From contig CBDEFQ010000009.1 of assembly GCA_965237485.1 (NCBI GenBank), forward strand, positions 1,241,778 through 1,305,777: DNA of 64,000 bases, written 5' to 3'. A program made the position numbers and the translations under genes. This document shows, piece by piece, positions 1 to 64,000 of the stretch. The notes beneath the pieces are model-generated. The model had not been told where the DNA came from, ran no database searches, and saw only the letters and a program-made list of their open reading frames with translations. How positions within the stretch are numbered: position 1 is the stretch's first letter; every line of letters begins with the position of its first letter. The stretch comes from Candidatus Poriferihabitaceae bacterium (GTDB taxonomy: Bacteria > Pseudomonadota > Gammaproteobacteria > Arenicellales > Poriferihabitantaceae).

Positions 1-375
1 CATATGGCCAGGCAAAGCCTCCTGAGTCTTAGCAGAGCGGAATATATCTGCAGAACCAGTTAAGAAAAACTTACCTTTGAATTTTGACTTTAATTTATCT
101 GAAGCCTCTTTAATGGCAGGAACAAGCTCTGGTGCGTATTGGAACTCATCAATAATAATTTTCTTATCTTCAAAAGTCTGGATAAATCCATGCGGATCAT
201 TCTTCGCGGATGCAAGAACTGCGCTGTCATCCAGACTTATATAATCCATATTAGAGTTTTGCGCAATTTCCTTTGCTAATGTAGTTTTTCCAGCTTGCCT
301 TGGTCCGGTTAAATAAACAATCCTGAACTCATTCAGTAGCTCATTTAATATTGGTAGTAATTTTCTCTGAAACAT
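1..375 (-). CDS. AAA-type ATPase, N-terminal part (gene runs off the window start)
   Basis: My translation of the minus strand from the ATG at 375-373 gives MFQRKLLPILNELLNEFRIVYLTGPRQAGKTTLAKEI..., with Walker A GPRQAGKT. It resembles the AAA_14/DUF4143-type ATPases. It is absent from the ORF track because it has no stop in the window. Confidence 0.6.
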   Translation of the reverse strand, partial: MFQRKLLPILNELLNEFRIVYLTGPRQAGKTTLAKEIAQNSNMDYISLDDSAVLASAKNDPHGFIQTFEDKKIIIDEFQYAPELVPAIKEASDKLKSKFKGKFFLTGSADIFRSAKTQEALPGHM

Positions 376-414
376 GATTTTGAGATAGCACAGGTTTTTA
401 TATCTAAAGATTAC

Positions 415-515
415 TTTTTTATTCCGGAAAATACAACTTACTATTCCGGGATATGCGCAACTTTATTCCGAATTATACATAAGCTTATTCCGTGAAAATC
501 GGGTTTAATCCGTTA
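415..515. promoter_or_regulatory. Phased direct repeats, core (T)TATTCCG, 4-5 units spaced 22 bp
   Basis: ATTCCG occurs at 421, 443, 465 and 487, and AATCCG at 507. The first unit contains the palindrome TTCCGGAA. The array lies 40-140 bp upstream of the ATPase start (375, minus strand) and about 240 bp from the 3' end of tRNA-Arg. Confidence 0.5.
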
Positions 516-748
516 GCGAGGGTTCAATACTTCGTGGCTTGCTACAGAAGAAATTTTTGCATGCAAAAATAGTCCTCTATGCTTGCGACTAGGATTTTAA
601 TTTAGTGGTTGAGTAAACCAGAACAAATTGAGCAAGTAATAAGGTAATCCCTTTTGCCTTATCTTCGCTTGCCTCTGTCTCGTTCGAACCTTGAGCTTTT
701 CGCGTTTAACCATAGCCATTTGGTCTAGTGGTTATTTTGTATAGAATA

Positions 749-825
749 TGGCGTCCCCGAGACGATTCGAACGTCCGACCTGCCGCTTAGGAGGCGGCTG
801 CTCTATCCAGCTGAGCTACAGGGAC
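749..825 (-). tRNA. tRNA-Arg (anticodon CCT)
   Basis: The reverse complement GTCCCTGTAGCTCAGCTGGATAGAGCAGCCGCCTCCTAAGCGGCAGGTCGGACGTTCGAATCGTCTCGGGGACGCCA folds as a cloverleaf. It has a 7-bp acceptor stem, GCTC/GAGC D stem, GCCGC/GCGGC anticodon stem with loop CTCCTAA, GGACG/CGTCT T stem with TTCGAAT loop, and an encoded CCA. Confidence 0.93.
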
Positions 826-855
826 TTGGAAAAACTGGCGCGAGTATAGCGCAAT

Positions 856-2415
856 CTAGGTCTCGAAATAGTTAGCTAAGTAAGTATCAAAATCAATCGT
901 GTCTTCGCTTTCCAATTGTGCTTGATCTGCCAGTGATTGAGTCGCTAAGTGAGTAAAGTTCGTTTTGGCCGACTCGTTTAAAAGAAGGTGCTTAAAAAAC
1001 TCCTCATGTTCTTCTGATTTAACTATGCCAAATTCATAAAAACTTGAGTAGCTTGTTTGCATGTCTTTAAGAATACGACCGGACAGAGTTTTATCTGGGT
1101 CCATAACGCATTCAAGTTGCGCGTCGAGTACTTGACCATAGCACTTGGTAAAGTGGATGGAATCAAGTATTTCAGCAATTGGACGCATGGCATCAATGAT
1201 GCTTGTTGCCCAAGCTTTAAGTGGGATTTGTTCACCATCCTTACTTAAGCTAAGCTTAGGCTTTCTGCCTATCATCACGGTGTCTAGCTTGTTGCGAAGG
1301 TTCTCTTCTAAATCGTCGCTGCTCAGATCAGGGCTTTCACTAAACAAGCAATAGAGCAGATACATATCCAAAAAGATGATGGTCTCTTGGTCTATGCCGA
1401 TAGGTACGTAGGGGTTTAAATCAACCGCGCGTACTTCGATATATTCTACGCCTCTCGAAGATAAGGCATCGCTGGGTTTTTCCCCACGCTCGGCTACCCG
1501 CTTTGGACGTATGCTGGCGTAAAATTCGTTTTCAATCTGTAATAGATTGGCATTGAGTTGGCGATATTCTCCGTCTACTTTCACGCCTATTTTCTCGTAC
1601 TCAGCGTGGGGTTGGTGCATTGTCGCAACTAGGGACTCGGTGAACGTATGCAATTGGTTATAACAAGCTTTAATGCTGCTTTGCGCATCGTTGCTGTAAC
1701 CGAGATTACTCATTCTTAGAGACGTGCCGTAGGGCGCGTAAAAGCTATTCCCCGCATATTCTTCAAGATTATGCTCTCGGCCCTTCAAAAATGTTTTGCA
1801 CACCGCCGGAGACGCGCCAAACAAATACAGTAATATCCAACTGCTGCGGTGAAAATTACGGATAAGCTTTAGATACTCAGCAGAAATTGATTCTTTTAGG
1901 CAAGACCCATCCTGTATATTTAAATAATAGGGCCAAAACTCGGTAGGTAATGAAAAATTATAGTGTATACCACTGATAGTTTGCATCAATTGCCCGTAGC
2001 GATGCCCTAAACCTAGGCGATAAGTTTCCTTCATTTTAGCGGAATTTGAGCTACCAAAACGTGCGATCGGAATAGGCATGCCTTCCTTGATAATACAGGG
2101 CATAGAGTTAACCCATAGTTTTTCATCACCTATGTTTTGGTAAGTGAAATGATGGGCTTGTGTTAAAAAGTTGGTTAGACTATCTATGTCTTGACTAACA
2201 GGTGAAACAAACTCCAATTGAGCTTCTGAAAAGTCAGTGGTGATGCTTGGGTGGGTTAGCGCGGAGCCAAGGGTTTTTGGGTGAGGTGTTTGTGCTAAGG
2301 CCCCATCTGTATCTACTCGCAAGCTTTCTTTCTCAAGCCCGCGGTTAATTTGGCTGAATAGGCTATCAAGGCCAAGATCAATTATTTTATCTAGATTTTT
2401 GTTAAGAACCGACAT
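856..2415 (-). CDS. gshA: glutamate--cysteine ligase
   Basis: 519-aa ORF. The N-terminal region RGLEKESLRVDTDGALAQTPHPKTLGSALTHPSITTDFSEAQLEFVSPV closely parallels enterobacterial GshA. Confidence 0.9.
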   Translation of the reverse strand: MSVLNKNLDKIIDLGLDSLFSQINRGLEKESLRVDTDGALAQTPHPKTLGSALTHPSITTDFSEAQLEFVSPVSQDIDSLTNFLTQAHHFTYQNIGDEKLWVNSMPCIIKEGMPIPIARFGSSNSAKMKETYRLGLGHRYGQLMQTISGIHYNFSLPTEFWPYYLNIQDGSCLKESISAEYLKLIRNFHRSSWILLYLFGASPAVCKTFLKGREHNLEEYAGNSFYAPYGTSLRMSNLGYSNDAQSSIKACYNQLHTFTESLVATMHQPHAEYEKIGVKVDGEYRQLNANLLQIENEFYASIRPKRVAERGEKPSDALSSRGVEYIEVRAVDLNPYVPIGIDQETIIFLDMYLLYCLFSESPDLSSDDLEENLRNKLDTVMIGRKPKLSLSKDGEQIPLKAWATSIIDAMRPIAEILDSIHFTKCYGQVLDAQLECVMDPDKTLSGRILKDMQTSYSSFYEFGIVKSEEHEEFFKHLLLNESAKTNFTHLATQSLADQAQLESEDTIDFDTYLANYFET

Positions 2416-2465
2416 CTTACTAACTAGTCCAAGTACACATTTTAATATAACGGAAATTATAAGCG

Positions 2466-3422
2466 ATGTCCCTGCTTTCCATAGCGCCGATGTTGGATAT
2501 TACCGATCGACATTGTCGCGCATTTTATCGGCTATTTTCGCCAAAACTTAAGCTGTACACGGAAATGATCCATGTAGGAGCTATTTTGCACGGTGATCGT
2601 GATCGCTTTTTAAAATATAACCTGCAAGAGCACCCCGTAGCGATTCAGCTAGGTGGAAGCAAGCCGAGTGATTTAAGCGAAGCAGCTAAGATTGCGGAAG
2701 ATTGGGGTTATGACGAAATTAACCTCAACGTAGGTTGCCCGAGCGACAAAGTACAAGCGGGGCGTTTCGGCGTGTGTTTGATGCGCGAGCCGGAATTGGT
2801 GGCAGAGTGCGTGGCCGCAATGCAATCTGTCGTTAGCGTGCCGGTAACAGTAAAAAATCGTATCGGCGTTGATGACCAAGATGAAGATGTAGCATTAAAT
2901 CACTTTATCGAAGTGGTAAGTAGTTCGGGTTGTACACAATTTTCCGTACATGCACGAAAGGCATGGTTGAAGGGCTTAAGTCCTAAGGAAAATCGTAATA
3001 TTCCCCCGTTAAATTATGATCGGGTGTATCGTTTGGTAGAAAACCATCCCCACCTAGATATCAGCATAAATGGGGGCATCGTAACGCGGGATGAGGTGCA
3101 CACGCACTTAAAGCACACGGCTGGCGTTATGCTAGGCAGAATCGCCTTTGACGACCCATGGATGATGAATCAATTATGCGCAGAAGTGTTTGATGATTCA
3201 GCGGCGTTTCAGTCCCGTCATGAGATAGTTAAGCTGTATTGTGAATACATAGACGAACAGCTAAGCGATGGGGTTTGGCTCAAGCATACTGCTCGTCATT
3301 TGATGGGAATGTTCAAAGGCGAGCCAGGTGCCAAGCAATGGCGCAGAGCAATAGCTGAGAACACCCGAGGCGAGCATCGAGATGCAGGGGTAGTGCGTGA
3401 AGCCCTAGAATTGATGCCGTAA
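2466..3422 (+). CDS. dusA: tRNA-dihydrouridine(20/20a) synthase
   Basis: 318-aa ORF with APMLDITDRHCRAFYRL and NLNVGCPSDKV motifs typical of DusA. Confidence 0.88.
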   Translation: MSLLSIAPMLDITDRHCRAFYRLFSPKLKLYTEMIHVGAILHGDRDRFLKYNLQEHPVAIQLGGSKPSDLSEAAKIAEDWGYDEINLNVGCPSDKVQAGRFGVCLMREPELVAECVAAMQSVVSVPVTVKNRIGVDDQDEDVALNHFIEVVSSSGCTQFSVHARKAWLKGLSPKENRNIPPLNYDRVYRLVENHPHLDISINGGIVTRDEVHTHLKHTAGVMLGRIAFDDPWMMNQLCAEVFDDSAAFQSRHEIVKLYCEYIDEQLSDGVWLKHTARHLMGMFKGEPGAKQWRRAIAENTRGEHRDAGVVREALELMP

Positions 3423-3448
3423 CTTATATTATTAGTTGATAAAAACCG

Positions 3449-5782
3449 ATGAAGTTAATTAAATGGGTAATTTACCTGCTGATTTTTACTGTTTTATTGG
3501 TAATCGCAGCAGCCGCGTTTGTAGTAACCAAGGTTGATCCAAACGACTATAAAGAAAAGATCGCCAGCCAAGTTAAACAACAAACGGGCAGGGACTTAAC
3601 CATCACAGGTGATTTAAGTTGGAGTTTTTACCCCACGTTAGGCATAGAAGTGGGAAGTTTGGCGCTCGAAAACCAAGTAGGTGCTTCAGCAGTAAATATG
3701 ATTTCAGCCCAAGGAGCTAAAGTGCAGGTAGCGGTGATGCCATTGCTCGAAAAGCGCATTGAAGTCGGTAAAATTGAGTTGGATCAGCCCATACTCAATT
3801 TATTGATCAATGAACAGGGCACTCCGAACTGGAGTGATTTGCTGGGAGATAGTGCTGACCAATCAAGCAGCGAATCTGATGACGTGCAAGCACAAGCTGG
3901 GGCGTTGTTAAGCGGCTTGACCGTAAAAGGTGTGAATATCACCAACGGGCAAGTTAACTGGACTGATTTAAGCGCAGACCAACAAATAAAAGTGAGCAAT
4001 TTCAATTTAAGTACAGGCGAAATTAAGCCTGGTACGCCGGTAGATTTTGAAATGTCAGCGCAGTTAGAGGGTAGTTTGTTTGCAGACAGCACGGCAGTTA
4101 ATGCCAGTGGTTCGCTTAATGTTGACGAATCATTTGATTTTGCTCAGCTAACGGGCGTAAAGCTCAATTTGTTGCAAGATCAAATGGATGCCAACATCAA
4201 CTTGGGGTTATTAGACTTTAATGCGGCCAGTAATACGATCAATGCCCAAGCATTGTTGTATGACGGTCGTTACGACGTCATTCCAATAAGCGGAGAAATT
4301 CAAAAGTTTGGCTATGACTTAAATAATGCAGTTTTAACGGTTGCCGAACAGGTATTGAATATAGAGTTTTTAGGAACCCAAGTACAAACAACAATTCCTA
4401 ACCTAAGCCTGTCCGTTAATGAAGAGCGCTTGGATGTACCAAAGATGATGATAGTCCAAGATCAAGGGCAAATTGAACTAAGTGCTCAAGTTTCAAATTT
4501 ATTTTCCAGCCTTAAAGGCAACGGTAGCATCAAAACCAACGCCCTAATGCCCAGGGAGATGCTAAGCAACTTGGGCATTAATCTAGAAGACTTGCCACAA
4601 GCAGCACTGCAAAGCTTAGAGATTTCAGCTGACTATGTGGCCACCGCAGATTCGATTGCATTGCCGAGTTTTAATGCGCGTGTCGATGAGTCTAATGTTG
4701 GGGGGTCCTTTTCAATAGCGTCTTTTACTGCCCCTGCGTATCGATTTAAAATTGATGTCGATCAACTTAATGTTGATAATTACCTTAATGCTGAAAATCA
4801 GCAAGCGGCAGAACAGGCGGGGCCGGGAAGTGTTGTCGCTTTGCCATTTGCTGCGCTTAAAGGTTTAGATGTCAGAGGTACTTTGAAAATCGGTTCGTTT
4901 GCGTACCAAGGAATTAAATCAGAAAATCTAGTGGTGGATGCAGACACATCCGACAACAAAATCACTATTTCGCCACTCAAGGCTAATTTGTACGGCGGCG
5001 AAAGCACTAATGAAATCAGCTATGACATTGCGGGTGATACGCCAAAAATGCAGATGAAAACAAGCTTAACCAGTATTAACTTGGCTCCGTTTCTGCAAGC
5101 CATGCAAATTACTGACCGGTTTGAAGGCTTAGGTAATGTTAATGCGCAAATAAATAGCTTTGGTCTTACGTCCGAAGAAGTGATTTCAAATATGCAGGGC
5201 GAGGTACGCGTAAATTTAGATGATGGCGCAATTGCTGGGGCTAATATACAAAATTCATTAGTTGATGCCGCTCAGCTATACAAAAGCCTAAAAGGTAAAG
5301 ATCTGGTATCCAGTACCGAGGTGGGGGATAAAACCGAATTTTCAAATTTCTCGGCTTTGGTCAGTGTAAAAAATGGGGTGCTTATTTCTGAAAATATTGA
5401 CTTACAAGCACCGGGTATCAGAGTTAAAGGCCGAGGAAATGTAGATTTAAATTCTGAAATTGTCGATCTGAAAATGGTGGTTGCGGTTGTAGATTCCTTG
5501 GAAGGCCAGGGTGGAAAATCGTTTAATGAACTTAAAGGAGAAGAACTGCCATTAACAATTACTGGTACGCTATCATCGCCCTCAATAAGAATAGATACCG
5601 CAGCCCTGTTTAAGCAGCAGTTGAAAAAGGAACTAGCTAAAGAAGTAACCAAGAAATATGGTCTTAGCGTTGACGAAGAAACAGGCGAACAAGTGGCACC
5701 TAAGGATGTGCTCAAGCAGAAGCTTAAAGATGAAAAAGCCAAGCTAAAGAAAAAATTACTTGAGGGCTTGTTTGGCGGATGA
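3449..5782 (+). CDS. asmA: AsmA-family outer-membrane biogenesis protein
   Basis: 777-aa ORF with an N-terminal membrane anchor (KWVIYLLIFTVLLVIAAAAFVV), a long beta-rich repetitive body and a Lys-rich C-terminus. The architecture is typical of AsmA. Confidence 0.7.
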   Translation: MKLIKWVIYLLIFTVLLVIAAAAFVVTKVDPNDYKEKIASQVKQQTGRDLTITGDLSWSFYPTLGIEVGSLALENQVGASAVNMISAQGAKVQVAVMPLLEKRIEVGKIELDQPILNLLINEQGTPNWSDLLGDSADQSSSESDDVQAQAGALLSGLTVKGVNITNGQVNWTDLSADQQIKVSNFNLSTGEIKPGTPVDFEMSAQLEGSLFADSTAVNASGSLNVDESFDFAQLTGVKLNLLQDQMDANINLGLLDFNAASNTINAQALLYDGRYDVIPISGEIQKFGYDLNNAVLTVAEQVLNIEFLGTQVQTTIPNLSLSVNEERLDVPKMMIVQDQGQIELSAQVSNLFSSLKGNGSIKTNALMPREMLSNLGINLEDLPQAALQSLEISADYVATADSIALPSFNARVDESNVGGSFSIASFTAPAYRFKIDVDQLNVDNYLNAENQQAAEQAGPGSVVALPFAALKGLDVRGTLKIGSFAYQGIKSENLVVDADTSDNKITISPLKANLYGGESTNEISYDIAGDTPKMQMKTSLTSINLAPFLQAMQITDRFEGLGNVNAQINSFGLTSEEVISNMQGEVRVNLDDGAIAGANIQNSLVDAAQLYKSLKGKDLVSSTEVGDKTEFSNFSALVSVKNGVLISENIDLQAPGIRVKGRGNVDLNSEIVDLKMVVAVVDSLEGQGGKSFNELKGEELPLTITGTLSSPSIRIDTAALFKQQLKKELAKEVTKKYGLSVDEETGEQVAPKDVLKQKLKDEKAKLKKKLLEGLFGG

Positions 5783-5791
5783 GCTATAAAT

Positions 5792-6415
5792 TTAGAACTG
5801 ATAGCTAAATAAGGCAATATCTTTTTCCCAGTGTTTTGCTACCTTATCCCTAGTGGGGGTATTGTAAAAACTGCGATAATCGGCGTGCGGGAAAGCATTG
5901 AGTTTATTTAGGTGTGTATCTAAACCTATTTGGTCGCATATGCTGTTGTAATCATCGACCAAGCTCTCAAATCTACCTATTTTGTCCATTGCAAACGTGC
6001 CTTTTTCATCAACTAGCATCGCGTGTTGTTGAAGCTTGTTACGTCGTATTTCGTAATCTACGTACGCTGAAAAGCTACCCATAGCGGCAATTTTGCGGTG
6101 GCGTGCCCGGCGATTTTTCTTAATTGCAGCATTATATTCTGATACCAATCGACCCCACGGGTTGCGCACAAAAGCAAATTTGTAATACGAGTCAAATAGG
6201 GCGCTTGGCATCTGCTTTTGCGCTGTTAGCAGCGGGCAGTGCATTGGAAATTTATAGTTGCGATAATCTTTCGGTAAACCAAAATAGCGTAATGCCGATG
6301 CCCATTTTGAAGTCGGGAAGTTAAGGCTATATGGGCTAAGTGCGCTGGCGATGCTGGTGCCAGCAGTTTTTTCTATATGGACGAAAATAAATTTCTTTTC
6401 GTCGGATATCAGCAA
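5792..6415 (-). CDS. sulfotransferase family protein
   Basis: 207-aa ORF. The N-terminal FIFVHIEKTAGTSI matches the PAPS-binding 5'-PSB-type motif of sulfotransferase family 2. Confidence 0.6.
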   Translation of the reverse strand: MLISDEKKFIFVHIEKTAGTSIASALSPYSLNFPTSKWASALRYFGLPKDYRNYKFPMHCPLLTAQKQMPSALFDSYYKFAFVRNPWGRLVSEYNAAIKKNRRARHRKIAAMGSFSAYVDYEIRRNKLQQHAMLVDEKGTFAMDKIGRFESLVDDYNSICDQIGLDTHLNKLNAFPHADYRSFYNTPTRDKVAKHWEKDIALFSYQF

Positions 6416-6471
6416 TTTTTTAGAGCAACGCTCACTCGGTCTATACCTAATGAGTGTTTAACGTCCTATGA

Positions 6472-6891
6472 CTATTGGGAGCCAGATATCATGTGCTCCA
6501 CGATAGCCTTGATTTCATCATCACTGAGGCTGCCGTTGCCGCCTTTAGCTGGCATTGCACCTACACCATTTATAGCACTGCTGATTAAGGCTTCTTCACC
6601 CTTAGCAAGGCGTGGAGCCCAAGCGGCAGCATCACCCAATTTAGGCGCGCCAGCTGCCCCTGTTCCATGACACGCAAAGCAGCTGGCTTGATATAGTGCC
6701 GCGCCGTCAATGCTTCCGCTGTCGGCTACCGCAGTAGATTCTACCTCGGTAGTGGCACTTTGCATATTAATTGAGCCTACCTTTTGGATTCGTGCCTCAA
6801 TCTCAGCTTCGTTTTCGCTAGCATAAGTACTTAAGGTACCGAACAATGCGCTTGCAACAAATAGTGCTAATAGTGTCTTTTGAATTGCCAT
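6472..6891 (-). CDS. c-type cytochrome (cytochrome c5-like), secreted
   Basis: It has a CFACHG haem-binding motif and a distal GAMPAKGG Met ligand region. I moved the start to the internal Met (MAIQKTLLALFVASALFGTLSTYA, ATG at 6891-6889), which gives a signal peptide. The longer ORF-track start is unlikely. Confidence 0.75.
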   Translation of the reverse strand: MAIQKTLLALFVASALFGTLSTYASENEAEIEARIQKVGSINMQSATTEVESTAVADSGSIDGAALYQASCFACHGTGAAGAPKLGDAAAWAPRLAKGEEALISSAINGVGAMPAKGGNGSLSDDEIKAIVEHMISGSQ

Positions 6892-7033
6892 CTTAATAGT
6901 GGGAGCAAAGTAAATTAGAGGCGCGATTATACCCAAAAAAGATGAGATCAAAAAATTAAAGCGCTGATTAATTGAGCGAATCAGTGGAATCACTTTATAA
7001 TATAAATCACACAATCATATTAGAGGTATTAGG

Positions 7034-7823
7034 ATGCTTAAAAAGGCAAAAATGCTGGTTACAAAACTCATGTTATTGAGCTGCGCAACGGTGTTTTCTA
7101 GCTTTGTGCTAGCGGACGTTACGCTGACTTATGCGGGAGCAAAGGAAATAACTAAGTTCCATATTGCTAACGGCAAGCTCAGCATAGAAGTGGGAGGCGA
7201 AGCCGGCGACGGGGGTATGTTTTATGATCAAAAAACAGATCCGTTGTATGCCATCCAACACAGTGAGAAGCAGTACATCGAAATGGAGAAGATGGTTGAG
7301 CAAATGAGCGGCATGAAAAGCCAAATGCAGCAAATGTTTGATGAACAAATGGCGGGAATGAGCGAAGCAGAAAAAGCCCAAATGAAGGCGATGATGGGTA
7401 ACGCCTTGGGCGGGTTATTAGGAAATGATGACGAATCCGAAGAGCAAACTAAAACGCAATTCACGTTATACCGGCGAAAAAGAGAAAATGGGCGAATATG
7501 AGTGTGAAAAAGTAGATATGGTGCTTGGAAACGGCGAACAAAGACAAGTATGTGTTGCGCCAGCTCAAAGCTTAGGAATAAGTACAAATGATGAAGGGGT
7601 TTTGCACGCAATGATGAAAAAAATGGCTGGTTTATCTGACAAGATTAGTCAGTTTTCGGGTAAGTATTCCTTCGGCTTTGTCGGCGACTTTAAGGAAGTG
7701 CTAGTGCGCTCTTATGCTTTGGATAAAATGCAATTAAGCGCAGTAGATGAGCTCTCGATACCGGTAGAGTCTATGCGAGTACCAGAAAATTATTCAGCCG
7801 CAGAAATTGTGCCCTCAATGTAA
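7034..7823 (+). pseudogene. secreted hypothetical protein (DUF4412-like), apparently frameshifted
   Basis: Two overlapping ORFs in different frames (7034-7501 and 7425-7823) read as one protein with a signal peptide and a Met/Gln-rich linker. The frame changes near 7455-7475 (..QTKTQFT / YTGEKEKMGEYECEKVDMV..). Confidence 0.45.
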
Positions 7824-7836
7824 TATGAGGTAAAGC

Positions 7837-8373
7837 CTAGCGCGTATCGCTGTCGAGGCCAGTATCTGTGTGTGGGTAGGCAAATTGTACATATAATGCT
7901 CCTGAACCGCCGTCGACTACCCTAGCTGAGCAATACGCTACGGTATAGGGGTAGCCGATCAATATTGATTCAGATAAATCTTTAATAACAGGCCTATTAT
8001 CTGAGCGTAAGCCTTTGCCGTGGATGATCAGTGCGTATATTGCTTCATCTTGGCGGCATTCGGTTAAAAATGTGTTTAGCGCACGCTCGGCTTGGTTATG
8101 CCGGTACCCATGTAAATCAATTTGCGCATCAAACGCGTCGAATTGACCTTTCCTTAAACTGCTCAAAACCTTTTTTTGTTGGCCGACGCGCAGGAAGAAT
8201 AAGTCAGATGCGTTGCGTTCATTGCGTATTGCGATTTCCACCTTTGCATTGTGAATGGGTGAAGTAACAGCGGGCGGAGCAGTGATTCGGTGATAACTAG
8301 GCGCTATTTTGTCCTTTTTTATCGGCTTAACGTCTTGCATTGCCCGCTTAAAATCAATGTCGTTTTCCATCAC
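7837..8373 (-). CDS. smrA: Smr-domain endonuclease
   Basis: 178-aa ORF with the C-terminal Smr motifs IDLHGYRHNQA and LIIHGKGL. Confidence 0.7.
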   Translation of the reverse strand: MMENDIDFKRAMQDVKPIKKDKIAPSYHRITAPPAVTSPIHNAKVEIAIRNERNASDLFFLRVGQQKKVLSSLRKGQFDAFDAQIDLHGYRHNQAERALNTFLTECRQDEAIYALIIHGKGLRSDNRPVIKDLSESILIGYPYTVAYCSARVVDGGSGALYVQFAYPHTDTGLDSDTR

Positions 8374-8382
8374 GCCTTAAAA

Positions 8383-9468
<1,086 letters not shown>

Positions 9469-9597
9469 TTACATCAGGCAAAGGACTATGCTTGAGGTAA
9501 CTCGGTGTAAATCAAACCTTTGTACTATAGTGCTTTCTTTATCAAATCCTGACCTACGACATGATAAAATAACGCCAATTTATTTTTCTTAATTCCT

Positions 9598-11931
9598 GTG
9601 GCTAAGTCCAGTCCAAAAAAGAGATTCAAAGGTGATAAAGTTTCACCATTAAAGAGCAAACTCAGCATTAAAACAGAGCAAGTCTCCATCGTTTTTCGTG
9701 AAGGTGGGTTACTGCTGCTTGCGGCTGCCGCTTTTTATTTGTTTATCTCTTTGATTTCATATGCGGCTAAAGACCCCGGGCCGTTTCAAATTGGCGGCCA
9801 GACTCCGGTAGCAAATTGGGGCGGGGCTGTAGGTGCATGGGTAGCCGACTTTATGTTTAATATGTTCGGCAAGATGGCTTATTTAGTCATCGTCTTAACT
9901 GGGATAGCAGCATGGCGAATTATCGATGGAAAAACCGAGCATAGAGAGCTCAGTATTAGCCGTATATTGCTGCCTATCTTAGGTTTCGTTTTTGCGATGA
10001 CCGGCGCTACTGGTTTGGATAGCCTGTATTTCGAAAACCCACAATCATTACCGTATGTTTCTGGCGGTGTAGTCGGTGACTTAACCACGGCGAGCTTATT
10101 ACCAAAGTTCGGGATAGTTGGCGCAACTTTGTTGACTTTAGGCATGTTGCTTTCGGGTATTACGTTGGTCACAAGATTGTCATGGTTTAAATTAATGGAG
10201 CGGGCAGGGGCCAGAGGTTTTGGTGTAATAGCATACATTCAATCGAAGTTTGCGAATGCCAGTGACTCCATTAGAGGTATGCAGGAGCGCAAGCGCAGAA
10301 TCGAAACAGTAAGCAGTATTAGGCGAAATATCAGCGAGAAAAAAGCGCCAAAAATAGAGCCTAAAGTTGAAGCACCAATAATTAGCCAACGTGTAGAACG
10401 TGAAAGGCAGATGCCGTTGTTTAAGTCCGATACCGGAGAGACCTTACCGCCGCTGAGCTTGCTCGACCCTATTGTGAAAGAAGAGCACGGCTATTCCAAG
10501 CAAGAACTGGAGATGATGTCGTCCTTGCTGGTTAAAAAGCTTAAAGATTTTAATATCGATATCACAGTTGAAAGCATTCAACCTGGTCCGGTTATCACGC
10601 GGTTTGAGATTGAACTTGCACCGGGTATTAAGGCGGCAACTGTTGTCGGATTAGCTAAAGACTTAGCGCGCGCCTTGTCTGTGGTTAGCATACGCGTTGT
10701 ACAAAATATTCCCGGCAAGCCCTATCTGGGTATAGAGATACCGAATCAAACGCGAGAGATCGTGTATTTGCTAGATTCGCTATCCTCAGAAGCTTATGAA
10801 AAGGCGAATGGGCCGCTTCCGATTGTTCTAGGTAAGGACATCGCAGGTGAGTCCATCGTAACTGATATTTCAAAAGCGCCGCATTTGTTGGTGGCGGGAA
10901 CCACCGGTTCGGGTAAGTCGGTTTGTATTAATACGCTGATTATGAGCTTAGTCTATAAGCGTACACCCGAAGAGGTGCGCATGATTATGGTTGACCCTAA
11001 GTTGTTGGAGTTATCGGTGTACGAAGATATTCCGCATTTGTTAACTCCAGTGGTAACCGACATGAAGAAAGCGGCCAACGCCTTGCACTGGTGTATTGGC
11101 GAAATGGATAGACGATTTAGAATGTTGGCGGCAGTCGGGGTTAGAAATTTAGGCAGCTACAATTCAAAAGTGAGCGCGGCGATCAAAAAGGGCCAACCGA
11201 TAGAAGACCCATTGTTTGAAATTGACCCTTTAATGCCCGAGTTACCAGTTCCAACTTTGGAAAAATTGCCTTATATCGTGGTTATTGTTGATGAGTTGGC
11301 AGACTTGATGATGATCACCAAGAAGAAAATCGAAGAAGTTATCATTCGCATTGCTCAAAGAGCACGTGCTGCAGGTATTCACCTTGTATTGGCTACACAG
11401 AGGCCTTCTGTTGATGTAGTAACTGGGTTGATGAAAGCTAACGTGCCAAGCCGAATCGCCTTTCAGGTGTCTTCTCGCGCCGACTCGAGGGTAATATTAG
11501 ATGAGATGGGAGCGGAGCAGCTATTAGGGCAGGGTGATATGTTATTCATGCCACCTGGGACGGCACTACCCGTGCGCGTGCATGGCGCTTTTGTTTCTGA
11601 TGAGGAAGTCAAACGTATTACGAACCATTTAAGACAAATGGGTAAACCTGTTTATATTGATGAGATTACACAAGGCGCGGCAACTGATTTTGCGGGCGGC
11701 GAGGGTGGCAACGGAGAAGACGGTGAGGAACAAGATGACCTATATGACCGTGCTGTATTTTTTGTTACTAAAGAACGCAAAGCTTCGATCTCAGCGGTAC
11801 AACGCTATCTGCGGGTTGGTTATAACCGCGCTGCCAGGATGATTGAAACGATGGAAAACACAGGGATTGTTGGCCCACTTGAGCATGGTAAGCGTGAAAT
11901 ACTTGCGCCTCCACCGCCAGAGTTGGATTGA
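9598..11931 (+). CDS. ftsK: DNA translocase FtsK
   Basis: 777-aa ORF with N-terminal TM segments, a linker, a motor domain with Walker A GTTGSGKSV, and a C-terminal gamma winged-helix (SISAVQRYLRVGYNRAARMIE). GTG start. Confidence 0.92.
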   Translation: MAKSSPKKRFKGDKVSPLKSKLSIKTEQVSIVFREGGLLLLAAAAFYLFISLISYAAKDPGPFQIGGQTPVANWGGAVGAWVADFMFNMFGKMAYLVIVLTGIAAWRIIDGKTEHRELSISRILLPILGFVFAMTGATGLDSLYFENPQSLPYVSGGVVGDLTTASLLPKFGIVGATLLTLGMLLSGITLVTRLSWFKLMERAGARGFGVIAYIQSKFANASDSIRGMQERKRRIETVSSIRRNISEKKAPKIEPKVEAPIISQRVERERQMPLFKSDTGETLPPLSLLDPIVKEEHGYSKQELEMMSSLLVKKLKDFNIDITVESIQPGPVITRFEIELAPGIKAATVVGLAKDLARALSVVSIRVVQNIPGKPYLGIEIPNQTREIVYLLDSLSSEAYEKANGPLPIVLGKDIAGESIVTDISKAPHLLVAGTTGSGKSVCINTLIMSLVYKRTPEEVRMIMVDPKLLELSVYEDIPHLLTPVVTDMKKAANALHWCIGEMDRRFRMLAAVGVRNLGSYNSKVSAAIKKGQPIEDPLFEIDPLMPELPVPTLEKLPYIVVIVDELADLMMITKKKIEEVIIRIAQRARAAGIHLVLATQRPSVDVVTGLMKANVPSRIAFQVSSRADSRVILDEMGAEQLLGQGDMLFMPPGTALPVRVHGAFVSDEEVKRITNHLRQMGKPVYIDEITQGAATDFAGGEGGNGEDGEEQDDLYDRAVFFVTKERKASISAVQRYLRVGYNRAARMIETMENTGIVGPLEHGKREILAPPPPELD

Positions 11932-11946
11932 CCAAATAGTATTGGC

Positions 11947-12723
11947 TTAGTTTACTTTGTAATCGTAGTTAATTATCAGCGGAGAGTGGTCCGAAAAGCG
12001 TTCATCTCGATAAACATTGCTTGACTGTACCGTGCCTTGCAAACTATCTGAAATAACGTGGTAATCAATACGCCAACCGGTGTTATTGGCCCAAGCTTGC
12101 CCGCGATTGGACCACCAAGTATAGGTCTCGGGCTGTTGTTCAATTTCACGAAACGCATCTTTATAGCCGCCTTCGGAAAAAACGATATCAAGCCATGCGC
12201 GTTCTTCAGGTAAAAATCCAGAATTCTTTTGATTGCCGCGCCAATTTTTGATGTCCTCTTTGGTGTGTGCGATATTCCAATCACCACAAATAACGATGTC
12301 TCTGCCAGTGGCGGCTTTTTGTTTGAGATAGGGTAAGAAAAAATCCATCATTTCATACTTAAAAACCTGACGCTCTTCTTTGGATGAACCTGAAGGTAGA
12401 TATAAAGAAGCGACGCTAAGGTTTCCAACTTGCACTTCAAGATATCGACCCTCGTTGTCATAGCTTGGTTGGTCTAAGCCTACGATCACTTTATCTATCG
12501 GGTGCTTGGAGTAAACCGCTACCCCGCTATAACCCTTTTTTTGGGCATCAAAATAATGGCAGTGATACCCCGAGGGGTGAAATACTTCGTCGCCAAGTTG
12601 ATCAACCTGTGCTTTGGTTTCTTGAATACAGACAAAGTCAGCTTGTTCCTTTTTCAGCCATTCGAAAAAACCCTTGCGAGCGGCAGCGCGGATGCCGTTG
12701 GTATTAACAGAAATTATTTTCAT
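11947..12723 (-). CDS. xthA: exodeoxyribonuclease III
   Basis: 258-aa ORF. MKIISVNTNGIRAA, CIQETK and the C-terminal SDHSPL are hallmarks of the ExoIII/AP endonuclease family. Confidence 0.9.
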   Translation of the reverse strand: MKIISVNTNGIRAAARKGFFEWLKKEQADFVCIQETKAQVDQLGDEVFHPSGYHCHYFDAQKKGYSGVAVYSKHPIDKVIVGLDQPSYDNEGRYLEVQVGNLSVASLYLPSGSSKEERQVFKYEMMDFFLPYLKQKAATGRDIVICGDWNIAHTKEDIKNWRGNQKNSGFLPEERAWLDIVFSEGGYKDAFREIEQQPETYTWWSNRGQAWANNTGWRIDYHVISDSLQGTVQSSNVYRDERFSDHSPLIINYDYKVN

Positions 12724-12732
12724 GTAACTTGA

Positions 12733-15402
12733 TTAAAAATTCAGAGAGATATCTTTGTGGCTAGATAAGCATCTAGCGGTAAATTTTGCTTGGCTTTCGG
12801 TTAGTTTAGCCTGTGATCTAAGGCCGATGCTACTGGAGATAGCTTTTTTGTATGCGATGAGGCCTGGTTTAAGTTCTTCAGCAGCACGTTTACGCCACTG
12901 CATTTCGTTGTCAAGTTCTGCTTTCATCTCGTCCAATTTTTCAATTGCCGCTTTACGCGCGGTTGCGTCTTCACCCTTTTTCAGAATTCTTCGCGCTTTG
13001 CTGAGGTGAACTTTAATTGCGCTAGCTCCTTTAATTTCACCGAGTTGTTTCTCCACAAGTTTGATTTCCTGCATCACATGCTCAGCTGGTTCATTAAGGA
13101 TTAGCAAGTGTAGCTTCGGATAGGCCGGTTCGATAATATCTAATTTAGCGGCGTCATTCACGATAGCCAGTAATTGAGCTAAAGTCTCATAAGCGCTATC
13201 TGCGTTGTTATAGTATTGATTACGATTTTTAGTCAGTTCACTGCTAAGCACCACGTACTTCTCATGGGCTGGCTCCCACTCGGTGGGTATAGTACCTTGC
13301 CATTGGGTGATAGATTTATTGAGTTTTACTATGCTGCTCTCAAGCTTACTTACTTGACCTGAATTATCTTCACTACTGTAGGACAGGCTTTTAACTTCAG
13401 CATTAAATTTCTTAATTGCATTGTTAGCCTCAAAGATTTGCCTTTGGACGCCTCTGGTGCTTTGAAGAATAGGTCGATATTCGGCCTCGTATTCGCCCAC
13501 TGCTTCTCGAGCAGCAATAATATTCTGCATCATGTTTTGAGCCATTGCAGCTTGTTCTAAGCTTTGTTTAAAGCGGTCCTGTAAAGAGCTTGGCAAATAG
13601 CTAATATCTAACTGATTAGCCCCTTGCAGAGCATTGTTAATGGTTGTGTTGTTATTAGCGTATTGGCCTTCAGCGTACTCTTCCAGACATAGCTGAAGTT
13701 TCGGGTTTATGGGTGGCGGTGCCGTTTCTGATAATAAATGGGTACGGTTGGGCAAGTAATTTACTAGGCTAGGGAAGTAACCAGCTATTGCTAAGCCCAC
13801 TAGCTGCAATACAATAAATGCGGCAGCGCCTTTGTAGATATCTATAGTTTCGATCACCTTGTCAGCAACACCACGTAAATAAAATAAAGCGAAGCCAAAT
13901 GGCGGAGTTAGGAAAGAAGTTTGTATATTAAGACCCACCATGACACCTAGCCATACAGCAGTAATATTAGCTTCTGGATTGGCTAACAAAATAGGCGCAA
14001 CGATGGGCACAACCACAACCGCAATTTCTATAAAATCTAAGAAAAAGCCGAGTAAAAATATAACCAGCATTACTACTATAAACTGTGACCAGAAGCCGCC
14101 TGGCAAGCCAGTTAGATATTCTTTTACCAATTCTTCACCGCCAAATGCCCGGAACGCGGAAGTCAGCATCGCGGCGCCAATTAGGATGATGAAGACCATC
14201 GAAGTGGTTTTGGCGGTTTCTATCATTACGCCTCGTAGCGTGTCGTCAATTTTGTATGTGCGCCAAGCACTCCACAAAATGGATACTAATAATATCGAAA
14301 CCACCACCACCGCCGCGTTGACCCAAAACTGATCTTGGCTAGTCTGAATGTTTTTAATGTTGATGTCGTTGGTATTGACGATATACACAATCGCTATTGT
14401 TGCCACTAGAGCGATAATAGCTGGAAGGTATTTTTTAGATTGACCGTCGAACAGGCGATAGCCAGCCATAATCATCGCGCCTATTGCGCCTATAGAGCCT
14501 GCTTGATTTACCGTAGCAACGCCGGTAATAATTGAACCAAGCACAACGAAAATTAGGGTTAGTGGTGGCACTAAAGCTAAAAATACTTTGCCTGCGAATT
14601 TAGAGTCATACTCACCTTCGTAGGGCACGGGTGGGGCTAATTCAGGCTTAATTCGCGCAGCAATCAAAATGTAAAGCATGTATATGCCGACTAAAATAAT
14701 ACCCGGCACTAACGCCCCCATGAACATGTTCCCGGCACTAGCTGATACAACATCAAACTGCGATGGCATCGAAAATTCGCCAGTGGCCGTGCGGTATAGT
14801 TCTTTACGGGCAGTATTGGCTTGATCAGCTGCATTAGATAGTTGATCGGCAAGAATGATCAGCACAATGGAAGGCGGAATAATTTGTCCCAAGGTGCCAG
14901 AGGCGCAAATTGTGCCGCACGCCAATGATTTGGAATAATTGTTTCGTAACATGGCGGGCAATGAGATTAGCCCCATTGCAATAACCGTTGCGCCAACGAT
15001 GCCAGTAGTCGCGGCCAACAAAGCCCCCACAAACACTACGGATATACCTAAGCCGCCGGGAACTGGCCCAAATAGTTGGGCCATAGCCACCAGCAAATCC
15101 TCTGCAATTTTTGAGCGTTGCAACATAATGCCCATAAATATAAACAGCGGAATGGCAATGAGGGTATCACGCTCTACCAACCAATAGAGGCTTCTGAAAT
15201 TAGTTACCCCCGCACTGAGCCACTGAACGGGCCCGTCTTGAGCAAAATAAGCGCTTGGATCGCCCGCAAATAAGTAACCTGATCCTGCAGCCAATCCGAT
15301 AGTTATAATGGCGGAGCCCGGTAAAGCAAACGCTACGGGAAATCCAGCTGTCAATGCAAAAATCATTGACAACAATAATAAGCCCAAGAATAACAATTCC
15401 AT
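12733..15402 (-). CDS. TRAP transporter large permease (DctM-like) with a ~330-aa non-membrane C-terminal extension
   Basis: 889-aa ORF. The first ~560 aa are polytopic and DctM-like. The last ~330 aa (from ..PPPINPKLQLCLEEYAEG) are hydrophilic, Lys/Glu/Gln-rich and look helical or coiled-coil. Confidence 0.8.
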   Translation of the reverse strand: MELLFLGLLLLSMIFALTAGFPVAFALPGSAIITIGLAAGSGYLFAGDPSAYFAQDGPVQWLSAGVTNFRSLYWLVERDTLIAIPLFIFMGIMLQRSKIAEDLLVAMAQLFGPVPGGLGISVVFVGALLAATTGIVGATVIAMGLISLPAMLRNNYSKSLACGTICASGTLGQIIPPSIVLIILADQLSNAADQANTARKELYRTATGEFSMPSQFDVVSASAGNMFMGALVPGIILVGIYMLYILIAARIKPELAPPVPYEGEYDSKFAGKVFLALVPPLTLIFVVLGSIITGVATVNQAGSIGAIGAMIMAGYRLFDGQSKKYLPAIIALVATIAIVYIVNTNDINIKNIQTSQDQFWVNAAVVVVSILLVSILWSAWRTYKIDDTLRGVMIETAKTTSMVFIILIGAAMLTSAFRAFGGEELVKEYLTGLPGGFWSQFIVVMLVIFLLGFFLDFIEIAVVVVPIVAPILLANPEANITAVWLGVMVGLNIQTSFLTPPFGFALFYLRGVADKVIETIDIYKGAAAFIVLQLVGLAIAGYFPSLVNYLPNRTHLLSETAPPPINPKLQLCLEEYAEGQYANNNTTINNALQGANQLDISYLPSSLQDRFKQSLEQAAMAQNMMQNIIAAREAVGEYEAEYRPILQSTRGVQRQIFEANNAIKKFNAEVKSLSYSSEDNSGQVSKLESSIVKLNKSITQWQGTIPTEWEPAHEKYVVLSSELTKNRNQYYNNADSAYETLAQLLAIVNDAAKLDIIEPAYPKLHLLILNEPAEHVMQEIKLVEKQLGEIKGASAIKVHLSKARRILKKGEDATARKAAIEKLDEMKAELDNEMQWRKRAAEELKPGLIAYKKAISSSIGLRSQAKLTESQAKFTARCLSSHKDISLNF

Positions 15403-16409
15403 TAAGCTTGAACCTCATTTTCAGTAGCACTCTCTTCGCCTGAAGATGCCGTTAATACGTGCACACTGCTAAGGAAATAAGCAGTGAATTGCATGGCCAT
15501 ACTGACAGCGAACACTATCAAGAACCCGGCCATTAAATATTTCACATACATACCATAACCGCTTTGAGAAACTTCAAAATTGATGATGGGAGCGATCAAG
15601 CTACTTTGCTTGCTACTCATGCCCAAACTAAGAATGGTCCAGCAGACGGGAAGGCCTAGAAATAGTGAACCCAGTGCATTGGTCCAGGCTTTACCGCGGG
15701 CCGAAAATTTCTCATAGAGCACATCAACTCTTACGTGCCCACCTTCAACAAGTGTGTATGCGCTGGAGAACAGGAATAGCGCGGCATACCAGTACCTGAC
15801 TAAATCCCCCATAAAGGCTTGTTCGTACGAAAATACGAACCGTGAGATTACAATGCCAAATTCGGCTATAACAACCAGTGCTGCCAGCCACATAAATCCT
15901 AAAGAACGGCTATACGCCGCGATTACAAATGAAATAGCAATTAGCGGGTAATGAAGGTAAGTGCCTCTAGTACGCGCTTGATCTAGCAGCGAAGAAATAC
16001 GACTGCCTACTAGTGGCTCAAGGAAGTTTTCAACCCGCAAAAATGAAACTACAGCATCTGCTAAACCAGTTAAAAATATTGCCCAGAATGCAGCGCGAAT
16101 GAAATAGCTTGTCCAGCTAGAATAGAGCTTAGATTCGGCTGTGAGACTGATCAGTGGTGTTTTAAACGTATATACGATGAGGCCAATAATCGTTGCGATG
16201 TAGATGCCTAGCATGATTAAGCCTTGGTATGTCCGTGCTCCCGTTAAGGCATTGCTACCCAAGAAATAGTGGCCGGTGCTTTCGCTTAGAGAGGGCCAAC
16301 CCAACCAAAAGATTAAGTATCGTGAAATTAGAAAAAGCATCAGCAACGCCATTGAGAGTTGGCCGAGAACTCTAAGAAGCTGCTTCGTTTGGTGATTATT
16401 CAATATCAC
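15402..16409 (-). CDS. TRAP transporter small permease (DctQ-like, enlarged)
   Basis: 335-aa polytopic ORF whose stop overlaps the large permease start. It sits between the TRAP binding protein and the large permease. Confidence 0.7.
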   Translation of the reverse strand: MILNNHQTKQLLRVLGQLSMALLMLFLISRYLIFWLGWPSLSESTGHYFLGSNALTGARTYQGLIMLGIYIATIIGLIVYTFKTPLISLTAESKLYSSWTSYFIRAAFWAIFLTGLADAVVSFLRVENFLEPLVGSRISSLLDQARTRGTYLHYPLIAISFVIAAYSRSLGFMWLAALVVIAEFGIVISRFVFSYEQAFMGDLVRYWYAALFLFSSAYTLVEGGHVRVDVLYEKFSARGKAWTNALGSLFLGLPVCWTILSLGMSSKQSSLIAPIINFEVSQSGYGMYVKYLMAGFLIVFAVSMAMQFTAYFLSSVHVLTASSGEESATENEVQA

Positions 16410-16435
16410 TAGATTTAAACTATTTAATACACTAC

Positions 16436-16706
16436 ACTAGTACACTGTCCAGACCAAATTGATGGATTCAGTGAGATTGTCCGCGTTCATGGCAAGGCGC
16501 GTCTTGCAGCGAATGGTGTTCCCTTTGCAAAACGCGCAACGCAGCCCATGGACGCGGACAAGCTCACCCAAAGGGCACTACCATGGCGTCCCGCAGCTGC
16601 GTTGCAGTGCTTATTAAGGGAATAACCATTAATTGCGTACTGCGTCTTATTGCAAAACACCATGGTAGTGCTGAATCCATCAATTTGGTCTGGACAGTGT
16701 ACTAGT
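16436..16706 (+). repeat. Structured repeat copy A (candidate ncRNA or unusual non-autonomous element)
   Basis: Perfect 36-nt terminal arms (16436-16471 / 16671-16706) enclose a core homologous to 57174-57371. Internal helices are 16478-16492/16546-16560 and 16576-16586/16660-16670. Confidence 0.6.
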
Positions 16707-16707
16707 A

Positions 16708-16743
16708 ACAAAAAAGCGAAGCCGACCACCCCCGACTTCGCTT
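16708..16743 (-). terminator. Rho-independent terminator after the TRAP binding-protein gene
   Basis: On the minus strand, AGCGAAGTCG-ggggtggt-CGGCTTCGCT is followed by TTTTTTGTT, about 30 nt downstream of the stop at 16772. Confidence 0.75.
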
Positions 16744-16771
16744 GCTAGCTTACTCTATTTTATGAGATCTA

Positions 16772-17995
16772 CTATAGGCCTAGTACACGGTTACGCTGTG
16801 CAACGTAGGCTTGGTCAGAGATTTTCGCCCAAGCGCCGACATTAGCGCGGGCTGCCACGAAGCTTTCGTGGATTTCTTTAGCAAGTGGACTATGTGCAAC
16901 CACGTCCGCAAACACTTCTGCTGCTGCTTCGCCAAAGCTGTCGTAGATATCGTCGTTAAACGAACGAACTTTAACACCTTGCTCATTAACTAAGCGTGCT
17001 AAGGCTGCGCCGTTTTTGGCGTTGTACTCAGACATCATAACGTCATTTTCCATTGAAGAGGCAGCGTCAATCATTGCTTGGTCAGCAGTTGAAAGCCCGT
17101 CCCAGAACTCTTTGTTCATGCCACAAGCTAACATCGTTGCTGGCTCGTGCATACCAGGATAATAGTAATACTTGGCGGCTTCATAAAACTTCATGATTTC
17201 GTCGTTCCATGGTCCAACCCACTCAGTCGCGTCGATAGCACCAGAGATCAAGTTTTCATAGATCTGGCCACCAGGCAAAGAGACAGGTGAGCCACCCATC
17301 TTAGCCAGCACGTCGCCACCTAGGCCGGGCATGCGCATTTTCAGGCCTTTCAGATCATCGGCAGAGTTGATTTCCTTGCGGAACCAACCACCCATTTGCA
17401 CGCCAGTGTTGCCGCACATTAGGCCCTTCAAACCGAATTCGCCGCTTAGCTTATCCCATAACTCTTGGCCACCGCCGAAACGAATCCAAGCGTTTATCTC
17501 GGTGTAGGTTAAGCCAAAAGGAACGGCAGCAAAATAGGCAAACCCTGGGTGCTTACCTTTCCAGTAATACTCTGCAGCATGATACATTTGCGCATTGCCA
17601 GAAGCGACCTCGTCGAAAGAGTCAAACGCTTTTACGCGCTCACCAGCGGCAAAGTAATTTACCTGCATGCGGCCATCGCTCATGGTGGATAGGTGCTCGG
17701 CGAATCGTTGTGCACCAGTACCTAAACCCGGAAAATCCCGCGGCCAAGTAGCAACCATATTTATTTCAATACGATCTTTGTTAACCGCAGGTGCTTCAAC
17801 ACTAGCCGCATCCGACTCTAAGCCTACTATTTTTTCATTGGCAGAATCTAACTGGCCTTTAAGATTGGATATCGTATTGTTAGCCGCTTCAATGACTTTG
17901 CTGCCATCTTCTTGTGAACAGCCGGAAACCCCGATTACGACCGCGGTTCCGACCGCTCCTGCTGCTGCACCTTTCAATATGTCGCGTCTTTTCAT
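16772..17995 (-). CDS. TRAP transporter substrate-binding protein (Tat-signal lipoprotein type)
   Basis: The start is set at MKRRDILKGAAAGAVGTAVVIGVSGCS (ATG 17995-17993, GGAG RBS upstream), giving a twin-arginine signal plus lipobox. The body is DctP-family-like (mannitol/chloroaromatic-type TRAP SBP). Confidence 0.8.
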   Translation of the reverse strand: MKRRDILKGAAAGAVGTAVVIGVSGCSQEDGSKVIEAANNTISNLKGQLDSANEKIVGLESDAASVEAPAVNKDRIEINMVATWPRDFPGLGTGAQRFAEHLSTMSDGRMQVNYFAAGERVKAFDSFDEVASGNAQMYHAAEYYWKGKHPGFAYFAAVPFGLTYTEINAWIRFGGGQELWDKLSGEFGLKGLMCGNTGVQMGGWFRKEINSADDLKGLKMRMPGLGGDVLAKMGGSPVSLPGGQIYENLISGAIDATEWVGPWNDEIMKFYEAAKYYYYPGMHEPATMLACGMNKEFWDGLSTADQAMIDAASSMENDVMMSEYNAKNGAALARLVNEQGVKVRSFNDDIYDSFGEAAAEVFADVVAHSPLAKEIHESFVAARANVGAWAKISDQAYVAQRNRVLGL

Positions 17996-18233
17996 AATGT
18001 TCTCCTCTTGGTAATTGGTAGTGTACTTACAGTATATTTTGTTTGGATCAGTCATACGTATAAGACTTTAGTATTGCGTAATACAGACCGAAAGTAAACC
18101 GTAAGTCTTGTCCAACATGAAATGATACTGAGCGAAGGGACTGATTCTAATCGGAAATGATACCGAACTAATCTAATTTCTGTTCATGATGGTGAATGAA
18201 TACCGGCAATTTTCAGGGTAGTTGCACATTTTC

Positions 18234-19301
18234 CTACGCAGCCAATAATACTTCTTTTTGTGGGTTCAGCGCAACCGCACCACAAGGCCGCCAATTTCGG
18301 GTTTGGCCAGACCACCGATTAGGTTTTGCTGCTTTAGCTTCCTGATAAACAACTTCTCGTTTTGCTAATAGGGCACTATCTTCACCGCGATAACGCTGGC
18401 CAGGTGTAACGTAGCGTATAGCACTGTGACGATGTTCTTCGTTATACCATTGCATAAACTTACCCACCCATTGGCGGGCGGCCTCTAAGCTATCGAAGCC
18501 TTGAGAAGGCCACGCAGGGCAATACTTTACCGTTCTAAACATGGATTCAATATAAGCGTTGTCATTGCTTACTCTTGGCCTTGAGTAAGAGGGCTTTATT
18601 CCTAATGCTTCTAACTTCGCTCTCATTGTGAACGATTTCATTGGGCTGCCATTATCACTGTGTAAGACGGGCATGCCATCGCAGCTGGCCACTTTTAGAG
18701 CCGCCTGAGACATCAACTGCGCACCTAATTCACCGCTTTCAACAGGATGTACTTCCCAGTGAACGCCATAGCGACTGTAAAGGTCTTCTACCATGTACAG
18801 GTAATAATGCTTGCCAATAGTACGCGTCGCCAAATAGGTGATATCCCACATCCACACAGCATTAGGTTTTAGCGCTATATGAGTATCGGGTGTTCGGGAC
18901 TGCTTTTGTTTGGCGCGGCCGCGGTGCTTCAATTGCCCATGCGCCTTGAGAACTCGATAAAAGCTAGACTCGCTGGCCACATAAATACCTTTGTCAGCCA
19001 ACTGCGGTACTATTTGCGACGGCGGCAAATGATGGTATGCCGATTCATTACATATCGATAAAATGTGTTGCTGCTCTTGCTCGCTTAGTTTATTGCCAGG
19101 GACTGGCTTTTCTACCAAAGGACGTTGATCACTGCGGATACTATCTTCTCCTTTTGGCTTCCAACGTCTAAGCGTAGACTCGGCAAGGCCAACCAACTCA
19201 CAAGCACTTGAACGCTTTGAACCTGCGTCTACTGCTTCATTAACATCATTGATTACTTTAATGCGCGTCTGAGTCGTAATCATACTTCCTCGTCCTCCCA
19301 A
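18234..19301 (-). CDS. IS3-family transposase OrfB (DDE/rve)
   Basis: 355-aa ORF with WMWDITY, LHSDNGSPM and SRPRVSNDNAYIESMFRTVKY, the classical IS3 DD(35)E region. Confidence 0.88.
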   Translation of the reverse strand: MGGRGSMITTQTRIKVINDVNEAVDAGSKRSSACELVGLAESTLRRWKPKGEDSIRSDQRPLVEKPVPGNKLSEQEQQHILSICNESAYHHLPPSQIVPQLADKGIYVASESSFYRVLKAHGQLKHRGRAKQKQSRTPDTHIALKPNAVWMWDITYLATRTIGKHYYLYMVEDLYSRYGVHWEVHPVESGELGAQLMSQAALKVASCDGMPVLHSDNGSPMKSFTMRAKLEALGIKPSYSRPRVSNDNAYIESMFRTVKYCPAWPSQGFDSLEAARQWVGKFMQWYNEEHRHSAIRYVTPGQRYRGEDSALLAKREVVYQEAKAAKPNRWSGQTRNWRPCGAVALNPQKEVLLAA

Positions 19302-19771
19302 AGCGCCTGAAACTTTTTTTGTAATACTAATAATGCGGCCGTTTCAGCCAAGGCTTTATCTTTGCGGCGCAGCTGGGTTTCTAGCTTCTTCTTGTCTTTT
19401 TTTAACGCACGTATTTCATCACGCGCAACTTTAGGGCTAATGAGAGCCTCATCAACACCATTAATACAAGCTTCTCGCCATTGCGTTATTTGAGTAGGGT
19501 ATAGGCCTTTCTCTCGGCAATACGCAGATAATTCTTGTTCATTCATCGCAGCAGTTTCAAGAACTACGGTGAACTTAGTTTGGCAATCCCACTGATTAGA
19601 TGAATCACTATTAGGCATTAAAACTCCTGATCGTCTGGCTTTATTTCGCCAATCATACAAGGTTTGAACACTGATTCCTTCTTCTCTAGATATTTCTGCG
19701 AAGGACTGACTATTTGATGATAATAATTTAGATAAAACAGCTTCTCTTCGTTCTACGCTATATTTCGGCAT
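19280..19771 (-). CDS. IS3-family transposase OrfA (HTH)
   Basis: 163-aa ORF with an HTH region (FAEISREEGISVQTLYDWRNK) and a C-terminal leucine-zipper-like segment. It overlaps orfB at the slippery site. Confidence 0.85.
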   Translation of the reverse strand: MPKYSVERREAVLSKLLSSNSQSFAEISREEGISVQTLYDWRNKARRSGVLMPNSDSSNQWDCQTKFTVVLETAAMNEQELSAYCREKGLYPTQITQWREACINGVDEALISPKVARDEIRALKKDKKKLETQLRRKDKALAETAALLVLQKKFQALWEDEEV

Positions 19772-19841
19772 GAGTATTTCTCCGCCGCCCCTTGTGAATT
19801 AAAATGTGTGCAACTACCCTGACGTCTGGGGATACCATTAT

Positions 19842-20004
19842 CCTAGATAAATCAGTTAAACGCGGAAAAGTCATGTAAGCAATTGAAGTGCATAGTGAAA
19901 TCAAAAAAGTCGCGGTCACCTTATTGGTGATAAGGGTTTTTTTGATTTTGCCAGGTGCATCAAGAGCTTGCATGGACTTTCGTGTTTTAACTGATTTATC
20001 TAGG
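19842..20004 (+). mobile_element. 163-bp foldback MITE, subfamily 1
   Basis: The element runs CCTAGATAAATCAGTTAAACGCG...CGTGTTTTAACTGATTTATCTAGG with a 5-bp TSD ATTAT (19837-19841 / 20005-20009). Copies B and C of the IS lack it at this site (..GAATACCATTATGAATGACC..). Confidence 0.9.
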
Positions 20005-21237
20005 ATTATGAATGACCTACATATAAATACCCTTGATAAGGCACGCTTGTTGCTACAAGGCACTGATGAAATCGATCTGGCAATCGACGGTAAACGCAAT
20101 CGCTATGATTTCATCAAACGCACCTTAATGCGTTTCAAATACAGCAAACTGGGTCGAGCCGATAAGGGTCTTGTGCTGCGTTATATCACACGCATCAGCG
20201 GTTACTCTTATGTGCAAGTGAAACGCCTTGCTGCCAGCTATCTCAAGCACGGTAGAATCCAGTGGCGACATCGTGCCACAAGGGGCTTTGCTAGACGCTA
20301 TAGCAATCAAGACATTAAGCTTCTAGCAGATATGGATGAACTCCACGGTACGTTATCAGGCCATGCCACTAAGAAACTCTGTGAGCGCGCCTTAGTTGTC
20401 TATGAGCAAACTGAGTATGCCAACCTGGCACCTATCTCGGTTTCTCATCTATACAATCTACGCCGATCTAAACCCTACCAGAACAATCGCCGTCACTTTG
20501 AAAAGACACATTCCAAGCCTTCTTCTATCGGCCAAAGACGTAAGCCACAGCCAGAAGGTCAACCTGGCTATAGCCGTGTAGATACAGTGCATCAGGGCGA
20601 TAAGGACAAGGTTAAAGGGGTCTATCATATCAACGCCGTTGATGAGATCACCCCGTTTGAAGTCGTGTCTTCTACACAGAAAATATCAGAGCCATTCTTG
20701 ATGCCTATTCTCACTCAAATGCTAGAGCAATTCCCCTTTGTGATTAAAGGCTTTCATGCCGATAATGGCAGTGAATACATTAACCAATCGGTGGTGCGAT
20801 TGTTGAATAAGCTATTAATCGAGTTGACCAAATCCAGGGCTAGACACCGTAACGACCATGCCTTAGTTGAGTGCAACAATGGGGCCATCGTGCGCAAGCA
20901 TCTTGGCTTCATGCATATCCCGCAAAAATATGCGCCTGATATTAATCAATTTGCCACCGACTTTCTTAACCCTTATTTGAATTATCACCGACCTTGTTTC
21001 TTCCCACAGATCAGCACTAACAACAAAGGAAAACAAGTCAAAACCTATCCATATCGAAACATGATGACGCCTTATGAAAAACTCAAATCGTTGACCAATG
21101 CACAGTCATATCTTAAAACTCACATCTCGTTTACAATGCTTGACGATATCGTTTATCAGATGACTGATAATGAGGCAGCAAAACAACTCAATGAGGAAAA
21201 AACCAAACTCTTTAAAAACATCTTTGAACAGAAATGA
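19888..21237 (+). CDS. rve-type DDE transposase of the IS (only intact copy in the window)
   Basis: 449-aa ORF with catalytic-type residues in DTVHQGD, FHADNGSEY and NDHALVECNNG. The first 40 codons are MITE-encoded (GTG at 19888). The native in-frame ATG is retained at 20008. Confidence 0.8.
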   Translation: MHSEIKKVAVTLLVIRVFLILPGASRACMDFRVLTDLSRIMNDLHINTLDKARLLLQGTDEIDLAIDGKRNRYDFIKRTLMRFKYSKLGRADKGLVLRYITRISGYSYVQVKRLAASYLKHGRIQWRHRATRGFARRYSNQDIKLLADMDELHGTLSGHATKKLCERALVVYEQTEYANLAPISVSHLYNLRRSKPYQNNRRHFEKTHSKPSSIGQRRKPQPEGQPGYSRVDTVHQGDKDKVKGVYHINAVDEITPFEVVSSTQKISEPFLMPILTQMLEQFPFVIKGFHADNGSEYINQSVVRLLNKLLIELTKSRARHRNDHALVECNNGAIVRKHLGFMHIPQKYAPDINQFATDFLNPYLNYHRPCFFPQISTNNKGKQVKTYPYRNMMTPYEKLKSLTNAQSYLKTHISFTMLDDIVYQMTDNEAAKQLNEEKTKLFKNIFEQK

Positions 21238-21345
21238 CAATCAACTTCTCGGTATCATTCCTGTATTGGAATAGACTCCGTAAGCAAAGTGGCGTAGGTA
21301 TGCCCTAATAGAAACTAATCTAACAATGCGGCAATGAGCCTCAAT

Positions 21346-21534
21346 TTATACAAGCTTAATAAGCAATAGAACAAATGCAACTACTGCGACCAAAGGGATA
21401 AGCACACCCAGCCAATCTTTCGGTGCATCTTTACTTTGCTCAAGCGCGCGCTTTGCGCCAGGAAAGAAAAACACCGCAAATGCGAGCATGGCCAGGACAA
21501 TAAAAATGCTTTCCCAGGTAGATAAATTATTCAA
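21346..21534 (-). CDS. small two-TM membrane protein
   Basis: 62-aa ORF with two hydrophobic helices. Its start overlaps the xni stop by 4 bp, suggesting translational coupling. Confidence 0.45.
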   Translation of the reverse strand: MNNLSTWESIFIVLAMLAFAVFFFPGAKRALEQSKDAPKDWLGVLIPLVAVVAFVLLLIKLV

Positions 21535-22304
21535 TTTTTGATCCTCCAGTCTTTAAGGTTTGTATCTAGGGTAAGGGTAAATTCAAGTGAAAATAATCGC
21601 TTGTATAACGGCAGTAGATCCACTGCTTCTATAATGTTTTGCTTAAGCTTACCTTTTAAATCACTAACTTGATTGATTAGATTTTCTACGTTGCCGTATT
21701 CCTTCAGAAGTTTATTAGCGGTTTTGCCGCCGACCCCTGCAACTCCAGGGATATTAAGCGAACTAGAACCGCACAGCGTAAAATAATCAATGAGTTGTGC
21801 TGAGTTTACTCCATAGCGTTTTTTAACGAACGCCTCATCAATTGCGGTATTGCTAAAGTGGTCAAATTGTTTAACTTTTCTGCCCAGCAATTGCGCCAAT
21901 AAGTGGTCTGTAGATAAAATAAGGCATTGTCCCTGAGTGGTTTTCAATTTATGCGTTATCGAAGCAATTATATCATCGGCTTCGGCTTGTTTAATGGCAA
22001 TGTGATTTACTTGTTGTTCACTAAGCACTTGTTTTATGTTGCCCAAGTTGTCTAGTAATGGCTGAGGCTGGGGTTTGCGGCCTAGCTTATAGTCACTATA
22101 GATGGCATGGCGCCAAGTGGTGCCGCTGGATTCTAAAACACACACCGCATGTGTGGGCTGCTGTATTTTTAGCGCACGTTGTACGCTAGCGCCTATAGAA
22201 CGAACGACGCCTTGCGCGTGCTCAGTGGTATTTTCATCTCCCGGTACGGCGGAATGAATTCTACGGATAAGATTAAAGCCATCGATGATCAGTAATTTGA
22301 CCAT
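21531..22304 (-). CDS. xni: flap endonuclease Xni (ExoIX)
   Basis: 257-aa ORF. The N-terminal LLIIDGFNLIRRIH and the H3TH region GVAGVGGKTANKLL are typical of Xni/5'-3' exonuclease. Confidence 0.82.
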   Translation of the reverse strand: MVKLLIIDGFNLIRRIHSAVPGDENTTEHAQGVVRSIGASVQRALKIQQPTHAVCVLESSGTTWRHAIYSDYKLGRKPQPQPLLDNLGNIKQVLSEQQVNHIAIKQAEADDIIASITHKLKTTQGQCLILSTDHLLAQLLGRKVKQFDHFSNTAIDEAFVKKRYGVNSAQLIDYFTLCGSSSLNIPGVAGVGGKTANKLLKEYGNVENLINQVSDLKGKLKQNIIEAVDLLPLYKRLFSLEFTLTLDTNLKDWRIKN

Positions 22305-22319
22305 CGTGCTGAACCGCTG

Positions 22320-22898
22320 CTATTGCCCATCGCGCGCAATTAAACGTAAGAATTCAGAGCGGGTGCGCTCATCGGTTCGAAAAGTGCCCGTCATCATCGA
22401 AGTTTGCATCACCGAACTTTGTTTTTGTACGCCGCGCATCATCATACACATATGCTTGGCTTCTATCACCACGCCTACCCCGCGAGCATCAATAGCCTCT
22501 TCGATAGCACAGGCAATTTGTTGGGTTAAGTTCTCTTGGATTTGCAGGCGGCGGGCAAACATATCAGTTATGCGCGCTAATTTAGATAAGCCAATGACTT
22601 TACCGCGCGGCAGATACGCGATATGACATTTACCAATAAAGGGCAATATGTGGTGCTCGCACAAAGAATAAAACTCGATGTCTTTAAGAATCACCATTTG
22701 GTCATTGTCAGTTTCAAAGACCGCGTTGTTAATGACTTTGGTTAAAGTCATGTCGTAGCCGCTGGTCAAATACTGCATGGCCTTAGCGGCGCGTTCTGGT
22801 GTTTTAACGATGCCTTTGCGGTTTACGTCTTCACCGAGTTCGGTAAGGATACTGGAATACAGTTTTGCGACCTTAAGGGTACTTTCGTTGGTTTTCAT
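22320..22898 (-). CDS. folE: GTP cyclohydrolase I
   Basis: 192-aa ORF with the CEHHILPF zinc/active-site motif and the downstream [15 protein letters not shown] motif. Confidence 0.9.
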
Positions 22899-22906
22899 AA
22901 TATGAA

Positions 22907-23845
22907 TTATATGGCTAAGGCTTGATTAAAGCTTGATTTGTAGCGCTGCTTAAAATCATCCACGCTAAAATGATGGTTTTGGGTGCCGGGCTGTTCAATT
23001 TTAATGGCGCCGAATAACGCAGCCATTTGGCCAGTGGTTTGCCAGTCAAGATCGTGGCTTACGCCGTATAATAATCCCGCGCGAAAGGCATCGCCGCAGC
23101 CTGTTGGGTCCACATTGCCCGAGATTGGCGCTACAGGTATGCTAAGGTGTTGGCCGGCAGTATAAATATCAGCACCTTTGCCGCCTCGGGTAACGATCAA
23201 GGCTTCTACTTGCGAAGCAATTTCGTCAAGACTCAGCTTGCTGTTTTGGCTCAGCATTTCCGACTCATAGTCGTTTACAACAATATAGTCTGCGAGCGTG
23301 ATGAAGCGTTTTAATTCAAGCTTGCCAAACATTGGCAAGCCCTGGCCTGGGTCAAAAAAAAATGAGATGTCCCCTTTTGAAAACTGCTCAGCATGATCGA
23401 TCATTGCTTGTCGCCCATCTGGGGCCACAATGCCCAGCGAAATATCCTTTGCGTCGGTTATTTTATTATCGTGGGCATAATTCATTGCCCCAGGGTGAAA
23501 GGCAATGATTTGGTTGTCGTTTTCATCTGTTGTCAGGTAGGCTTGCGCCGTATAACTGCCTTCAACCTCGACAACATGTTTGTCGTTAATGCCGCACTTC
23601 TTTAGCCATGTGCGGTATGGGCCGAAGTCTTCACCGACAGTCGCCATTGGCAGAGGATTACCCCTAATTAAGTTTAGGTTATAGGCGATATTTCCTGAGC
23701 ATCCTCCAAATTCTTTGCGCAATTCGGGCACCAAGAAACACACATTCAGAATATCTAGCTTGTCTGCGATAATGTGGTTTTTAAAAGAATCAGGGAACAC
23801 CATGATGGTGTCAAAGGCATAGGAGCCAGTGATTAAAATGGACAC
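22907..23845 (-). CDS. PfkB-family carbohydrate/nucleoside kinase
   Basis: 312-aa ORF with the [10 protein letters not shown] region and the C-terminal PfkB signature [16 protein letters not shown]. Confidence 0.75.
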
Positions 23846-23863
23846 AGAATTTTATTTGGTTAA

Positions 23864-24289
23864 TTAAATTTTGGATTGTGCACTTTGGCACTCCTTACAT
23901 AAACCATAAAGGCAAAGAGAATGATCTAGAATGGCAAAGCCATGCTTTTCAGCGAGTTTGATTTGCTGTAATTCAATTCGCTCATCGTGAAACTCAATAA
24001 TTTTACCGCAGCTGTCGCAAACCATGTGATCATGGTGCTCTGTATCGGCGAGCTCAAATACAGAACGCTCACCAAAGTTATGACGCAATACTAGGCCCGC
24101 GGCTTCAAATTGAGTCAGTACGCGATAGATGGTGGCAAGGCCGATACCATCGTCACCCTTTAAGACTAACTTGTAGATTTCTTCAGCGGACAGATGGCGG
24201 TTCTTTTCGCTCTCGAGTAACTCAAGTATTTTTAAGCGCGGCAAGGTGGTTTTTAAGCCCGCTTGTTTGAGTTCATCAATTTGATTCAT
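23864..24289 (-). CDS. fur: ferric uptake regulator
   Basis: 141-aa ORF. It has the LKQAGLKTTLPRLKILELL winged helix, the HHDHMVC metal site and the CxxC pairs (CDSCGK.., CKEC). Confidence 0.9.
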   Translation of the reverse strand: MNQIDELKQAGLKTTLPRLKILELLESEKNRHLSAEEIYKLVLKGDDGIGLATIYRVLTQFEAAGLVLRHNFGERSVFELADTEHHDHMVCDSCGKIIEFHDERIELQQIKLAEKHGFAILDHSLCLYGLCKECQSAQSKI

Positions 24290-24402
24290 TTTTTACAACA
24301 GCTTAGGGTTGTCCGTTTGCATTAGGTTTAATCATTTCCATTTTATCACTAAGAATAGGAGGACAAGCGAATTTGTGCTTTTGGCTGAAAAGGGGCCTAT
24401 TG

Positions 24403-25674
24403 CTAATGTGGAATGCGTGATTCAAGCGATAAGGCTTCTATCGCCTTGGCTTTTTCCACCAAAGGTTTAATGGTTAAGCCCTGGACGATTATCGAGAACA
24501 CCACAATCACATAAGTAACCGCTAGAATAATGTTGCGTGGCTCGCCTTCAGGCAAGGACAGCGCGAGAGCAACGGAAATACCGCCGCGTAAGCCGCCCCA
24601 AACCAAAATACGAATTGCGTACACATTAAAGGTGCGTTTTAGCTGAAATAACAAAATAGGCAACCCCACTGCTACTGTGCGCGCTAGCAGTACAATAGCA
24701 ATCGCTATTACGCCCGCAATCAGCCAGCTTTGTGTAAACTGCAATACCAAGATTTCTAGCCCGATAAGCACAAACAACAAGGCGTTAAGGATCTCATCAA
24801 TCAACTCCCAAAATGTGTCAAGGTGATCGCGTGTTTTGTCACTCATTGCAAAATGCCGACCGTGATTACCAATAAACAAACCAGCCACCACCATCGCAAT
24901 AGGGCCAGAAACATGGATTTGCGTGGCCAAGGAATACCCGCCCATTACAATTGCCAGAGATATTAATATCTCAGTTTGATAGTTGTCTACGCTGCGCAAC
25001 AAGTAAAAGCCAATAGCACCAAGTAGGCCACCAAAAACAATGCCGCCCAGCGCTTCTTCGGCAAACAAGGTGGCGATGTGAGATACCGTGGCGCCTTGTG
25101 GGTTTACTGCAATGCCTAATAGCACTAGAAATATGACTACGCCAATTCCGTCATTAAATAGCGATTCACCGGCGATTTTGGTTTCCAGTGCAACTGGGGC
25201 ACCCACGCTTTTTAACGTAGACATCACTGCAATCGGGTCAGTCGGCGAAATTAGCGCACCGAACAGGAGGTAATAAATAAACGGCATCTTGATGCCGAGC
25301 ATTGAAAACACGGCGTAACTCAAACCGGCGACTAAAATAGTGGAAATCATTACCCCAAAGGTAGCGAGCGTTAGGATAACCCACTTTTGCTCCGCGAGGT
25401 CTTCCAGATTAACGTGCAAGGCACCCGCGAATAACAAAAAACTCAACATGCCATGCAAAAGGGTCACGTTAAAATCTACGTTCGACAAAATCGACTCGGC
25501 CATGTCTTTAGTCGGCAATATCCCGCTGGCATCGATCGATATAAGCCCTACAGAGAAGATAAGTGCAATAATCATGACGCCAATGGTAGTCGGCAGTTTT
25601 AGCCATTTGGTGTTGATAAAGCTAAATAGAGCGGTGATGCTGATTAACAGTGAGGCGAGTCCCAGTAGTTGCAT
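24403..25674 (-). CDS. Na+/H+ antiporter (CPA1/NhaP-type)
   Basis: 423-aa polytopic ORF with the LISPTDPIAV motif characteristic of CPA1 exchangers. Confidence 0.75.
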   Translation of the reverse strand: MQLLGLASLLISITALFSFINTKWLKLPTTIGVMIIALIFSVGLISIDASGILPTKDMAESILSNVDFNVTLLHGMLSFLLFAGALHVNLEDLAEQKWVILTLATFGVMISTILVAGLSYAVFSMLGIKMPFIYYLLFGALISPTDPIAVMSTLKSVGAPVALETKIAGESLFNDGIGVVIFLVLLGIAVNPQGATVSHIATLFAEEALGGIVFGGLLGAIGFYLLRSVDNYQTEILISLAIVMGGYSLATQIHVSGPIAMVVAGLFIGNHGRHFAMSDKTRDHLDTFWELIDEILNALLFVLIGLEILVLQFTQSWLIAGVIAIAIVLLARTVAVGLPILLFQLKRTFNVYAIRILVWGGLRGGISVALALSLPEGEPRNIILAVTYVIVVFSIIVQGLTIKPLVEKAKAIEALSLESRIPH

Positions 25675-25703
25675 TTACTTAGTTTCTTGGTCTTGTGTAA
25701 ACG

Positions 25704-26945
25704 TTAGACGTGCTGTGGCTGCACGATGCACGCCGTTGGCAAATCCGCAAATAGATGTTGACTGGTTCCCATAGCATAGTTGTTTAGTAGGGATTTTAAG
25801 CTATTGCTATTATCAACAGAATTCATTGCAATTTCACGTATAGCACTCAATGTCGGGTGATCTGATCCAAACACCGATTTGAAACCTTGCATTGCGCCAA
25901 GTACGGCTGTGTTTTGGCCACGTCGCCAGCGTTCATAAGGCCGTAGATTTCTCAGTAACCCTATATCACGGCCAGCACTGTGTTTTTCAAGTAGCACTTG
26001 CGCTAGTGCAGCGGTGTCTAAAACGCCAATATTTGCGCCCAAGCCTGCCAACGGGTGAGTTCGATGCGCCGCGTCGCCTACCAAAGCAGCGCGGTCAGTA
26101 ATGTATCGTTGCGCATGAACCTGTTTAAGTGCAAAGCCGACGGGCTTGCTTAGTAATGTAACCTCACCCAGCTTGTGCTCAAGCCCTTGGGCTATTCGAG
26201 ATTCCATTTCTTGTTGATCGAGATCGAGCAATTGTTTTGCATAGGCATCATCACAAGACCATACAATTGAACACGACCCATCGGCCAAGGGTAAATAGGC
26301 CAGCGGCCCAGAAGAATGAAAACATTGATAAGCTGTTTGCTGGTGGGGTAACTCAGTTTGAATGCGTGCGACGATGGCTTTTTGGTTGAAATGGCCAGTT
26401 TCTACTGGGATGTTCAACAGCTTACGCGTAGCAGAATCTTGACCGTCAGCGCCAACGAGTAGTTTCGTTTCAATGCGTTGACTGTTGATGATCACTATTT
26501 GGTTTTGATCGGTTTGTTCAATGCCCCCGATTGTGGTGTTGGCGAAAATGTGGACGTTTTCATAGCTTGCTAAGTTCTCTAACAAGCATTCCACCATGAG
26601 ATCATTCTCAATTATGTAGCCCAGTTGATCAAACTGGGTTTCATCGCTGATAAATTCTATTCTTGCGGTGCTGTTGGCGTCCCAAACCTGCATTTGCGAA
26701 TAAGCACTTACGCGGGTGTCGTGAATGCTTTTCCAGACTTCTAGGTGCTTGAAAAACTGCATAGTGGCTAGGTTAATTGCACTGACTCTAGGGCGGTAAT
26801 CACTATCTTTTGGCGTTGCGGGCTTTTCAGCACCGGCGTCAATCAGGCAAATATTTAACCCTGAAGGTGCAATCGCTAATGCTAGAGATGCGCCGACAAT
26901 GCCTGCGCCTACAATGGTGATTTCTGCACTAAGTTTCGTCATCAC
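25704..26945 (-). CDS. ubiI: UbiH/UbiF/VisC/COQ6-family FAD-dependent ubiquinone biosynthesis hydroxylase
   Basis: It has the GAGIVGASLA dinucleotide fold and the GDAAHRTHPLAGLGANIG motif. Its position directly downstream of ubiH matches the ygfB-pepP-ubiH-visC(ubiI) arrangement. Confidence 0.7.
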   Translation of the reverse strand: MMTKLSAEITIVGAGIVGASLALAIAPSGLNICLIDAGAEKPATPKDSDYRPRVSAINLATMQFFKHLEVWKSIHDTRVSAYSQMQVWDANSTARIEFISDETQFDQLGYIIENDLMVECLLENLASYENVHIFANTTIGGIEQTDQNQIVIINSQRIETKLLVGADGQDSATRKLLNIPVETGHFNQKAIVARIQTELPHQQTAYQCFHSSGPLAYLPLADGSCSIVWSCDDAYAKQLLDLDQQEMESRIAQGLEHKLGEVTLLSKPVGFALKQVHAQRYITDRAALVGDAAHRTHPLAGLGANIGVLDTAALAQVLLEKHSAGRDIGLLRNLRPYERWRRGQNTAVLGAMQGFKSVFGSDHPTLSAIREIAMNSVDNSNSLKSLLNNYAMGTSQHLFADLPTACIVQPQHV

Positions 26946-26946
26946 A

Positions 26947-28215
26947 TCACGGCGCTTTGCTAAACAGTCGCTTACCGCGCGCTAGCTTGGGTTGGTGTTT
27001 AGCCAAGCCCATGGTGCGGCGCAATAATAATCGTTTCGCCAGTGGACTATTCTCGATCATGCTAAGTGCTGCATTGCGTCCAAAACTGATGCTTGCAGAA
27101 GGGTGGCTAAAGCTCCGGAATAAGCCATTGGTAAATTTAACAACGCGCTGCGTATCAGCACTGCGAATCCGTTGATATTGGTCAAGCAAAGTAGTCGAAC
27201 CCATATCTTCTATTAGTTTATTGTTTTCTAAGCACAGTTCAGCAAAAGCAGCTATATCTCGCAATCCTAGATTAAAGCCTTGCCCGCCAACGGGGTGCAC
27301 GGTATGCGCCGCGTTGCCAAGCACAATAGTACGCGCTTGCGTAGGATGAGAAAGCTGGCTTTGTTTCAAAGGGTAAGCCTTTCTCGCAGAGGGCAAGCTA
27401 AAAAAACCGGCACGAAAACCAAAAGTGTCTTGCAGTTCTGTTAGATACTCATCATCACTGAGCTTGAGTAAGGAATCGGTCTTTTCATTGGTTTCAGTCC
27501 AAACAGCCGCATAACGCTGGTCATTTAAAGGCAGTAGAGCTAAAGGGCCGGCTGGTGTAAACCGTTCATAGGCAACGTGGTTATGTGGGCGGTCTACCGA
27601 CACTATGCTAAGCAATGCCTTAGCTGAGTAATCCTGCGCTGATCCTTTAAATCCAAGATCATCAAGTAAAGTGGAGCGACCACCGTCGGCGATTACCAAC
27701 AATTTAGTGGTAATGCTATGTGAATCACTGCCTTCCTTTATTGTAGTTTTAACAAATTGTTTGCCTTGTTTTGCAGCCGTTAAGGTGGCGGGGCATAGCA
27801 CGTCGATAGTGCTACTTTTTTCAATATGCTGGTATAACGCTTTGCCAAGTGTGCGCGTGGGGCAAACGTAGCCTAATGCCGGCGTGCCAATATCTTTGCA
27901 ATCCAAGTTGCAAATTCCGAAATGGCCACGGTTAGAAATATGAATTCGTTTAAGTGGGCAAGCTTGGTTTGCCACATCACCTTGCCAAATGCCCAAGGCT
28001 TCAAATATAAGCTTTGAACTGTAAGTCAATGCAATGGTGCGTTCGTCATAACTCACCTGTGCATCAGATTGCAGTGGCACTGCCTCTACTAGCGCAATTT
28101 TAAGCTTGGATTGTGTTTGCTGCTGTAACAAGTCCAGCGCGACCGCTAGGCTAGAACCTACCAGCCCGCCACCAGCAATAATGACATCACAATCAATGGG
28201 TGTGGGTTTTGACAC
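26947..28215 (-). CDS. ubiH: 2-octaprenyl-6-methoxyphenol hydroxylase
   Basis: It has the GGGLVGSSLA and GNAAHTVHPVGGQGFNLG motifs, and is syntenic with pepP and ubiI. Confidence 0.75.
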   Translation of the reverse strand: MSKPTPIDCDVIIAGGGLVGSSLAVALDLLQQQTQSKLKIALVEAVPLQSDAQVSYDERTIALTYSSKLIFEALGIWQGDVANQACPLKRIHISNRGHFGICNLDCKDIGTPALGYVCPTRTLGKALYQHIEKSSTIDVLCPATLTAAKQGKQFVKTTIKEGSDSHSITTKLLVIADGGRSTLLDDLGFKGSAQDYSAKALLSIVSVDRPHNHVAYERFTPAGPLALLPLNDQRYAAVWTETNEKTDSLLKLSDDEYLTELQDTFGFRAGFFSLPSARKAYPLKQSQLSHPTQARTIVLGNAAHTVHPVGGQGFNLGLRDIAAFAELCLENNKLIEDMGSTTLLDQYQRIRSADTQRVVKFTNGLFRSFSHPSASISFGRNAALSMIENSPLAKRLLLRRTMGLAKHQPKLARGKRLFSKAP

Positions 28216-28236
28216 AAGACGCCGCGGTATAATGAG

Positions 28237-29550
28237 CTACGCAGCTTTAGACTGCTGCATTAAGGCTTCAATTTCATCTGCATCGACAGGCACGCCACGG
28301 GTCATAATTTCATTGCCATCTTTAGTAACAACAACATCATCTTCAATACGGATGCCAATATTATGCCAGCGAGGGTCGATGTCTTTATCGGCAGGGATAT
28401 ATAAGCCAGGCTCAACGGTTAGCACCATGCCGGGCTCTAAAACCCGCCACTCACTTTCAACTTTGTAATCTCCTACATCATGCACGTCCATGCCCAGCCA
28501 GTGTCCGGTGCCATGCATATAAAAGCGTTTATAGCTTTTTGATTCTAAGGCTTGCTCTTTGGTTTCGGTGATCAGACCAAGTTCAATAAGCCCTTCAACC
28601 AATACCTCCACCGCAGCGTCGTGGTAGGCCGTCCATATATTTCCCGGCTTAATTTGCTCTAGTGCCGCTGCTTGGGCCTTAAGTACTAAATCATATAGGC
28701 TGCGTTGCGCTGCGTTGAATTTTCCATTTACCGGGAACGTGCGCGTTATATCAGAAGCATAACAATCAATTTCAGCCCCAGCGTCAATGAGCAGCAAGTC
28801 GCCATCTTTAGTTTGCGCGTTGTTCTCAATATAGTGCAATATGCAGGCGTTTTCGCCAGATGCCACAATGGAGGGGTAAGCAGGGTAGGGGCTGCCACCC
28901 GCTAGAAATGTGCCCTCTATCACCGCCTGATATTCATATTCATACATCCCAGGCCTACTTTGCTGCATGGCTTTCTTATGCGCTTTAGCGGTTAGTTTGG
29001 CGGCTTTGCGCATAGTGCGCAGTTCGTCAGACCGTTTTATCAGGCGCAGCTCGTGAAGCACGTAAGTCAAATCTGCAAACTCCATTGGGGCCTGCACACC
29101 ACTGCGATTATGCGATTTAATTTCGTTAACCCACTCAAAAATTTGCATATCAAATTCTGGATGCCGTCCCGTGCAGGTGAAAACCTTACTTTGGTTCTCT
29201 AGTAGTTTGGGCAATATCTCTTCCATTTGATCAATAGAATAAGCTTGATCGGCGCAGAAATCTTCAATGGCGCTTTCAACCCCTGCACGTTTACCGTCCC
29301 ACTGCTCGCGTAAGGGGTCGCGTTCGCGGCAAAAAAGAATAAATTCACCCTCTTCTCGATTGGGAATTAGCACCAAAATCGCTTCAGGCTCATTAAAATG
29401 TGTGAGGTAGTAAAAATCACTGTCTGGGCGAAAGCGAAAGTGTACGTCGCCATTACGGTGCTGTAAATAATTGGTCGGGATGATGGCAATACCTTCGCCC
29501 ATTAGCTGCATCAGGCCGCGGCGTCTTCGAATAAACAGGTCGTTGTTCAT
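28237..29550 (-). CDS. pepP: Xaa-Pro aminopeptidase
   Basis: 437-aa ORF with M24 metal ligands in DAGAEIDCYASDITR, HGTGHWLGMDVHD and EPGLY..IGIRIED. Confidence 0.9.
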   Translation of the reverse strand: MNNDLFIRRRRGLMQLMGEGIAIIPTNYLQHRNGDVHFRFRPDSDFYYLTHFNEPEAILVLIPNREEGEFILFCRERDPLREQWDGKRAGVESAIEDFCADQAYSIDQMEEILPKLLENQSKVFTCTGRHPEFDMQIFEWVNEIKSHNRSGVQAPMEFADLTYVLHELRLIKRSDELRTMRKAAKLTAKAHKKAMQQSRPGMYEYEYQAVIEGTFLAGGSPYPAYPSIVASGENACILHYIENNAQTKDGDLLLIDAGAEIDCYASDITRTFPVNGKFNAAQRSLYDLVLKAQAAALEQIKPGNIWTAYHDAAVEVLVEGLIELGLITETKEQALESKSYKRFYMHGTGHWLGMDVHDVGDYKVESEWRVLEPGMVLTVEPGLYIPADKDIDPRWHNIGIRIEDDVVVTKDGNEIMTRGVPVDADEIEALMQQSKAA

Positions 29551-30137
29551 TAATTGCTTACCTCAGCAGCTTGTGCTGGATTCAGTTCTTCAAATATCAA
29601 TTGCACACCCATACGCACGTATTCGCAAATTTCGAAAAAAGCCACCTCGTTTTCAGTGACATTTTGCTCTTCTTCGTTAGTACTGGTATGTTCAACTGTC
29701 GCAATCTCAATAATGTCTTCTATCGCCTCTGAAGCGGTGTCAGACAATGTTTCAAGGATCTGCTCACCATCATGCAAAAAGGCAATAACAAATCCGCTAC
29801 ACCATTGCGAAAGTGCGCGGGATTCAAATATCAAACTGGCGTCTTGAGGTAACCATAAATCAAAACTAAAGTGGGTTTGGCTCAAATTACGCAACGACAT
29901 TTCCATTAGACTTTGCACGCCCAATAGGGATGCATCGTCATTTAAGTTAAATTTATCAGTGACGTCGTCTATGCCAGCACTGCTAAACCCTCTACAGCAA
30001 AGCGCAGAAGCGATGCCGTGCGCTTCTGCGGTGCTGCCACCGAATTCTGAAGCAAGCAAATTTTGGTCAAGCCCTTCATAAAGGCGTGCCTGTTTTTCGC
30101 TGGCACTTTCGATTAACTGTTCGCGGTGTTCACGCAT
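29550..30137 (-). CDS. ygfB: UPF0149 family protein YgfB
   Basis: 195-aa acidic protein immediately upstream of pepP, matching the conserved synteny. Confidence 0.6.
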   Translation of the reverse strand: MREHREQLIESASEKQARLYEGLDQNLLASEFGGSTAEAHGIASALCCRGFSSAGIDDVTDKFNLNDDASLLGVQSLMEMSLRNLSQTHFSFDLWLPQDASLIFESRALSQWCSGFVIAFLHDGEQILETLSDTASEAIEDIIEIATVEHTSTNEEEQNVTENEVAFFEICEYVRMGVQLIFEELNPAQAAEVSN

Positions 30138-30227
30138 CAGTGAATTATAAATGATCGATCCGTGCTTACGCGTAGAATCTTGAATGTAAAATTTAAACAG
30201 AATCTTTCAAACTGGCATTCATATCAC

Positions 30228-31602
30228 AGTCTTGTCCAACATGAAATGATACTGAGCGAAGGGACTGATTCTAATCGGAAATGATACCGAACTAATCTAA
30301 TTTCTGTTCATGATGGTGAATGAATACCATTATGAATGACCACCATATAGATACCCTTGATAAGGCACGCTTGTTGCTACAAGGCACTGATGAAATCGAT
30401 CTGGCAATCGACGGTAAACGCAATCGCTATGATTTCATCAAACGCACCTTAATGCGTTTCAAATACAGCAAACCGGGTCGAGCCGATAAGGGTCTTGTGC
30501 TGCGTTATATCACACGCATCAGCGGTTACTCTTATGTGCAAGTGAAACGCCTGGCTGCCAGCTATCTCAAGCACGGTAGAATCCAGTGGCGACATCGTGC
30601 CACAAGGGGCTTTGCTAGACGCTATAGCAATCAAGACATTAAGCTTCTAGCAGATATGGATGAACTCCACGGTACGTTATCAGGCCATGCCACTAGGAAA
30701 CTCTGTGAGCGCGCCTTATTGTCTATGAGCAAACTGAGTATGCCAACCTGGCACGTATCTCGGTTTCTCATCTATACAATCTACGCCGATCTAAACCCTA
30801 CCAGAACAATCGCCGTCACTTTGAAAAGACACATTCCAAGCCTTCTTCTATCGGCCAAAGACGTAAGCCACAGCCAGAAGGTCAACCTGGCTATAGCCGT
30901 GTAGATACAGTGCAATCAGGGCGATAAGGACAAGGTTAAAGGGGTCTATCATATCAACGCCGTTGATGAGATCACCCCGTTATGAAGTCGTGTCTTCTAC
31001 ACAGAAAATATCAGAGCCATTCTTGATGCCTATTCTCACTCAAATGCTAGAGCAATTCCCCTTTGTGATTAAAGGCTTTCATGCCGATAATGGCAGTGAA
31101 TACATTAACCAATCGGTGGTGCGATTGTTGAATAAGCTATTAATCGAGTTGACCCAATCCAGGGCTAGACACCGTAACGACCATGCCTTAGTTGAGTGCA
31201 ACAATGGGGCCATCGTGCGCAAGCATCTTGGCTTCATGCATATCCCGCAAAAATATGCGCCTGAGATTAATCAATTTGCCACCGACTTTCTTAACCCTTA
31301 TTTGAATTATCACCGACCTTGTTTCTTCCCGCAGATCAGCACTAACAACAAAGGAAAACAAGTCAAAACCTATCCATATCGAAACATGATGACGCCTTAT
31401 GAAAAACTCAAATCGTTGACCAATGCACAGTCATATCTTAAAACTCACATCTCGTTTACAATGCTTGACGATATCGTTTATCAGATGACTGATAATGAGG
31501 CAGCAAAACAACTCAATGAGGAAAAAACTAAACTCTTTAAAAACATCTTTGAACAGAAATGACAATCAACTTCTCGGTATCATTCCTGTATTGGAATAGA
31601 CT
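30228..31602 (+). mobile_element. IS with rve-type DDE transposase, copy B (transposase frameshifted; no target duplication)
   Basis: It has the same IRs as copy A. The reading frame is broken (ORFs 30320-30904 and 30963-31562, with single-base indels relative to copy A). The flanks ATCAC / CGAAT do not match. Confidence 0.85.
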
Positions 31603-31642
31603 CGAATAGACGGTAAGTTGGCCTTTCTGCGAGTCAGTATGT

Positions 31643-32055
31643 TCAATTAGTCCCAGTTGCTGAGCTTTGAATGCTTTCTAAATCAAGTCGAAATATTGAT
31701 AACTCTTTCAAATTGCGCGCACCAAATTTTTGGTAAAATTTGACAGCGTTTACATTGGTCTTCAATGCCCACCACTCGAAGCGGACACAATCTTGATCAA
31801 GCGCTTGTCTTGCTAGATGACTCATCACCATTTTACCTATTCCTTTTCCTTGCGCTCTTGGTTCAATATACAAATCGTCTAGATGTAATCCACGCTTCCC
31901 CGTGGTTAGTACTGAACGTGTAGTAGTAAACCGCGAATCCACAAGGCGAACCATCGTAATAAGCGAGTAAAGATTCAGCTACTCGAGTTGCACCAAACAA
32001 GTTTTTTCTAAATCGTTTTTGGTGACTTGGATATCAAACGGGAACTCCTCTGTTG
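31643..32055 (-). pseudogene. GNAT acetyltransferase remnant (frameshifted, 5' end cut by IS66-family element)
   Basis: The ORF 31643-31954 carries the acetyl-CoA motif RAQGKGIGKMVM. Other frames upstream read ..LFGATRVAESLLAYYDGSPCGFAVYYY.. The sequence ends abruptly at the IS terminus at 32056. Confidence 0.5.
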
Positions 32056-32384
32056 GTAACTTCTCAATAACCCGTGGCAAAGCTGGCGCGTTCCATAATG
32101 ATATCTGGCAGAGGATCAATATGTTGCTCACCGATACCAAGTCGATGGGTCAGGTAGTGCCAGAACGATATATCCAGTTTTCGGCAGGTCTTTTTCAAAC
32201 TGGCAAACGTGTCCCGACACTGCTGGCCAGCATCGCTGCGGGTGGAGCCACTCACTTTTCGTTTTTTCACGTAATCGCGAATGTCTGTTTCACTGCCATT
32301 GGTGTGTAACGGAATATCTGGTCGATCTAGCACCAACAGTAATTCTGCTTGATTCGCATGGATTCGTTTGAGCGTCTGATTTAA

Positions 32385-32547
32385 CCTAGATAAATCAGTT
32401 AAAACACGAAAGTCCATGCAAGCTCTTGATGCACCTAGCAAAATCAAAAAAAACCTTATCACCAATAAGGTAACCGCGACTTTTTTGATTTCACTATGCA
32501 CTTCAATTGCTTACATGTCTTTTCCGCGTTTAACTGATTTATCTAGG
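32385..32547 (-). mobile_element. 163-bp foldback MITE, subfamily 1
   Basis: It sits at the same site in the IS66-family transposase as the other three copies. Here its inner end directly abuts the 183-bp deletion. Confidence 0.88.
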
Positions 32548-33160
32548 ATTAAGCGCTCGGTGTGTATCCAACACAAGGCATGAGCCAAAATGTTAAATTG
32601 CCCTGCATCATCACTGACGACAGCGATGTCATCACACAGACCATGATGCAAAATACTACCAAGTAATGCCCCTTCGGTGGTGATACGTCGGTGACGTGCC
32701 TTAATGATCAACAGGCTATCGAGCATTTCAAGCCAGTCATCCTCGTTGGCAATACGGCGTTCCCGGTGCTCAGTTACAGCGGCTAAGGCTTGCTTTGGCA
32801 ATCCATGTTGTTGCCTATAATTCAACGCACTTTGACTCAAACGATAATCCGTATTGCCAGCCCTTAATAGCGGTAGGAAGTTAATTCGACTTTTTGATTG
32901 AGTACTTTTAAACCACGCAAACAAGTCATTACCAATGTGCGTTACATAGCCATTTTTGCCCTGATGGCGAGCACCACTATCGTCCACGGTCACGTAAGAC
33001 GATGCGCTCAGAGCAACGCCTCTTTCTCAGCATGAAAGGGCTCTTTAGTGCTGATCAGTATTGGGTTAATTTGTCCCGAAGAAATATCAATTCCCCACTC
33101 TCGCAACTGTTCCAACAAGAGTGGTTGCGTGGTTTGACAATGATGATATTGATAGAGAAT

Positions 33161-34336
33161 GGGCTCGTCGGTTAATACAATTTCAAACAGGGTTTTCGCC
33201 GAAGTCGCTTTTAGTTTGCTCAGCAACGCGTTTTTTGTGCAATAAACCGTCTATTAGCAGCCATTTTGCCACCAATAGACGGATCTATCCCTAGGCCGGC
33301 ACCAATTCAACTCGTTCAACTCCCAATGCCATTAATCGCTTAAGGTTAAAACATAAGCCCCTGATTCCAACTTGGAACTGGACTTTAGCCAACCCTTTAT
33401 AACGAACTCGCTTATTGCGATGAGCAAACACTCGCTCATATGGTGAACGAATTTTGCTAATCCAACGGTCTTTGTCTCTATTCTTGCCATGCATATTGTT
33501 CTTCTTGATTGTTGCATCATGGCAACCGTTGCGCCTGAGCGTGGTTTTGGCCGGGCTCACGCAATAACCCTTGTCCGCATAAACAGCGCCCGACTTAGGG
33601 CAAACATGCTTCAAGCCGCTTGCATCCGTTACCTCAGCCGAGGTGGCCGCTATTTTATTGATCAAGCCACTTTGCATATCCACTGATGCATGCTCTTTGT
33701 AACCATACCAATATTTGCTATTTCCCTTGCACCCAAACCGTGCTTGCTTGTCCGCCGCAACTTTATCAACTGTCTTATTGTTGAACTCCTCTAATCCCAT
33801 CTTTATCGCCTTATCTCTATCATCCCAAGTGGTTAGCTTACTGACCAACTGGCTGGCATCGACAAATGTGAATACTTCTCGTACTAAGCCCATTGAAACT
33901 AACCCGCTCCGAACACGGTCAAATAAATTCATCATACCCCTGGTTCCAATGCGTGAGCGAAAATCACCAAAGTAACTATGATCAGGAGTGCTCTGTTCCA
34001 GTCCTGAATCACAAAACCACTTAGCGGCCAGATTCTCTGATAAGTATCGCTCCATTTCTCTATCACTTAAATCTTCCATGAACTGAAGCACCAAGGCACG
34101 TAAGCCGAACTCAACACCTCGGCCTTTAGGGCCACGGGTGGCATATATTTTAGAGAAGGGTTTACTCAATGCACCAAAACATAATAGCTCATCGAGTTTA
34201 CGGTAGGGATGTTCAGAGCTAACCAGAGAATCTAAGGTTAGGAACAGTTGGCTTTGATGACGTTTGCTCAAAATTGCAGGCTGACTAGAATCAGCCCATA
34301 TTATCTCACGTATTCTATTAATTATCCGACAAGCCC
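33161..34336 (-). mobile_element. IS5-family insertion sequence nested in the IS66-family element
   Basis: 1176-bp element with IRs GGGCTCGTCGGTTAAT / ATTATCCGACAAGCCC. The host sequence duplicated is AGAAT on the + strand (ATTCT in the IS66 reading direction). The uninterrupted IS66 copy reads ..TTATATTCTCTATCAAT.. Confidence 0.85.
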
Positions 34337-34364
34337 AGAATATAACTGACCAGACGAGGCCCAT
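33291..34364 (-). CDS. IS5-family DDE transposase
   Basis: 357-aa ORF with an InsH-like N-terminal region (HPYRKLDELL..LRALVLQFMEDLSDREME) and DDE regions FVDASQL, VYADKGY and YERVFAHRNK. The ORF-track ATG lies 28 bp outside the IS end, so the native start is probably internal (TTG about 93 nt downstream). Confidence 0.75.
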   Translation of the reverse strand: MGLVWSVIFWACRIINRIREIIWADSSQPAILSKRHQSQLFLTLDSLVSSEHPYRKLDELLCFGALSKPFSKIYATRGPKGRGVEFGLRALVLQFMEDLSDREMERYLSENLAAKWFCDSGLEQSTPDHSYFGDFRSRIGTRGMMNLFDRVRSGLVSMGLVREVFTFVDASQLVSKLTTWDDRDKAIKMGLEEFNNKTVDKVAADKQARFGCKGNSKYWYGYKEHASVDMQSGLINKIAATSAEVTDASGLKHVCPKSGAVYADKGYCVSPAKTTLRRNGCHDATIKKNNMHGKNRDKDRWISKIRSPYERVFAHRNKRVRYKGLAKVQFQVGIRGLCFNLKRLMALGVERVELVPA

Positions 34365-35117
34365 AATGTCGCCCTGCCACGGATGTCGGTCACTGGCCTT
34401 TGAGCTTTTTATTGTCTGGCGTTACCCAATGCGCTAAACGATAGCGGGTGGTATGAACCTTGATAAGCAAATCTTGCACTACAAAATCCCGATAGCCTTT
34501 AAAGCGAGAACCTTCGGGCACGGACTTCGCTGGTTCAATAACCCGATTTAGGTCAATTGACAGCCTTGGTGTTTTCTTTGCCTTGTTCGACCCAGCTCGC
34601 TGCTTAGGTTTGTCGCTAGAAGATGAACGTTTTGGCTCTGTTTTCTTATCCATATTACCGCCCTTAACAGTAGGCCGCCTCTTCTGCCCCTTAAGGATAT
34701 TGATTTCATCTTTAAGCAATGCTATTTCTTCGTCCTGTTGTTGAACTCGCACCAACAGCTGCTCCACTAGCACCCGCAACATTTTTACTGCGGGGGTTTG
34801 TTCTTGTTCAGGAATGTCGGGAATAGAGGGTAGCTTACTCAAGGTCTTAAACGTCCGTTAACTGGATAGACCTTAGTGTACCATCGGTTTTGAAAGTCCA
34901 ATTTTGCCTTCTCAACTGCGCCACAACGAACGTTAAGAAGACACCCCTGAACGTCCTTAAGCGATCTTTGTTATTAGCGTAAAGGTGCCTACAACCACCC
35001 TGGAACTCAACCTAAATCGAGTCACTCGACCACGTTGAATTACCTTCCTTTTAGCGTAAAACCCTGTCAAGAAATATTTTGTTTTATTTTACCTGCCACG
35101 GGTTATTGAGAAGTTAC

Positions 35118-36024
35118 GTTTTAAGTCGAGGTAGTCTTTAACCGCATTGGCAACCGTAATCGCACTTTGCTTGCCCGTGCGATAGACCTCAATAATAATA
35201 GTCGGCTCGCCATTAAAATGGGTGTTGAGGGGGTCTTGAGCAAAGCCGTCCGTGACCGTGGCAATATCCTTGAGTTTTAAATCATTGCCTTGGGCATCGC
35301 TGCGTAAACTAAGATTGCCGAATGAATCGGCAGATTCTCTTAAGTTGCTAGTGCGCAATAAAATCTCGCCGCCACTTGCCTTTAATGGAACCTGCAGGAA
35401 AGTCGATTGAAGCCTGTTTAAGCGAGTTCACAATCTCGGCTAAACTTATCTTCGCTTGCTGTAATTTCTGCGGCTCAATCTCAATGCTAATCTCGTGGTC
35501 GCGAATGCCGTTTAACTCGGCATAACTAATTTGCGATAGGGCGGCAATTTCATCGCGGACTTGTTCGCTAATTTGGCGTAAGTCCAATTCTGGAAGATCG
35601 CCAGAAACAGCGACACTGATCACTTCGCGGCGAAAAACTGATACCGAATAGTTGGCTTTTTCGACCTCTGCGGGAAAAGTGGAAATACTGTCAATCCTGC
35701 TTTTTATGTCGTTCACTAATTCACGAGGCTTAAAGCCGTTATCTACTTCAATGGCTAAGCGGGCCGCACCCTCGTAAGCACTAGAAGAAATCTTTTTAAC
35801 GCCATCGAGGTCAGCGATGGCTTCTTCGGCGCGTACAACAACTGCTTGTTCAACTTCGGTAGGACTGGTGCCTTGATAAATAATGGCGACGTTGATGATG
35901 TCGTGTTCAAAGCTGGGAATACTTCAAGGGGGATACGTTCCTTAAGCGACCACCCACCAATGGCAAGAATAACCAGCAATAACAAGTTAGCAGCAACGCC
36001 GTTACGGGCAAACCACGCTATCAT
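35118..36024 (-). pseudogene. RND efflux permease (AcrB-like), N-terminal ~300 codons only, frameshifted and truncated by IS
   Basis: Three ORF fragments (35755-36024, 35348-35716, 35089-35358) read MIAWFARNGVAANLLLLVILAIGG.. then the periplasmic porter subdomain. The last fragment runs into the IS terminal repeat (tail NFSITRGR). Confidence 0.8.
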
Positions 36025-36059
36025 CTTAGATTCTGTGGCTGATTTGACATTAGCAAGGT

Positions 36060-37400
36060 TTAAAGTGTTTCAAAGAACGCACGTTGTTTGTCGGCAGGCA
36101 AATTCAAAACTTCCATTTTCTTATGTTCTGGTAAAGCCTTAAAAGCTTGGCACTTTTCTAATGCTAGTTCTTTAGTCAGAGCTTTAAACTTCTGGCTTAG
36201 ATTATTTCCAGATTCGTTAGCTTCGCCTTTTGGTGATTCTCCTGCTATTGATACGTTTATTCCTTCTGCGGCTAAAGCAATTGGAGTTTTAATTAGCCGC
36301 TGACCAACTTCAATTCCATCTCGGATAACAACATTCTCCGCATCGGCCCATAGCAGGGTAATTTGTTTATGAATTAGTTTGTTGTCCTTTGAAACAAGTT
36401 GAATGTGAGTATTATTTTTAGTGGAGTTGCGCGGGATGACCCAAACATCATTTAACACGGTAGCATCAATTTGAGCACTTACAAATTGACCCAATGTGAG
36501 CGCTTGCCCACCATCAGCGCTTTTTACAAAGGGCTGTGCCACTTCAGCCACCACATACTGCTGTAAGCTTTGTGCATTTACTATGCCTTCGCTACGCACT
36601 AATGTCCCTCTGCGTACAGAAGTTGGTTTTTTTTCACTACCCTCAATGGCGACATTCGGCCCCGCTTCATTAGATAGTGCCTCAAGATTGAGGAAGGACA
36701 GCTGCTTAGCAGTAAGGGGTAGGCGCACCTCAATCTTATCCGTTGCGACTAATTCTAAAAGCGTTGTTCCGGCATTTACAAACTGATTTATACTTACCTG
36801 CTTGGTGATAATGCGACTGTCAAATGGGGCATTTATTTTAGTTCGTGTCAGTTGGGTTCTCGCTTGAGCAACGCGCGCTTTCGCCGCAGCCAAGGCGGCT
36901 TCATTGCTTTTTCGTTGCGGTTCCCGTAATGCCAGTTTGCTGGGTTCTCCACTTAATCCTAACAGTGCGCGGTCACGTAACACCTGGTCGCGCTCAGCAT
37001 CACCTTGTTCTAATGTCAGTTGGGCTTGGGCTTGGGCTAGCTCAGCTTTAACAATAATCAATTTTTGCTGAAGATCGGAATCGTCAATTTCAACTAACAC
37101 TTCATCCTTTTTGAATAGCCCGCCAACGTGAAGCTTGGGTGATAATTTGATGACGCGCCCCTTAACTTCGGCAGAAATCGTGCTTTGTTTGGTCGCTTGT
37201 ACTAGCCCATGGCTTTTTAATCGAACTTGATAGCTTTGCGGCGCTAAGTTCAGAACCTCTACCATGGGTGGATTGGCAGTTTTGGGGCGCCGCTGTTGAT
37301 CTGGTGCCGTATCCAGAAGTTGCTTACCAGCAAATAAGAATAGGCCAAGCACTAAGATGGGAAGACCAAATCTTAGTACGGAACGGATTAGGGCTAACAT
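36060..37400 (-). CDS. RND efflux periplasmic adaptor (membrane fusion protein)
   Basis: 446-aa ORF with an N-terminal TM anchor, a coiled-coil hairpin (AELAQAQAQLTLEQGDAERD..AAKARVAQARTQL), and barrel-sandwich and beta-barrel regions. Confidence 0.8.
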   Translation of the reverse strand: MLALIRSVLRFGLPILVLGLFLFAGKQLLDTAPDQQRRPKTANPPMVEVLNLAPQSYQVRLKSHGLVQATKQSTISAEVKGRVIKLSPKLHVGGLFKKDEVLVEIDDSDLQQKLIIVKAELAQAQAQLTLEQGDAERDQVLRDRALLGLSGEPSKLALREPQRKSNEAALAAAKARVAQARTQLTRTKINAPFDSRIITKQVSINQFVNAGTTLLELVATDKIEVRLPLTAKQLSFLNLEALSNEAGPNVAIEGSEKKPTSVRRGTLVRSEGIVNAQSLQQYVVAEVAQPFVKSADGGQALTLGQFVSAQIDATVLNDVWVIPRNSTKNNTHIQLVSKDNKLIHKQITLLWADAENVVIRDGIEVGQRLIKTPIALAAEGINVSIAGESPKGEANESGNNLSQKFKALTKELALEKCQAFKALPEHKKMEVLNLPADKQRAFFETL

Positions 37401-37535
37401 GGTTTTTAGGGTAGGTGCGTCTAAGGCCTTTAGTAGAGTGGGCTAAATTGTAACAAGAAATCACAACTCATCTATTACTTTGGCGAGGCCGAAGAAGCGG
37501 GGTACACAAGGGCTAGCCGTTTGCTAACCAACAAA

Positions 37536-37889
37536 TCAGTCAGTAGATGATTTCGGTTTTTCGTAGAAAATATAACTGGTTGAGTAGTCAGAGAACTCAA
37601 AATACACTTTTTGCTCATTTGCATCTTGTTTGGAGTTCAAGTTTTCGTCGAGTACCCCATAACCGAAGCGATAAGGCCGTGGCTGATTGCCGTTGGTGCT
37701 TACTGCGGTAGAAAGTTTATCAACACCCATAAACCGTTTGACCAGCTTGTCACCGGCGTAGACCTCAAGTACTCCATCGGTGCCCGTCCAGTTTTGAACA
37801 GCACGACCGAACTTGTTTTGGGTTTCTTGGGTACAAGCACTTAACAGCAAGCTAGCGAGCGCCACTAATAGGATAGGTTTTAATTGCAT
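37536..37889 (-). CDS. small lipoprotein, unknown function
   Basis: The start is set at MQLKPILLVALASLLLSAC (lipobox LLSAC). It is identical to its mirror copy at 50094-50447. Confidence 0.6.
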   Translation of the reverse strand: MQLKPILLVALASLLLSACTQETQNKFGRAVQNWTGTDGVLEVYAGDKLVKRFMGVDKLSTAVSTNGNQPRPYRFGYGVLDENLNSKQDANEQKVYFEFSDYSTSYIFYEKPKSSTD

Positions 37890-38408
37890 GGTTTTGATGT
37901 GCCTTCTCGGGCTTTGCAAGCAGCGGATATTATAGCGGGAATGACCAGCAATAAGAAATCATCCTTCGCGGGATCCGCATCGGGATTGGGGGTCTTACAC
38001 AGCTCCTCATATTCGATAAGGCTAGCGAACGCGGCACCACTGTCCAGCTACACTTTAGTATGAATTTGCTCGTCCGCTCGTAACTTCTCAATAACCCGTG
38101 GCAAAGCTGGCGCGTTCCATAATGATATCTGGCAGAGGATCAATATGTTGCTCACCGATACCAAGTCGATGGGTCAGGTAGTGCCAGAACGATATATCCA
38201 GTTTTCGGCAGGTCTTTTTCAAACTGGCAAACGTGTCCCGACACTGCTGGCCAGCATCGCTGCGGGTGGAGCCACTCACTTTTCGTTTTTTCACGTAATC
38301 GCGAATGTCTGTTTCACTGCCATTGGTGTGTAACGGAATATCTGGTCGATCTAGCACCAACAGTAATTCTGCTTGATTCGCATGGATTCGTTTGAGCGTC
38401 TGATTTAA

Positions 38409-38571
38409 CCTAGATAAATCAGTTAAAACACGAAAGTCCATGCAAGCTCTTGATGCACCTAGCAAAATCAAAAAAAACCTTATCACCAATAAGGTGACCG
38501 CGACTTTTTTGATTTCACTATGCACTTCAATTGCTTACATGTCTTTTCCGCGTTTAACTGATTTATCTAGG
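38409..38571 (-). mobile_element. 163-bp foldback MITE, subfamily 1
   Basis: Mirror of 49412-49574. Confidence 0.88.
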
Positions 38572-39539
38572 TTTAATGTTTGGTAGCATGTCTGTTGAGT
38601 GAAGATTTCATCGAAACGCTGCTCAAGTATTTTACGTTGGTTCTCGCAAGGCTGGGTTTTATACTCTTTTAACGCCCGATAAAAGCACCAGACTTGGTCG
38701 CGTATTTTAGCCATGCCCTGCCGGTGTCCCTCGTTCAGCGGTATCAACTTATGGATTAAGCGCTCGGTGTGTATCCAGCACAAGGCATGAGCCAAAATGT
38801 TAAATTGCCCTGCATCATCACTGACGACAACGATGTCATCACACAGACCATGATGCAAAATACTACCAAGTAATGCCCCTTCGGTGGTGATACGTCGGTG
38901 ACGTGCCTTAATGATCAACAGGCTATCGAGCATTTCAAGCCAGTCATCCTCGTTGGCAATACGGCGTTCCCGGTGCTCAGTTACAGCGGCTAAGGCTTGC
39001 TTTGGCAATCCATGTTGTTGCCTATAATTCAACGCACTTTGACTCAAACGATAATCCGTATTGCCAGCCCTTAATAGCGGTAGGAAGTTAATTCGACTTT
39101 TTGATTGAGTACTTTTAAACCACGCAAACAAGTCATTACCAATGTGCGTTACATAGCCATTTTTGCCCTGATGGCGAGCACCACTATCGTCCACGGTCAC
39201 GTAAGACGATGCGCTCAGAGCAACGCTTAGTAACGCCTCTTTCTCAGCATGAAAGGGCTCTTTAGCACTGATCAGTATTGGGTTAATTTGTCCCGAAGAA
39301 ATATCAATTCCCCACTCTCGCAACTGTTCCAACAAGAGTGGTTGCGTGGTTTGACAATGATGATATTGATAGAGAATATAACTGACCAGACGAGGCCCAT
39401 AATGTCGCCCTGCCACGGATGTCGGTAACTGGCCTTTGAGCTTTTTATTGTCTGGCGTTACCCAATGCGCTAAACGATAGCGGGTGGTATGAACCTTGAT
39501 AAGCAAATCTTGCACTACAAAATCCCGATAGCCTTTAAA

Positions 39540-39702
39540 CCTAGAAAACTCAGTTGAAACACAAATGTCTGCACAACTCTTTAATATGCCTAAGAAACCC
39601 AGAAAAGCACTCATCACCAATAAGGTGACCTCGTATTTTCTGACTTCCTTATTCATATCAATTAGTTACACATCTTTTTTGCGTTCAACTGGGTTTTCTA
39701 GG
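39540..39702 (-). mobile_element. 163-bp foldback MITE, subfamily 2
   Basis: Mirror of 48281-48443. Confidence 0.88.
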
Positions 39703-40292
39703 TTAAAGCGAGAACCTTCGGGCACGGACTTCGCTGGTTCAATAACCCGATTTAGGTCAATTGACAGCCTTGGTGTTTTCTTTGCCTTGTTCGACCCAGC
39801 TCGCTGCTTAGGTTTGTCGCTAGAAGATGAACGTTTTGGCTCTGTTTTCTTATCCATATTACCGCCCTTAACAGTAGGCCGCCTCTTCTGCCCCTTAAGG
39901 ATATTGATTTCATCTTTAAGCAATGCTATTTCTTCGTCCTGTTGTTGAACTCGCACCAACAGCTGCTCCACTAGCACCCGCAACATTTTTACTGCGGGGG
40001 TTTGTTCTTGTTCAGGAATGTCGGGAATAGAGGGTAGCTTACTCAAGGTCTTAAACGTCCGTTAACTGGATAGACCTTAGTGTACCATCGGTTTTGAAAG
40101 TCCAATTTTGCCTTCTCAACTGCGCCACAACGAACGTTAAGAAGACACCCCTGAACGTCCTTAAGCGATCTTTGTTATTAGCGTAAAGGGGCCTACAACC
40201 ACCCTGGAACTCAACCTAAATCGAGTCACTCGACCACGTTGAATTACCTTCCTTTTAGCGTAAAACCCGGTCAAGAAATATTTTGTTTTATT

Positions 40293-41201
40293 TTACCTGC
40301 CACGGGTTATTGAGAAGTTACATTTTATTTCCCTCATTACTTCGCTTTCTTCGTCTGAAGCCGGAGTATTCAATACCTTAAATTCATCCAATGCAGACAG
40401 CGCCATTTTGGGATGGCCGCAGTGTAAATAAATACCCTGCTTATATATTGCAAGCTGCGCGTTACGCGGCGCTCGATTCACTAAGGTTTCTGCAAGCCCT
40501 GCGTATTCACATAACTCTGGCACACGCCAATTACTTTCTTGAATCAATGCTCGCGCGGCTTCTGCGCCAAACGCTATAGATCGCTCAATCGACTGCTTGA
40601 TCCGAGTTAGCCCTGAATCTTTGTCACCTTTAATTTTAAAAAGCTTGCCTAGCCACTTAAACTCATCTGGAACATTTCCACTGTGATATTCGTATAAGCC
40701 TAATACCAGCATTAAATCTGGCTGATTGGGGTAGACCTCTAGTAAGGCAGCTGCTTGAGCTTTTGCTGATCTAGCCATTCTAAGCACCGAGATAGGCTGG
40801 TTTTGTGCAAACTTAATTCTCGCCGCGTGCGCCTGTGCTAGCACGTAGGCTAATTTGATCTCGTAGTTTGACTGATTACCCGCACGTTTCTTTAGCGCGG
40901 CAACACTCTCAAGCACCTTTTTAAGCCCTGCTCTTCGTCTTTCATTTTTATCTTCGAAATAAGCTTCAACCCAAGCATTTAAAGCCAGATAAAAATCGGC
41001 CAGATAAAACGCTGCATCCCGCCCTTTAAGATTTTCGATTAAGTCCTTCGCCGCGCTGCGCTCTCGGTTCAACATCAGCATATAGGCTTGTTGCATCTGT
41101 GCCTGAATACAGATTTGCGGCTCATCTTGATCTGCAAAACTGATATTTGCTGTGATCATGCTTAACGCTAATAGGGCAGATCGAAACATTGCGTCAGACA
41201 A
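40293..41201 (-). CDS. secreted helical-repeat (TPR-like) hypothetical protein, 3' end fused to or truncated by the IS terminus
   Basis: 302-aa ORF with a signal peptide (ALLALSMITANISFA). The last 8 codons (NFSITRGR) are encoded by the IS66-family terminal repeat, so the native C-terminus is lost or replaced. Confidence 0.5.
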   Translation of the reverse strand: MSDAMFRSALLALSMITANISFADQDEPQICIQAQMQQAYMLMLNRERSAAKDLIENLKGRDAAFYLADFYLALNAWVEAYFEDKNERRRAGLKKVLESVAALKKRAGNQSNYEIKLAYVLAQAHAARIKFAQNQPISVLRMARSAKAQAAALLEVYPNQPDLMLVLGLYEYHSGNVPDEFKWLGKLFKIKGDKDSGLTRIKQSIERSIAFGAEAARALIQESNWRVPELCEYAGLAETLVNRAPRNAQLAIYKQGIYLHCGHPKMALSALDEFKVLNTPASDEESEVMREIKCNFSITRGR

Positions 41202-41208
41202 ACAGCTT

Positions 41209-42171
41209 TTATATATTACTGGCTTGATATGACGCTATAAACCGCCCAACCAAAGCCGCATTATCTCCATAGATCGAATTTAACCAAATTTGTCCACGTT
41301 GGTTTCGCAACCACGTCAGTTGACGCTTCGCCAACTGACGCGTCGCTGCGCAGCTCTTATCAATCATCGTCTGCTCATCGTATTCTCCTTCCAAATACGA
41401 CCACACTTGTCGGTAACCCACACAGCGCATCGAAGGCAGTTCAAGATGTAAATCTCCTCTCGCTTTTAGTGCCTGTACTTCCTCGATCAGGCCTTGCTCC
41501 AGCATTTGCACAAACCTCAGCTCGATACTTTGATGCAAAGCGACACGATCTGGATGTGTAATATTAAATTTATATAGCGGATGCCTCAACTTCCCTGGTG
41601 CTGCTTGCTGCATTGCCTCACTCGGCTTGATGCCGGTTAAACGGTATATTTCTAGCGCACGTTGAATTCGCTGCTGATCTGCCGCATTAATACGTTTTGC
41701 GCTAAGTGGGTCAATCTGCGCAAGTTTTTGGTGTAAAGCTTCCCAACCGACTTTCCTGGCTTCAGCGTCAATTTCCGCGCGCGTTTGTGCATCGGCTGAA
41801 GGCAATTGAGACACACCGTGCTCTAATGCCGAAAAATAAAACATACTTCCCCCTACAAACAACGGGATGCGCCCTAAAGCGTGTGACCGAGCAATCGCAG
41901 CCAAGGCGTCTACTCTAAACTGTGAGACATCATATACCTGTGCAGGGTCACAAATATCTATTAACTGATGGGGATAATTCGCTTGTTCCTGCTTAGTTAG
42001 TTTTGCTGTACCAATATCCATGTGACGGTAGACTTGGGCCGCATCCACGCTGACCAGATCAATCGCAAAACTGTCTGCTAGGCGCATGGCAAGCTTGGTT
42101 TTCCCCGTTGAAGTGGAGCCGGCTAAAAAAACAACAGGTAAAGGGCACTCTAGTGCCCCCGTTGAAACCAC
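41209..42171 (-). CDS. miaA: tRNA dimethylallyltransferase
   Basis: 320-aa ORF with the P-loop GSTSTGKTKLA and the DVSQFRVDA / GGSMFYF regions. It lies downstream of mutL as in other gammaproteobacteria. Confidence 0.88.
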   Translation of the reverse strand: MVSTGALECPLPVVFLAGSTSTGKTKLAMRLADSFAIDLVSVDAAQVYRHMDIGTAKLTKQEQANYPHQLIDICDPAQVYDVSQFRVDALAAIARSHALGRIPLFVGGSMFYFSALEHGVSQLPSADAQTRAEIDAEARKVGWEALHQKLAQIDPLSAKRINAADQQRIQRALEIYRLTGIKPSEAMQQAAPGKLRHPLYKFNITHPDRVALHQSIELRFVQMLEQGLIEEVQALKARGDLHLELPSMRCVGYRQVWSYLEGEYDEQTMIDKSCAATRQLAKRQLTWLRNQRGQIWLNSIYGDNAALVGRFIASYQASNI

Positions 42172-44060
42172 TTATCTAATTCTTCAATTGTCACCGAAAC
42201 CCAAGTTGGGCGGCCATGGTTACACTGCCCTGATCGCTCGACTACCTCCATATCACGCAACAACGCATTCATTTCTGGGATCGTTAACTGGCGATTAGCC
42301 CTGACTGCGCCGTGGCAGGCTTTGCTAGACAAAATTTCACGAATATTGTGTTCTATTCGATCACTCTCTCCCAACTCCGACAGATCTGCTAACACGTCAT
42401 GAATTAAGGCGGGCATATCCGCCTTGCTTAAAATTTCAGGCACTTGCCGTAGCACTAGTTCGTGCTCACTTAGGAAATCAATCTCCATGCCCATTGCCTG
42501 AAAATGGGTTAAATGACGCTGTGCAGTTGTGGCTTCAACCGGGCTTAAAGTAATTTGCACGGGAACTAGAAGCGGCTGACATGCCACCTGCTCGGCGGCG
42601 AGTTCGGCTTTCATCGTTTCATATTTAATGCGTTCGTGCGCAGCATGCATATCCACCAAGATCAAACCTTGCTGGGATTCCGCCAGGATGTAAATGCCTT
42701 TAAGCTGCGCCAATGCAAAACCCAGAGGTGGAATATCTTGCTCATCTACGCTTGCCACATCGCCGAGATTTACAGCGTCTTCTTGTGCTTCTGCTGATGC
42801 CGAATCAAATTGGCTGACACCAGCACCCCTAATACCGCCACCTGGATGCAGCGCGTCGTAGCCGGCAATTTGTTCCTGCGCATTAAATTTAAACGCCCCT
42901 TGCTTAACAGCTGCATTTTTATGCGGATCGTAATTATGCAGAGGCGAAGTGGCTGCGCCACTCGAAATACCACCACCTTGATTAAATAGGCCACTAGACT
43001 GACCGGGATTACTTGAAAGCGAAGCTTGAGCTGGAGGCGCGTTTGCACCGGGGCGAATATCCGCAATCAACTTGTTTAGGCTGCGATAAATAAAATCGTG
43101 CACCCGTCGCGTATCTTTAAAGCGCACTTCTGTTTTCGAGGGGTGCACGTTCACATCTACTTCGCTGGGGTCAACCTGTAAATACAATACAAAGGCGGGG
43201 TGACGGCCAGAATACAGAACATCGGCATAGGCGCGTTTAACGGCATGGGCGATTAAAGGGTCTTTAATCGCTCTGCCATTGACGAAAAAATATTGTAAGT
43301 CACGTTGGCTACGCGAGAACGTGGGTAGGGCAACCCAACCTTCAAGTGCCATATCAGTTTGTAGATCAGAAAAGCGTACCGTGTGTTGTTGAAACTCTGC
43401 GCCGCAAATTAACTTTACGCGCCTGTCCTGCTCTGCTTCAGTTTGCGCGATTGAACAATCAATATTTTTCCTGCCGTTATGGCTTAAAGTGAACCCAACA
43501 TCAGACCTAGATAAGGCTAAACGGCGAATATTTTGATCAATATACTTGTACTCGGTTTGTTCAGTGCGCAAGAATTTACGCCTAGCGGGCGTGTTATAAA
43601 ATAAATCTTCAACCGTTACAGTCGTCCCTTGCATGCGAGCAACTGGTCTAGGCTCAGCTAAATTGTTCCCACCAAAGCAGGAAAACTCATAGCCGGACTG
43701 TGCATCAGCTGTTTTTGAACTAAGCGTTAGCTTCGAAACCGCCGCGATACTCGGCAGTGCTTCACCACGAAATCCCAAGCTCAAGATAGAGTATAAATCT
43801 TCGAAAGATTTTAGCTTACTGGTAGCGTGTCTGGACAAAGCCAATGATAATTCTTGTTTAGGAATACCCGAGCCATTGTCTTCTACTTTGACCAGCTTTA
43901 AACCACCTTTTTCAATCTCAACATTTATCTGACTTGAACCCGCATCTAAACTATTTTCGAGCAATTCTTTAAGTAAAGAGGCGGGTCGTTCAATCACCTC
44001 ACCAGCGGCAATTTGATTGATCAAGCGATCATCTAATAATTCGATTTTGTTGCGCGTCAT
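42150..44060 (-). CDS. mutL: DNA mismatch repair endonuclease MutL
   Basis: 636-aa ORF with N-terminal GHKL ATPase motifs (IAAGEVIERPASLLKELLENSLDAG, DNGSGI, GFRGEAL) and a C-terminal dimerisation domain. Confidence 0.93.
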   Translation of the reverse strand: MTRNKIELLDDRLINQIAAGEVIERPASLLKELLENSLDAGSSQINVEIEKGGLKLVKVEDNGSGIPKQELSLALSRHATSKLKSFEDLYSILSLGFRGEALPSIAAVSKLTLSSKTADAQSGYEFSCFGGNNLAEPRPVARMQGTTVTVEDLFYNTPARRKFLRTEQTEYKYIDQNIRRLALSRSDVGFTLSHNGRKNIDCSIAQTEAEQDRRVKLICGAEFQQHTVRFSDLQTDMALEGWVALPTFSRSQRDLQYFFVNGRAIKDPLIAHAVKRAYADVLYSGRHPAFVLYLQVDPSEVDVNVHPSKTEVRFKDTRRVHDFIYRSLNKLIADIRPGANAPPAQASLSSNPGQSSGLFNQGGGISSGAATSPLHNYDPHKNAAVKQGAFKFNAQEQIAGYDALHPGGGIRGAGVSQFDSASAEAQEDAVNLGDVASVDEQDIPPLGFALAQLKGIYILAESQQGLILVDMHAAHERIKYETMKAELAAEQVACQPLLVPVQITLSPVEATTAQRHLTHFQAMGMEIDFLSEHELVLRQVPEILSKADMPALIHDVLADLSELGESDRIEHNIREILSSKACHGAVRANRQLTIPEMNALLRDMEVVERSGQCNHGRPTWVSVTIEELDKWFQRGH

Positions 44061-45277
44061 TTCGACATCCTAGCAGAAAGAGTTGGAGATTTTTTAACGA
44101 AATTTCGCACCCCATTGAAGATTGCAAAAGCTAACTTGTCTTGATGCTTGGCACTTCTCAGTAGCTTCTCTTCACTTGGATTGGTGATAAAGGCAGTTTC
44201 GACCAAAATGGAAGGAATATCGGGCGACTTGAGAACTACAAAGCCTGCTTTTTCTACCTTTTTCTTATGTACTTTACCGATTCTCTTTAATTCACCTAGC
44301 ACGGCGTTAGCAAACAAAATACTTTCATGGCTGGTGTTATTCATCGACATGTCTAACAGCACCTCCACCAAGGTTTCATCGCGGTCAGCAATGCTCACTC
44401 CACCGGCGAGGTCGGCAGCATTTTCCTTATTCGCTAGCCATCTTGCTTCTTCACTTGAAGCACCTTTGGAAGAAAGGGTATAAACAGACGAGCCTCGCGC
44501 TGACGAGTCGCGAAAACCGTCAGCATGAATTGAAATAAATAAATCTGCTGGGTGTTCGCCCTTAGTCCGTGCCAAACCTATGCGTTTGCGCAGTGAAATA
44601 AAGTAATCGCCTTCACGCGTTAAAAATGCACGCATGTTAGGCTGCGCATCAATCTTATTTTTAAGCCGCTTAGCGATTGCCAACACCAGCGCTTTTTCGG
44701 TATTGCGTTTGCCTAATGCACCCGTATCTTCGCCTCCATGCCCTGCGTCGATAGCCACTATTAACGGGCCTCTGATTTTTGACTTGAGCACGGTTGCCTT
44801 AACCGGCTTTTGGTTCGTCTGATCAGACAGCCCCGATTGTTGTTGGTCACTTTTAGCTGTTACTGCATCAACATTTTTAGCGGTTAAATCGAACACCAGT
44901 CGGTAGTTATAACCTGCGGTGGGCTTGAGCAAAGATATCTGAATTTCTACAGATTGTTTTAAATCCATCACCAACCGAGCCGCCCCTTTTTTCGGCACCC
45001 CCAAGCGAAAACCATGCAAATACTGTCCAGCATTACTATCCGCTGGTGCTTTCGCTTGGCTTTTGGATTGATACGCATCAACTACAAAACGTGCGGGGTT
45101 TTGCAAGAAGAAAGTTTGATAGTTGGGGTTCTCACTAAAGTCGAGCACCACCCTTGAACGATCTGGAGAATGCCAAACACGAATATCTTTTAGCGCCGTT
45201 TCAGCAAACACCAAGCCCGAAGTCAGTACAGCTAAAAGCAACATTAAGCACGTAAACAGCGATTGCGTCCGAATCAT
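44057..45277 (-). CDS. amiB: N-acetylmuramoyl-L-alanine amidase (AMIN + Amidase_3)
   Basis: 406-aa ORF with a signal peptide, an AMIN-like N-terminal domain and catalytic-domain motifs DAGHGGEDTGA and SIHADG. It is syntenic with tsaE and mutL. Confidence 0.85.
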   Translation of the reverse strand: MIRTQSLFTCLMLLLAVLTSGLVFAETALKDIRVWHSPDRSRVVLDFSENPNYQTFFLQNPARFVVDAYQSKSQAKAPADSNAGQYLHGFRLGVPKKGAARLVMDLKQSVEIQISLLKPTAGYNYRLVFDLTAKNVDAVTAKSDQQQSGLSDQTNQKPVKATVLKSKIRGPLIVAIDAGHGGEDTGALGKRNTEKALVLAIAKRLKNKIDAQPNMRAFLTREGDYFISLRKRIGLARTKGEHPADLFISIHADGFRDSSARGSSVYTLSSKGASSEEARWLANKENAADLAGGVSIADRDETLVEVLLDMSMNNTSHESILFANAVLGELKRIGKVHKKKVEKAGFVVLKSPDIPSILVETAFITNPSEEKLLRSAKHQDKLAFAIFNGVRNFVKKSPTLSARMSK

Positions 45278-45327
45278 GGCGTTGGAGATTGTTTTATGCT
45301 TGGCTCTTTAATGCTACCTAAAACCAT

Positions 45328-45774
45328 TTAATGAGTTTGCTTGTTTACCAAAAGACTGAGCCGTCTGCCCACAATTTCATGTTCTATCGTAACTTGGATA
45401 TCTGCGTCCGGCACAAAACCATCTGCTCTATAAGGCCATTCTATCAAGCAGACGCTTTGTCCATCAAATAAGTCCCGCGCGCCAATGGCTTCCAATTCAT
45501 CTGCCGACTCCAAACGGTATAAATCAAAATGGTGTACGTTAAATGCGGCTAGTTCGTAACTCTCTATAAGCGTATAGGTCGGACTACTAACCGAAGCCGT
45601 ATACCCGTAGCACCTCATCATTGATCGTATAAGGGTGGTTTTTCCAGCCCCTAAATTACCTTCAAAGTAAACCACGTCGCCAGGCGTAATCAATGTTACG
45701 AGTGTTGCAGCATACCCCTTCATTGCCTCCTCATCAGCTAGATAAACCGGCTGCAATAATTCATCTAGAGACAT
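45328..45774 (-). CDS. tsaE: tRNA t6A37 biosynthesis ATPase TsaE
   Basis: 148-aa ORF with the P-loop GNLGAGKTTL and the SPTYTL and HFDLYRL motifs. Confidence 0.88.
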   Translation of the reverse strand: MSLDELLQPVYLADEEAMKGYAATLVTLITPGDVVYFEGNLGAGKTTLIRSMMRCYGYTASVSSPTYTLIESYELAAFNVHHFDLYRLESADELEAIGARDLFDGQSVCLIEWPYRADGFVPDADIQVTIEHEIVGRRLSLLVNKQTH

Positions 45775-45834
45775 AATATTTATTTAATCACTTTAAATTG
45801 GTGCCGCTCATATTCACGCGGTATTATAAGAGCA

Positions 45835-46911
45835 ATGCAGCCGAGAAACCTACCGCAACCAGATAATCTAATCCGCAGCTTTACCGCTAAAGCCGAGCAA
45901 CTAGGCTTTGATGCTTTGGGTATCTCTGATATTCAATTATCACAGGCTGAATCTAGATTACTCGAGTGGCTAAACAAAGGCTATCACGGCAGCATGGATT
46001 ATATGCAGCGCCACGGCGAGAAACGCTCTCAGCCCGACAAACTTATCCCTGGCAGCCTAAGCGTTATTAGCGTGCGCATGAACTACCTTAGCGAAGATCA
46101 GGGCACAGCAATTGACCTACTCAATTGCGCTGACAAAGCCTATATATCACGCTACGCCCTAGGCCGTGATTATCACAAGCTTATGCGTCACCGCCTAGCG
46201 AAACTGGTGAAACATATTGAAAAAGAAATCGGCCCTTTTGGCTATCGAGTTTTTACCGATAGCGCACCAGTACTAGAAAAGCCCATTGCTGCTAAGGCAG
46301 GGTTGGGCTGGGTGGGCAAACACTCCAACATCTTATGCAAGGAAGAAGGATCTTGGTTTTTCCTCGGAGAGATCTATGTGGACCTTGCTTTACCTCAAAA
46401 TAAACCCGAAAAAGACCATTGCGGCGATTGCACCAATTGCATAGATGTCTGCCCCACTGGGGCCATAGTAGAGCCGTATGTTGTTGATGCGCGGCGTTGT
46501 ATTTCCTACCTTACAATCGAGAATCGTGGCTCTATACCTGAGGCGCTGCGTCCCCTAATGGGTAACAGAATTTACGGATGCGATGATTGCCAATTATTTT
46601 GTCCGTGGAATCGCTTCGCAAAAAAAGCTATCGAAAGTGATTTCGAGGCGCGCCATGGGGTGGACGATATTAGCCTAATCGAATTATTTAGCTGGTCGGA
46701 AGCGCAATTTTTAACGCGATTCGAAGGTTCCCCAATTCGGCGTATTGGCTACTCCAGTTGGTTACGAAATATCGCCGTTGCATTGGGCAACGCTAAATTT
46801 AGTAGCGACATTGTCGAGGCACTTGAGTTAAAGAAATGCTACCCGTCTGAATTGGTGCGAGAACACGTAATTTGGGCCATCGCAGAGCAAGCACGCAAAA
46901 AGTTGGCTTAA
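45835..46911 (+). CDS. queG: epoxyqueuosine reductase
   Basis: 358-aa ORF with two 4Fe-4S cysteine clusters (CGDCTNCIDVCPTGA, CDDCQLFCPWN) and C-terminal HEAT-like repeats. Confidence 0.88.
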   Translation: MQPRNLPQPDNLIRSFTAKAEQLGFDALGISDIQLSQAESRLLEWLNKGYHGSMDYMQRHGEKRSQPDKLIPGSLSVISVRMNYLSEDQGTAIDLLNCADKAYISRYALGRDYHKLMRHRLAKLVKHIEKEIGPFGYRVFTDSAPVLEKPIAAKAGLGWVGKHSNILCKEEGSWFFLGEIYVDLALPQNKPEKDHCGDCTNCIDVCPTGAIVEPYVVDARRCISYLTIENRGSIPEALRPLMGNRIYGCDDCQLFCPWNRFAKKAIESDFEARHGVDDISLIELFSWSEAQFLTRFEGSPIRRIGYSSWLRNIAVALGNAKFSSDIVEALELKKCYPSELVREHVIWAIAEQARKKLA

Positions 46912-47010
46912 TAGTAACTTTAGTTTCCCAATAAATCAGTAATTTAGGCATAATGCAGATACTGTAACTTCAGGTATGGACTTTTATATTAGATAGAGCA
47001 GTATGGCCTT

Positions 47011-47032
47011 TTCCCCCTAGGGGGAATTTTTT
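47011..47032 (+). terminator. possible rho-independent terminator
   Basis: The hairpin TTCCCC-CTAG-GGGGAA is followed by TTTTTT, about 100 nt downstream of queG. It could instead belong to the end of the IS256-like remnant. Confidence 0.35.
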
Positions 47033-47132
47033 CGAATTTTTGATTTATTCAAATTTTCTATCTTGGTGTCTTGTAAGTTGAGCCATTGGTGCGTTCCCTG
47101 TTTTAAGCAATTAACATACTGGAGACACCCAA

Positions 47133-47661
47133 ATGACCCAATCAAACAATAACGTATTTGACGTAGTAGTGGAACACACATCTCAGAAGGCCCCGATGCC
47201 ATGCGCCCCGTGCTCACCGCACTGCTCAATGAGGCGATGAAGATTGAAAGAGAGCCGTTTCCAGGCGCATCACACTATGAGCATAGTCAAGACCGGCCAG
47301 GGTTTGCCCATGGCTACCAGGATAAGCGTATCGATACACAAGCCGGTACGCTCAATCTGCGTATCCCAAAGACCGCTCAACACGTTGATGAACCTTTTTA
47401 CCCTCAATCGCTAGAACGCGGCTTACGCAGCCAACGTGCGATGCTGCTGACCGTTGCTGAAATGTACGTGACGGGCGTTAGCACGCGCCGAGTCGAAAAA
47501 GTCATGCAGAGCATGGGTATTGAAAGCATCTCCTCTACACCGGTCTCACGGGCTAACCAGAGCATGGATGAGGCGTTAAAAGTCTGGCGTGATCGTCCGT
47601 TGGGTAAAGTCTCTTACCTAATCCTTGATGCGCGTTATGAAAAGGTGCGTGAGGGCCACCA
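47133..47661 (+). pseudogene. IS256-family (mutator-type) transposase remnant, frameshifted and truncated by IS66-family insertion
   Basis: The ORF 47201-47665 reads ..AEMYVTGVSTRRVEKVMQSMG..SYLILDARYEKVREG, and stops just after the first catalytic Asp region where the IS66-family IR begins (47662). The upstream ATG at 47133 is in another frame. Confidence 0.7.
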
Positions 47662-47936
47662 GTAACTTCTCAATAACCCGTGGCAGGTAAAATAAAACAA
47701 AATATTTCTTGACCGGGTTTTACGCTAAAAGGAAGGTAATTCAACGTGGTCGAGTGACTCGATTTAGGTTGAGTTCCAGGGTGGTTGTAGGCCCCTTTAC
47801 GCTAATAACAAAGATCGCTTAAGGACGTTCAGGGGTGTCTTCTTAACGTTCGTTGTGGCGCAGTTGAGAAGGCAAAATTGGACTTTCAAAACCGATGGTA
47901 CACTAAGGTCTATCCAGTTAACGGACGTTTAAGACC

Positions 47937-49895
47937 TTGAGTAAGCTACCCTCTATTCCCGACATTCCTGAACAAGAACAAACCCCCGCAGTAAAAATGT
48001 TGCGGGTGCTAGTGGAGCAGCTGTTGGTGCGAGTTCAACAACAGGACGAAGAAATAGCATTGCTTAAAGATGAAATCAATATCCTTAAGGGGCAGAAGAG
48101 GCGGCCTACTGTTAAGGGCGGTAATATGGATAAGAAAACAGAGCCAAAACGTTCATCTTCTAGCGACAAACCTAAGCAGCGAGCTGGGTCGAACAAGGCA
48201 AAGAAAACACCAAGGCTGTCAATTGACCTAAATCGGGTTATTGAACCAGCGAAGTCCGTGCCCGAAGGTTCTCGCTTTAACCTAGAAAACCCAGTTGAAC
48301 GCAAAAAAGATGTGTAACTAATTGATATGAATAAGGAAGTCAGAAAATACGAGGTCACCTTATTGGTGATGAGTGCTTTTCTGGGTTTCTTAGGCATATT
48401 AAAGAGTTGTGCAGACATTTGTGTTTCAACTGAGTTTTCTAGGTTTAAAGGCTATCGGGATTTTGTAGTGCAAGATTTGCTTATCAAGGTTCATACCACC
48501 CGCTATCGTTTAGCGCATTGGGTAACGCCAGACAATAAAAAGCTCAAAGGCCAGTTACCGACATCCGTGGCAGGGCGACATTATGGGCCTCGTCTGGTCA
48601 GTTATATTCTCTATCAATATCATCATTGTCAAACCACGCAACCACTCTTGTTGGAACAGTTGCGAGAGTGGGGAATTGATATTTCTTCGGGACAAATTAA
48701 CCCAATACTGATCAGTGCTAAAGAGCCCTTTCATGCTGAGAAAGAGGCGTTACTAAGCGTTGCTCTGAGCGCATCGTCTTACGTGACCGTGGACGATAGT
48801 GGTGCTCGCCATCAGGGCAAAAATGGCTATGTAACGCACATTGGTAATGACTTGTTTGCGTGGTTTAAAAGTACTCAATCAAAAAGTCGAATTAACTTCC
48901 TACCGCTATTAAGGGCTGGCAATACGGATTATCGTTTGAGTCAAAGTGCGTTGAATTATAGGCAACAACATGGATTGCCAAAGCAAGCCTTAGCCGCTGT
49001 AACTGAGCACCGGGAACGCCGTATTGCCAACGAGGATGACTGGCTTGAAATGCTCGATAGCCTGTTGATCATTAAGGCACGTCACCGACGTATCACCACC
49101 GAAGGGGCATTACTTGGTAGTATTTTGCATCATGGTCTGTGTGATGACATCGTTGTCGTCAGTGATGATGCAGGGCAATTTAACATTTTGGCTCATGCCT
49201 TGTGCTGGATACACACCGAGCGCTTAATCCATAAGTTGATACCGCTGAACGAGGGACACCGGCAGGGCATGGCTAAAATACGCGACCAAGTCTGGTGCTT
49301 TTATCGGGCGTTAAAAGAGTATAAAACCCAGCCTTGCGAGAACCAACGTAAAATACTTGAGCAGCGTTTCGATGAAATCTTCACTCAACAGACATGCTAC
49401 CAAACATTAAACCTAGATAAATCAGTTAAACGCGGAAAAGACATGTAAGCAATTGAAGTGCATAGTGAAATCAAAAAAGTCGCGGTCACCTTATTGGTGA
49501 TAAGGTTTTTTTTGATTTTGCTAGGTGCATCAAGAGCTTGCATGGACTTTCGTGTTTTAACTGATTTATCTAGGTTAAATCAGACGCTCAAACGAATCCA
49601 TGCGAATCAAGCAGAATTACTGTTGGTGCTAGATCGACCAGATATTCCGTTACACACCAATGGCAGTGAAACAGACATTCGCGATTACGTGAAAAAACGA
49701 AAAGTGAGTGGCTCCACCCGCAGCGATGCTGGCCAGCAGTGTCGGGACACGTTTGCCAGTTTGAAAAAGACCTGCCGAAAACTGGATATATCGTTCTGGC
49801 ACTACCTGACCCATCGACTTGGTATCGGTGAGCAACATATTGATCCTCTGCCAGATATCATTATGGAACGCGCCAGCTTTGCCACGGGTTATTGA
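47937..49895 (+). CDS. IS66-family transposase reading frame, split into three same-phase segments (126 + 373 + 145 codons) by two MITEs
   Basis: Joined without the MITEs, it is a 541-codon frame. It has an N-terminal coiled coil, DDE-type regions VDDSGARH and VSDDAGQF, the IS66-typical CWIHTERL motif and TNGSETDIR. Confidence 0.75.
48281..48443 (+). mobile_element. 163-bp foldback MITE, subfamily 2
   Basis: The element runs CCTAGAAAACCCAGTTGAACGC...GTTTCAACTGAGTTTTCTAGG with TSD TTTAA (48276-48280 / 48444-48448). The empty site is visible in copy R2 (..CTCGCTTTAAAGGCTAT.., 53474-53490). Confidence 0.9.
49412..49574 (+). mobile_element. 163-bp foldback MITE, subfamily 1
   Basis: TSD TTAAA (49407-49411 / 49575-49579). 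It is present at the identical site in all four IS66-family copies. Confidence 0.9.
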
Positions 49896-50093
49896 GAAGT
49901 TACGAGCGGACGAGCAAATTCATACTAAAGTGTAGCTGGACAGTGGTGCCGCGTTCGCTAGCCTTATCGAATATGAGGAGCTGTGTAAGACCCCCAATCC
50001 CGATGCGGATCCCGCGAAGGATGATTTCTTATTGCTGGTCATTCCCGCTATAATATCCGCTGCTTGCAAAGCCCGAGAAGGCACATCAAAACC

Positions 50094-50447
50094 ATGCAAT
50101 TAAAACCTATCCTATTAGTGGCGCTCGCTAGCTTGCTGTTAAGTGCTTGTACCCAAGAAACCCAAAACAAGTTCGGTCGTGCTGTTCAAAACTGGACGGG
50201 CACCGATGGAGTACTTGAGGTCTACGCCGGTGACAAGCTGGTCAAACGGTTTATGGGTGTTGATAAACTTTCTACCGCAGTAAGCACCAACGGCAATCAG
50301 CCACGGCCTTATCGCTTCGGTTATGGGGTACTCGACGAAAACTTGAACTCCAAACAAGATGCAAATGAGCAAAAAGTGTATTTTGAGTTCTCTGACTACT
50401 CAACCAGTTATATTTTCTACGAAAAACCGAAATCATCTACTGACTGA
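50094..50447 (+). CDS. small lipoprotein, unknown function
   Basis: Lipobox LLSAC. Duplicate of 37536-37889. Confidence 0.6.
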   Translation: MQLKPILLVALASLLLSACTQETQNKFGRAVQNWTGTDGVLEVYAGDKLVKRFMGVDKLSTAVSTNGNQPRPYRFGYGVLDENLNSKQDANEQKVYFEFSDYSTSYIFYEKPKSSTD

Positions 50448-50582
50448 TTTGTTGGTTAGCAAACGGCTAGCCCTTGTGTACCCCGCTTCTTCGGCCTCGC
50501 CAAAGTAATAGATGAGTTGTGATTTCTTGTTACAATTTAGCCCACTCTACTAAAGGCCTTAGACGCACCTACCCTAAAAACC

Positions 50583-51923
50583 ATGTTAGCCCTAATCCGT
50601 TCCGTACTAAGATTTGGTCTTCCCATCTTAGTGCTTGGCCTATTCTTATTTGCTGGTAAGCAACTTCTGGATACGGCACCAGATCAACAGCGGCGCCCCA
50701 AAACTGCCAATCCACCCATGGTAGAGGTTCTGAACTTAGCGCCGCAAAGCTATCAAGTTCGATTAAAAAGCCATGGGCTAGTACAAGCGACCAAACAAAG
50801 CACGATTTCTGCCGAAGTTAAGGGGCGCGTCATCAAATTATCACCCAAGCTTCACGTTGGCGGGCTATTCAAAAAGGATGAAGTGTTAGTTGAAATTGAC
50901 GATTCCGATCTTCAGCAAAAATTGATTATTGTTAAAGCTGAGCTAGCCCAAGCCCAAGCCCAACTGACATTAGAACAAGGTGATGCTGAGCGCGACCAGG
51001 TGTTACGTGACCGCGCACTGTTAGGATTAAGTGGAGAACCCAGCAAACTGGCATTACGGGAACCGCAACGAAAAAGCAATGAAGCCGCCTTGGCTGCGGC
51101 GAAAGCGCGCGTTGCTCAAGCGAGAACCCAACTGACACGAACTAAAATAAATGCCCCATTTGACAGTCGCATTATCACCAAGCAGGTAAGTATAAATCAG
51201 TTTGTAAATGCCGGAACAACGCTTTTAGAATTAGTCGCAACGGATAAGATTGAGGTGCGCCTACCCCTTACTGCTAAGCAGCTGTCCTTCCTCAATCTTG
51301 AGGCACTATCTAATGAAGCGGGGCCGAATGTCGCCATTGAGGGTAGTGAAAAAAAACCAACTTCTGTACGCAGAGGGACATTAGTGCGTAGCGAAGGCAT
51401 AGTAAATGCACAAAGCTTACAGCAGTATGTGGTGGCTGAAGTGGCACAGCCCTTTGTAAAAAGCGCTGATGGTGGGCAAGCGCTCACATTGGGTCAATTT
51501 GTAAGTGCTCAAATTGATGCTACCGTGTTAAATGATGTTTGGGTCATCCCGCGCAACTCCACTAAAAATAATACTCACATTCAACTTGTTTCAAAGGACA
51601 ACAAACTAATTCATAAACAAATTACCCTGCTATGGGCCGATGCGGAGAATGTTGTTATCCGAGATGGAATTGAAGTTGGTCAGCGGCTAATTAAAACTCC
51701 AATTGCTTTAGCCGCAGAAGGAATAAACGTATCAATAGCAGGAGAATCACCAAAAGGCGAAGCTAACGAATCTGGAAATAATCTAAGCCAGAAGTTTAAA
51801 GCTCTGACTAAAGAACTAGCATTAGAAAAGTGCCAAGCTTTTAAGGCTTTACCAGAACATAAGAAAATGGAAGTTTTGAATTTGCCTGCCGACAAACAAC
51901 GTGCGTTCTTTGAAACACTTTAA
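50583..51923 (+). CDS. RND efflux periplasmic adaptor (membrane fusion protein)
   Basis: Identical 446-aa duplicate of 36060-37400. Confidence 0.8.
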   Translation: MLALIRSVLRFGLPILVLGLFLFAGKQLLDTAPDQQRRPKTANPPMVEVLNLAPQSYQVRLKSHGLVQATKQSTISAEVKGRVIKLSPKLHVGGLFKKDEVLVEIDDSDLQQKLIIVKAELAQAQAQLTLEQGDAERDQVLRDRALLGLSGEPSKLALREPQRKSNEAALAAAKARVAQARTQLTRTKINAPFDSRIITKQVSINQFVNAGTTLLELVATDKIEVRLPLTAKQLSFLNLEALSNEAGPNVAIEGSEKKPTSVRRGTLVRSEGIVNAQSLQQYVVAEVAQPFVKSADGGQALTLGQFVSAQIDATVLNDVWVIPRNSTKNNTHIQLVSKDNKLIHKQITLLWADAENVVIRDGIEVGQRLIKTPIALAAEGINVSIAGESPKGEANESGNNLSQKFKALTKELALEKCQAFKALPEHKKMEVLNLPADKQRAFFETL

Positions 51924-51958
51924 ACCTTGCTAATGTCAAATCAGCCACAGAATCTAAG

Positions 51959-52865
51959 ATGATAGCGTGGTTTGCCCGTAACGGCGTTGCTGCTAACTTG
52001 TTATTGCTGGTTATTCTTGCCATTGGTGGGTGGTCGCTTAAGGAACGTATCCCCCTTGAAGTATTCCCAGCTTTGAACACGACATCATCAACGTCGCCAT
52101 TATTTATCAAGGCACCAGTCCTACCGAAGTTGAACAAGCAGTTGTTGTACGCGCCGAAGAAGCCATCGCTGACCTCGATGGCGTTAAAAAGATTTCTTCT
52201 AGTGCTTACGAGGGTGCGGCCCGCTTAGCCATTGAAGTAGATAACGGCTTTAAGCCTCGTGAATTAGTGAACGACATAAAAAGCAGGATTGACAGTATTT
52301 CCACTTTTCCCGCAGAGGTCGAAAAAGCCAACTATTCGGTATCAGTTTTTCGCCGCGAAGTGATCAGTGTCGCTGTTTCTGGCGATCTTCCAGAATTGGA
52401 CTTACGCCAAATTAGCGAACAAGTCCGCGATGAAATTGCCGCCCTATCGCAAATTAGTTATGCCGAGTTAAACGGCATTCGCGACCACGAGATTAGCATT
52501 GAGATTGAGCCGCAGAAATTACAGCAAGCGAAGATAAGTTTAGCCGAGATTGTGAACTCGCTTAAACAGGCTTCAATCGACTTTCCTGCAGGTTCCATTA
52601 AAGGCAAGTGGCGGCGAGATTTTATTGCGCACTAGCAACTTAAGAGAATCTGCCGATTCATTCGGCAATCTTAGTTTACGCAGCGATGCCCAAGGCAATG
52701 ATTTAAAACTCAAGGATATTGCCACGGTCACGGACGGCTTTGCTCAAGACCCCCTCAACACCCATTTTAATGGCGAGCCGACTATTATTATTGAGGTCTA
52801 TCGCACGGGCAAGCAAAGTGCGATTACGGTTGCCAATGCGGTTAAAGACTACCTCGACTTAAAAC
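51959..52865 (+). pseudogene. RND efflux permease remnant (frameshifted, truncated by IS)
   Basis: Mirror of 35118-36024. The IS66-family IR starts at 52866. Confidence 0.8.
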
Positions 52866-53618
52866 GTAACTTCTCAATAACCCGTGGCAGGTAAAATAAA
52901 ACAAAATATTTCTTGACAGGGTTTTACGCTAAAAGGAAGGTAATTCAACGTGGTCGAGTGACTCGATTTAGGTTGAGTTCCAGGGTGGTTGTAGGCACCT
53001 TTACGCTAATAACAAAGATCGCTTAAGGACGTTCAGGGGTGTCTTCTTAACGTTCGTTGTGGCGCAGTTGAGAAGGCAAAATTGGACTTTCAAAACCGAT
53101 GGTACACTAAGGTCTATCCAGTTAACGGACGTTTAAGACCTTGAGTAAGCTACCCTCTATTCCCGACATTCCTGAACAAGAACAAACCCCCGCAGTAAAA
53201 ATGTTGCGGGTGCTAGTGGAGCAGCTGTTGGTGCGAGTTCAACAACAGGACGAAGAAATAGCATTGCTTAAAGATGAAATCAATATCCTTAAGGGGCAGA
53301 AGAGGCGGCCTACTGTTAAGGGCGGTAATATGGATAAGAAAACAGAGCCAAAACGTTCATCTTCTAGCGACAAACCTAAGCAGCGAGCTGGGTCGAACAA
53401 GGCAAAGAAAACACCAAGGCTGTCAATTGACCTAAATCGGGTTATTGAACCAGCGAAGTCCGTGCCCGAAGGTTCTCGCTTTAAAGGCTATCGGGATTTT
53501 GTAGTGCAAGATTTGCTTATCAAGGTTCATACCACCCGCTATCGTTTAGCGCATTGGGTAACGCCAGACAATAAAAAGCTCAAAGGCCAGTGACCGACAT
53601 CCGTGGCAGGGCGACATT

Positions 53619-54692
53619 ATGGGCCTCGTCTGGTCAGTTATATTCTGGGCTTGTCGGATAATTAATAGAATACGTGAGATAATATGGGCTGATTCTAGTC
53701 AGCCTGCAATTTTGAGCAAACGTCATCAAAGCCAACTGTTCCTAACCTTAGATTCTCTGGTTAGCTCTGAACATCCCTACCGTAAACTCGATGAGCTATT
53801 ATGTTTTGGTGCATTGAGTAAACCCTTCTCTAAAATATATGCCACCCGTGGCCCTAAAGGCCGAGGTGTTGAGTTCGGCTTACGTGCCTTGGTGCTTCAG
53901 TTCATGGAAGATTTAAGTGATAGAGAAATGGAGCGATACTTATCAGAGAATCTGGCCGCTAAGTGGTTTTGTGATTCAGGACTGGAACAGAGCACTCCTG
54001 ATCATAGTTACTTTGGTGATTTTCGCTCACGCATTGGAACCAGGGGTATGATGAATTTATTTGACCGTGTTCGGAGCGGGTTAGTTTCAATGGGCTTAGT
54101 ACGAGAAGTATTCACATTTGTCGATGCCAGCCAGTTGGTCAGTAAGCTAACCACTTGGGATGATAGAGATAAGGCGATAAAGATGGGATTAGAGGAGTTC
54201 AACAATAAGACAGTTGATAAAGTTGCGGCGGACAAGCAAGCACGGTTTGGGTGCAAGGGAAATAGCAAATATTGGTATGGTTACAAAGAGCATGCATCAG
54301 TGGATATGCAAAGTGGCTTGATCAATAAAATAGCGGCCACCTCGGCTGAGGTAACGGATGCAAGCGGCTTGAAGCATGTTTGCCCTAAGTCGGGCGCTGT
54401 TTATGCGGACAAGGGTTATTGCGTGAGCCCGGCCAAAACCACGCTCAGGCGCAACGGTTGCCATGATGCAACAATCAAGAAGAACAATATGCATGGCAAG
54501 AATAGAGACAAAGACCGTTGGATTAGCAAAATTCGTTCACCATATGAGCGAGTGTTTGCTCATCGCAATAAGCGAGTTCGTTATAAAGGGTTGGCTAAAG
54601 TCCAGTTCCAAGTTGGAATCAGGGGCTTATGTTTTAACCTTAAGCGATTAATGGCATTGGGAGTTGAACGAGTTGAATTGGTGCCGGCCTAG
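53619..54692 (+). CDS. IS5-family DDE transposase
   Basis: Identical to 33291-34364. The ORF-track ATG is outside the IS boundary, and a likely internal TTG start lies at 53712. Confidence 0.75.
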   Translation: MGLVWSVIFWACRIINRIREIIWADSSQPAILSKRHQSQLFLTLDSLVSSEHPYRKLDELLCFGALSKPFSKIYATRGPKGRGVEFGLRALVLQFMEDLSDREMERYLSENLAAKWFCDSGLEQSTPDHSYFGDFRSRIGTRGMMNLFDRVRSGLVSMGLVREVFTFVDASQLVSKLTTWDDRDKAIKMGLEEFNNKTVDKVAADKQARFGCKGNSKYWYGYKEHASVDMQSGLINKIAATSAEVTDASGLKHVCPKSGAVYADKGYCVSPAKTTLRRNGCHDATIKKNNMHGKNRDKDRWISKIRSPYERVFAHRNKRVRYKGLAKVQFQVGIRGLCFNLKRLMALGVERVELVPA

Positions 54693-54822
54693 GGATAGAT
54701 CCGTCTATTGGTGGCAAAATGGCTGCTAATAGACGGTTTATTGCACAAAAAACGCGTTGCTGAGCAAACTAAAAGCGACTTCGGCGAAAACCCTGTTTGA
54801 AATTGTATTAACCGACGAGCCC
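53647..54822 (+). mobile_element. IS5-family insertion sequence nested in the IS66-family element
   Basis: IRs GGGCTTGTCGGATAATTAAT / ..ATTAACCGACGAGCCC, flanked by duplicated ATTCT. Confidence 0.85.
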
Positions 54823-55618
54823 ATTCTCTATCAATATCATCATTGTCAAACCACGCAACCACTCTTGTTGGAACAGTTGCGAGAGTGGGGAATTGATATT
54901 TCTTCGGGACAAATTAACCCAATACTGATCAGCACTAAAGAGCCCTTTCATGCTGAGAAAGAGGCGTTGCTCTGAGCGCATCGTCTTACGTGACCGTGGA
55001 CGATAGTGGTGCTCGCCATCAGGGCAAAAATGGCTATGTAACGCACATTGGTAATGACTTGTTTGCGTGGTTTAAAAGTACTCAATCAAAAAGTCGAATT
55101 AACTTCCTACCGCTATTAAGGGCTGGCAATACGGATTATCGTTTGAGTCAAAGTGCGTTGAATTATAGGCAACAACATGGATTGCCAAAGCAAGCCTTAG
55201 CCGCTGTAACTGAGCACCGGGAACGCCGTATTGCTAACGAGGATGACTGGCTTGAAATGCTCGATAGCCTGTTGATCATTAAGGCACGTCACCGACGTAT
55301 CACCACCGAAGGGGCATTACTTGGTAGTATTTTGCATCATGGTCTGTGTGATGACATCGTTGTCGTCAGTGATGATGCAGGGCAATTTAACATTTTGGCT
55401 CATGCCTTGTGTTGGATACACACCGAGCGCTTAATCCATAAGTTGATACCGCTGAACGAGGGACACCGGCAGGGCATGGCTAAAATACGCGACCAAGTCT
55501 GGTGCTTTTATCGGGCGTTAAAAGAGTATAAAACCCAGCCTTGCGAGAACCAACGTAAAATACTTGAGCAGCGTTTCGATGAAATCTTCACTCAACAGAC
55601 ATGCTACCAAACATTAAA

Positions 55619-55781
55619 CCTAGATAAATCAGTTAAACGCGGAAAAGACATGTAAGCAATTGAAGTGCATAGTGAAATCAAAAAAGTCGCGGTCACCTTA
55701 TTGGTGATAAGGTTTTTTTTGATTTTGCTAGGTGCATCAAGAGCTTGCATGGACTTTCGTGTTTTAACTGATTTATCTAGG
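55619..55781 (+). mobile_element. 163-bp foldback MITE, subfamily 1
   Basis: Same insertion site as 49412-49574, with intact flanks here, unlike the mirror copy at 32385-32547. Confidence 0.88.
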
Positions 55782-56176
55782 TTAAATCAGACGCTCAAAC
55801 GAATCCATGCGAATCAAGCAGAATGACTGTTGGTGCTAGATCGACCAGATATTCCGTTACACACCAATGGCAGTGAAACAGACATTCGCGATTACGTGAA
55901 AAAACGAAAAGTGAGTGGCTCCACCCGCAGCGATGCTGGCCAGCAGTGTCGGGACACGTTTGCCAGTTTGAAAAAGACCTGCCGAAAACTGGATATATCG
56001 TTCTGGCACTACCTGACCCATCGACTTGGTATCGGTGAGCAACATATTGATCCTCTGCCAGATATCATTATGGAACGCGCCAGCTTTGCCACGGGTTATT
56101 GAGAAGTTACCCTATTGATTGCTATCTATTTGATAAGATTGATGTCTCTACTATTAAAGCCCTGTCGCTGCGAATA

Positions 56177-57142
56177 ATGCTTCAGATATCCACAAAACGT
56201 ATCCACTATGGGTTTTTGGTCGTTCCTGACTTTTCGCTAATGACCTACGCATCAGCCATTGAAATGTTACGAATGGTGAATCAGGTGAATGAGAGAGTAC
56301 TCTACACATGGGACGTATTGACCCCTAATAATCAGCCTATTTTGGCCAGTTGTGGGCTTGAGATTGCACCGAGTAAGAACAAGGAAGAGATGGCCAATTA
56401 CAGTGCCTTGTTTGTGTCTGGCGGTATCAATATTCGTCGAGCTTGGAACCCTAAACTGGCAACTTGGTTAAGACAAATTGCCAAATCGCGCGTAGCATTG
56501 GCTGGGTTAAGCACAGGCCCGTATTTGCTTGCTAAGTCTGGGTTGTTGGATGGTTATCGGTCGACTGTCCATTGGGATAGTTTGTCCTCAATGCGTGAGG
56601 AATTTCCACATTTAAAACTAACTGACGATGTTTATGAAATCGACCGCGACCGATACACTTGCGCTGGCGGCGCATCGACAATGGATTTTATGTTGCACTT
56701 GATAGGTTTGGAATATGGAAAGGCAACGGCACGAAGCGTGTCAGATCTATTTTTGCTTGAACGCATTCGTACAGAGACCGATAGACAGCGCATCCCTCTA
56801 CGACATCAAATAGGTACTGGACAGCCGAAGTTGTATAGCGCGGTGGTATTGATGGAAGCCAATTTAGAAGAGCCCCTCACAACCGAAGAATTGGCAGGTT
56901 ACGTAAATATTACCCGAAGGCAGCTGGAGCGGTTATTTCGCAGACACCTTAAATGCACTCCGATGGAATACTACCGCAGTATCCGATTGGCAAACGCTCA
57001 ACGCTTATTACGTCATACAGAAATGCCAGTGCTAGAAGTCGCGATGGTATGTGGTTTTAATTCGGCGTCGCATTTTAGTCGTTGCTATAAAGAAGCACAC
57101 AATCGGACACCGGGTGCGGATAGACAGATATCGATGAACTAG
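56177..57142 (+). CDS. GlxA-family transcriptional regulator (DJ-1/PfpI-like domain + AraC HTH)
   Basis: The start is set at MLQISTKRIHYGFLVVPDF (ATG 56177), because the ORF-track start lies in the IS terminus. The C-terminal AraC HTH is LEVAMVCGFNSASHFSRCYKEAHNRTP. Confidence 0.8.
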   Translation: MLQISTKRIHYGFLVVPDFSLMTYASAIEMLRMVNQVNERVLYTWDVLTPNNQPILASCGLEIAPSKNKEEMANYSALFVSGGINIRRAWNPKLATWLRQIAKSRVALAGLSTGPYLLAKSGLLDGYRSTVHWDSLSSMREEFPHLKLTDDVYEIDRDRYTCAGGASTMDFMLHLIGLEYGKATARSVSDLFLLERIRTETDRQRIPLRHQIGTGQPKLYSAVVLMEANLEEPLTTEELAGYVNITRRQLERLFRRHLKCTPMEYYRSIRLANAQRLLRHTEMPVLEVAMVCGFNSASHFSRCYKEAHNRTPGADRQISMN

Positions 57143-57407
57143 TACTCTTTCAAGATAATATTGCCTAATTCAGTGAGTCTGTCCGCGTACCTGGCAAGGC
57201 GTCGCTTGCAGGAAATGGACTCCATTTTCAAAAGCGACAACGCAGTCCAGGTGCGTGGACAGGCTGACCCAAAGGGCACCAACGCGCCGTCCCACAGCCG
57301 CGTTGTATCGCTTTTGAAGGGAGTGACCATTCATTGCGCAATACGCCTTGCTGTGAAGCGGCGCGTTGACGCTGAATTAGGCAATATTATCTTGAAAGAC
57401 TACTGTC
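57138..57407 (+). repeat. Structured repeat copy B (candidate ncRNA or unusual non-autonomous element)
   Basis: The terminal arms pair over 57141-57173 / 57372-57404 (33 nt, 1 mismatch). The shared ACT prefix at 57138-57140 has no complementary partner in 57405-57407. Internal helices are 57180-57194/57247-57261 and 57280-57289/57359-57368. The core is homologous to copy A. Confidence 0.6.
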
Positions 57408-57415
57408 TTTAGCGG

Positions 57416-58174
57416 TTAATGCTGTAATATTTGGCTTAGAAAATCCTGTGTGCGCTCGTGTTGCGGATTCGTGAAAAAAGCCTCTGGTTCATTTTCTTCG
57501 ATAACTTTGCCCTCATCCATAAAGATAACTCGGTCTGCTACTTTTCTTGCAAACCCCATTTCATGGGTAACGCAAATCATGGTCATACCACTTTGCGCTA
57601 AGTCGACCATGGTATCCAAGACTTCAGATACCATTTCAGGATCTAGTGCAGACGTGGGTTCGTCAAACAGCATAATGCTAGGGTTCATACACAGTGCGCG
57701 TGCAATGGCGACGCGTTGCTGTTGGCCGCCAGAAAGCTGTCCGGGGTATTTATTGGCTTGTTGTGGAATCTTCACGCGCTCTAAAAACTCCATTGCCTTA
57801 GCTTCAGCCGTAGCTCTATCTTGCTTTAGTACGTATTGTGGCGCTGCGGTGCAATTTTCCAAAATTGTCATGTGCGGAAACAAATTGAAGTGCTGAAACA
57901 CCATGCCTACATCTGCACGCAGTTTTTCGACATTTTTCATTCGATCATGTACTTCGACACCTCCCACCCGGAGGATTCCTTTTTGGTGTGCTTCGAGACG
58001 ATTGATGCAGCGTATTAGTGTAGATTTTCCTGAACCAGAAGGTCCGCAGACGACGATGCGCTCGCCTTGGGTAACGGACAAATTTATGTCAGTTAGCGCG
58101 TGATACTCTCCATACCACTTATTTAAATTTACGATCTCTATGGTAGGACTAGTTGAGGCTGTGCTTGTGTTCAT
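57416..58174 (-). CDS. amino-acid ABC transporter ATP-binding protein
   Basis: It has Walker [10 protein letters not shown], signature [15 protein letters not shown] and Walker [12 protein letters not shown]. Confidence 0.9.
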
Positions 58175-58178
58175 GACC

Positions 58179-59150
58179 TTATCTCACCATTGATTGTTTA
58201 TAGTGGTGTTCTATTCTCGACTGAATAATTTCTAATATGATGGAAAGTCCCCAATAGATAAGTGCTGCGGTTATTAGCATTTCCATATGATTAAATGTTT
58301 TATTGCCCAATGTTCGGGCTAAGAACATCAGCTCGATTACACCGATGGTAGAAACCAGCGTGCTGTCTTTGAGCATAGCAATAAACTGGTTGCCAGTAGG
58401 CGGAATGATGACGGGAATGGATTGCGGCAGAATAATGCGGCGCATCATTTGGCTAAAACCGAACCCAAGCGCGCGAGCGCCTTCCCATTGCCCTTGATTA
58501 ATGCTTTGGATACCTGCCCTGAAAATTTCTGTCATATACGCGCCATAGCATAATGAAAGGGCCATGATGCCAGCAGGTACGGCATCGATAACAAACCCGA
58601 GTTGGGGCATGCCTAAATAAATGAGATAAAGCTGCATAAGCAGCGGCAGACCTCGAAAAAACGAGGTGTAGAAGCTAGCAATTCCGTACGCAAAACCGTT
58701 ACTGGACAACTTGGCGACCGCACCTAAAAGAGCCAGTATCGTAGCGAGTACGATGGATATTGCAGAAATATATAAGGTGGTTGCTAATCCCTTGGATATC
58801 ATAAACCAGATTTTTTTCTGGATGAATTCCATGCTCAGGTCGAAGCTATAAAAAAAGCCTAAGAACAGAATTAATAATTCTAACCATACAATTAAAATTT
58901 GTTTCTTAAGTGATAAGAAGCTGATGGCGAATAAATTGATTGTGACAACTAACGCAACGAAAAAAGAGGTTACAAACCGCCCATAGGTGCCGCTCTCTGC
59001 AGTGGGGCCGGTTACTGGGGTTAGTAATTCACCAATAAACGTCTTGGAAAAATCAAAGTAAAAAGCGAGTGCGAAAAGGCCTACAAATAACCCCACCAAA
59101 AAAATGGGGTTATGTAAGTGCTTATCTTCGACAACAGTATCTTGATACAT
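58179..59150 (-). CDS. amino-acid ABC transporter permease (with extended N-terminal membrane region)
   Basis: 323-aa polytopic ORF with the EAA-type loop [23 protein letters not shown]. Confidence 0.85.
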
Positions 59151-59185
59151 AGTCTAATTCCTAAGCGTTGGCATGATGACAGCGT

Positions 59186-60013
59186 TTAATTAACCGACGT
59201 GTAGTCTACGCCGTACCACTTTTCTGACATCGCTTTGAGGCTACCGTCAGCGCGCATTGCAGCTACCGCATCGGCAATTTTTGCACTCAACTCATCGTCG
59301 CCTATATCAATAGCAATAGAAAGTGGCTCGTAGAACGCAGGATCGCCCAGCACCTTTATGGGGTAATTGTTCTTAATGGCTTCTAGAATGCTAGGTAAGC
59401 TAGTGATCATGCCAGAAATACGCTTGCCGTCGCCTAATCTTAAGTCGTCGAACGCGACGGTTGAAGATTCATAATTTTTTTCCTCTGAAGGCGTTACTTG
59501 AAATTCAAACGCAGGTGCGCCTTCGGCATCGATGGCTAAATCGTGTTTTAGGTATAAACTATATGTACTTGCAATTGAAGCGCCAATTACTTTGCCGTTT
59601 AAGTCGGCCAGCGAGGTTGCAGATGAATCATTATGAACCGCAAAGCTCGCTGGTGTGTAATAGTATATTGCAGGGAAAGCAAGCACGGTAGCGCGTTCTT
59701 TAGTCGGGGTCATAGAACCCACAGACATATCCCAGCGTCCATCCCAGTTACCTGCTGTAATGATATCCCAGCTAGGGGTTACAAACTCCACTTCTACGCC
59801 CATACGTTTCGCCACCTCTTTGGCGACGTCTACATCAAAGCCGTCCATTTCATTATCATCATTGAAAAATGATTGTGGTGGCCAGTTAGGATCTGTGGAC
59901 ACTTTGATTTTTCCAGCGGACATAATGCGATCTAATGCTTCTCCAGCAATGCTGCTAGAAATTGGGGCAATGATCATGGCGCTCGCGAGCAGCACTTTAG
60001 TAAGATTTTTCAT
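59186..60013 (-). CDS. amino-acid ABC transporter substrate-binding protein (family 3)
   Basis: The start is set at MKNLTKVLLASAMIIAPISSSIAGEA (ATG 60013-60011), giving a signal peptide. It is the first gene of the ABC operon. Confidence 0.8.
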   Translation of the reverse strand: MKNLTKVLLASAMIIAPISSSIAGEALDRIMSAGKIKVSTDPNWPPQSFFNDDNEMDGFDVDVAKEVAKRMGVEVEFVTPSWDIITAGNWDGRWDMSVGSMTPTKERATVLAFPAIYYYTPASFAVHNDSSATSLADLNGKVIGASIASTYSLYLKHDLAIDAEGAPAFEFQVTPSEEKNYESSTVAFDDLRLGDGKRISGMITSLPSILEAIKNNYPIKVLGDPAFYEPLSIAIDIGDDELSAKIADAVAAMRADGSLKAMSEKWYGVDYTSVN

Positions 60014-60095
60014 GTTTGTTCTCTCCAGAGATTGAGTTATTAAAAAATACAAATTGTAAGTCACGGTATACTAACAATGTTTTTAGTTGATATCC

Positions 60096-61432
60096 AGTCT
60101 TGTCCAACATGAAATGATACCGAACTAATCTAATTTCTGTTCATGATGGTGAATGAATACCATTATGAATGACCACCATATAGATACCCTTGATAAGGCA
60201 CGCTTGTTGCTACAAGGCACTGATGAAATCGATCTGGCAATCGACGGTAAACGCAATCGCTATGATTTCATCAAACGCACCTTAATGCGTTTCAAATACA
60301 GCAAACTGGGTCGAGCCGATAAGGGTCTTGTGCTGCGTTATATCACACGCATCAGCGGTTACTCTTATGTGCAAGTGAAACGCCTGGCTGCCAGCTATCT
60401 CAAGCACGGTAGAATCCAGTGGCGACATCGTGCCACAAGGGGCTTTGCTAGACGCTATAGCAATCAAGACATTAAGCTTCTAGCAGATATGGATGAACTC
60501 CACGGTACGTTATCAGGCCATGCCACTAGGAAACTCTGTGAGCGCGCCCTATTGTCTATGAGCAAACTGAGTATGCCAACCTGGCACCTATCTCGGTTTC
60601 TCATCTATACAATCTACGCCGATCTAAACCCTACCAGAACAATCGCCGTCACTTTGAAAGACACATTCTAAGCCTTCTTCTATCGGCCAAAGACGTAAGC
60701 CACAGCCAGAAGGTCAACCTGGCTATAGCCGTGTAGATACAGTGCATCAGGGCGATAAGGACAAGGTTAAAGGGGTCTATCATATCAACGCCGTTGATGA
60801 GATCACCCCGTTTGAAGTCGTGTCTTCTACACAGAAAATATCAGAGCCATTCTTGATGCCTATTCTCACTCAAATGCTAGAGCAATTCCCCTTTGTGATT
60901 AAAGGCTTTCATGCCGATAATGGCAGTGAATACATTAACCAATCGGTGGTGCGATTGTTGAATAAGCTATTAATCGAGTTGACCCAATCCAGGGCTAGAC
61001 ACCGTAACGACCATGCCTTAGTTGAGTGCAACAATGGGGCCATCGTGCGCAAGCATCTTGGCTTCATGCATATCCCGCAAAAATATGCGCCTGAGATTAA
61101 TCAATTTGCCACCGACTTTCTTAACCCTTATTTGAATTATCACCGACCTTGTTTCTTCCCGCAGATCAGCACTAACAACAAAGGAAAACAAGTCAAAACC
61201 TATCCATATCGAAACATGATGACGCCTTATGAAAAACTCAAATCGTTGACCAATGCACAGTCATATCTTAAAACTCACATCTCGTTTATAATGCTTGACG
61301 ATATCGTTTATCAGATGACTGATAATGAGGCAGCAAAACAACTCAATGAGGAAAAAACTAAACTCTTTAAAAACATCTTTGAACAGAAATGACAATCAAC
61401 TTCTCGGTATCATTCCTGTATTGGAATAGACT
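60096..61432 (+). mobile_element. IS with rve-type DDE transposase, copy C (transposase frameshifted)
   Basis: 1337 bp with the same IRs and a 5-bp TSD TATCC (60091-60095 / 61433-61437). It lacks a 35-bp leader segment present in copies A and B. The ORFs 60153-60671 and 60742-61392 are in different frames. Confidence 0.88.
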
Positions 61433-61616
61433 TATCCAAGGTGGATGGAGCTAAATATCAACCATAAGTCGCATATGTTTAAGCAGAAGCCTAAAAATGC
61501 GTCAAAATTTCCGTTAGTTAAACGTAACAGGTTACATTTTCGAATAATTTTCCTGTTCCATCGCATTCCATTTTTAAAAGTGGATTGGTCACACTTAGTT
61601 TTAGCGAAACAAACTC

Positions 61617-62303
61617 ATGCAATCAGCACAAACAAAAGATAAAGATCAGCAACAAATGCGTCAGTGGTTGGCACAAAAACCCGACACCCAATCGGTGGCA
61701 CAGTTTGTGTCTGGCCCTGGAATCGAACGACTTGAGCTAAAGTTTGATATAGCGTTGCTTAAGGAGGCTTTAGAGCAAATTGCTCACACAGCAGATTTTC
61801 AAGGCGCACACCAAGACCAAGGCTTTGGAGCGATCCCGTTGACTCGACGTCCAGGAGTAGAGAGTTTCACAGAAACTGATTTGTCAGGCCGTTATTGGCT
61901 GCGTCCAGACGAGCGTTACGTTGAAGAGCCCCAAGAGGAGCTAGTGGATGAATTTGCATACAGTGAATTTGTCCCCGCTTATAAAGGCACTTACTTTGAA
62001 ACAGTGCATCAAGCCTTGGTAGAACGTTTCCCAATTGGGCGTATGCGCATTTTGCAAAAATCACTCTACAATTGTAATTCTTGGCATCGTGATCCTGAAC
62101 CACGCTTGCACATCCCAGTGATTTCAAACCCTGGGTCGTTGTTTATAGTCAATCATCATTGCACTCACTTGCCAGCTGATGGTTCGGTTTATTTTACTGA
62201 TACACGCGGTTATCACACTGCACTTAATGGTGGCCTATACCCAAGAGTTCACATTGTGGCTGCATTGCCTATGGAAAGCGACATGGCTAGTGATCATGGC
62301 TAG
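61617..62303 (+). CDS. aspartyl/asparaginyl beta-hydroxylase-like (cupin, Fe/2OG-type) protein
   Basis: The pattern WHRD..PRLHIPV..F.V..........YFTDTRGYHTALNGG..PRVHIV matches the HxD...RxHxP...H.A.N...R.H layout of the AspH family. Confidence 0.5.
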   Translation: MQSAQTKDKDQQQMRQWLAQKPDTQSVAQFVSGPGIERLELKFDIALLKEALEQIAHTADFQGAHQDQGFGAIPLTRRPGVESFTETDLSGRYWLRPDERYVEEPQEELVDEFAYSEFVPAYKGTYFETVHQALVERFPIGRMRILQKSLYNCNSWHRDPEPRLHIPVISNPGSLFIVNHHCTHLPADGSVYFTDTRGYHTALNGGLYPRVHIVAALPMESDMASDHG

Positions 62304-62318
62304 TGATCATGGCTAGTG
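62283..62318. repeat. 13-bp tandem repeat (ATGGCTAGTGATC x2 plus a partial third unit) spanning a gene junction
   Basis: Units lie at 62283-62295, 62296-62308 and 62309-62318 (partial). The array contains the upstream gene's TAG stop and the downstream gene's ATG. Confidence 0.85.
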
Positions 62319-63379
62319 CTTATCACTTGATGAAGCAGGCTAAGGCCGAAGCGACTACCGCGGGTAATGAAGAGTTGATTGACTTGCGTAGCGATACGGT
62401 GACACGTCCTAGCCCTGAAATGATGGAATGGATGATGCAAGCGCCTGTTGGTGATGATGTGTACGGTGAAGACATCAGCGTTAACTTGCTGGAAAATACT
62501 GCCGCGCAAATACTTGGTAAAGAAGCAGGTTTATTTGTGAGTAGTGGCACGCAAAGCAACCTTATTGCGTTGCTGAGCCATTGCGGGCGCGGTGATGAAT
62601 ATTTAGTCGGGGATAAATACCATATCTATATGGACGAAGCTGGCGGGCCTTCCGTGCTGGGGTCAATGGTTTGTTGCCCCTTGGTCACCGACAGCAATGG
62701 CGCCTTATCGGCTAATCAAATTACGCAATCTGTTAAAGACGACGACCCCCATTACGCCATTACCAAGTTGCTTTGCCTAGAAAATACGGTTTGGGGACGG
62801 GTTCAAAGTGTTGCGTCGATGACGCAACTGACTAATACGGCAAGGGCTGCAGGCTTGCTCTGTCATCTAGATGGTGCGCGAATAATGAACGCTGCGGTAG
62901 GTTCAAAGGCCGATCCCAAGGAAATCACTCAAGGATTTGACAGCGTATCAATGTGTTTGTCTAAAGGTCTGGGTGCGCCAGTGGGGTCGGTACTCTGCGG
63001 TTCTAAAGCATTTATTCGACGTGCGCGAAGAGTGAGAAAATTAGTGGGCGGTGGAATGCGCCAAGCAGGAGTACTTGCCGCATGTGGACTATACGCGCTA
63101 GAGCACAATATAGTTCGTTTGGCAGATGACCACGCTAAGGCCCAGAGATTGGTTTCGGGTTTGCAAGAGATTGAGCAACTGCGCGTCGAACAGCATACTA
63201 ATATGGTATTCGTCGAACCAGAAGAGCGCGACCGGTCTTCATTAATGGCGCACCTGCAGGATCATCAAATTCTGATCGGCGCACCCCTGCCCATCGCAAG
63301 ATTGGTTACCCATTTAGACACCAGCGAGGCTGATATAGACAAGGTTGTAGATGTGTTACGAGAGTTTTATCATCGTTAG
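62309..63379 (+). CDS. ltaE: low-specificity L-threonine aldolase
   Basis: It has the IDLRSDTVTRPS motif near the N-terminus, PLP-enzyme fold I features and a CLSKGLGAPVGS lysine region. The start is uncertain (62303 GTG, 62309 ATG or a later ATG). Confidence 0.8.
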   Translation: MASAYHLMKQAKAEATTAGNEELIDLRSDTVTRPSPEMMEWMMQAPVGDDVYGEDISVNLLENTAAQILGKEAGLFVSSGTQSNLIALLSHCGRGDEYLVGDKYHIYMDEAGGPSVLGSMVCCPLVTDSNGALSANQITQSVKDDDPHYAITKLLCLENTVWGRVQSVASMTQLTNTARAAGLLCHLDGARIMNAAVGSKADPKEITQGFDSVSMCLSKGLGAPVGSVLCGSKAFIRRARRVRKLVGGGMRQAGVLAACGLYALEHNIVRLADDHAKAQRLVSGLQEIEQLRVEQHTNMVFVEPEERDRSSLMAHLQDHQILIGAPLPIARLVTHLDTSEADIDKVVDVLREFYHR

Positions 63380-63391
63380 GTTGCATTAGAA

Positions 63392-64000
63392 CATGCCTTC
63401 CTCTCGTTTTTTTGAATTTACCCACTCTCTACAGTACGAGGATATTCCTACTGAAACCATCGCGTTCGCGCGTCGCTGTTTGTTGGACTTAGTCGGAGTT
63501 GCGGCAGCGGGCTCCAAAACACAGTTATCGCGCATCATTAACAATCATGCGGCACGACATTTTGCAGCTAGTGATAGCAGTGGCAGCGCAAAACTACTTT
63601 ATGATGCAAGAGAAGTTAGTCCGGTGGGCGCGGCATTAGCTAATGGAATGACCATCGATTCGGTTGACGCGCATGATGGTAACAAGCTGGTTAAAGGTCA
63701 TGTTGGGTGCGGAGTATTTCCTGCTGTGATGGCCTTGATGCAATCTCAGGCTAATAACGATGAACGAGAGTTTTTAACCAATCTTGTTATCGGCTATGAG
63801 TTGGGCACGCGGGCGGGCATTGCTTTGCATGCCAGTGCGAGTGACTATCACACATCCGGCGCATGGGTAGCGGTGGCTTGCGCAGGAATTGGAACCCGTT
63901 TATTGGGGCTAAATGAGCAGCAATCACGTGAGGCTATCGGCATTGCAGAATATCATGGCCCGCGCAGTCAAATGATGAGGGCAGTTGATTATCCAACCAT
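63392..64000 (+). CDS. MmgE/PrpD-family protein, N-terminal part (runs off the window end)
   Basis: My translation from the ATG at 63392 gives MPSSRFFEFTHSLQYEDIPTETIAFARRCLLDLVGVAAAGS..DSVDAHDG..GHVGCGVFPA.., typical of the PrpD/MmgE N-terminal domain. Confidence 0.7.

What the first reader, a model, noticed from the sequence alone, without database searches (positions are those of the whole stretch)
16436..16706. ~270-nt element with a conserved core but three sequence-divergent, pairing-preserving helices (copy A): candidate new structured RNA or unusual mobile element
Two loci, this one and 57138-57407, lie in the same orientation on the + strand. They share conserved interior blocks: TGAGnyTGTCCGCGT, GGCAAGGCG..CTTGCAG, CAACGCAG, GCTsACCCAAAGGGCAC, GTCCC and AAGGGAnTrACCATTmATTGCG. 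The helices around those blocks differ in sequence yet still pair.

- P1: the 36-nt terminal arms share only their first 8 and last 6 nt. The arms are ACTAGTACACTGTCCAGACCAAATTGATGGATTCAG here and ACTAGTACTCTTTCAAGATAATATTGCCTAATTCAG in copy B. Each pairs with its own partner arm, 36/36 here.
- P2: TGTCCGCGTTCATGG/CCATGGACGCGGACA here and TGTCCGCGTACCTGG/CCAGGTGCGTGGACA in B. This includes a compensated A-T to C-G change. All imperfect pairs are G.T on the + strand and would be A.C on the other strand, which points to a + strand transcript.
- P3: CACTACCATGG/CCATGGTAGTG here and CAACGCGCCG/CGGCGCGTTG in B, at an equivalent position with unrelated sequence.

Ordinary MITEs show the opposite pattern, with conserved ends and a free interior. 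I do not recognise the three-way-junction layout as any RNA family I know.

This copy sits immediately next to the intrinsic terminator of the TRAP binding-protein gene, inside the operon and antisense to it.
Basis: partly seen in the sequence, partly recalled or inferred. Interest (0 to 1): 0.78.

Follow-up and report, generated by a model that had tools for sequence, protein, structure and literature searches.

The report
Self-folding mirror-symmetric miniature transposon family
The two ~268-bp loci are copies of an apparently undescribed family of small non-coding mobile repeats found in marine sulfur-cycling bacteria; the whole body of the repeat is kept able to fold into a three-armed hairpin, and copies often sit exactly between one gene's stop codon and the next gene's start.

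Summary
Copy A has 36/36 pairing arms, A and B are 83% identical, and no Rfam family matches.

Two spurious gene calls in public genomes, then DNA patterns, gave more than 90 relatives. They come from Sedimenticola, Ca. Thiodiazotropha, other gammaproteobacterial MAGs and marine-sediment metagenomes.

Across the family the arms are conserved ~32-bp terminal inverted repeats flanked by TA, often C-TA...TA-G. This makes the element a MITE-like repeat.

The interior fold is also real. In 55 full copies from four deeply diverged subfamilies, 96.4% of cells are paired and 66 of 88 pairs carry compensatory changes.

It is not a single + strand RNA. The element is an inverted dimer: each half, read inward from its own tip, is an arm plus a ~100-nt hairpin module. 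That module folds well, with G.U pairs, only on that strand.

Shorter forms with no module or one module also exist.

- In 24 of 50 copies an incoming gene uses TA plus the element's first G as its stop codon.
- In 10 of 50 copies the element exactly bridges a stop codon and a start codon.
- An arm GGAG lies 5-11 nt upstream of those adjacent starts.

No partner transposase was found.

Verdict: a new, unusually structured variant of a known kind (MITE).

The parts
16438..16439 (.). Copy A, left flanking TA. Together with C16437 it forms the CTA context. Putative target-site duplication.
   Evidence: TA lies on the left of 45 of 57 full copies and on the right of 43 of 57. In the set not biased by the search pattern the counts, read off the alignment, are 18 of 22 and 13 of 22.
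16440..16471 (+). Copy A, left terminal inverted repeat (arm, 5' strand of P1).
   Evidence: repeat I1: 36/36 with the right arm when ACTA/TAGT is included. In the family alignment 21 of 30 P1 pairs covary.
16472..16567 (+). Copy A, left hairpin module (P2 domain: outer stem, inner stems, apical loop). It folds on the + strand.
   Evidence: repeats I2 and I4. Family-wide consensus fold: -47.3 kcal/mol and 32 pairs on +, against -21.1 and 19 pairs on -. G.U 212 against A.C 8.
16567..16575 (+). Copy A, central mini-hairpin CCC-AAA-GGG. The loop varies across the family (TTC, GTA, GCA, GAA).
   Evidence: Helix 5: 3 pairs, 98% paired, one pair with a C-G to U-A change on both sides.
16575..16671 (-). 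It is an inverted copy of the left module and folds best on the - strand.
   Evidence: repeat I3. Family-wide consensus fold: -60.1 kcal/mol and 35 pairs on -, against -29.8 and 23 pairs on +. Left half against the reverse complement of the right half: 73% identical in A.
16671..16702 (+). Copy A, right terminal inverted repeat (3' strand of P1).
   Evidence: repeat I1.
16703..16704 (.). Copy A, right flanking TA, followed by G16705 (TAG context).
16714..16743 (-). Intrinsic-terminator-like hairpin of dctP with its T-run. It is host sequence; the element lies 9-10 nt beyond it.
57140..57141 (.). Copy B, left flanking TA. TA plus the element's first G (57142) is the TAG stop codon of the AraC-type gene 56099-57142.
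57142..57173 (+). Copy B, left terminal inverted repeat.
   Evidence: 33 nt, 97% complementary. This arm is close to the family consensus.
57174..57268 (+). Copy B, left hairpin module (P2 domain).
   Evidence: repeat I2.
57268..57276 (+). Copy B, central mini-hairpin CCC-AAA-GGG.
57276..57371 (-). Copy B, right hairpin module (P3 domain).
   Evidence: (repeat I3). Half against half: 76% identical.
57372..57403 (+). Copy B, right terminal inverted repeat. It is slightly decayed: one substitution, and the flank reads TG instead of TA at 57404-57405.

Best explanation
Copies A and B belong to a family of about 268-bp non-autonomous transposable elements (MITEs).

Anatomy. Each element is an inverted dimer: TA, a 32-nt arm, a ~100-nt hairpin module, a CCC-loop-GGG mini-hairpin, an inverted module, an inverted arm, TA.

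Mobilisation (inferred). The element is moved in trans by a transposase that inserts at TA, preferring C-TA-G or C-TA-A, and duplicates the TA. That is the behaviour of IS630/Tc1-mariner-type DDE enzymes. Because this target contains stop codons, copies land at gene ends and in very short operon junctions.

Fold (shown). Lineages of the element are under selection to keep a single-stranded fold: P1 between the arms, plus one local hairpin domain per half.

Most likely role (inferred). The fold acts in RNA made by host read-through transcription.

- Two-fold symmetry gives the same fold whichever way the element is inserted.
- The closed three-way junction brings the upstream stop codon (TA plus the element's first G) next to an arm-encoded GGAG. 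That GGAG lies 5-11 nt before the downstream start codon.
- The insertion would therefore be tolerated inside operons.

Shown: family membership, anatomy, covariation, dyad symmetry, insertion pattern.

Inferred: the type of transposase, RNA rather than DNA as the folded molecule, and the expression-preserving role.
For: Mobile, multi-copy and non-coding:

- 37 genome loci and more than 120 metagenome loci were found. Several MAGs and strains carry 4-5 copies. Loci lie at unrelated genes and often at contig ends.
- Reading frames are not conserved between copies. The only protein-database hits are two unannotated singleton gene calls.

Ends:

- The arms are conserved terminal inverted repeats.
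- TA flanks 45 of 57 copies on the left and 43 of 57 on the right.
- The context is CTA...TAG in 18 copies and CTA...TAA in 7. The outer bases are therefore flank, not palindrome.
- Tandem copies share one dinucleotide.
- Deletion forms of 31-57 nt (arms only) and about 160 nt (one module) keep the same tips and TA.

Fold:

- 22 copies: 97.6% of cells paired, 52 of 98 pairs with changes on both sides, covariation 0.329 against 0.141 shuffled, 0 of 500 shuffles as high.
- 55 copies: 96.4% paired, 66 of 88 pairs, covariation 0.437 against 0.178, 0 of 500. Slid controls give about 0.07.
- Four subfamilies with different helix sequences fold alike at 267-270 nt.

Single-strand selection:

- Non-Watson-Crick cells in the left module are 212 G.U, 8 A.C and 52 other on the + strand. 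The right module mirrors this on the - strand.
- Pair types shared by three or more copies: 12 G.T against 1 A.C.
- Pair types private to one copy: 12 G.T, 9 A.C and 13 other. Single copies decay while lineages keep pairing.

Insertion pattern:

- 24 of 50 copies have an incoming ORF of at least 80 codons that stops in the terminal TA+G.
- 26 of 50 have an outgoing ORF that starts within 12 nt of a tip.
- 10 of 50 bridge a stop and a start exactly, with the start 0-5 nt beyond the tip.
- 32 of 114 tips have such a start just beyond ...GGAGYAC-TA.
- Both orientations are equally common.

Persistence: the orthologous copies L005 and L111 are about 96% identical by my count, while their coding flanks are 89% identical. 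One P1 change is compensated.
Against: - No transposase with these ends was found in the window or in 158 loci.
- No empty site was recovered. TA and CTAG are themselves palindromic, so duplication cannot be formally separated from terminal base pairs.
- In the unbiased genome set the right-hand TA is present in only 13 of 22 copies.
- Nothing here shows that an RNA exists. The same fold is predicted for single-stranded DNA (-92 kcal/mol, z = -15).
- A read-through RNA model does not explain why only the 5'-proximal module of each strand is kept well paired.
- It also does not explain why length is held at 267-270 nt.
- GGAG is replaced by AGAG in about a quarter of copies (pair 9-267).
- GGAG is absent from copy A, whose arm reads GGACAG.
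- A hairpin that starts at the stop codon could hinder termination rather than help coupling.
Confidence: 0.55

Rival explanations
1. REPIN-like element. The unit (arm plus hairpin module) is recognised as folded single-stranded DNA by a RAYT/IS200-type HUH enzyme, or another structure-specific enzyme. The 268-bp form is a doublet of inverted units, as REPINs are doublets of REPs.
For: - Two-fold symmetry with hairpins that are each strand-specific is the REPIN layout.
- A series of singlets and doublets exists: 31-nt hairpins, one-module forms and two-module forms.
- Each genome carries its own near-identical variant.
- An orthologous copy has been conserved over about 11% flank divergence.
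- The fold is also strong with DNA parameters.
- Structure is conserved while sequence is not, as expected for recognition by structure.
Against: - The tips read GTRC inside the stem. There is no unpaired GTAG-type head.
- TA on both sides, with varying outer bases, looks like a duplication.
- No Y1/HUH gene was seen beside any copy in the ORF lists that were read.
- The modules are 3-4 times longer than any REP.
Confidence: 0.2
2. The pairing is kept by neutral concerted evolution, not by selection. Template switching or gene conversion between the inverted segments of one element copies one strand of each palindrome onto the other.
For: - P1 shows no strand bias: G.U 41 against A.C 36.
- P1 is perfect even in the divergent copy A.
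- Private mismatches look random.
Against: - Conversion would give Watson-Crick pairs. It would not give 13 columns that hold G.U in at least three copies, with no column holding A.C that often, all on one strand in the left module. The right module shows the same bias in cell counts on the - strand.
- It does not explain the conserved loops, the fixed length, or the same architecture in four subfamilies.
Confidence: 0.1
3. The palindromes are double-stranded binding sites for a dimeric protein, such as inner transposase sites. The 'compensation' is co-evolution of half-sites with the protein, and nothing folds.
For: - The inner cores (GCAAGGCGC..GCAGGCAATGG..CCTTG.CAAG..GCAACGC) are conserved in sequence in both halves.
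- By definition, terminal inverted repeats co-vary through the protein that binds them.
Against: - Stems of 18-21 bp with unrelated sequences in different subfamilies still pair at 96%.
- Their non-pairs are G.T (212) rather than A.C (8) or other (52). Protein half-sites would not favour wobble-compatible differences on one strand.
Confidence: 0.05
4. One reading: a free-standing structured non-coding RNA gene, transcribed from the + strand, that happens to be duplicated.
For: - Covariation is strong.
- The + strand minimum free energy is lower in 16 of 22 and 37 of 55 copies.
- There is no Rfam match, so it would be new.
Against: - Whole-element consensus energy is -127.8 on + and -133.1 on -.
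- The right module folds best on the - strand.
- On the 72 pairs common to both strand predictions, G.U against A.C is 30 to 19.
- The element has TA-flanked terminal repeats, deletion derivatives, many copies per genome and both orientations.
- No promoter or terminator of its own was found in copy A.
Confidence: 0.05

Closest known systems
Correia elements (CREE/NEMIS) of Neisseria
   Same: - Small, non-coding and multi-copy, with terminal inverted repeats flanked by TA.
- Inserted close to genes and co-transcribed, forming a long hairpin through its repeats.
- No partner transposase known.

These points rest on my own knowledge and on the reviews PMC2229807 and PMC3184786.
   Different: - Correia elements are 100-155 bp. 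Their fold is essentially the pairing of the terminal repeats.
- Here the element is 268 bp, with two internal ~100-nt hairpin modules that covary on their own and have opposite strand preference.
- No sequence similarity was found in the plasmid or phage collections, and no Rfam family matched.
bcr1 and related repeats of the Bacillus cereus group
   Same: A MITE-like repeat for which compensatory base changes that keep a cruciform-like RNA structure have been reported (Klevan 2007 and Kristoffersen 2011, as summarised in PMC3184786).
   Different: - bcr1 is about 155 bp, has 5-bp direct repeats, and occurs in Firmicutes.
- No dyad-symmetric two-module layout, TA target, or stop/start bridging has been described for it.
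REP / REPIN-RAYT systems
   Same: - Inverted doublets of palindromic units, with singlets alongside.
- Variants specific to each genome.
- Long persistence at orthologous sites.
- Location just after stop codons.
   Different: - REP units are about 20-40 nt with a GTAG-type head and no duplication.
- Here the units are about 135 nt, the tips read GTRC inside the stem, and TA lies on both sides.
- No RAYT gene was seen nearby.
RUP of Streptococcus pneumoniae and other IS630-mobilised MITEs
   Same: A TA target and duplication, and a preference for NTAN/CTAG, as in the IS630 family (my own knowledge; IS630 and terminal TA are also mentioned in PMC4853749).
   Different: - RUP is 107 bp and its ends match a known partner, IS630-Spn1.
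- Here no partner is known, and the interior is conserved and structured.
Chunjie (Geobacter) and Neisseria REP2
   Same: - Chunjie is a MITE reported inside an operon without disrupting it.
- REP2 carries a ribosome-binding site used by the downstream gene.

Both points come from PMC3184786.
   Different: - Chunjie has 9-bp direct repeats and is A+T-rich.
- REP2 has no terminal inverted repeats.
- Neither is described as sitting exactly between a stop and a start codon with the stop codon rebuilt by the element.

Membership tests
MITE (generic) | Short (under about 500 bp), with no conserved coding capacity. | tested here: met
   Copies are 267-270 bp. Reading frames are broken by indels between copies. 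The only protein-database hits are two unannotated singletons.
MITE (generic) | Terminal inverted repeats conserved across copies. | tested here: met
   About 32-bp arms, with the consensus visible in 55 copies. P1 is 96.7% paired.
MITE (generic) | Many copies at unrelated sites within a genome. | tested here: met
   4-5 hits each in MAG Ww462, MAG ChS5.bin.15 and Sedimenticola SN1189, in different contigs and beside different genes. The window holds 2 copies.
MITE (generic) | Target-site duplication shown by comparing filled and empty sites. | tested here: inconclusive
   TA lies on both sides in about 75-80% of copies, and the outer bases vary. No empty site was recovered: the only orthologous pair is filled in both, and L014 against L038 is too divergent.
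MITE (generic) | An autonomous insertion sequence with the same ends. | tested here: inconclusive
   None was found in the window or in 158 loci. Whole genomes could not be searched.
IS630/Tc1-mariner-mobilised element | Insertion at TA within NTAN (often CTAG), with TA duplicated. | tested here: inconclusive
   CTA..TAG in 18 copies, CTA..TAA in 7, CTA..TAT in 3 and TTA..TAG in 3, out of 57. This fits, but the TA could also be the terminal pair of the palindrome.
IS630/Tc1-mariner-mobilised element | A DDE (DDE_3) transposase that binds these repeats. | not testable with these tools
   No partner was found.
REP/REPIN-RAYT | Inverted doublet of palindromic units, each folding on its own strand. 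| tested here: met
   Left half against the reverse complement of the right half: 72% identity on average. Modules fold on opposite strands.
REP/REPIN-RAYT | A conserved GTAG-type head 5' of the stem, and no duplication. | tested here: not met
   The tips are TA-GTRC, with GTRC paired to GYAC.
REP/REPIN-RAYT | A RAYT (Y1 HUH) gene flanked by the units. | not tested
   No such ORF was noticed in the ORF lists read near copies.
IS200/IS605-derived PATE | No terminal inverted repeats; both end hairpins on the same strand; target on the left side only. | tested here: not met
   The element has long terminal inverted repeats, its hairpins lie on opposite strands, and its flanks are symmetric.
Any Rfam 15 RNA family | A match at the family's gathering score. 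| tested here: not met
   The only hit in the window is a tRNA. Copy A gives nothing at E up to 10. Copy L013 gives only microRNA-hairpin noise far below the cut-offs.

The most novel reading that the evidence does not exclude
The element carries its own bridge for translational coupling.

- P1 places the upstream stop codon (rebuilt as TA plus G) directly opposite an arm-encoded Shine-Dalgarno sequence, so a terminating ribosome would unmask the next gene's start.
- The two self-folding modules keep the 268-nt insert compact.
- Dyad symmetry makes this work in either orientation.

A variant of this reading is that the ~100-nt module is a new functional RNA or single-stranded-DNA domain, recognised by an unknown enzyme and spread by the repeat.
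Probability: 0.2. Interest if true: 0.75.

Novelty: new variant of a known kind. Interest (0 to 1): 0.5.

Why it matters
MITEs are usually treated as decaying leftovers whose only constrained parts are their ends.

- **Constraint on the whole body.** Here a whole ~268-bp body is held under structural constraint across deeply diverged subfamilies. Its mirror symmetry assigns one well-folded module to each strand.
- **Placement.** Copies sit with single-base precision between stop and start codons.
- **If the fold keeps operon expression intact.** The family would be a clear case of a selfish element evolving to be harmless, and a natural part for insulating or coupling cistrons.
- **If the modules are recognised as single-stranded DNA.** The family would extend REPIN-like biology to much larger units.
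- **Annotation.** The family explains spurious small gene calls and contig breaks in genomes of sulfur-oxidising symbionts and sediment bacteria.

Tried and rejected
**Rfam**
- The window at gathering scores, and copies A and L013 at E up to 10, gave nothing relevant.

**First DNA patterns**
- Patterns built on ACCCAAAGGGCAC..GTCCC found nothing in the genome, viral or metagenome collections.
- The reason is that the AAA loop is specific to A and B.

**Other similarity searches**
- blastn against plasmids and phages found nothing.
- Exact look-ups of two window proteins and of P0001 found nothing on record, so the source organism was not identified.

**Protein-coding reading**
- Rejected. The frames differ between A and B because of a 1-nt indel.

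**L011**
- The interrupted copy there was checked as a possible autonomous element. It is two partial copies around a toxin-antitoxin-like pair.
- The family assignment of that pair is from reading the translations only.

**L136**
- The 794-bp form has no long ORF.

**Distant pairs of terminal repeats**
- Pairs 0.6-3.5 kb apart enclose host genes, not transposases.

**Strand from wobble counts**
- '+ strand only' first looked strong: 159 G.T against 20 A.C.
- It turned out to be ascertainment once the - strand was folded too. It was replaced by the module-wise result.

**Promoter**
- A sigma-70 promoter inside copy A was not found.
- The conserved TGATAWT in the arm could be an inward -10 box, but this was not tested.

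**Literature**
- No paper describing this family was found.

Full report
**1. The observation**

Both loci read as described.
- Copy A has arms 16436-16471 and 16671-16706 that are 36/36 complementary. Copy B has 33-nt arms at 97%.
- A and B are 83% identical.
- The core motifs occur nowhere else in the window.
- Each copy folds far better than shuffled sequence. RNA: -158.6 and -155.5 kcal/mol, z about -16 and -15. Copy A as single-stranded DNA: -92 kcal/mol, z = -15.
- Rfam has nothing. The only window hit at gathering score is a tRNA, and copy A gives no hit at E up to 10.
- The frames open in A and B differ because of a 1-nt indel, so the element is not protein-coding.

**2. Context**

- Copy A lies between dctP (16772-18055, -) and a DctQ-domain gene (15402-16409, -). 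It sits 9-10 nt beyond the dctP terminator-like hairpin at 16714-16743.
- Copy B lies between convergent genes. Its left TA plus its first G form the TAG stop codon of an AraC-type gene (56099-57142). An ABC ATPase gene ends 11 nt from its right tip.
- The window is 45% G+C and crowded with insertion sequences of other families. None of them has ends like this element.

**3. Finding relatives**

- The first patterns, taken from the A/B core, found nothing in any collection. blastn against plasmids and phages also found nothing.
- Gene finders sometimes call ORFs inside repeats, so I searched the protein database with the spurious ORFs of the element.
  - The + frame of B hit one unannotated protein, P0001. 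Its contig could not be fetched.
  - A profile of the - frames of A and B hit P0002. Its contig is Sedimenticola hydrogenitrophicus SN1189, and it carries a diverged third copy.
- The third copy showed that the AAA loop of CCC-AAA-GGG is variable and pointed to a better pattern.
  - That pattern found 37 genome loci in Sedimenticola, Ca. Thiodiazotropha and many gammaproteobacterial MAGs, with up to 5 per genome.
  - A pattern from the arm consensus then found more than 120 metagenome contigs. Several carry 'marine sediment' or 'sediment metagenome' in their names.
  - Of these, 35 hold further full copies and 40 hold partial copies.

**4. What the family shows about the ends**

- Across the family the arms are conserved ~32-bp terminal inverted repeats. 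B is close to the consensus, and A is a divergent lineage.
- TA flanks 45 of 57 full copies on the left and 43 of 57 on the right. The commonest contexts are CTA..TAG (18), CTA..TAA (7), CTA..TAT (3) and TTA..TAG (3).
- The metagenome set is biased by the search pattern. Read off the unbiased genome alignment, the counts are 18 of 22 and 13 of 22.
- The outer bases vary while TA does not, and tandem copies share one dinucleotide. TA therefore behaves like a 2-bp duplication at an NTAN target, which is the habit of the IS630/Tc1-mariner family (my own knowledge).
- No empty site was recovered, so this stays an inference.

**5. A modular series**

The family comes in several sizes, all with the same tips and TA flanks:
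- 31-nt hairpins;
- 48-57-nt forms with arms only;
- forms of about 160-175 nt with one internal module, in either orientation;
- the 268-nt two-module form;
- forms of 292-340 nt and 794 nt with insertions.

**6. The fold is real**

| Set | Cells paired | Pairs changed on both sides | Covariation score (observed vs shuffled) | Shuffles as high | Slid controls |
|---|---|---|---|---|---|
| 22 copies | 97.6% | 52 of 98 | 0.329 vs 0.141 | 0 of 500 | about 0.05 |
| 55 copies, four subfamilies | 96.4% | 66 of 88 | 0.437 vs 0.178 | 0 of 500 | about 0.07 |

- In the 55-copy set the outer stem of P2 covaries at 16 of 18 pairs, and that of P3 at 12 of 12.
- Subfamilies II-IV have unrelated stem sequences but the same three-domain layout and the same length, 267-270 nt.
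- Pair types shared by three or more copies are almost never A.C (12 G.T against 1 A.C). Types private to one copy are 12 G.T, 9 A.C and 13 other.
- So single copies decay at random while lineages keep pairing.

**7. Strand: the main correction**

- On the + strand consensus, G.T outnumbers A.C by 159 to 20. This is partly circular.
- Folding the - strand gives a comparable structure with its own wobble pairs. On the 72 pairs common to both predictions the ratio is 30 to 19.
- For 55 copies the consensus energies are -127.8 on + and -133.1 on -.
- Taken module by module, the picture is sharp:

| Module | + strand | - strand | G.U : A.C on its better strand |
|---|---|---|---|
| Left (P2) | -47.3 kcal/mol, 32 pairs | -21.1 kcal/mol, 19 pairs | 212 : 8 on + |
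| Right (P3) | -29.8 kcal/mol, 23 pairs | -60.1 kcal/mol, 35 pairs | 210 : 31 on - |

- The - strand consensus of the right module is visibly homologous to the + strand consensus of the left module.
- Whole halves are 72% identical on average when one is reverse-complemented: 73% in A and 76% in B. nhmmer had already shown this.
- P1 and the outer P3 stem show no bias: 41 to 36 and 21 to 20.
- The element is therefore an inverted dimer. Each half, read 5' to 3' from its own tip, is an arm plus a hairpin module selected to pair on that strand.
- The excess of wobble-compatible mismatches over all others rules out protein half-sites in double-stranded DNA. It also argues against purely neutral copying between the repeats.

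**8. Where copies sit**

- Copies are intergenic and occur in both orientations about equally. By my reading, 8 copies have both neighbours co-directional with the element and 7 have both antisense.
- Of 50 full copies with adequate flanks:
  - 24 have an incoming ORF of at least 80 codons whose stop codon is TA plus the element's first G;
  - 26 have an outgoing ORF that starts within 12 nt of a tip;
  - 10 do both in one direction, with the start codon 0-5 nt beyond the tip.
- Of 114 tips, 32 have such a start just beyond ...TTGA(A/C)GGAGYAC-TA. The arm's GGAG is then 5-11 nt upstream of the adjacent starts.
- Examples are pilG in L001 and the gene left of L038. In L014 the ortholog of that gene directly abuts its neighbour, with no element between them.
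- One orthologous pair, L005 and L111, keeps the element at about 96% identity (11 differences in 268 by my count of the alignment). Its coding flanks are 89% identical, and one C-G to T-A change in P1 is compensated.

**9. Interpretation**

The best-supported reading is a MITE family with a TA target, whose whole body is under selection to fold as a single strand.

I favour RNA made by read-through transcription, for four reasons:
- the copies sit in transcribed junctions;
- symmetry makes the fold independent of orientation;
- the tips rebuild a stop codon and supply a Shine-Dalgarno-like GGAG;
- wobble pairs are frequent and some are fixed.

In this reading P1 brings the stop codon and the start codon together, and the modules keep the insert compact. 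Insertions in operons would then be tolerated.

What this reading leaves open:
- why only the 5'-proximal module on each strand is well paired;
- why the length is fixed;
- the fact that no RNA has been shown.

The main rival is a REPIN-like element handled as single-stranded DNA by an HUH enzyme.
- It explains the polarity and the singlet/doublet series naturally.
- It fits the TA flanks poorly, and it lacks the GTAG head and any RAYT gene nearby.

**10. Comparison with what is known**

- The closest described elements are Correia elements, bcr1, REPINs, RUP, and Chunjie or REP2. bcr1 is a MITE-like repeat with reported compensatory changes at the RNA level (PMC3184786).
- None of them combines a dyad of ~100-nt covarying modules with opposite strand preference, a fixed 268-nt length, and placement between stop and start codons.
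- No paper describing the family was found.
- I class it as a new variant of a known kind.

Noticed in passing
window 32546-40321 and 47662-55437: A 7,776-nt, 100% identical inverted repeat with 7.3 kb between the arms. It is packed with insertion-sequence fragments (an IS5-type DDE gene and IS66 pieces) and with fragments of HlyD/AcrB efflux genes. Further partial copies lie at 54964-56110. It may be a recent inverted duplication or a composite structure.
   Followed up: partly
window 19837, 32380, 38404, 39535, 48273, 49407, 55614 (each about 176 nt): A second, unrelated fold-back repeat. Its ends read CCTAGATAAATCAGTTAAA..., its 73-nt arms are about 77% complementary, and a terminator-like hairpin sits at its centre. 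At least some copies lie where IS66 transposase ORFs are split. It is probably another MITE.
   Followed up: partly
window 19.9-21.2 kb, 30.3-31.6 kb, 60.1-61.4 kb; also 18234-19301 and 47201-47665: Three copies of an insertion sequence with an rve-type integrase; two of the three have split ORFs. There is also an IS481/IS3-like gene and an IS256 (Mutator) fragment. The source genome is unusually rich in insertion sequences.
   Followed up: no
L156, about 1100-1514 (read on the - strand): An ORF that begins MKITTIGLDIAKS..., which I read as IS110-family-like (no domain scan was run), starts about 120 nt inside a truncated subfamily-II copy. Several other loci (L078, L087, L118) break off at a similar point of the element. 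The repeat may be a target for another insertion sequence.
   Followed up: no
L011 750-1930: Two partial copies: one keeps only the left module, the other has lost the left module. They flank a pair of small genes that look like a DUF433/DUF5615-type toxin-antitoxin pair. That assignment is from reading the translations; no domain scan was run.
   Followed up: partly
L033 5379-5694, L011, L052 2147-2486, L029, L034, L075: Copies with an extra 20-70 nt. L033 and L011 share one ~50-nt insert at the apex of the right module. L029 has an insert in the left module, and L034 has a short internal duplication. At least some inserts sit at a module apex rather than in a stem.
   Followed up: no
all full copies (alignment A4): Length is held at 267-270 nt across four subfamilies whose stems share little sequence. 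No explanation so far accounts for this.
   Followed up: no
window 752-825 (-): A tRNA gene, the only Rfam match in the window.
   Followed up: no
L107 8179-8497; L040, L096 left flanks: Elements in tandem, or next to arm-only mini forms, are separated by a single TA or TG. This is what repeated insertion into the flanking TA would give.
   Followed up: partly

What the first reader, a model, noticed from the sequence alone, without database searches (positions are those of the whole stretch)
32056..56110. 8.3/8.45-kb near-identical inverted duplication bracketing the miaA-mutL-amiB-tsaE-queG core
Region 32056-40321 is the reverse complement of 47662-56110. The 7340-bp segment between them (40322-47661) is unique. 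It holds a hypothetical gene, miaA, mutL, amiB, tsaE, queG and an IS256 remnant.

The arms are not perfectly identical. I found three differences:
- a 183-bp deletion in the left arm
- a private substitution at 32623 (left arm)
- a private substitution at 55235 (right arm)

These differences argue for a real duplication of some age rather than an assembly copy-paste.

Recombination between the arms would flip the central housekeeping block. None of the four IS66-family termini at the arm ends has a matching 8-bp target duplication, which is consistent with IS-mediated homologous rearrangements having shaped the locus.
Basis: seen in the sequence. Interest (0 to 1): 0.62.

Follow-up and report, generated by a model that had tools for sequence, protein, structure and literature searches.

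The report
IS66-bounded inverted duplication around mutL block
Two mirror-image 8-kb copies of a dead efflux-pump fragment, each bounded by copies of one insertion sequence, flank a housekeeping gene block; this is an ordinary by-product of recombination between insertion sequences in a repeat-laden genome related to sponge-associated MAGs.

Summary
The inverted duplication is real in the sequence. 32056-40321 (8,266 bp) is the reverse complement of 47662-56110 (8,449 bp), around a 7,340-bp centre.

Each arm has three parts:
- a decayed IS66-family copy (A);
- a 2,962-bp fragment of a chromosomal RND efflux operon (R);
- a second IS66-family copy (B).

The arms differ by a 183-bp indel and four substitutions, not two. 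All of these lie in the outermost 693 bp, inside IS copy A. There the two arms are no more alike than any two IS66 paralogs in the genome. The other 7,573 bp are 100% identical. The differences therefore do not date the duplication.

Pairing target-site duplications across the genome, and joining flanks in silico, shows two things. R was cut out of its native carA-dapB-RND locus. The hypothetical gene next to miaA was split by simple IS66 insertions, and later IS-IS homologous recombination moved the halves apart.

The best explanation is recent homology-driven copying of A-R-B into another, inverted IS66 copy. Neither composite transposition nor duplicative inversion leaves its expected signature.

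About 33% of this 4.17-Mb genome is repeats, and other IS-bounded duplications exist. Flipping of the centre is plausible but would not change the local sequence context.

Interest is low.

The parts
32056..40321 (.). Left arm (8,266 bp): IS66 copy A + RND fragment R + IS66 copy B
47662..56110 (.). Right arm (8,449 bp), the reverse complement of the left arm: B' 47662-49903, R' 49904-52865, A' 52866-56110
32749..40321 (.). Core of the left arm, 100% identical over 7,573 bp to the reverse complement of 47662-55234
32056..32748 (.). Outermost 693 bp of the left arm (E1-proximal part of IS66 copy A). It holds all four substitutions and the 183-bp deletion junction (7-bp overlap at 32546-32552). 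Divergence from the right arm is at paralog level.
55438..55620 (.). 183 bp of IS66 sequence present only in the right arm. It adjoins the end of the 172-bp MITE.
32056..35117 (-). IS66-family copy A, decayed. It carries a 172-bp MITE (about 32385-32547), the 183-bp deletion and an IS5-family insertion. 24-bp terminal inverted repeats are intact at both ends.
33161..34336 (-). IS5/IS1182-type element (1,176 bp including a roughly 5-bp duplication) inserted into IS66 copy A. It has about 56 copies genome-wide.
35118..38079 (-). R: a 2,962-bp fragment of a chromosomal RND efflux operon. It holds a permease N-terminal stub (35348-35716), a periplasmic adaptor (36060-37400) and a 127-aa ORF (37536-37919). 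There are exactly two copies in the genome, both in this window.
38080..40321 (-). IS66-family copy B (2,242 bp). Its transposase frame is broken by two 160-170-bp MITE insertions. 24-bp terminal inverted repeats are intact.
40322..47661 (.). Central 7,340-bp segment H. Its gene order is conserved in relatives.
40293..41201 (-). Hypothetical gene truncated by the IS66 end at 40321 (TSD ATTTTATT). Its 3' part lies at C9:272723, 1.01 Mb away, next to another IS66 end with the same 8-mer.
41209..42171 (-). miaA
   Evidence: TIGR00174, 298 bits
42150..44060 (-). mutL
   Evidence: NF000949, 809 bits
44057..45277 (-). N-acetylmuramoyl-L-alanine amidase in the amiB position. All AmiA/B/C models score below their cut-offs.
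45328..45774 (-). tsaE
45835..46911 (+). queG
46958..47661 (+). IS256-family element (first 704 bp) cut off by the IS66 end of the right arm

Best explanation
This is a real, very recent (or continuously homogenised) inverted segmental duplication. It was made by homologous recombination between copies of one IS66-family insertion sequence, in a genome that is about one third repeats.

Shown steps:
1. Two IS66 copies inserted into an ordinary chromosomal locus (carA-dapB-...-small ORF-RND adaptor-RND permease), with TSDs GTCCGCTC and GTTTTAAG. A third inserted into the hypothetical gene downstream of miaA, with TSD ATTTTATT.
2. Recombination between IS66 copies then separated the halves of these sites. 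The operon fragment R ended up between two IS66 copies next to the miaA-mutL block. Its former neighbours now sit on other contigs or 1 Mb away.

Inferred step:
3. The unit A-R-B was copied into another IS66 copy (Z) lying in inverted orientation on the other side of the block. Z's two parts paired with A and with B. This could be a double crossover with the sister chromosome or repair of a break in Z. It copies R, ends exactly at the IS termini, makes no TSD, and leaves the outermost part of one arm derived from Z.

Consequences:
- R is a dead pump fragment because its permease is broken, so no function is proposed for the duplication.
- The arms can recombine to flip the centre. Both isomers would have identical local junctions.
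For: - Identity: 7,573 bp are 100% identical. All four substitutions and the indel fall in the outer 693 bp. If differences were spread uniformly, the chance of all four substitutions falling there is about (693/8266)^4 = 5e-5.
- Paralog-level divergence: in that outer part, A versus A' differ by 2/490 and 2/327, equal to the median between any two MITE-bearing IS66 paralogs.
- Arm ends: the arms end exactly at the 24-bp IS terminal repeats. No flank pair matches.
- TSD pairing: ATTTTATT at 40321 pairs with the E1 end at C9:272724. GTTTTAAG pairs with C4:730785. GTCCGCTC pairs with C3:41121. Only 10 of 37 IS66 copies keep their own 8-bp TSD, and at least 10 TSD pairs are split between distant loci. 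About 0.02 chance matches are expected.
- Empty-site joins: one restores a 405-aa ORF colinear with the relatives' protein. Another restores colinearity with congener G003's carA-dapB-ORF-adaptor-permease locus.
- Relatives: queG-tsaE-amidase-mutL-miaA-hypothetical gene is followed by genes that in this genome lie at C9:272-260 kb.
- Copy number: R has exactly two copies. X, Y and H are single-copy, and there are no alternative haplotig junctions.
- Genome context: 33% of the genome is repeat-covered. Other duplications of more than 10 kb are also IS-bounded.
- Precedent: repeat-flanked segments duplicated in inverted orientation into a third homologous repeat in E. coli O157:H7 (PMC8743559).
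Against: - No reads could be examined. Copy number and the linkage of each arm to its flanks rest on the assembly alone.
- The proposed recipient copy Z is inferred, not observed. Its two flanks (TGGTGGCC / TCAATAGG, or CTCTGTTG / ATTTTATT) do not share a TSD either, so Z itself must already have been a recombinant.
- Z must have carried the same MITE at the same position as copy A. Only 9 of the 34 IS66 copies aligned do (including A, A', B and B').
- B and B' are identical right up to the inner end, so no Z-derived tract is visible on that side.
- An older duplication kept uniform by gene conversion gives the same pattern.
Confidence: 0.7

Rival explanations
1. An older IS-mediated inverted duplication whose arms are kept identical by intrachromosomal gene conversion (concerted evolution). 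Differences survive only near the outer edge, beyond or close to the 183-bp heterology.
For: The pattern is an identical interior with a divergent edge. Two of the four differing sites are polymorphic among IS66 paralogs, which fits conversion patches from other copies. Inverted repeats 7 kb apart are good conversion substrates (established knowledge).
Against: Neither arm has a private insertion, even though about 100 MITE copies, about 60 IS256 copies and about 56 IS5-like copies are present in this genome. Two of the substitutions (32623 and 32748) lie inside the 183-bp heterology, not outside it. This rival differs from the best explanation only in timing.
Confidence: 0.15
2. A-R-B moved as a composite transposon, mobilised in trans by an intact IS66-family transposase. 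A new copy inserted in inverted orientation, and later IS-IS recombination erased the target duplication.
For: Both arms end exactly at intact 24-bp terminal repeats. An apparently intact 520-aa transposase exists at C5:42996-44901, and MITE- or IS5-bearing 3.25-kb IS66 derivatives with clean 8-bp TSDs show that broken copies can be mobilised in trans.
Against: Neither arm has a direct TSD, and there is no inverted TSD of the duplicative-inversion type. The flanks of neither arm form a contiguous target. The left inner flank's true partner is at C9:272724, and the right flanks are an IS256 stub and the gbdR-like gene's upstream region. A transposed copy should be uniformly identical, yet the outer 693 bp are at paralog-level divergence. 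R is absent from its native locus, so its presence here already required homologous recombination.
Confidence: 0.07
3. Assembly artefact. Either a chimeric path joins two co-existing strain arrangements in which a single A-R-B unit abuts opposite ends of the central block, or a repeat graph was mis-resolved.
For: The closest named relatives are metagenome-assembled genomes. The assembly over-runs a small circular contig (C11), so it has not been finished by hand. The arm interior is 100% identical and longer than many reads. No reads could be checked.
Against: The arms differ by a 183-bp indel and four substitutions, and each has unique flanks. The structure lies in the interior of a 1.44-Mb contig. 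No leftover contigs carry alternative junctions, and X, Y and H are single-copy. Estimated contamination is 0.26%. An inversion polymorphism alone cannot create the Y-A'-R' linkage.
Confidence: 0.07

Closest known systems
Repeat-mediated inverted segmental duplications in bacterial chromosomes, e.g. the 220-kb and 140-kb inverted duplications of E. coli O157:H7 (PMC8743559)
   Same: A segment flanked by two copies of a repeated mobile element is duplicated and sits in inverted orientation within or next to a third homologous repeat. No transposition signature is left. One E. coli case even has an IS66 boundary.
   Different: This one is much smaller (8.3 kb versus 140-220 kb). The passenger is a dead operon fragment. 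The two copies lie only 7.3 kb apart and bracket a housekeeping block. Its occurrence was not observed directly, only inferred from one assembly.
IS-IS homologous recombination leaving IS copies without TSDs (E. coli LTEE and mutation-accumulation analyses: PMC11708052, PMC5009759)
   Same: IS copies lack their own TSD because flanks were exchanged by recombination. Matching half-sites can be found elsewhere in the genome (abstract).
   Different: The scale differs. At least 10 split TSD pairs exist for one IS family, in a genome that is 33% repeats.
Composite (compound) transposons such as Tn5, Tn10 and Tn9
   Same: The anatomy of each arm matches: two copies of one IS with intact terminal repeats enclosing passenger DNA.
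   Different: No TSD surrounds either unit. The flanks are explained by recombination. The passenger is a broken gene fragment. The two ISs are direct repeats that are both disrupted.
IS66 family, single-ORF subgroup (ISBst12-like; subgroup name from my own knowledge of ISfinder)
   Same: It has a DDE_Tnp_IS66 domain (PF03050, 50 bits), 24-bp terminal repeats beginning GTAA, and an 8-bp TSD.
   Different: It has no tnpA or tnpB genes. The NCBIfam IS66 model scores far below its cut-off (55 versus 180 bits), so it is a distant member.

Membership tests
IS66 family insertion sequence (the element at the arm ends) | Transposase with a DDE_Tnp_IS66 domain | tested here: met
   PF03050 scores 50.3 bits against a cut-off of 23.1 on the intact 520-aa ORF of the C5 copy. 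NCBIfam NF033517 reaches only 51-55 bits against a cut-off of 180 on the fragments.
IS66 family insertion sequence (the element at the arm ends) | Terminal inverted repeats starting GTAA, and an 8-bp target duplication | tested here: met
   The perfect 24-bp repeat is GTAACTTCTCAATAACCCGTGGCA. Ten copies are flanked by identical 8-mers.
IS66 family insertion sequence (the element at the arm ends) | Canonical three-gene tnpA-tnpB-tnpC organisation | tested here: not met
   The clean element is 1,906 bp with one long ORF. This fits only the single-ORF subgroup of the family.
Composite transposon that moved as a unit | Two IS copies with usable outer ends enclosing passenger DNA | tested here: met
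Composite transposon that moved as a unit | Direct 8-bp target duplication flanking the whole unit in a contiguous target | tested here: not met
   Left arm flanks are CTCTGTTG / ATTTTATT. Right arm flanks are TCAATAGG / TGGTGGCC. The flanks are not contiguous in relatives.
Duplicative inversion by intramolecular replicative transposition | The inner flank of one copy is the reverse complement of the outer flank of the other copy (inverted TSD) | tested here: not met
   In element orientation, ATTTTATT does not match TCAATAGG, and CTCTGTTG does not match TGGTGGCC.
IS-homology-mediated segmental duplication (non-allelic homologous recombination) | Duplication boundaries lie within a dispersed repeat, there is no TSD, and half-sites are found elsewhere | tested here: met
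IS-homology-mediated segmental duplication (non-allelic homologous recombination) | A crossover tract: the edge of the arm derives from a different repeat copy | tested here: inconclusive
   The outer 693 bp are at paralog-level divergence. Gene conversion after the event would look the same.
Programmed invertible segment (phase-variation switch) | A dedicated site-specific recombinase, short inverted repeats, and a promoter or gene whose context changes on inversion | tested here: not met
   No recombinase was found among the ORFs scanned between 29.5 and 60 kb. The arms are 8 kb of IS plus junk, and both inner junctions are identical IS ends, so the context would not change.
Programmed invertible segment (phase-variation switch) | Both orientations present in the population | not testable with these tools

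The most novel reading that the evidence does not exclude
The IS66-family element may copy 'IS + adjacent DNA' units next to another copy of itself by a transposase-driven, homology-targeted reaction that makes no TSD, analogous to IS26 translocatable units. That would explain the exact IS-end boundaries and the missing TSDs of this and other IS-bounded duplications in the genome. Alternatively, the two arms may sustain a standing inversion polymorphism of the mutL-miaA block in the symbiont population.
Probability: 0.05. Interest if true: 0.5.

Novelty: new member of a known kind. Interest (0 to 1): 0.17.

Why it matters
- **As an example.** It is a clean, well-resolved case of how an IS expansion reshapes a genome related to sponge-associated MAGs. 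One ancestral operon is cut into three pieces, and one piece is carried off and duplicated around essential housekeeping genes.
- **As a method.** Genome-wide TSD pairing reconstructs this history and could be applied to the whole genome.
- **For annotation.** The duplicated RND adaptor genes should be treated as remnants of a broken operon, not as an amplified efflux system. The locus should also be flagged as recombination-prone.
- **Overall.** It does not reveal a new mechanism or function.

Tried and rejected
- **Reads.** There was therefore no test of depth, spanning reads or orientation.
- **Close strains.** A metagenome scan with the RND adaptor found nothing. The genome-contig scan found only relatives at 76-81% MutL identity. 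No near-identical strain was available for comparison.
- **Extra shared flanks.** The repeat tool suggested an extra 11 bp and 6 bp shared beyond the IS ends. These proved to be loose ungapped extension, not real shared sequence.
- **Composite transposition.** Rejected on TSD and flank evidence.
- **Duplicative inversion.** Rejected on TSD evidence.
- **Link to origin or terminus.** GC skew is scrambled along the whole 1.44-Mb contig, with nothing special at the window.
- **Copy B as the complete IS66.** I first assumed that most copies were deletion derivatives of B. The reverse is true. The clean element is 1,906 bp, and B carries two MITE insertions.
- **Selection for dosage.** Unlikely, because the permease of the duplicated operon is broken and its remainder lies on another contig.


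Full report
**Observation**

Self-comparison of the window and a global alignment of the two arms confirm the repeat. 32056-40321 (8,266 bp) is the reverse complement of 47662-56110 (8,449 bp), with 7,340 bp between them. The arms differ by one 183-bp indel, present only at 55438-55620 and bounded by a 7-bp overlap at 32546-32552. They also differ by four substitutions (32341/55825, 32472/55694, 32623/55360, 32748/55235).

All differences lie within the outermost 693 bp of the arm. From 32749 to 40321 the arms are 100% identical over 7,573 bp. If four substitutions fell at random along 8,266 bp, the chance that all lie in the first 693 bp is about 5e-5.

**Anatomy**

Each arm has three parts.

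- Copy A of an IS66-family element occupies 32056-35117. It carries a 172-bp MITE, an IS5/IS1182-type insertion (33161-34336) and, in the left arm only, the 183-bp deletion that starts at the MITE end.
- R occupies 35118-38079. It is 2,962 bp of non-IS DNA with an RND permease N-terminal stub, an RND periplasmic adaptor (446 aa) and a 127-aa ORF.
- Copy B of the same IS occupies 38080-40321. Its transposase frame is interrupted by two MITE insertions.

The clean form of this IS is 1,906 bp. It has one ORF of about 520 aa (PF03050, 50 bits), perfect 24-bp terminal repeats (GTAACTTCTCAATAACCCGTGGCA) and 8-bp target duplications. A copy with an open frame sits at C5:42996-44901.

The centre holds a truncated hypothetical gene, miaA, mutL, an amidase, tsaE, queG and the first 704 bp of an IS256-family element cut by the IS66 end.

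**Genome context**

The window is C9:1241778-1305777 of a 4.17-Mb, 11-contig assembly. The closest named relatives are a Candidatus Poriferihabitaceae MAG and an unclassified gammaproteobacterial MAG, at 76-81% MutL identity. The only paper in the library that uses that family name is a sponge genome and metagenome report. Congeners are 2.0-3.5 Mb.

About 33% of the genome is covered by repeats:
- 37 pairs of IS66 ends
- about 60 IS256 copies
- about 56 IS5-like copies
- about 49 copies of a 1.3-kb IS
- about 100 copies of the 172-bp MITE

GC skew is scrambled along the contig. Other duplications of more than 10 kb exist and also begin and end in high-copy IS elements.

**History read from target-site duplications**

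I extracted the 8-bp flank of every IS66 end in the genome. Only 10 of 37 elements keep their own duplication. At least 10 further matching pairs are split between distant loci, where about 0.02 matches are expected by chance. Three of these pairs involve the arms.

- ATTTTATT at the left inner junction (40321) pairs with an IS66 end at C9:272724. Joining the two flanks in silico restores a 405-aa ORF colinear with the relatives' 389-399-aa protein. In the relatives this gene is followed by genes that here lie at C9:272-260 kb.
- GTTTTAAG (R, permease side) pairs with C4:730785.
- GTCCGCTC (R, other side) pairs with C3:41121.

Joining the C4 flank, R and the C3 flank gives a locus colinear with congener G003: carB-carA-dapB-...-small ORF-adaptor-permease-856-aa gene. 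R is therefore an ordinary chromosomal piece. It was cut out of its native operon by two IS66 insertions and carried away by IS-IS recombination. It no longer exists at its native site, and it occurs exactly twice, both times in this window.

The three remaining outer and inner flanks (CTCTGTTG, TCAATAGG, TGGTGGCC) have no partner.

**Mechanism of the duplication**

Composite transposition predicts a direct 8-bp repeat around one unit. Duplicative inversion predicts an inverted 8-bp repeat between the inner end of one unit and the outer end of the other. Neither is present. Neither arm's flanks form a contiguous target in relatives.

A transposed copy should also be uniformly identical. Instead, in the outer roughly 1 kb, A and A' differ by 2/490 and 2/327. 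That equals the median between any two MITE-bearing IS66 paralogs. Two of the four variable sites are polymorphic among paralogs.

The most economical reading is that A-R-B was copied into a third IS66 copy lying in inverted orientation. That copy's two parts paired with A and with B, either as a double crossover with the sister chromosome or as repair of a break. This gives boundaries at the IS termini, no new duplication, and an outer tract still derived from the recipient copy.

The same kind of event has been documented in E. coli O157:H7: a repeat-flanked segment duplicated in inverted orientation into a third homologous repeat, in one case with an IS66 boundary (PMC8743559). TSD-less IS copies produced by IS-IS recombination are documented in PMC11708052.

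An older duplication homogenised by gene conversion cannot be separated from a very recent one with these data.

**Function**

None is proposed. The permease of the duplicated operon is broken and its remainder lies on another contig, so the duplicated adaptor genes are remnants.

Recombination between the arms would flip the miaA-mutL block. Because both inner junctions are identical IS ends, flipping changes nothing locally except orientation relative to replication.

**Artefact risk**

Against an artefact:
- the 183-bp indel and four substitutions between the arms
- unique flanks on each side
- an interior position in a 1.44-Mb contig
- no leftover alternative junctions
- 0.26% estimated contamination

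An inversion polymorphism alone cannot create the Y-A'-R' linkage. A chimeric path between two co-existing strain arrangements remains possible, at about 7%.

**Verdict**

This is an ordinary, if neatly reconstructable, IS-mediated inverted segmental duplication.

Noticed in passing
window 38405-38576 and 39547-39702 (also 32385-32547, 19836-20008); genome-wide: A roughly 172-bp foldback MITE has about 100 copies in the genome. It sits twice inside IS66 copy B and once in copy A. Nine of the 34 IS66 copies aligned carry it at the same position, and some of these have clean 8-bp TSDs, so MITE-bearing copies went on transposing.
   Followed up: partly
window 32546-32552 / 55438-55620: The 183-bp deletion private to the left arm starts at the end of the MITE, which suggests a MITE-end-associated adjacent deletion.
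   Followed up: partly
G000 contig C11 (38,501 bp): The first 12,743 bp and the last 12,743 bp are 100% identical. C11 is therefore a 25,758-bp circular replicon (plasmid or phage) assembled past its own start.
   Followed up: no
G000 C5:42996-44901: This is a clean 1,906-bp copy of the IS66-family element with an uninterrupted transposase frame of about 520 aa and TSD TCTTTTCC. It is a likely source of transposase in trans.
   Followed up: partly
IS66 copies at C6:225619-228874, C6:310735-313989, C10:365240-368520 and window 33161-34336: The 1.18-kb IS5-like element has inserted into IS66 copies at several different positions. This suggests a preference for, or tolerance of, landing in other mobile elements.
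   Followed up: no
G000 C6:567825-574499: This is a 6.7-kb tandem array with a period of about 348 bp (93-96% identity between units). It is probably a large repeat protein.
   Followed up: no
G000 C1:956-12310 vs C6:637694-648982; C6:839199-854641 vs C10:498335-513778 vs C4:515596-527464: These are further 11-15-kb duplications at 99.7-99.9% identity. Their boundaries lie in IS elements with 60-90 copies, and one runs to a contig end.
   Followed up: partly
window 30278-31602, 60111-61432 and 20005-21278: Three direct copies of a 1.3-kb IS (weak rve integrase hit, about 49 copies genome-wide). Two of them bracket the whole arm-centre-arm structure together with its short unique flanks.
   Followed up: no
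window 56099-57142: The right arm's outer IS66 end sits directly at the 5' end of a GbdR-like AraC-family regulator (87% identical to congener G003's copy, which is 180 kb from mutL there). The insertion may have removed its promoter.
   Followed up: partly
joined native locus vs L009 5612-8287: Congener G003 has an 891-aa ORF between dapB and the RND operon. Here only its last 42 codons or so remain, at the edge of R, so a deletion accompanied the IS66 insertion or recombination.
   Followed up: no

What the first reader, a model, noticed from the sequence alone, without database searches (positions are those of the whole stretch)
49412..49574. 163-bp foldback MITE behaves as an in-frame stop/restart cassette inside transposase genes and hitch-hikes on the IS66-family element
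The element is a 163-bp imperfect hairpin with arms of about 79 nt and an apical GGTCACC-TTATT-GGTGAT. With its 5-bp TSD it adds exactly 168 bp, which is 56 codons.

Read in the host frame, it gives an 11-codon tail (LDKSVKRGKDM), a TAA stop, three codons, and then a GTG in the same frame. That GTG reopens the frame into the rest of the transposase (MHSEIKKVAVTLLVI..LSRLNQTLKRIH..).

All three independent insertions in this window have the same orientation and the same codon phase, with the element's first C as the third codon position:
- this site
- 48281 in the same IS
- 19842 in an unrelated IS

The chance expectation for that agreement is about (1/6)^2.

This insertion is present in both IS66-family copies of the arm (R1 and R2) and in their mirror copies. 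So the IS was copied after acquiring the MITE, which suggests the split transposase still works, or works in trans.
Basis: partly seen in the sequence, partly recalled or inferred. Interest (0 to 1): 0.72.

Follow-up and report, generated by a model that had tools for sequence, protein, structure and literature searches.

The report
Small hairpin transposon nested in transposase genes
The 163-bp hairpin is a real miniature transposon of a widespread, apparently undescribed family that has landed inside other mobile elements' transposase genes, but nothing indicates it works as a designed stop/restart cassette: here it simply breaks those genes, and the broken elements most likely spread using an intact copy found elsewhere in the same genome.

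Summary
The sequence observation is correct. The element is a 163-bp foldback with a 5-bp target duplication, so it adds 168 bp. In the host frame it reads LDKSVKRGKDM, then TAA, then three codons, then GTG. An unoccupied site for the second copy lies in the window.

The functional reading is not supported.
- The TAA is a C/T polymorphism that the hairpin tolerates: TAA in 12 of 22 family members, CAA or CAG in 10.
- No Shine-Dalgarno sequence precedes the GTG.
- The third "insertion" sits at the start codon, not inside a coding sequence.
- The same genome holds an identical copy in the opposite orientation, stop-free and in frame, in an acyltransferase gene.
- In other genomes none of 25 copies interrupts the body of a gene.

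Hitch-hiking on the IS66-family element is supported. Pieces carrying the element lie on three contigs of this assembly. That assembly also has an intact 540-aa copy without it, and a frameshifted lineage has spread too. Mobilisation in trans explains all of this.

What is really there is a member of a broad family in Gamma- and Zetaproteobacteria and Magnetococcales.
- Tips (CCTAG) and 5-bp AT-rich duplications resemble ISEcp1 of the IS1380 family.
- Length is fixed at 163 bp.
- The hairpin is maintained by compensatory changes on one strand only.
- One orientation is stop-free and occurs as 56-residue in-frame inserts in real proteins, like Rickettsia palindromic elements.

The parts
49412..49574 (+). 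The MITE of the finding (A-type), a 163-bp foldback
   Evidence: Ends are CCTAGATAAATCAG.../...CTGATTTATCTAGG. RNA fold of the + strand is -82.3 kcal/mol (z = -13.8).
49407..49411 (.). Left copy of the 5-bp target duplication TTAAA. The right copy is at 49575-49579.
   Evidence: The unoccupied site is seen at protein level (CYQTLN|QTLK) in P0326, P0330 and P0199.
49446..49448 (+). In-frame TAA, codon 12 of the element in the host frame
   Evidence: This codon is TAA in 12 and CAA/CAG in 10 of 22 family members. The C/T column pairs with G, giving CG in 9 and UG in 8 sequences.
49458..49460 (+). In-frame GTG proposed as the restart codon
   Evidence: GTG in 18 of 22 members, but it lies in a conserved paired stem segment and has no Shine-Dalgarno sequence upstream.
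49485..49501 (+). Apical stem-loop (GTCACC-TTATT-GGTGAT), followed by a T run and preceded by an A run; looks like a terminator
   Evidence: a pattern match only.
48281..48443 (+). B-type MITE in the same transposase gene. Its duplication TTTAA is at 48276-48280 and 48444-48448.
   Evidence: The unoccupied site is in R2 at 53480-53484.
47662..49903 (+). IS66-family element R1 (2242 bp; 1906 bp without the two MITEs). Inverted repeats begin GTAACTTCTCAATAACCCGTGG. The transposase ORF is split into 47937-48317, 48327-49448 and 49458-49895.
   Evidence: Removing both MITEs gives a 540-aa protein colinear with homologues of 539-540 aa.
52866..56110 (+). IS66-family element R2. It has the A-type MITE at 55619-55781 and no B-type MITE. 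It is decayed: a nonsense change at 53592, a 10-bp deletion, and an IS5-like insertion.
53647..54822 (+). IS5-like element (DUF772 plus DDE_Tnp_1) nested in R2, flanked by ATTCT on both sides
38080..40321 (-). Mirror copy of R1, with MITEs at 38409-38571 and 39540-39702
32056..35117 (-). Mirror copy of R2, with a MITE at 32385-32547. That MITE has an apex C-to-T change, and a 176-bp deletion abuts its left end.
19842..20004 (+). A-type MITE (3 mismatches to 49412). Its duplication ATTAT overlaps the ATG (20008) of an rve-type transposase gene.
18204..19826 (-). IS3-like element (HTH_Tnp_1 plus rve/rve_3) inserted 5 bp from the 19842 MITE in the same IS copy, flanked by ATACC on both sides

Best explanation
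The element is a non-autonomous miniature transposon (MITE) of a broad, apparently undescribed family.

Shown:
- It inserts at AT-rich WTNAW pentamers with a 5-bp duplication.
- Its length is fixed at 163 bp, so every insertion adds 168 bp and keeps the downstream frame automatically.
- Its tips resemble the ISEcp1 inverted repeat of the IS1380 family.
- In the '+' orientation found in the window, each copy brings a TAA at its 12th codon.

Inferred:
- It is moved by an IS1380/piggyBac-type DDE transposase that I did not find.
- The three window insertions persist because IS transposase genes are dispensable.
- The stable + strand hairpin with its T run would hinder transcription or translation.
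- The IS66 transposase is therefore truncated, not split and reassembled.
- The IS66::MITE-A allele then multiplied, using transposase supplied in trans by intact copies in the same genome.

The shared phase follows partly from the target. WTNAW can never hold a stop codon in phase 3, and about 40-48% of such sites in coding sequence are in that phase. The rest is chance with n = 3.
For: Anatomy and insertion:
- Element, duplication and unoccupied site.
- Family: more than 95 stretches in GTDB genomes. Length is 163 bp in 26 of 31 copies with perfect duplications. The duplications fit WTNAW.
- Tips: the ISEcp1 left repeat CCTAGATTCTACGT with 5-bp repeats was verified. The best arm alignment scores 11 against 2.9 +/- 1.4 for shuffles.

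Host transposase:
- Removing the MITEs restores an intact 540-aa protein with a PF03050 match, colinear with homologues.
- The cuts fall after residues 114 and 436. The second is inside the domain match at 352-489.
- R2 shows further decay.

Same genome:
- An intact copy without the MITE, P0326.
- MITE-bearing pieces on three contigs.
- An identical frameshift lineage on three contigs.

Other points:
- The stop codon is polymorphic and there is no Shine-Dalgarno sequence.
- Target phase frequencies.
- Other genomes: intergenic positions, with 37 sense against 46 antisense gene neighbours.
Against: - All three window insertions, and the one in-frame copy found elsewhere in the genome, are in phase 3. 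The three window ones also share orientation. With about 0.2 per extra event this is a nominal P of about 0.04, so a real preference cannot be excluded.
- No autonomous IS1380-type partner was found in the window or in about 0.6 Mb of related loci.
- I could not read the DNA of the other IS66::MITE-A loci. Their transposition, as opposed to recombination, is inferred from contig membership alone.
- No 8-bp duplication flanks any IS66 copy in the window.
Confidence: 0.75

Rival explanations
1. One reading: the element is a programmed termination-reinitiation cassette. Ribosomes stop at the TAA and restart at the GTG 9 nt later. The transposase is then made as two or three polypeptides that still function.
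For: - The stop and a start codon lie 9 nt apart in frame in both A and B types.
- GTG or ATG occupies codon 16 in 19 of 22 members.
- MITE-bearing IS66 copies have multiplied.
Against: - The TAA is absent from 10 of 22 members and is a structurally neutral C/T change.
- There is no Shine-Dalgarno sequence, and the GTG lies in a conserved stem.
- One cut falls inside the DDE-domain match.
- An intact copy exists in the genome, and frameshifted copies spread too.
- The 19842 copy lies before the start codon.
- The opposite orientation occurs in the same genome.
Confidence: 0.04
2. The family is shaped by selection to be translatable, like Rickettsia palindromic elements. On this view, length 168 (56 codons) and stop-poor phase-3 frames let copies survive inside genes as peptide inserts. 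The window copies are simply the less permissive orientation.
For: - Phase 3 carries 0.78 ('-') and 1.5 ('+') stops per copy, against 3.3-4.8 in the other four frames. The '-' phase-3 frame is stop-free in 16 of 27 copies, including divergent subfamilies.
- Real in-frame hosts exist. In P0433, removing the insert restores a single PF07456 match covering 1-144 of 147. P0454 has the order REC, MITE, Hpt. P0385, P0443 and P0424 are further cases.
Against: - Most of the 617 hits are short ORFs that probably reflect gene calls over intergenic copies. Only about 5 of the best 150 are clear hosts.
- The '+' frame is stop-free in only 5 of 27 copies.
- CTAG at both tips forces a stop in phases 1 and 2 anyway.
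- Shared ancestry makes the low stop count close to a single observation.
- The search used phase-3 peptides, so it cannot measure phase preference.
Confidence: 0.25
3. The element acts as an orientation-dependent RNA hairpin or terminator. In '+' orientation it silences the transposase it lands in, which would be a selective benefit to the host or to the MITE.
For: - A run, stem-loop, T run at the apex. The terminator pattern is matched on the + strand in both types.
- The hairpin is conserved on the + strand only: 160 G-T against 18 A-C cells, and MFE of -88 against -59 kcal/mol in 17 of 17 sequences.
- All window copies are in sense orientation.
Against: - There is no orientation bias relative to neighbouring genes in other genomes: 3' ends 21 sense to 28 antisense, 5' ends 16 to 18.
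- The apical stem is weak (6 pairs, 3 of them G-C).
- The pattern scan is not functional evidence, and there are no expression data.
Confidence: 0.15

Closest known systems
Bacterial MITEs in general (for example Correia/NEMIS, ERIC, RUP, QMITE1 and QMITE2)
   Same: Small size, terminal inverted repeats, a target duplication, many copies, mostly intergenic positions, a stable hairpin, and no transposase of its own (reviews PMC10969869 and PMC5896051).
   Different: - The whole 163 nt pairs, not just the tips.
- Pairing is kept by compensatory changes on one strand only.
- Length is unusually constant.
- Its sequence was not found in the paper library or in Rfam.
Rickettsia palindromic elements (RPEs)
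   Same: Palindromic elements of about 150 bp found in frame inside protein-coding genes as peptide inserts (PMC10969869). Here, 56-residue inserts occur in a heptaprenyl diphosphate synthase component, a REC-Hpt protein, an acyltransferase and others.
   Different: - The sequence is unrelated and the hosts are different (Gamma- and Zetaproteobacteria, Magnetococcales).
- Only a small minority of copies are intragenic.
- It has clear 5-bp duplications and CCTAG tips.
- One orientation carries a stop codon.
ISEcp1 and the IS1380 family (related to piggyBac)
   Same: CCTAGA tips and 5-bp AT-rich target duplications. ISEcp1's left repeat CCTAGATTCTACGT and its 5-bp repeats were verified. Partial similarity extends about 30 nt into the arm.
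   Different: - No IS1380-type transposase was found in the window or in related loci.
- Similarity beyond the tip is weak.
- Mobilisation by such an enzyme is inferred, not shown.
Nested transposable elements, and defective ISs mobilised in trans
   Same: MITE, IS3-like and IS5-like elements sit inside IS66-family, rve-type and IS256-type elements in the window. Dead IS66 copies are multiplied while an intact copy is present.
   Different: Nothing essential. This is the ordinary reading.

Membership tests
MITE (non-autonomous DNA transposon) | Small size with terminal inverted repeats | tested here: met
   163 bp; the tips CCTAGATAAATCAG and CTGATTTATCTAGG match at 14 of 14 positions.
MITE (non-autonomous DNA transposon) | Target-site duplication, with an unoccupied site available for comparison | tested here: met
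   5-bp duplications at all three sites. A single TTTAA in R2 marks the unoccupied B-type site. MITE-free transposases show the unoccupied A-type site.
MITE (non-autonomous DNA transposon) | Many dispersed copies, with no transposase gene inside | tested here: met
   More than 95 stretches in GTDB genomes; 617 protein-level hits; no frame longer than 54 codons.
MITE (non-autonomous DNA transposon) | An autonomous partner with matching ends | tested here: inconclusive
   The tips resemble ISEcp1. No IS1380-type transposase or full-length element with these ends was found in the window or the 95 loci.
IS1380-family-derived element | Ends beginning CC(T)AG and 4-5-bp AT-rich duplications | tested here: met
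   CCTAG tips; duplications fit WTNAW; ISEcp1's left repeat and 5-bp repeats verified (PMC6061673).
IS1380-family-derived element | Mobilised by an IS1380-family transposase | not testable with these tools
   This needs the cognate enzyme and a transposition assay.
RPE-like in-frame palindromic element | Insert length a multiple of three, and stop-free in the host frame | tested here: met
   Met for '-' orientation in phase 3: 168 bp added, stop-free in 16 of 27 copies. Not met for the window copies, which are '+' and carry one TAA.
RPE-like in-frame palindromic element | Found inside real protein-coding genes with the host domain intact on both sides | tested here: met
   P0433: removing the insert gives a single PF07456 match covering 1-144 of 147. 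P0454: REC at 47-158, the MITE at 157-223, Hpt at 266-332.
RPE-like in-frame palindromic element | Sequence homology to the Rickettsia RPE families | not tested
   No RPE sequences were compared. The hosts and tips differ, so only the behaviour is claimed to be similar.
Termination-reinitiation (stop/restart) cassette | Stop and start codons a few nucleotides apart in the same frame | tested here: met
   TAA at 49446, GTG at 49458; in the B type, TAA then ATG.
Termination-reinitiation (stop/restart) cassette | The stop, the start and a ribosome-binding signal are conserved as a unit | tested here: not met
   TAA in only 12 of 22 members; no Shine-Dalgarno sequence; the C/T change is neutral for the hairpin.
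Termination-reinitiation (stop/restart) cassette | The downstream segment is translated and the product works | not testable with these tools
   This needs a reporter, ribosome profiling or proteomics.
IS66 family (the host element) | Transposase with the DDE_Tnp_IS66 domain | tested here: met
   PF03050 at E = 1e-12 on the reconstructed 540-aa protein. There are 7924 homologues at E below 1e-20, and most of the 120 best listed carry PF03050.
IS66 family (the host element) | Terminal repeats beginning GTAA and an 8-bp duplication | tested here: inconclusive
   The repeats begin GTAACTTC. No matching 8-bp flanks were found on any of the four copies, all of which sit at rearrangement borders.
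IS66 family (the host element) | Accessory tnpA and tnpB genes | tested here: not met
   The element has a single ORF. From memory, this layout matches the single-ORF ISBst12-type group of the family.

The most novel reading that the evidence does not exclude
The family may be an orientation-dependent module rather than a neutral parasite.
- One strand is built to fold. Its hairpin is kept by compensatory and G-U changes on the + strand only, which points to an RNA or single-stranded-DNA stage.
- Read in sense, that strand brings a stop codon and a terminator-like apex.
- The other strand is built to be read: 56 stop-free codons and a weaker hairpin. It persists as in-frame inserts in real proteins across several bacterial classes.

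A termination-reinitiation effect in the '+' orientation would be one facet of this.
Probability: 0.15. Interest if true: 0.6.

Novelty: new member of a known kind. Interest (0 to 1): 0.36.

Why it matters
For the finding as written, little changes. It is a nested insertion that kills transposase genes, and the dead elements then spread in trans.

The family itself is a modest but real addition:
- It is a broad-host MITE with ISEcp1-like tips.
- It shows that in-frame peptide insertion of the Rickettsia type also occurs in free-living and marine proteobacteria.
- Its hairpin is conserved on one strand only, which is a concrete handle on how such elements are recognised or moved.
- It breaks short-read assemblies. 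Many copies lie at contig ends in a Thiotrichales MAG.
- It seeds hundreds of spurious "hypothetical protein" gene calls.

Tried and rejected
- Rfam: only far-sub-threshold matches to miRNA-precursor families, which reflect a generic long hairpin.
- BLAST of the element against plasmids: no match.
- Search for a full-length IS with the same arms in the window and 95 loci: none.
- tblastn with the ISEcp1 transposase: no hit.
- Exact IS66::MITE-A junction in metagenome contigs: no hit.
- The look-up of encoding contigs for five proteins of this assembly: not on record. I therefore could not read the DNA of the other loci, and the organism name was not recovered.
- The word-indexed protein search returned only proteins shorter than 100 aa for the 54-aa peptide profiles. 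That first suggested there were no in-frame hosts. The exhaustive HMMER search overturned this.
- Candidate "intragenic" copies L084 and L008 lie just upstream of signal-peptide starts. L002, L034, L011 and L095 span only short ORFs that do not look coding.
- 8-bp duplications around the IS66 copies, including pairings expected after an inversion: none.
- Assembly artefact as an explanation for the mirror copies: rejected, because the arms differ by a 176-bp deletion and a substitution.
Full report
**1. The observation**

- 49412-49574 is a 163-nt sequence whose two halves pair almost end to end. The apex is GGTCACC-TTATT-GGTGAT.
- As RNA the + strand folds at -82.3 kcal/mol, against -32 for shuffles (z = -13.8).
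- TTAAA flanks it on both sides, so 168 bp were added.
- Translating 47937-49898 in one frame gives the transposase reading into LDKSVKRGKDM, then TAA, three codons, GTG, and then an open frame to the natural stop. A second, diverged copy at 48281-48443 does the same: LENPVERKKDV, a stop, then ATG.

The apex motif occurs seven times in the window, against 0.04 expected. Four of those are secondary.
- The window holds an inverted duplication, 32056-40321 against 47662-56110.
- Each arm is a unit of the form IS66 copy R1, a 3-kb HlyD/AcrB fragment, IS66 copy R2.
- That leaves three independent insertions: 49412 (A-type), 48281 (B-type, about 75% identical) and 19842 (A-type, 3 mismatches).

R2 lacks the B-type copy and shows a single TTTAA at 53480-53484. 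This is a true unoccupied site and proves insertion with a 5-bp duplication.

**2. The host genes**

- Removing both MITEs from R1 gives a 540-aa protein. It matches DDE_Tnp_IS66 (PF03050) and is colinear over 100% of its length with homologues of 539-540 aa, the best at 88% identity.
- The insertions fall after residues 114 and 436. The second lies inside the domain match at 352-489.
- R2 is further decayed: a nonsense change, a 10-bp deletion and a 1176-bp IS5-like insertion.

The third insertion is different in kind.
- Its duplication ATTAT overlaps the ATG of an rve-type transposase. At most four codons lie upstream.
- The left end of that IS copy lies 1.6 kb away, because an IS3-like element sits 5 bp from the MITE.
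- The whole transposase is encoded downstream of the MITE, so "stop/restart" has no meaning there.

**3. The family**

Most are Gammaproteobacteria: Thiotrichales, Ectothiorhodospiraceae, Oceanospirillaceae, Cellvibrionaceae, Microbulbifer, Oleiphilus and Methylophaga. Ghiorsea and Magnetococcales also carry it. A few hits are chance matches.
- Of 31 copies with perfect 5-bp duplications, 26 are exactly 163 bp. The duplications fit WTNAW. Frame preservation is therefore a property of the family, not of these insertions.
- The tips (CCTAGA...) and the 5-bp AT-rich duplications match ISEcp1 of the IS1380 family.
  - I verified its left repeat, CCTAGATTCTACGT, and its 5-bp direct repeats (PMC6061673).
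  - The best arm alignment scores 11, against 2.9 +/- 1.4 for shuffles.
- No IS1380-type transposase, and no full-length element with these arms, was found in the window or in the loci. The partner is inferred.
- Rfam has no family for it, and no paper in the library holds the apex sequence.

**4. The hairpin is under selection, on one strand**

On 17 diverse copies:
- 41 of 64 pairs show changes on both sides.
- 94.9% of cells pair, against 38-44% when partners are slid by one to three columns.
- None of 500 shuffles reaches the observed values.
- G-T cells outnumber A-C cells 160 to 18.
- The + strand folds better than the - strand in 17 of 17 sequences (mean -88 against -59 kcal/mol).

A duplex palindrome decaying neutrally should show equal numbers of the two mismatch types. 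So the structure matters in single-stranded form, as RNA or as DNA.

I have no explanation for this. Copies show no orientation bias relative to neighbouring genes: 37 sense against 46 antisense.

The apex looked invariant in my DNA set, but that is partly ascertainment. Protein-level hits show variation in the loop (LITNKVT, LITKKVT, LITTEVT, LITPKVT).

**5. Testing the stop/restart reading**

- Codon 12 is TAA in 12 of 22 distinct 163-bp copies and CAA or CAG in 10. The C/T column pairs with a G (CG in 9, UG in 8), so the stop is a structurally neutral polymorphism, not a conserved feature.
- Codon 16 is GTG in 18 of 22. But it lies in a conserved paired segment (GTGCAT occurs on both arms), and nothing resembling a Shine-Dalgarno sequence precedes it.
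- Both apices match a simple terminator pattern on the + strand. That is a pattern match only.
- A working enzyme would need three polypeptides to assemble, with the catalytic domain cut.

**6. Phase and orientation**

- WTNAW cannot contain a stop codon in phase 3.
- In 23 long ORFs of the window such sites fall 41-46% in phase 1, 14-21% in phase 2 and 39-40% in phase 3. In the IS66 gene the split is 48-52%, 4-9% and 39-48%.
- The chance that a further insertion repeats both phase and orientation is about 0.18-0.23.
- That figure rests on three events picked after the fact, one of which is not inside a gene.
- In other genomes, none of 25 complete copies interrupts the body of a long ORF. Several lie within about 10 codons of an ORF end. 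The best candidates, L084 and L008, sit just upstream of signal-peptide starts.

**7. The window's own genome**

Exact look-ups place three window proteins on a contig of 1,444,552 bp in an NCBI/ENA assembly. The 90% cluster of the IS66 transposase has 27 members from that assembly.
- **Intact copy:** a 540-aa copy without the MITE (P0326, on the 106,560-bp contig).
- **Pieces with the unoccupied A-type site:** P0330, P0331 and P0322.
- **Pieces that start inside the MITE:** MDFRVLTDLSR-LN-QTLK... on the 1.44-Mb, 575-kb and 855-kb contigs (P0319, P0321, P0328).
- **Frameshift lineage:** three 434-aa pieces sharing one frameshift, on those same three contigs.
- **Cargo gene:** the HlyD gene of the composite unit is on one contig only.

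So IS66::MITE-A is dispersed beyond the local duplication. Copies that are doubly dead have also spread while an intact copy is available, so supply in trans is the simplest account.

I could not read the DNA of those loci.

**8. An unexpected positive result**

- Phase 3 is stop-poor in both orientations: 1.5 stops for '+' and 0.78 for '-', against 3.3-4.8 in the other frames. The '-' frame is stop-free in 16 of 27 copies.
- An exhaustive HMMER search with the '-' phase-3 peptide found 617 proteins. Most are short ORFs, probably gene calls over intergenic copies. Some are real hosts.

| Protein | Host | Evidence |
|---|---|---|
| P0433 | Heptaprenyl diphosphate synthase component I | Removing the 56 residues turns a two-piece PF07456 match into a single one covering 1-144 of 147 |
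| P0454 | Response regulator | REC at 47-158, the MITE at 157-223, Hpt at 266-332 |
| P0443 | Magnetococcales nitrite/sulfite reductase | MITE peptide at 523-586 of 748 residues |
| P0424 | NAD-dependent epimerase | MITE peptide near the N terminus |
| P0385 | 400-aa acyltransferase | Insert identical to the window's A-type peptide; lies on the 575,117-bp contig of the same assembly |

P0385 is in the opposite orientation to the window copies and has no stop. This is the behaviour known from Rickettsia palindromic elements and a few other MITEs (PMC10969869).

It also shows that orientation is not fixed in this genome. Phase 3 in a functional gene is what survives selection.

**9. Verdict**

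The sequence facts are right and the hitch-hiking is supported. The cassette function and the non-random phase are not supported. What is there is a new member of a known kind: a MITE with ISEcp1-like tips and an RPE-like in-frame capacity. One feature remains unexplained, the conservation of the hairpin on one strand only.

Noticed in passing
Alignment A4 of 17 family members (includes window 49412-49574 and 48281-48443): The hairpin is conserved on the + strand only. G-T pair cells outnumber A-C cells 160 to 18, and the + strand folds at -88 against -59 kcal/mol in 17 of 17 copies. This points to a single-stranded RNA or DNA stage. I have no explanation, because orientation relative to neighbouring genes is random.
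   Followed up: partly
Window 32056-40321 against 47662-56110: An 8.4-kb inverted duplication of a composite unit (IS66, HlyD/AcrB fragment, IS66) around a 7.3-kb spacer. The arms are identical except for a 176-bp deletion and one substitution. It may be an invertible segment. No target duplications lie at any border.
   Followed up: partly
Window 32547-32552 (left end of the MITE at 32385-32547): A 176-bp deletion of IS66 sequence ends exactly at the MITE's left tip and removes that copy of the duplication. It looks like an adjacent deletion made by transposase activity or by slippage at the hairpin.
   Followed up: no
Window 18104-21278: One rve-type IS copy was hit twice within 5 bp just before its start codon: by an IS3-like element (18204-19826, flanked by ATACC) and by the MITE (flanked by ATTAT). 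It is the only one of three copies whose transposase ORF has no frameshift; the copies near 30200-31600 and 60030-61400 are frameshifted.
   Followed up: partly
Window 47201-47665: A fragment of an IS256-type (Transposase_mut) gene is cut off exactly at the left end of IS66 copy R1. This region is several layers of nested mobile elements.
   Followed up: no
Proteins P0385, P0433, P0454, P0443 and P0424: The family occurs as 56-residue in-frame inserts in real proteins, bracketed by residues encoded by the duplication (xN-L[EDK]...SR-xN). One case is in the window's own genome.
   Followed up: partly
Loci L006-L093 from JANTGD01 (Thiotrichales MAG bin10046): Dozens of contigs of this MAG end inside a copy of the element, so the family is abundant enough there to fragment a short-read assembly.
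   Followed up: no
For 54-residue profiles, the word-indexed protein search returned only proteins under 100 aa. The exhaustive search found hosts of 200-750 aa. A null result from the first tool on short queries should not be trusted.
   Followed up: yes

What the first reader, a model, noticed from the sequence alone, without database searches (positions are those of the whole stretch)
48281..48443. Diverged MITE subfamily with identical length, termini, apical loop and stop/restart positions
The subfamily-2 copy is only about 75% identical to subfamily 1 along the arms. It still keeps several features exactly:
- a length of 163 bp
- CCTAGA...TCTAGG termini
- the apical GGTCACCTTATTGGTGAT
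- a TAA at element positions 35-37
- an in-frame start codon at positions 47-49 (ATG here, GTG in subfamily 1)

The encoded tail (LENPVERKKDV*) and restart peptide (MNKEVRKYEVTLLVMSAFLGFLG..) parallel those of subfamily 1.

The empty site is visible in copy R2 (CTCGCTTTAAAGGC), so this is a recent insertion with TSD TTTAA. Retention of these features across about 25% divergence suggests they are selected rather than accidental.
Basis: seen in the sequence. Interest (0 to 1): 0.6.

Follow-up and report, generated by a model that had tools for sequence, protein, structure and literature searches.

The report
Second subfamily of hairpin MITE
This 163-bp stretch is a copy of a small transposon that cannot move itself (a MITE) from a family found in many bacterial phyla and tied to IS1380-like transposases; its length, ends and central hairpin are truly conserved, but the stop-and-restart codons are not.

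Summary
The sequence facts hold. Window 48281-48443 is a 163-bp foldback MITE with CCTAGA...TCTAGG ends and a TTTAA duplication, inside an IS66-family transposase gene. The empty site is at 53475.

The genome has 115 full copies (99 subfamily 1, 16 subfamily 2). It also has 20 copies of a 1706-bp IS1380-like element with the same ends and the same 5-bp duplications, the likely mobiliser.

Pattern scans found over 200 distinct relatives, in genomes of several phyla and in metagenomes. Their modal length is 163, the arms covary, and a TCACC-N5-GGTGA apex is common. That apex also sits in codons 8-13 of the autonomous elements' transposase genes.

The stop/restart pair is not conserved:
- 13 of 16 subfamily-2 copies have CAA or CCA, not TAA; the window copy carries a derived C-to-T change.
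- Across 101 diverse relatives, 43 have the stop and 58 the start, with no association (p = 0.69).
- There is no Shine-Dalgarno motif, and insertions in genes occur in all phases.

New here: one frame is poor in stops on both strands, and one strand carries an excess of G.T pairs.

The scan had already noted this family in this genome. This is a new member of a known kind.

The parts
48276..48280 (+). Left copy of the 5-bp target-site duplication, TTTAA
   Evidence: The empty site CTCGCTTTAAAGGC is at 53475.
48281..48443 (+). Subfamily-2 MITE, 163 bp, the subject of the finding
   Evidence: There are 16 full subfamily-2 copies in the genome, 6 of them at this same site in copies of the IS66-family element.
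48281..48300 (+). Left terminal inverted repeat, CCTAGAAAACCCAGTTGAAC
   Evidence: It matches the left end of the resident IS1380-like element (CCTAGAAAAATCAGTTGAAC) at 18 of 20 positions. The commonest subfamily-2 variant matches at 19 of 20.
48424..48443 (-). Right terminal inverted repeat; its reverse complement reads CCTAGAAAACTCAGTTGAAA
48353..48370 (+). Apical hairpin, GGTCACC-TTATT-GGTGAT
   Evidence: The same TCACC-N5-GGTGA motif lies in codons 8-13 of IS1380-like transposase genes. A simple scan also scores it as terminator-like.
48315..48317 (+). TAA at element positions 35-37, derived in this copy from CAA
   Evidence: Position 35 faces a G at position 129 in 93 of 101 relatives, so C and T both pair there.
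48327..48329 (+). ATG at element positions 47-49
   Evidence: Across the family this codon is GTG in 45, TTG in 13 and non-start TTA in 24 of 101 relatives.
48444..48448 (+). Right copy of the target-site duplication, TTTAA
47937..49895 (+). IS66-family transposase gene cut into three ORFs (47937-48317, 48327-49448, 49458-49895) by the two MITEs
   Evidence: Pfam PF03050 matches pieces 2 and 3.
49412..49574 (+). Subfamily-1 MITE in the same gene, same orientation and same phase
39540..39702 (-). Identical twin of the subfamily-2 copy, in the inverted duplicate of this region
   Evidence: G000:C9:1281317.
53475..53488 (+). Empty subfamily-2 target site in IS copy R2
   Evidence: A second empty site lies at 34495-34508 on the minus strand.

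Best explanation
The element is one copy of the smaller of two subfamilies of a non-autonomous foldback transposon (MITE). It is most likely moved in trans by a resident IS1380-like DDE transposase. That transposase would recognise the shared CCTAGA...CAGTT ends and make 5-bp AT-rich target duplications.

The family is old and widespread. Its left arm looks like the left end of an IS1380-like element: the inverted repeat, the 5' untranslated block GCAAG..TTGA, and the small TCACC-N5-GGTGA hairpin at transposase codons 8-13. The right arm is its inverted copy.

The termini and the apex are therefore conserved, probably as cis-acting transposition signals (inferred). The length is held at 163 because the two arms must stay matched.

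Position 35 is a C/T site opposite a G, so CAA and TAA interchange freely. In this copy the TAA is a secondary mutation. The insertion simply breaks an IS66-family transposase gene, and MITE-free copies of that element can supply its function.

Shown: MITE anatomy, copy numbers, empty sites, the partner element, family-wide statistics. Inferred: mobilisation in trans, a cis role for the apex, the foldback origin.
For: - Copies: 115 full copies, with lengths 163 (92 copies), 162 (19), 164 (3) and 161 (1). The 5-bp duplications fit a WTNAW-like pattern.
- Host IS66-family element: the subfamily-2 site is empty in 29 copies and filled in 6. The subfamily-1 site is empty in 24 and filled in 10.
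- Partner: 20 full copies of a 1706-bp element with ends CCTAGAAAAATCAGTTGAAC and CCTAAAAAACGCAGTTAAAG and 5-bp duplications such as TTCAA, TTCAG, ATTAA and TTTAA. Its transposase matches NF033539 (IS1380 family) at E = 3e-40 and PF13701 above cut-off.
- ISEcp1, an IS1380-family member, has the left end CCTAGATTCTACGT and makes 5-bp AT-rich repeats (PMC6061673).
- Family: 218 distinct relatives, with 163 the modal length (109 of 218).
- Hairpin: 77.7% of arm positions pair, against 36-48% with the partner slid and 60% with it shuffled.
- Apex in autonomous elements: TCACC-N5-GGTGA begins 23 nt after the ATG in the six elements whose start codon is clear. The base before His is T and His is CAC in all 8 sequences; Gly is GGT in 7 of 8.
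- Co-occurrence: 4 of 5 genomes carrying relatives of the partner element also carry family MITEs with matching ends.
- Stop and start.
Against: - No transposition assay exists, so mobilisation by this element is inferred from shared ends and duplications only.
- Beyond the first 20 nt the MITE interior is not similar to the resident element. The alignment to the 5' regions of autonomous elements rests on short blocks.
- The distance from the end to the apex is 75 nt in the MITE but 84-101 nt in the autonomous elements.
- The transposase scores below NCBIfam's curated IS1380 cut-off (138 against 180 bits).
- Of five further MITE-bearing genomes searched with the transposase, only one had a full-length homologue, two had weak partial matches and two had none.
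- The stop at codon 12 is still the commonest stop in its frame (43 of 101). A weak function for it cannot be excluded by sequence alone.
Confidence: 0.85

Rival explanations
1. One reading: the family is selected to carry a stop at positions 35-37 and an in-frame start at 47-49. An insertion in a gene would then split it into two translated parts instead of killing the downstream part.
For: - Both window copies in the IS66-family gene are in the one orientation and phase where this could work.
- Subfamily 1 keeps a stop (TAA or TAG) in 97 of 99 copies and GTG in 98 of 99.
- Across phyla, codon 12 is by far the commonest stop position in that frame, and GTG/TTG/ATG occupies 47-49 in 58 of 101 relatives.
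Against: - 13 of 16 subfamily-2 copies lack the stop.
- Stop and start are not associated: 26 relatives have both, 17 the stop only, 32 the start only, 26 neither; p = 0.69.
- One clade of 8 has TAA with TTA, so it has no start codon.
- An SD-like 4-mer lies upstream in only 13 of 101.
- Insertions in ORFs occur in all phases. One sits disruptively in the mobilising transposase gene itself.
- 81 of 97 copies in other genomes are not in long ORFs.
- Subfamily-1 copies are nearly identical, so their uniformity carries no information.
Confidence: 0.06
2. The 163-bp class is selected to be readable, as Rickettsia palindromic elements are. With its 5-bp duplication it adds 168 nt, or 56 codons. One frame stays free of stops in both orientations, so insertions in that phase add a peptide instead of truncating the protein. 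This would widen the set of tolerated sites.
For: - Mean stops per strand in frame 2 are 0.99, against about 4.0 in frames 1 and 3 (109 distinct 163-mers).
- In the variable arms only, stops per codon are 0.0275 (+2) and 0.0135 (-2), against 0.032-0.069 in the other frames.
- At cluster level, frame 2 has fewer stops in 26 clusters and more in 3; Wilcoxon p = 9e-6.
- The 174-178-bp sister class, with the same ends and apex, is not open: 2.6-3.5 stops per strand.
- Three host ORFs in this genome read straight through a minus-orientation copy: an acyltransferase-like gene, a membrane-hydrolase-like gene (both labelled by eye) and an unnamed 138-codon ORF. One IS66-family copy reads through subfamily 2 for 509 codons.
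Against: - Phase 2 is not enriched among insertions in genes: 6, 4 and 6 in phases 0, 1 and 2 in other genomes, and 5 of 11 host genes here.
- Most of the depletion is already present in the column composition. Observed over expected from column frequencies is 0.82 for +2 and 0.55 for -2, so inheritance from one open ancestor is hard to exclude.
- 162- and 164-bp copies, which cannot stay in frame, are common.
- Clusters are not phylogenetically independent.
Confidence: 0.35
3. The repeat is mainly a structured RNA or a terminator module that the host uses, and it only looks like a transposon.
For: - The plus strand folds much better than the minus strand: mean -92.3 against -64.2 kcal/mol, and it is more stable in 102 of 103 elements.
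- G.T pairs outnumber A.C pairs 832 to 269.
- The apex followed by a T-run matches a simple terminator pattern.
Against: - There are target duplications, empty sites and a partner element with the same ends.
- Orientation shows no bias relative to neighbouring genes: 81 sense to 89 antisense in other genomes, and 73 to 74 here.
- No Rfam family matches above noise.
- The region between the apical stem and the A/T tracts is mostly unpaired, unlike a canonical terminator.
Confidence: 0.05

Closest known systems
ISEcp1 and other IS1380-family insertion sequences
   Same: The ends start CCTAGA, as in the ISEcp1 left end CCTAGATTCTACGT. Both make 5-bp AT-rich target duplications (PMC6061673). The resident partner's transposase has IS1380 as its best NCBIfam match.
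   Different: This element has no transposase gene and is 163 bp long. The partner transposase is a distant relative, below the curated cut-off. No IS1380-derived MITE is mentioned in the 2024 review of prokaryotic MITEs (PMC10969869; one search shows no occurrence of IS1380 in it).
Rickettsia palindromic elements (RPE)
   Same: Both are palindromic elements of about 150 bp with an open frame, and both can sit in-frame inside protein-coding genes (PMC10969869). Three host ORFs here read through a copy.
   Different: RPEs are found mostly in-frame in genes. Here most copies are intergenic or lie in mobile-element genes, and the phases are even. This family has clear inverted-repeat ends, target duplications and a candidate transposase.
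Correia/NEMIS elements of Neisseria, and ERIC elements of enterobacteria
   Same: All are foldback MITEs of 120-160 bp that form long hairpins. ERIC copies carry ORFs and occur inside genes (Delihas 2007, cited in PMC10969869).
   Different: From my own knowledge, Correia elements duplicate TA and are not tied to IS1380. The ends and interior of this family are unrelated to either. No orientation effect was seen here.
QMITE1 and QMITE2 of Coxiella burnetii
   Same: Both are MITEs in a mobile-element-rich gammaproteobacterium, overlapping ORFs and serving as targets for other insertion sequences (PMC5896051).
   Different: QMITE1 is about 400 bp with 2-4-bp repeats and QMITE2 about 190 bp with 7-9-bp repeats. 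This family is 163 bp with 5-bp repeats.

Membership tests
Bacterial MITE | Short, with no transposase gene | tested here: met
   It is 163 bp. The only open frame has no start-to-stop gene of its own.
Bacterial MITE | Terminal inverted repeats | tested here: met
   The ends are CCTAGAAAACCCAGTTGAAC and the reverse complement of CCTAGAAAACTCAGTTGAAA. The whole element folds back.
Bacterial MITE | Target-site duplication, with empty sites available | tested here: met
   TTTAA flanks this copy. Most of the 84 flank-defined sites in this genome have matching 5-bp flanks. This site is empty in 29 copies of the host element.
Bacterial MITE | Many dispersed copies | tested here: met
   There are 115 full and 20 partial copies, at 84 distinct sites defined by their flanks.
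Bacterial MITE | An autonomous element with the same ends in the same genome | tested here: met
   There are 20 copies of a 1706-bp element. Its ends match at 18-19 of 20 positions and it makes the same kind of duplication.
Bacterial MITE | Mobilisation in trans by that transposase | not testable with these tools
   This needs a transposition assay.
IS1380 family (for the partner element) | Transposase reaches the family model's curated score | tested here: inconclusive
   NF033539 gives E = 3.4e-40 at 137.9 bits, covering 371 of 419 model positions, but the cut-off is 180 bits. PF13701 scores 82.5 bits against a cut-off of 34.7.
IS1380 family (for the partner element) | Ends start with CC, and duplications are 4-5 bp | tested here: met
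   The ends are CCTAGA and CCTAAA, with 5-bp duplications. The family criterion itself is from my own knowledge of ISfinder. The ISEcp1 example is from PMC6061673.
In-frame palindromic elements (RPE-like) | A frame open through the whole element, with an insert length divisible by three | tested here: met
   163 + 5 = 168 nt. Frame 2 is poor in stops on both strands.
In-frame palindromic elements (RPE-like) | Copies lie predominantly in-frame inside host genes | tested here: not met
   16 of 97 copies lie in long ORFs, with 6, 4 and 6 in phases 0, 1 and 2. In this genome 5 of 11 host-gene insertions are in phase 2.
Stop/restart (translational re-initiation) cassette | Stop and start both conserved and linked | tested here: not met
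   13 of 16 subfamily-2 copies lack the stop. Across the family there is no association, p = 0.69.
Stop/restart (translational re-initiation) cassette | A ribosome-binding signal, or overlapping stop and start | tested here: not met
   There is a 9-nt gap. No SD-like motif is present in either subfamily, and only 13 of 101 relatives have one.

The most novel reading that the evidence does not exclude
A MITE lineage spanning several phyla arose as a foldback of the left end of IS1380-like elements, pivoting on a small hairpin. That hairpin is also conserved at synonymous sites in the first codons of the transposase gene.

The successful 163-bp class is under selection for two things. First, one specific strand must fold, which would explain the excess of G.T pairs. 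Second, a stop-free frame is kept in both orientations, so that insertions in that phase add 56 residues rather than truncate host proteins. This would be a free-living, multi-phylum counterpart of the Rickettsia palindromic elements.
Probability: 0.3. Interest if true: 0.6.

Novelty: new member of a known kind. Interest (0 to 1): 0.38.

Why it matters
- For annotation: the family is apparently unrecorded. It has no Rfam match, and no held paper contains its end sequences. It occurs in many phyla and in metagenomes, where it splits or extends ORFs and marks IS1380-like activity.
- For transposon biology: a non-coding element keeps the same small hairpin that sits in the first codons of the partner transposase genes. 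That points to a cis-acting signal in a family whose transposition mechanism, to my knowledge, is poorly characterised, and it can be tested with simple mutants.

Tried and rejected
- Rfam scan of 48000-49800 at the E-value threshold: only far sub-threshold matches of a long hairpin to plant miRNA precursors.
- BLAST of the element against PLSDB plasmids: no match.
- Full-text search for six variants of the end sequence: no paper.
- QMITE1 and QMITE2: different sizes and duplications.
- Replication-strand bias from local GC skew: not significant, and the skew in this genome is scrambled.
- Orientation relative to neighbouring ORFs: no bias.
- The 'open frame 578 aa' reported for a MITE-bearing IS1380-like copy looked like a read-through. 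Direct translation showed a disruptive phase.
- The GTG or ATG at 47-49 as a relic of the transposase start codon: spacing to the apex is 28 nt in the MITE against 23 nt in the autonomous elements, so the frames differ. An ATG at 51-53 fits slightly better but is present in only 20 of 101 relatives.

Full report
**Observation.** The region 48281-48443 reads CCTAGAAAACCCAGTTGAAC...GTTTTCTAGG. It is 163 bp long and flanked by TTTAA on both sides.

- The apical 18-mer GGTCACCTTATTGGTGAT occurs seven times in the window with up to 3 mismatches, against 0.04 expected.
- The seven copies align without gaps into five subfamily-1 and two subfamily-2 copies.
- TAA at element positions 35-37 ends an ORF (...NLENPVERKKDV*). 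ATG at 47-49 opens the next (MNKEVRKYEVTLLVMSAFLGFLG...).
- The empty site CTCGCTTTAAAGGC is at 53475 and, inverted, at 34495.
- Identity between the subfamilies is 71.8% ungapped.

**The element in its own genome.** The window is G000:C9:1241778-1305777.

- BLAST finds 115 full-length copies, 99 of subfamily 1 and 16 of subfamily 2. Lengths are 163 (92 copies), 162 (19), 164 (3) and 161 (1). There are also 20 fragments, some split by other insertion sequences.
- The flanks give 5-bp duplications such as TTAAA, TTTAA, ATAAT, ATTAA and TTCAA. Grouping by flanks gives 84 distinct sites, because many copies ride inside other multicopy elements.
- The host gene here is an IS66-family transposase (Pfam PF03050). 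That element has about 35 copies. The subfamily-2 site is empty in 29 and filled in 6, and the subfamily-1 site is empty in 24 and filled in 10. MITE-free copies that could supply transposase are therefore plentiful.

- There are 20 full-length copies (98.9-100% identical) of a 1706-bp element. Its left end is CCTAGAAAAATCAGTTGAAC and its right end, reverse-complemented, is CCTAAAAAACGCAGTTAAAG. It makes 5-bp duplications of the same kind.
- The commonest subfamily-2 variant matches its left end at 19 of 20 positions.
- Its 516-aa transposase has IS1380 as best NCBIfam match (E = 3e-40, 138 bits, below the curated 180). It passes Pfam PF13701.
- ISEcp1, the best-known IS1380 member, has the left end CCTAGATTCTACGT and makes 5-bp AT-rich repeats (PMC6061673).
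- Beyond 20 nt the MITE interior does not resemble the resident element.

**The family is widespread.**

- A scan of representative genomes fixed only the six terminal bases and the apical stem and allowed 137-187 bp. It returned 105 elements from Gammaproteobacteria, Nitrospirota, Magnetococcales, Zetaproteobacteria, Legionella, Coxiellaceae, Chlamydiae, Bdellovibrionales and others. Of these, 62 are exactly 163 bp, with a second mode at 174-177 bp.
- A metagenome scan fixed only the inverted-repeat ends and allowed 150-178 bp. It gave 117 distinct elements, with 163 again the mode (50 elements). The exact apical motif was centred in 40, and degenerate versions of it were common among the rest.
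- Median pairwise identity among the 163-mers of the genome set is 66%.
- The arms covary. 77.7% of arm positions pair, against 36-48% when the partner is slid and 60% when it is shuffled.

**Where the apex comes from.** I collected relatives of the partner element from other genomes (45-64% protein identity).

- In the six elements whose start codon is clear, TCACC-N5-GGTGA begins 23 nt after the transposase ATG and encodes H-P-x-G-E.
- The base before His is T in all 8 sequences, whatever the amino acid. His is CAC in all 8, and Gly is GGT in 7 of 8. This points to a constraint at the nucleotide level.
- A block GCAAG..TTGA in their 5' untranslated region aligns with MITE positions 33-47.
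- The MITE therefore looks like a foldback of an IS1380-like left end around that hairpin. This is an inference from short blocks, and the end-to-apex distance differs: 75 nt against 84-101 nt.
- Four of five genomes with such elements also carry family MITEs with matching CCTAAA or CCTAGA ends.

**The stop/restart pair.**

- In subfamily 2, 13 of 16 full copies have CAA or CCA at positions 35-37. Only the window copy, its inverted twin and one older copy have TAA.
- Of the six copies at this same site, four have CAA. One of them reads through the MITE for 509 codons. The TAA here is therefore a secondary C-to-T change.
- Across 101 distinct 163-mers from other genomes and metagenomes, codon 12 is a stop in 43 and CAA or CAG in 49. 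Position 35 faces a G in 93 of them, so both C and T pair there.
- Codon 16 is GTG, TTG or ATG in 58 and TTA in 24. The two features are not associated: 26 have both, 17 the stop only, 32 the start only, 26 neither; p = 0.69.
- An SD-like 4-mer precedes the start in 13 of 101.
- Insertions in ORFs occur in every phase. One sits disruptively in the mobilising transposase gene itself. In other genomes only 16 of 97 copies lie in long ORFs, with 6, 4 and 6 in phases 0, 1 and 2.

It is not met for the length.

**What else is conserved.**

- With its duplication the element adds 168 nt. The frame that starts at element position 2 is poor in stops on both strands: 0.99 per strand against about 4.0 in the other frames, in 109 distinct 163-mers.
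- The deficit persists in the variable arms alone. It also persists at the level of 33 clusters, where frame 2 has fewer stops in 26 and more in 3; p = 9e-6.
- The 174-178-bp sister class does not share it.
- Three host ORFs in this genome read straight through a minus-orientation copy. Two plus-orientation copies truncate a TolC-like and an aminotransferase-like gene. These gene labels are mine, assigned by eye from the protein sequences.
- Phase 2 is not enriched among gene insertions, and much of the deficit already lies in the column composition. I give selection for readability about one chance in three.
- Separately, the plus strand has 832 G.T against 269 A.C pairs and folds better in 102 of 103 elements. 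Yet orientation is random with respect to neighbouring ORFs and to GC skew. This suggests a strand-specific single-stranded step intrinsic to the element, but it is unexplained.

**Comparison and verdict.**

- The element passes every sequence test for a bacterial MITE.
- It resembles RPE and ERIC in being readable, but it fails the RPE hallmark of predominantly in-frame residence.
- It differs from Correia elements and QMITEs in duplication size and ends.
- No Rfam family, plasmid record or held paper matches it.
- Earlier notes of this scan had already described subfamily 1 and the IS1380 link; my tests agree with them.
- New here are the derived state of the TAA, the family-wide codon statistics, the shared apex with the transposase 5' codons, the open frame and the strand bias.

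This is a new member of a known kind, of moderate interest.

Noticed in passing
L256 (G000:C4:302999-307546), L257, L258, L259, L261, L262, L253: first 45 nt of the transposase ORFs: IS1380-like transposase genes carry TCACC-N5-GGTGA at codons 8-13 (H-P-x-G-E). Synonymous positions are fixed so that the stem pairs: T before His in 8 of 8, CAC in 8 of 8, GGT in 7 of 8. It is the same hairpin as the MITE apex.
   Followed up: partly
G242:C1, 8 places such as 377976-378153 (L279, L282, L283): A 174-178-bp sister class of the MITE has CCTAAA ends that match the ends of that genome's own IS1380-like element. This class does not have the open frame.
   Followed up: partly
G000:C10:326879, G000:C6:221756, G000:C10:378458: Minus-orientation subfamily-1 copies sit in phase inside three ORFs: an acyltransferase-like gene, a membrane-hydrolase-like gene (both labelled by eye) and an unnamed 138-codon ORF. 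The host frame reads straight through, adding 56 residues (NLDKSVKTRKSMQALDAPSKIKKNLITNKVTATFLISLCTSIAYMSFPRLTDLSR + one).
   Followed up: partly
All 103 oriented 163-mers, including window 48281-48443: One strand carries three times more G.T than A.C mismatches and folds about 28 kcal/mol better. Orientation is nevertheless random relative to genes and to GC skew. This strand asymmetry is unexplained.
   Followed up: partly
Window 32385-32547 (minus strand): This subfamily-1 copy has unequal flanks, TTAAT and TTAAA.
   Followed up: no
G000:C6:183167-184863, compared with G000:C6:714345 and G000:C10:375422: The site GCTTCATTAA | ATTAAGC(G/A)CC, which for the two MITE copies lies inside a transposase ORF that looks IS256-like by eye, is occupied by the 1706-bp element in one place and by the MITE in two others. 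It is a shared hot spot.
   Followed up: no
G000:C4:324758: A subfamily-1 copy interrupts a TolC-like gene at codon 42, just after its signal peptide. The peptide after the internal GTG (VHSEIKKVAVTLLVIRFFLILLGASRAC...) is itself signal-peptide-like. This is probably coincidence.
   Followed up: no
Window 48354-48370 and 49485-49501: The apical hairpin followed by a T-run matches a simple intrinsic-terminator pattern on the plus strand. A5 and T5 tracts flanking the apex are conserved across the family.
   Followed up: partly
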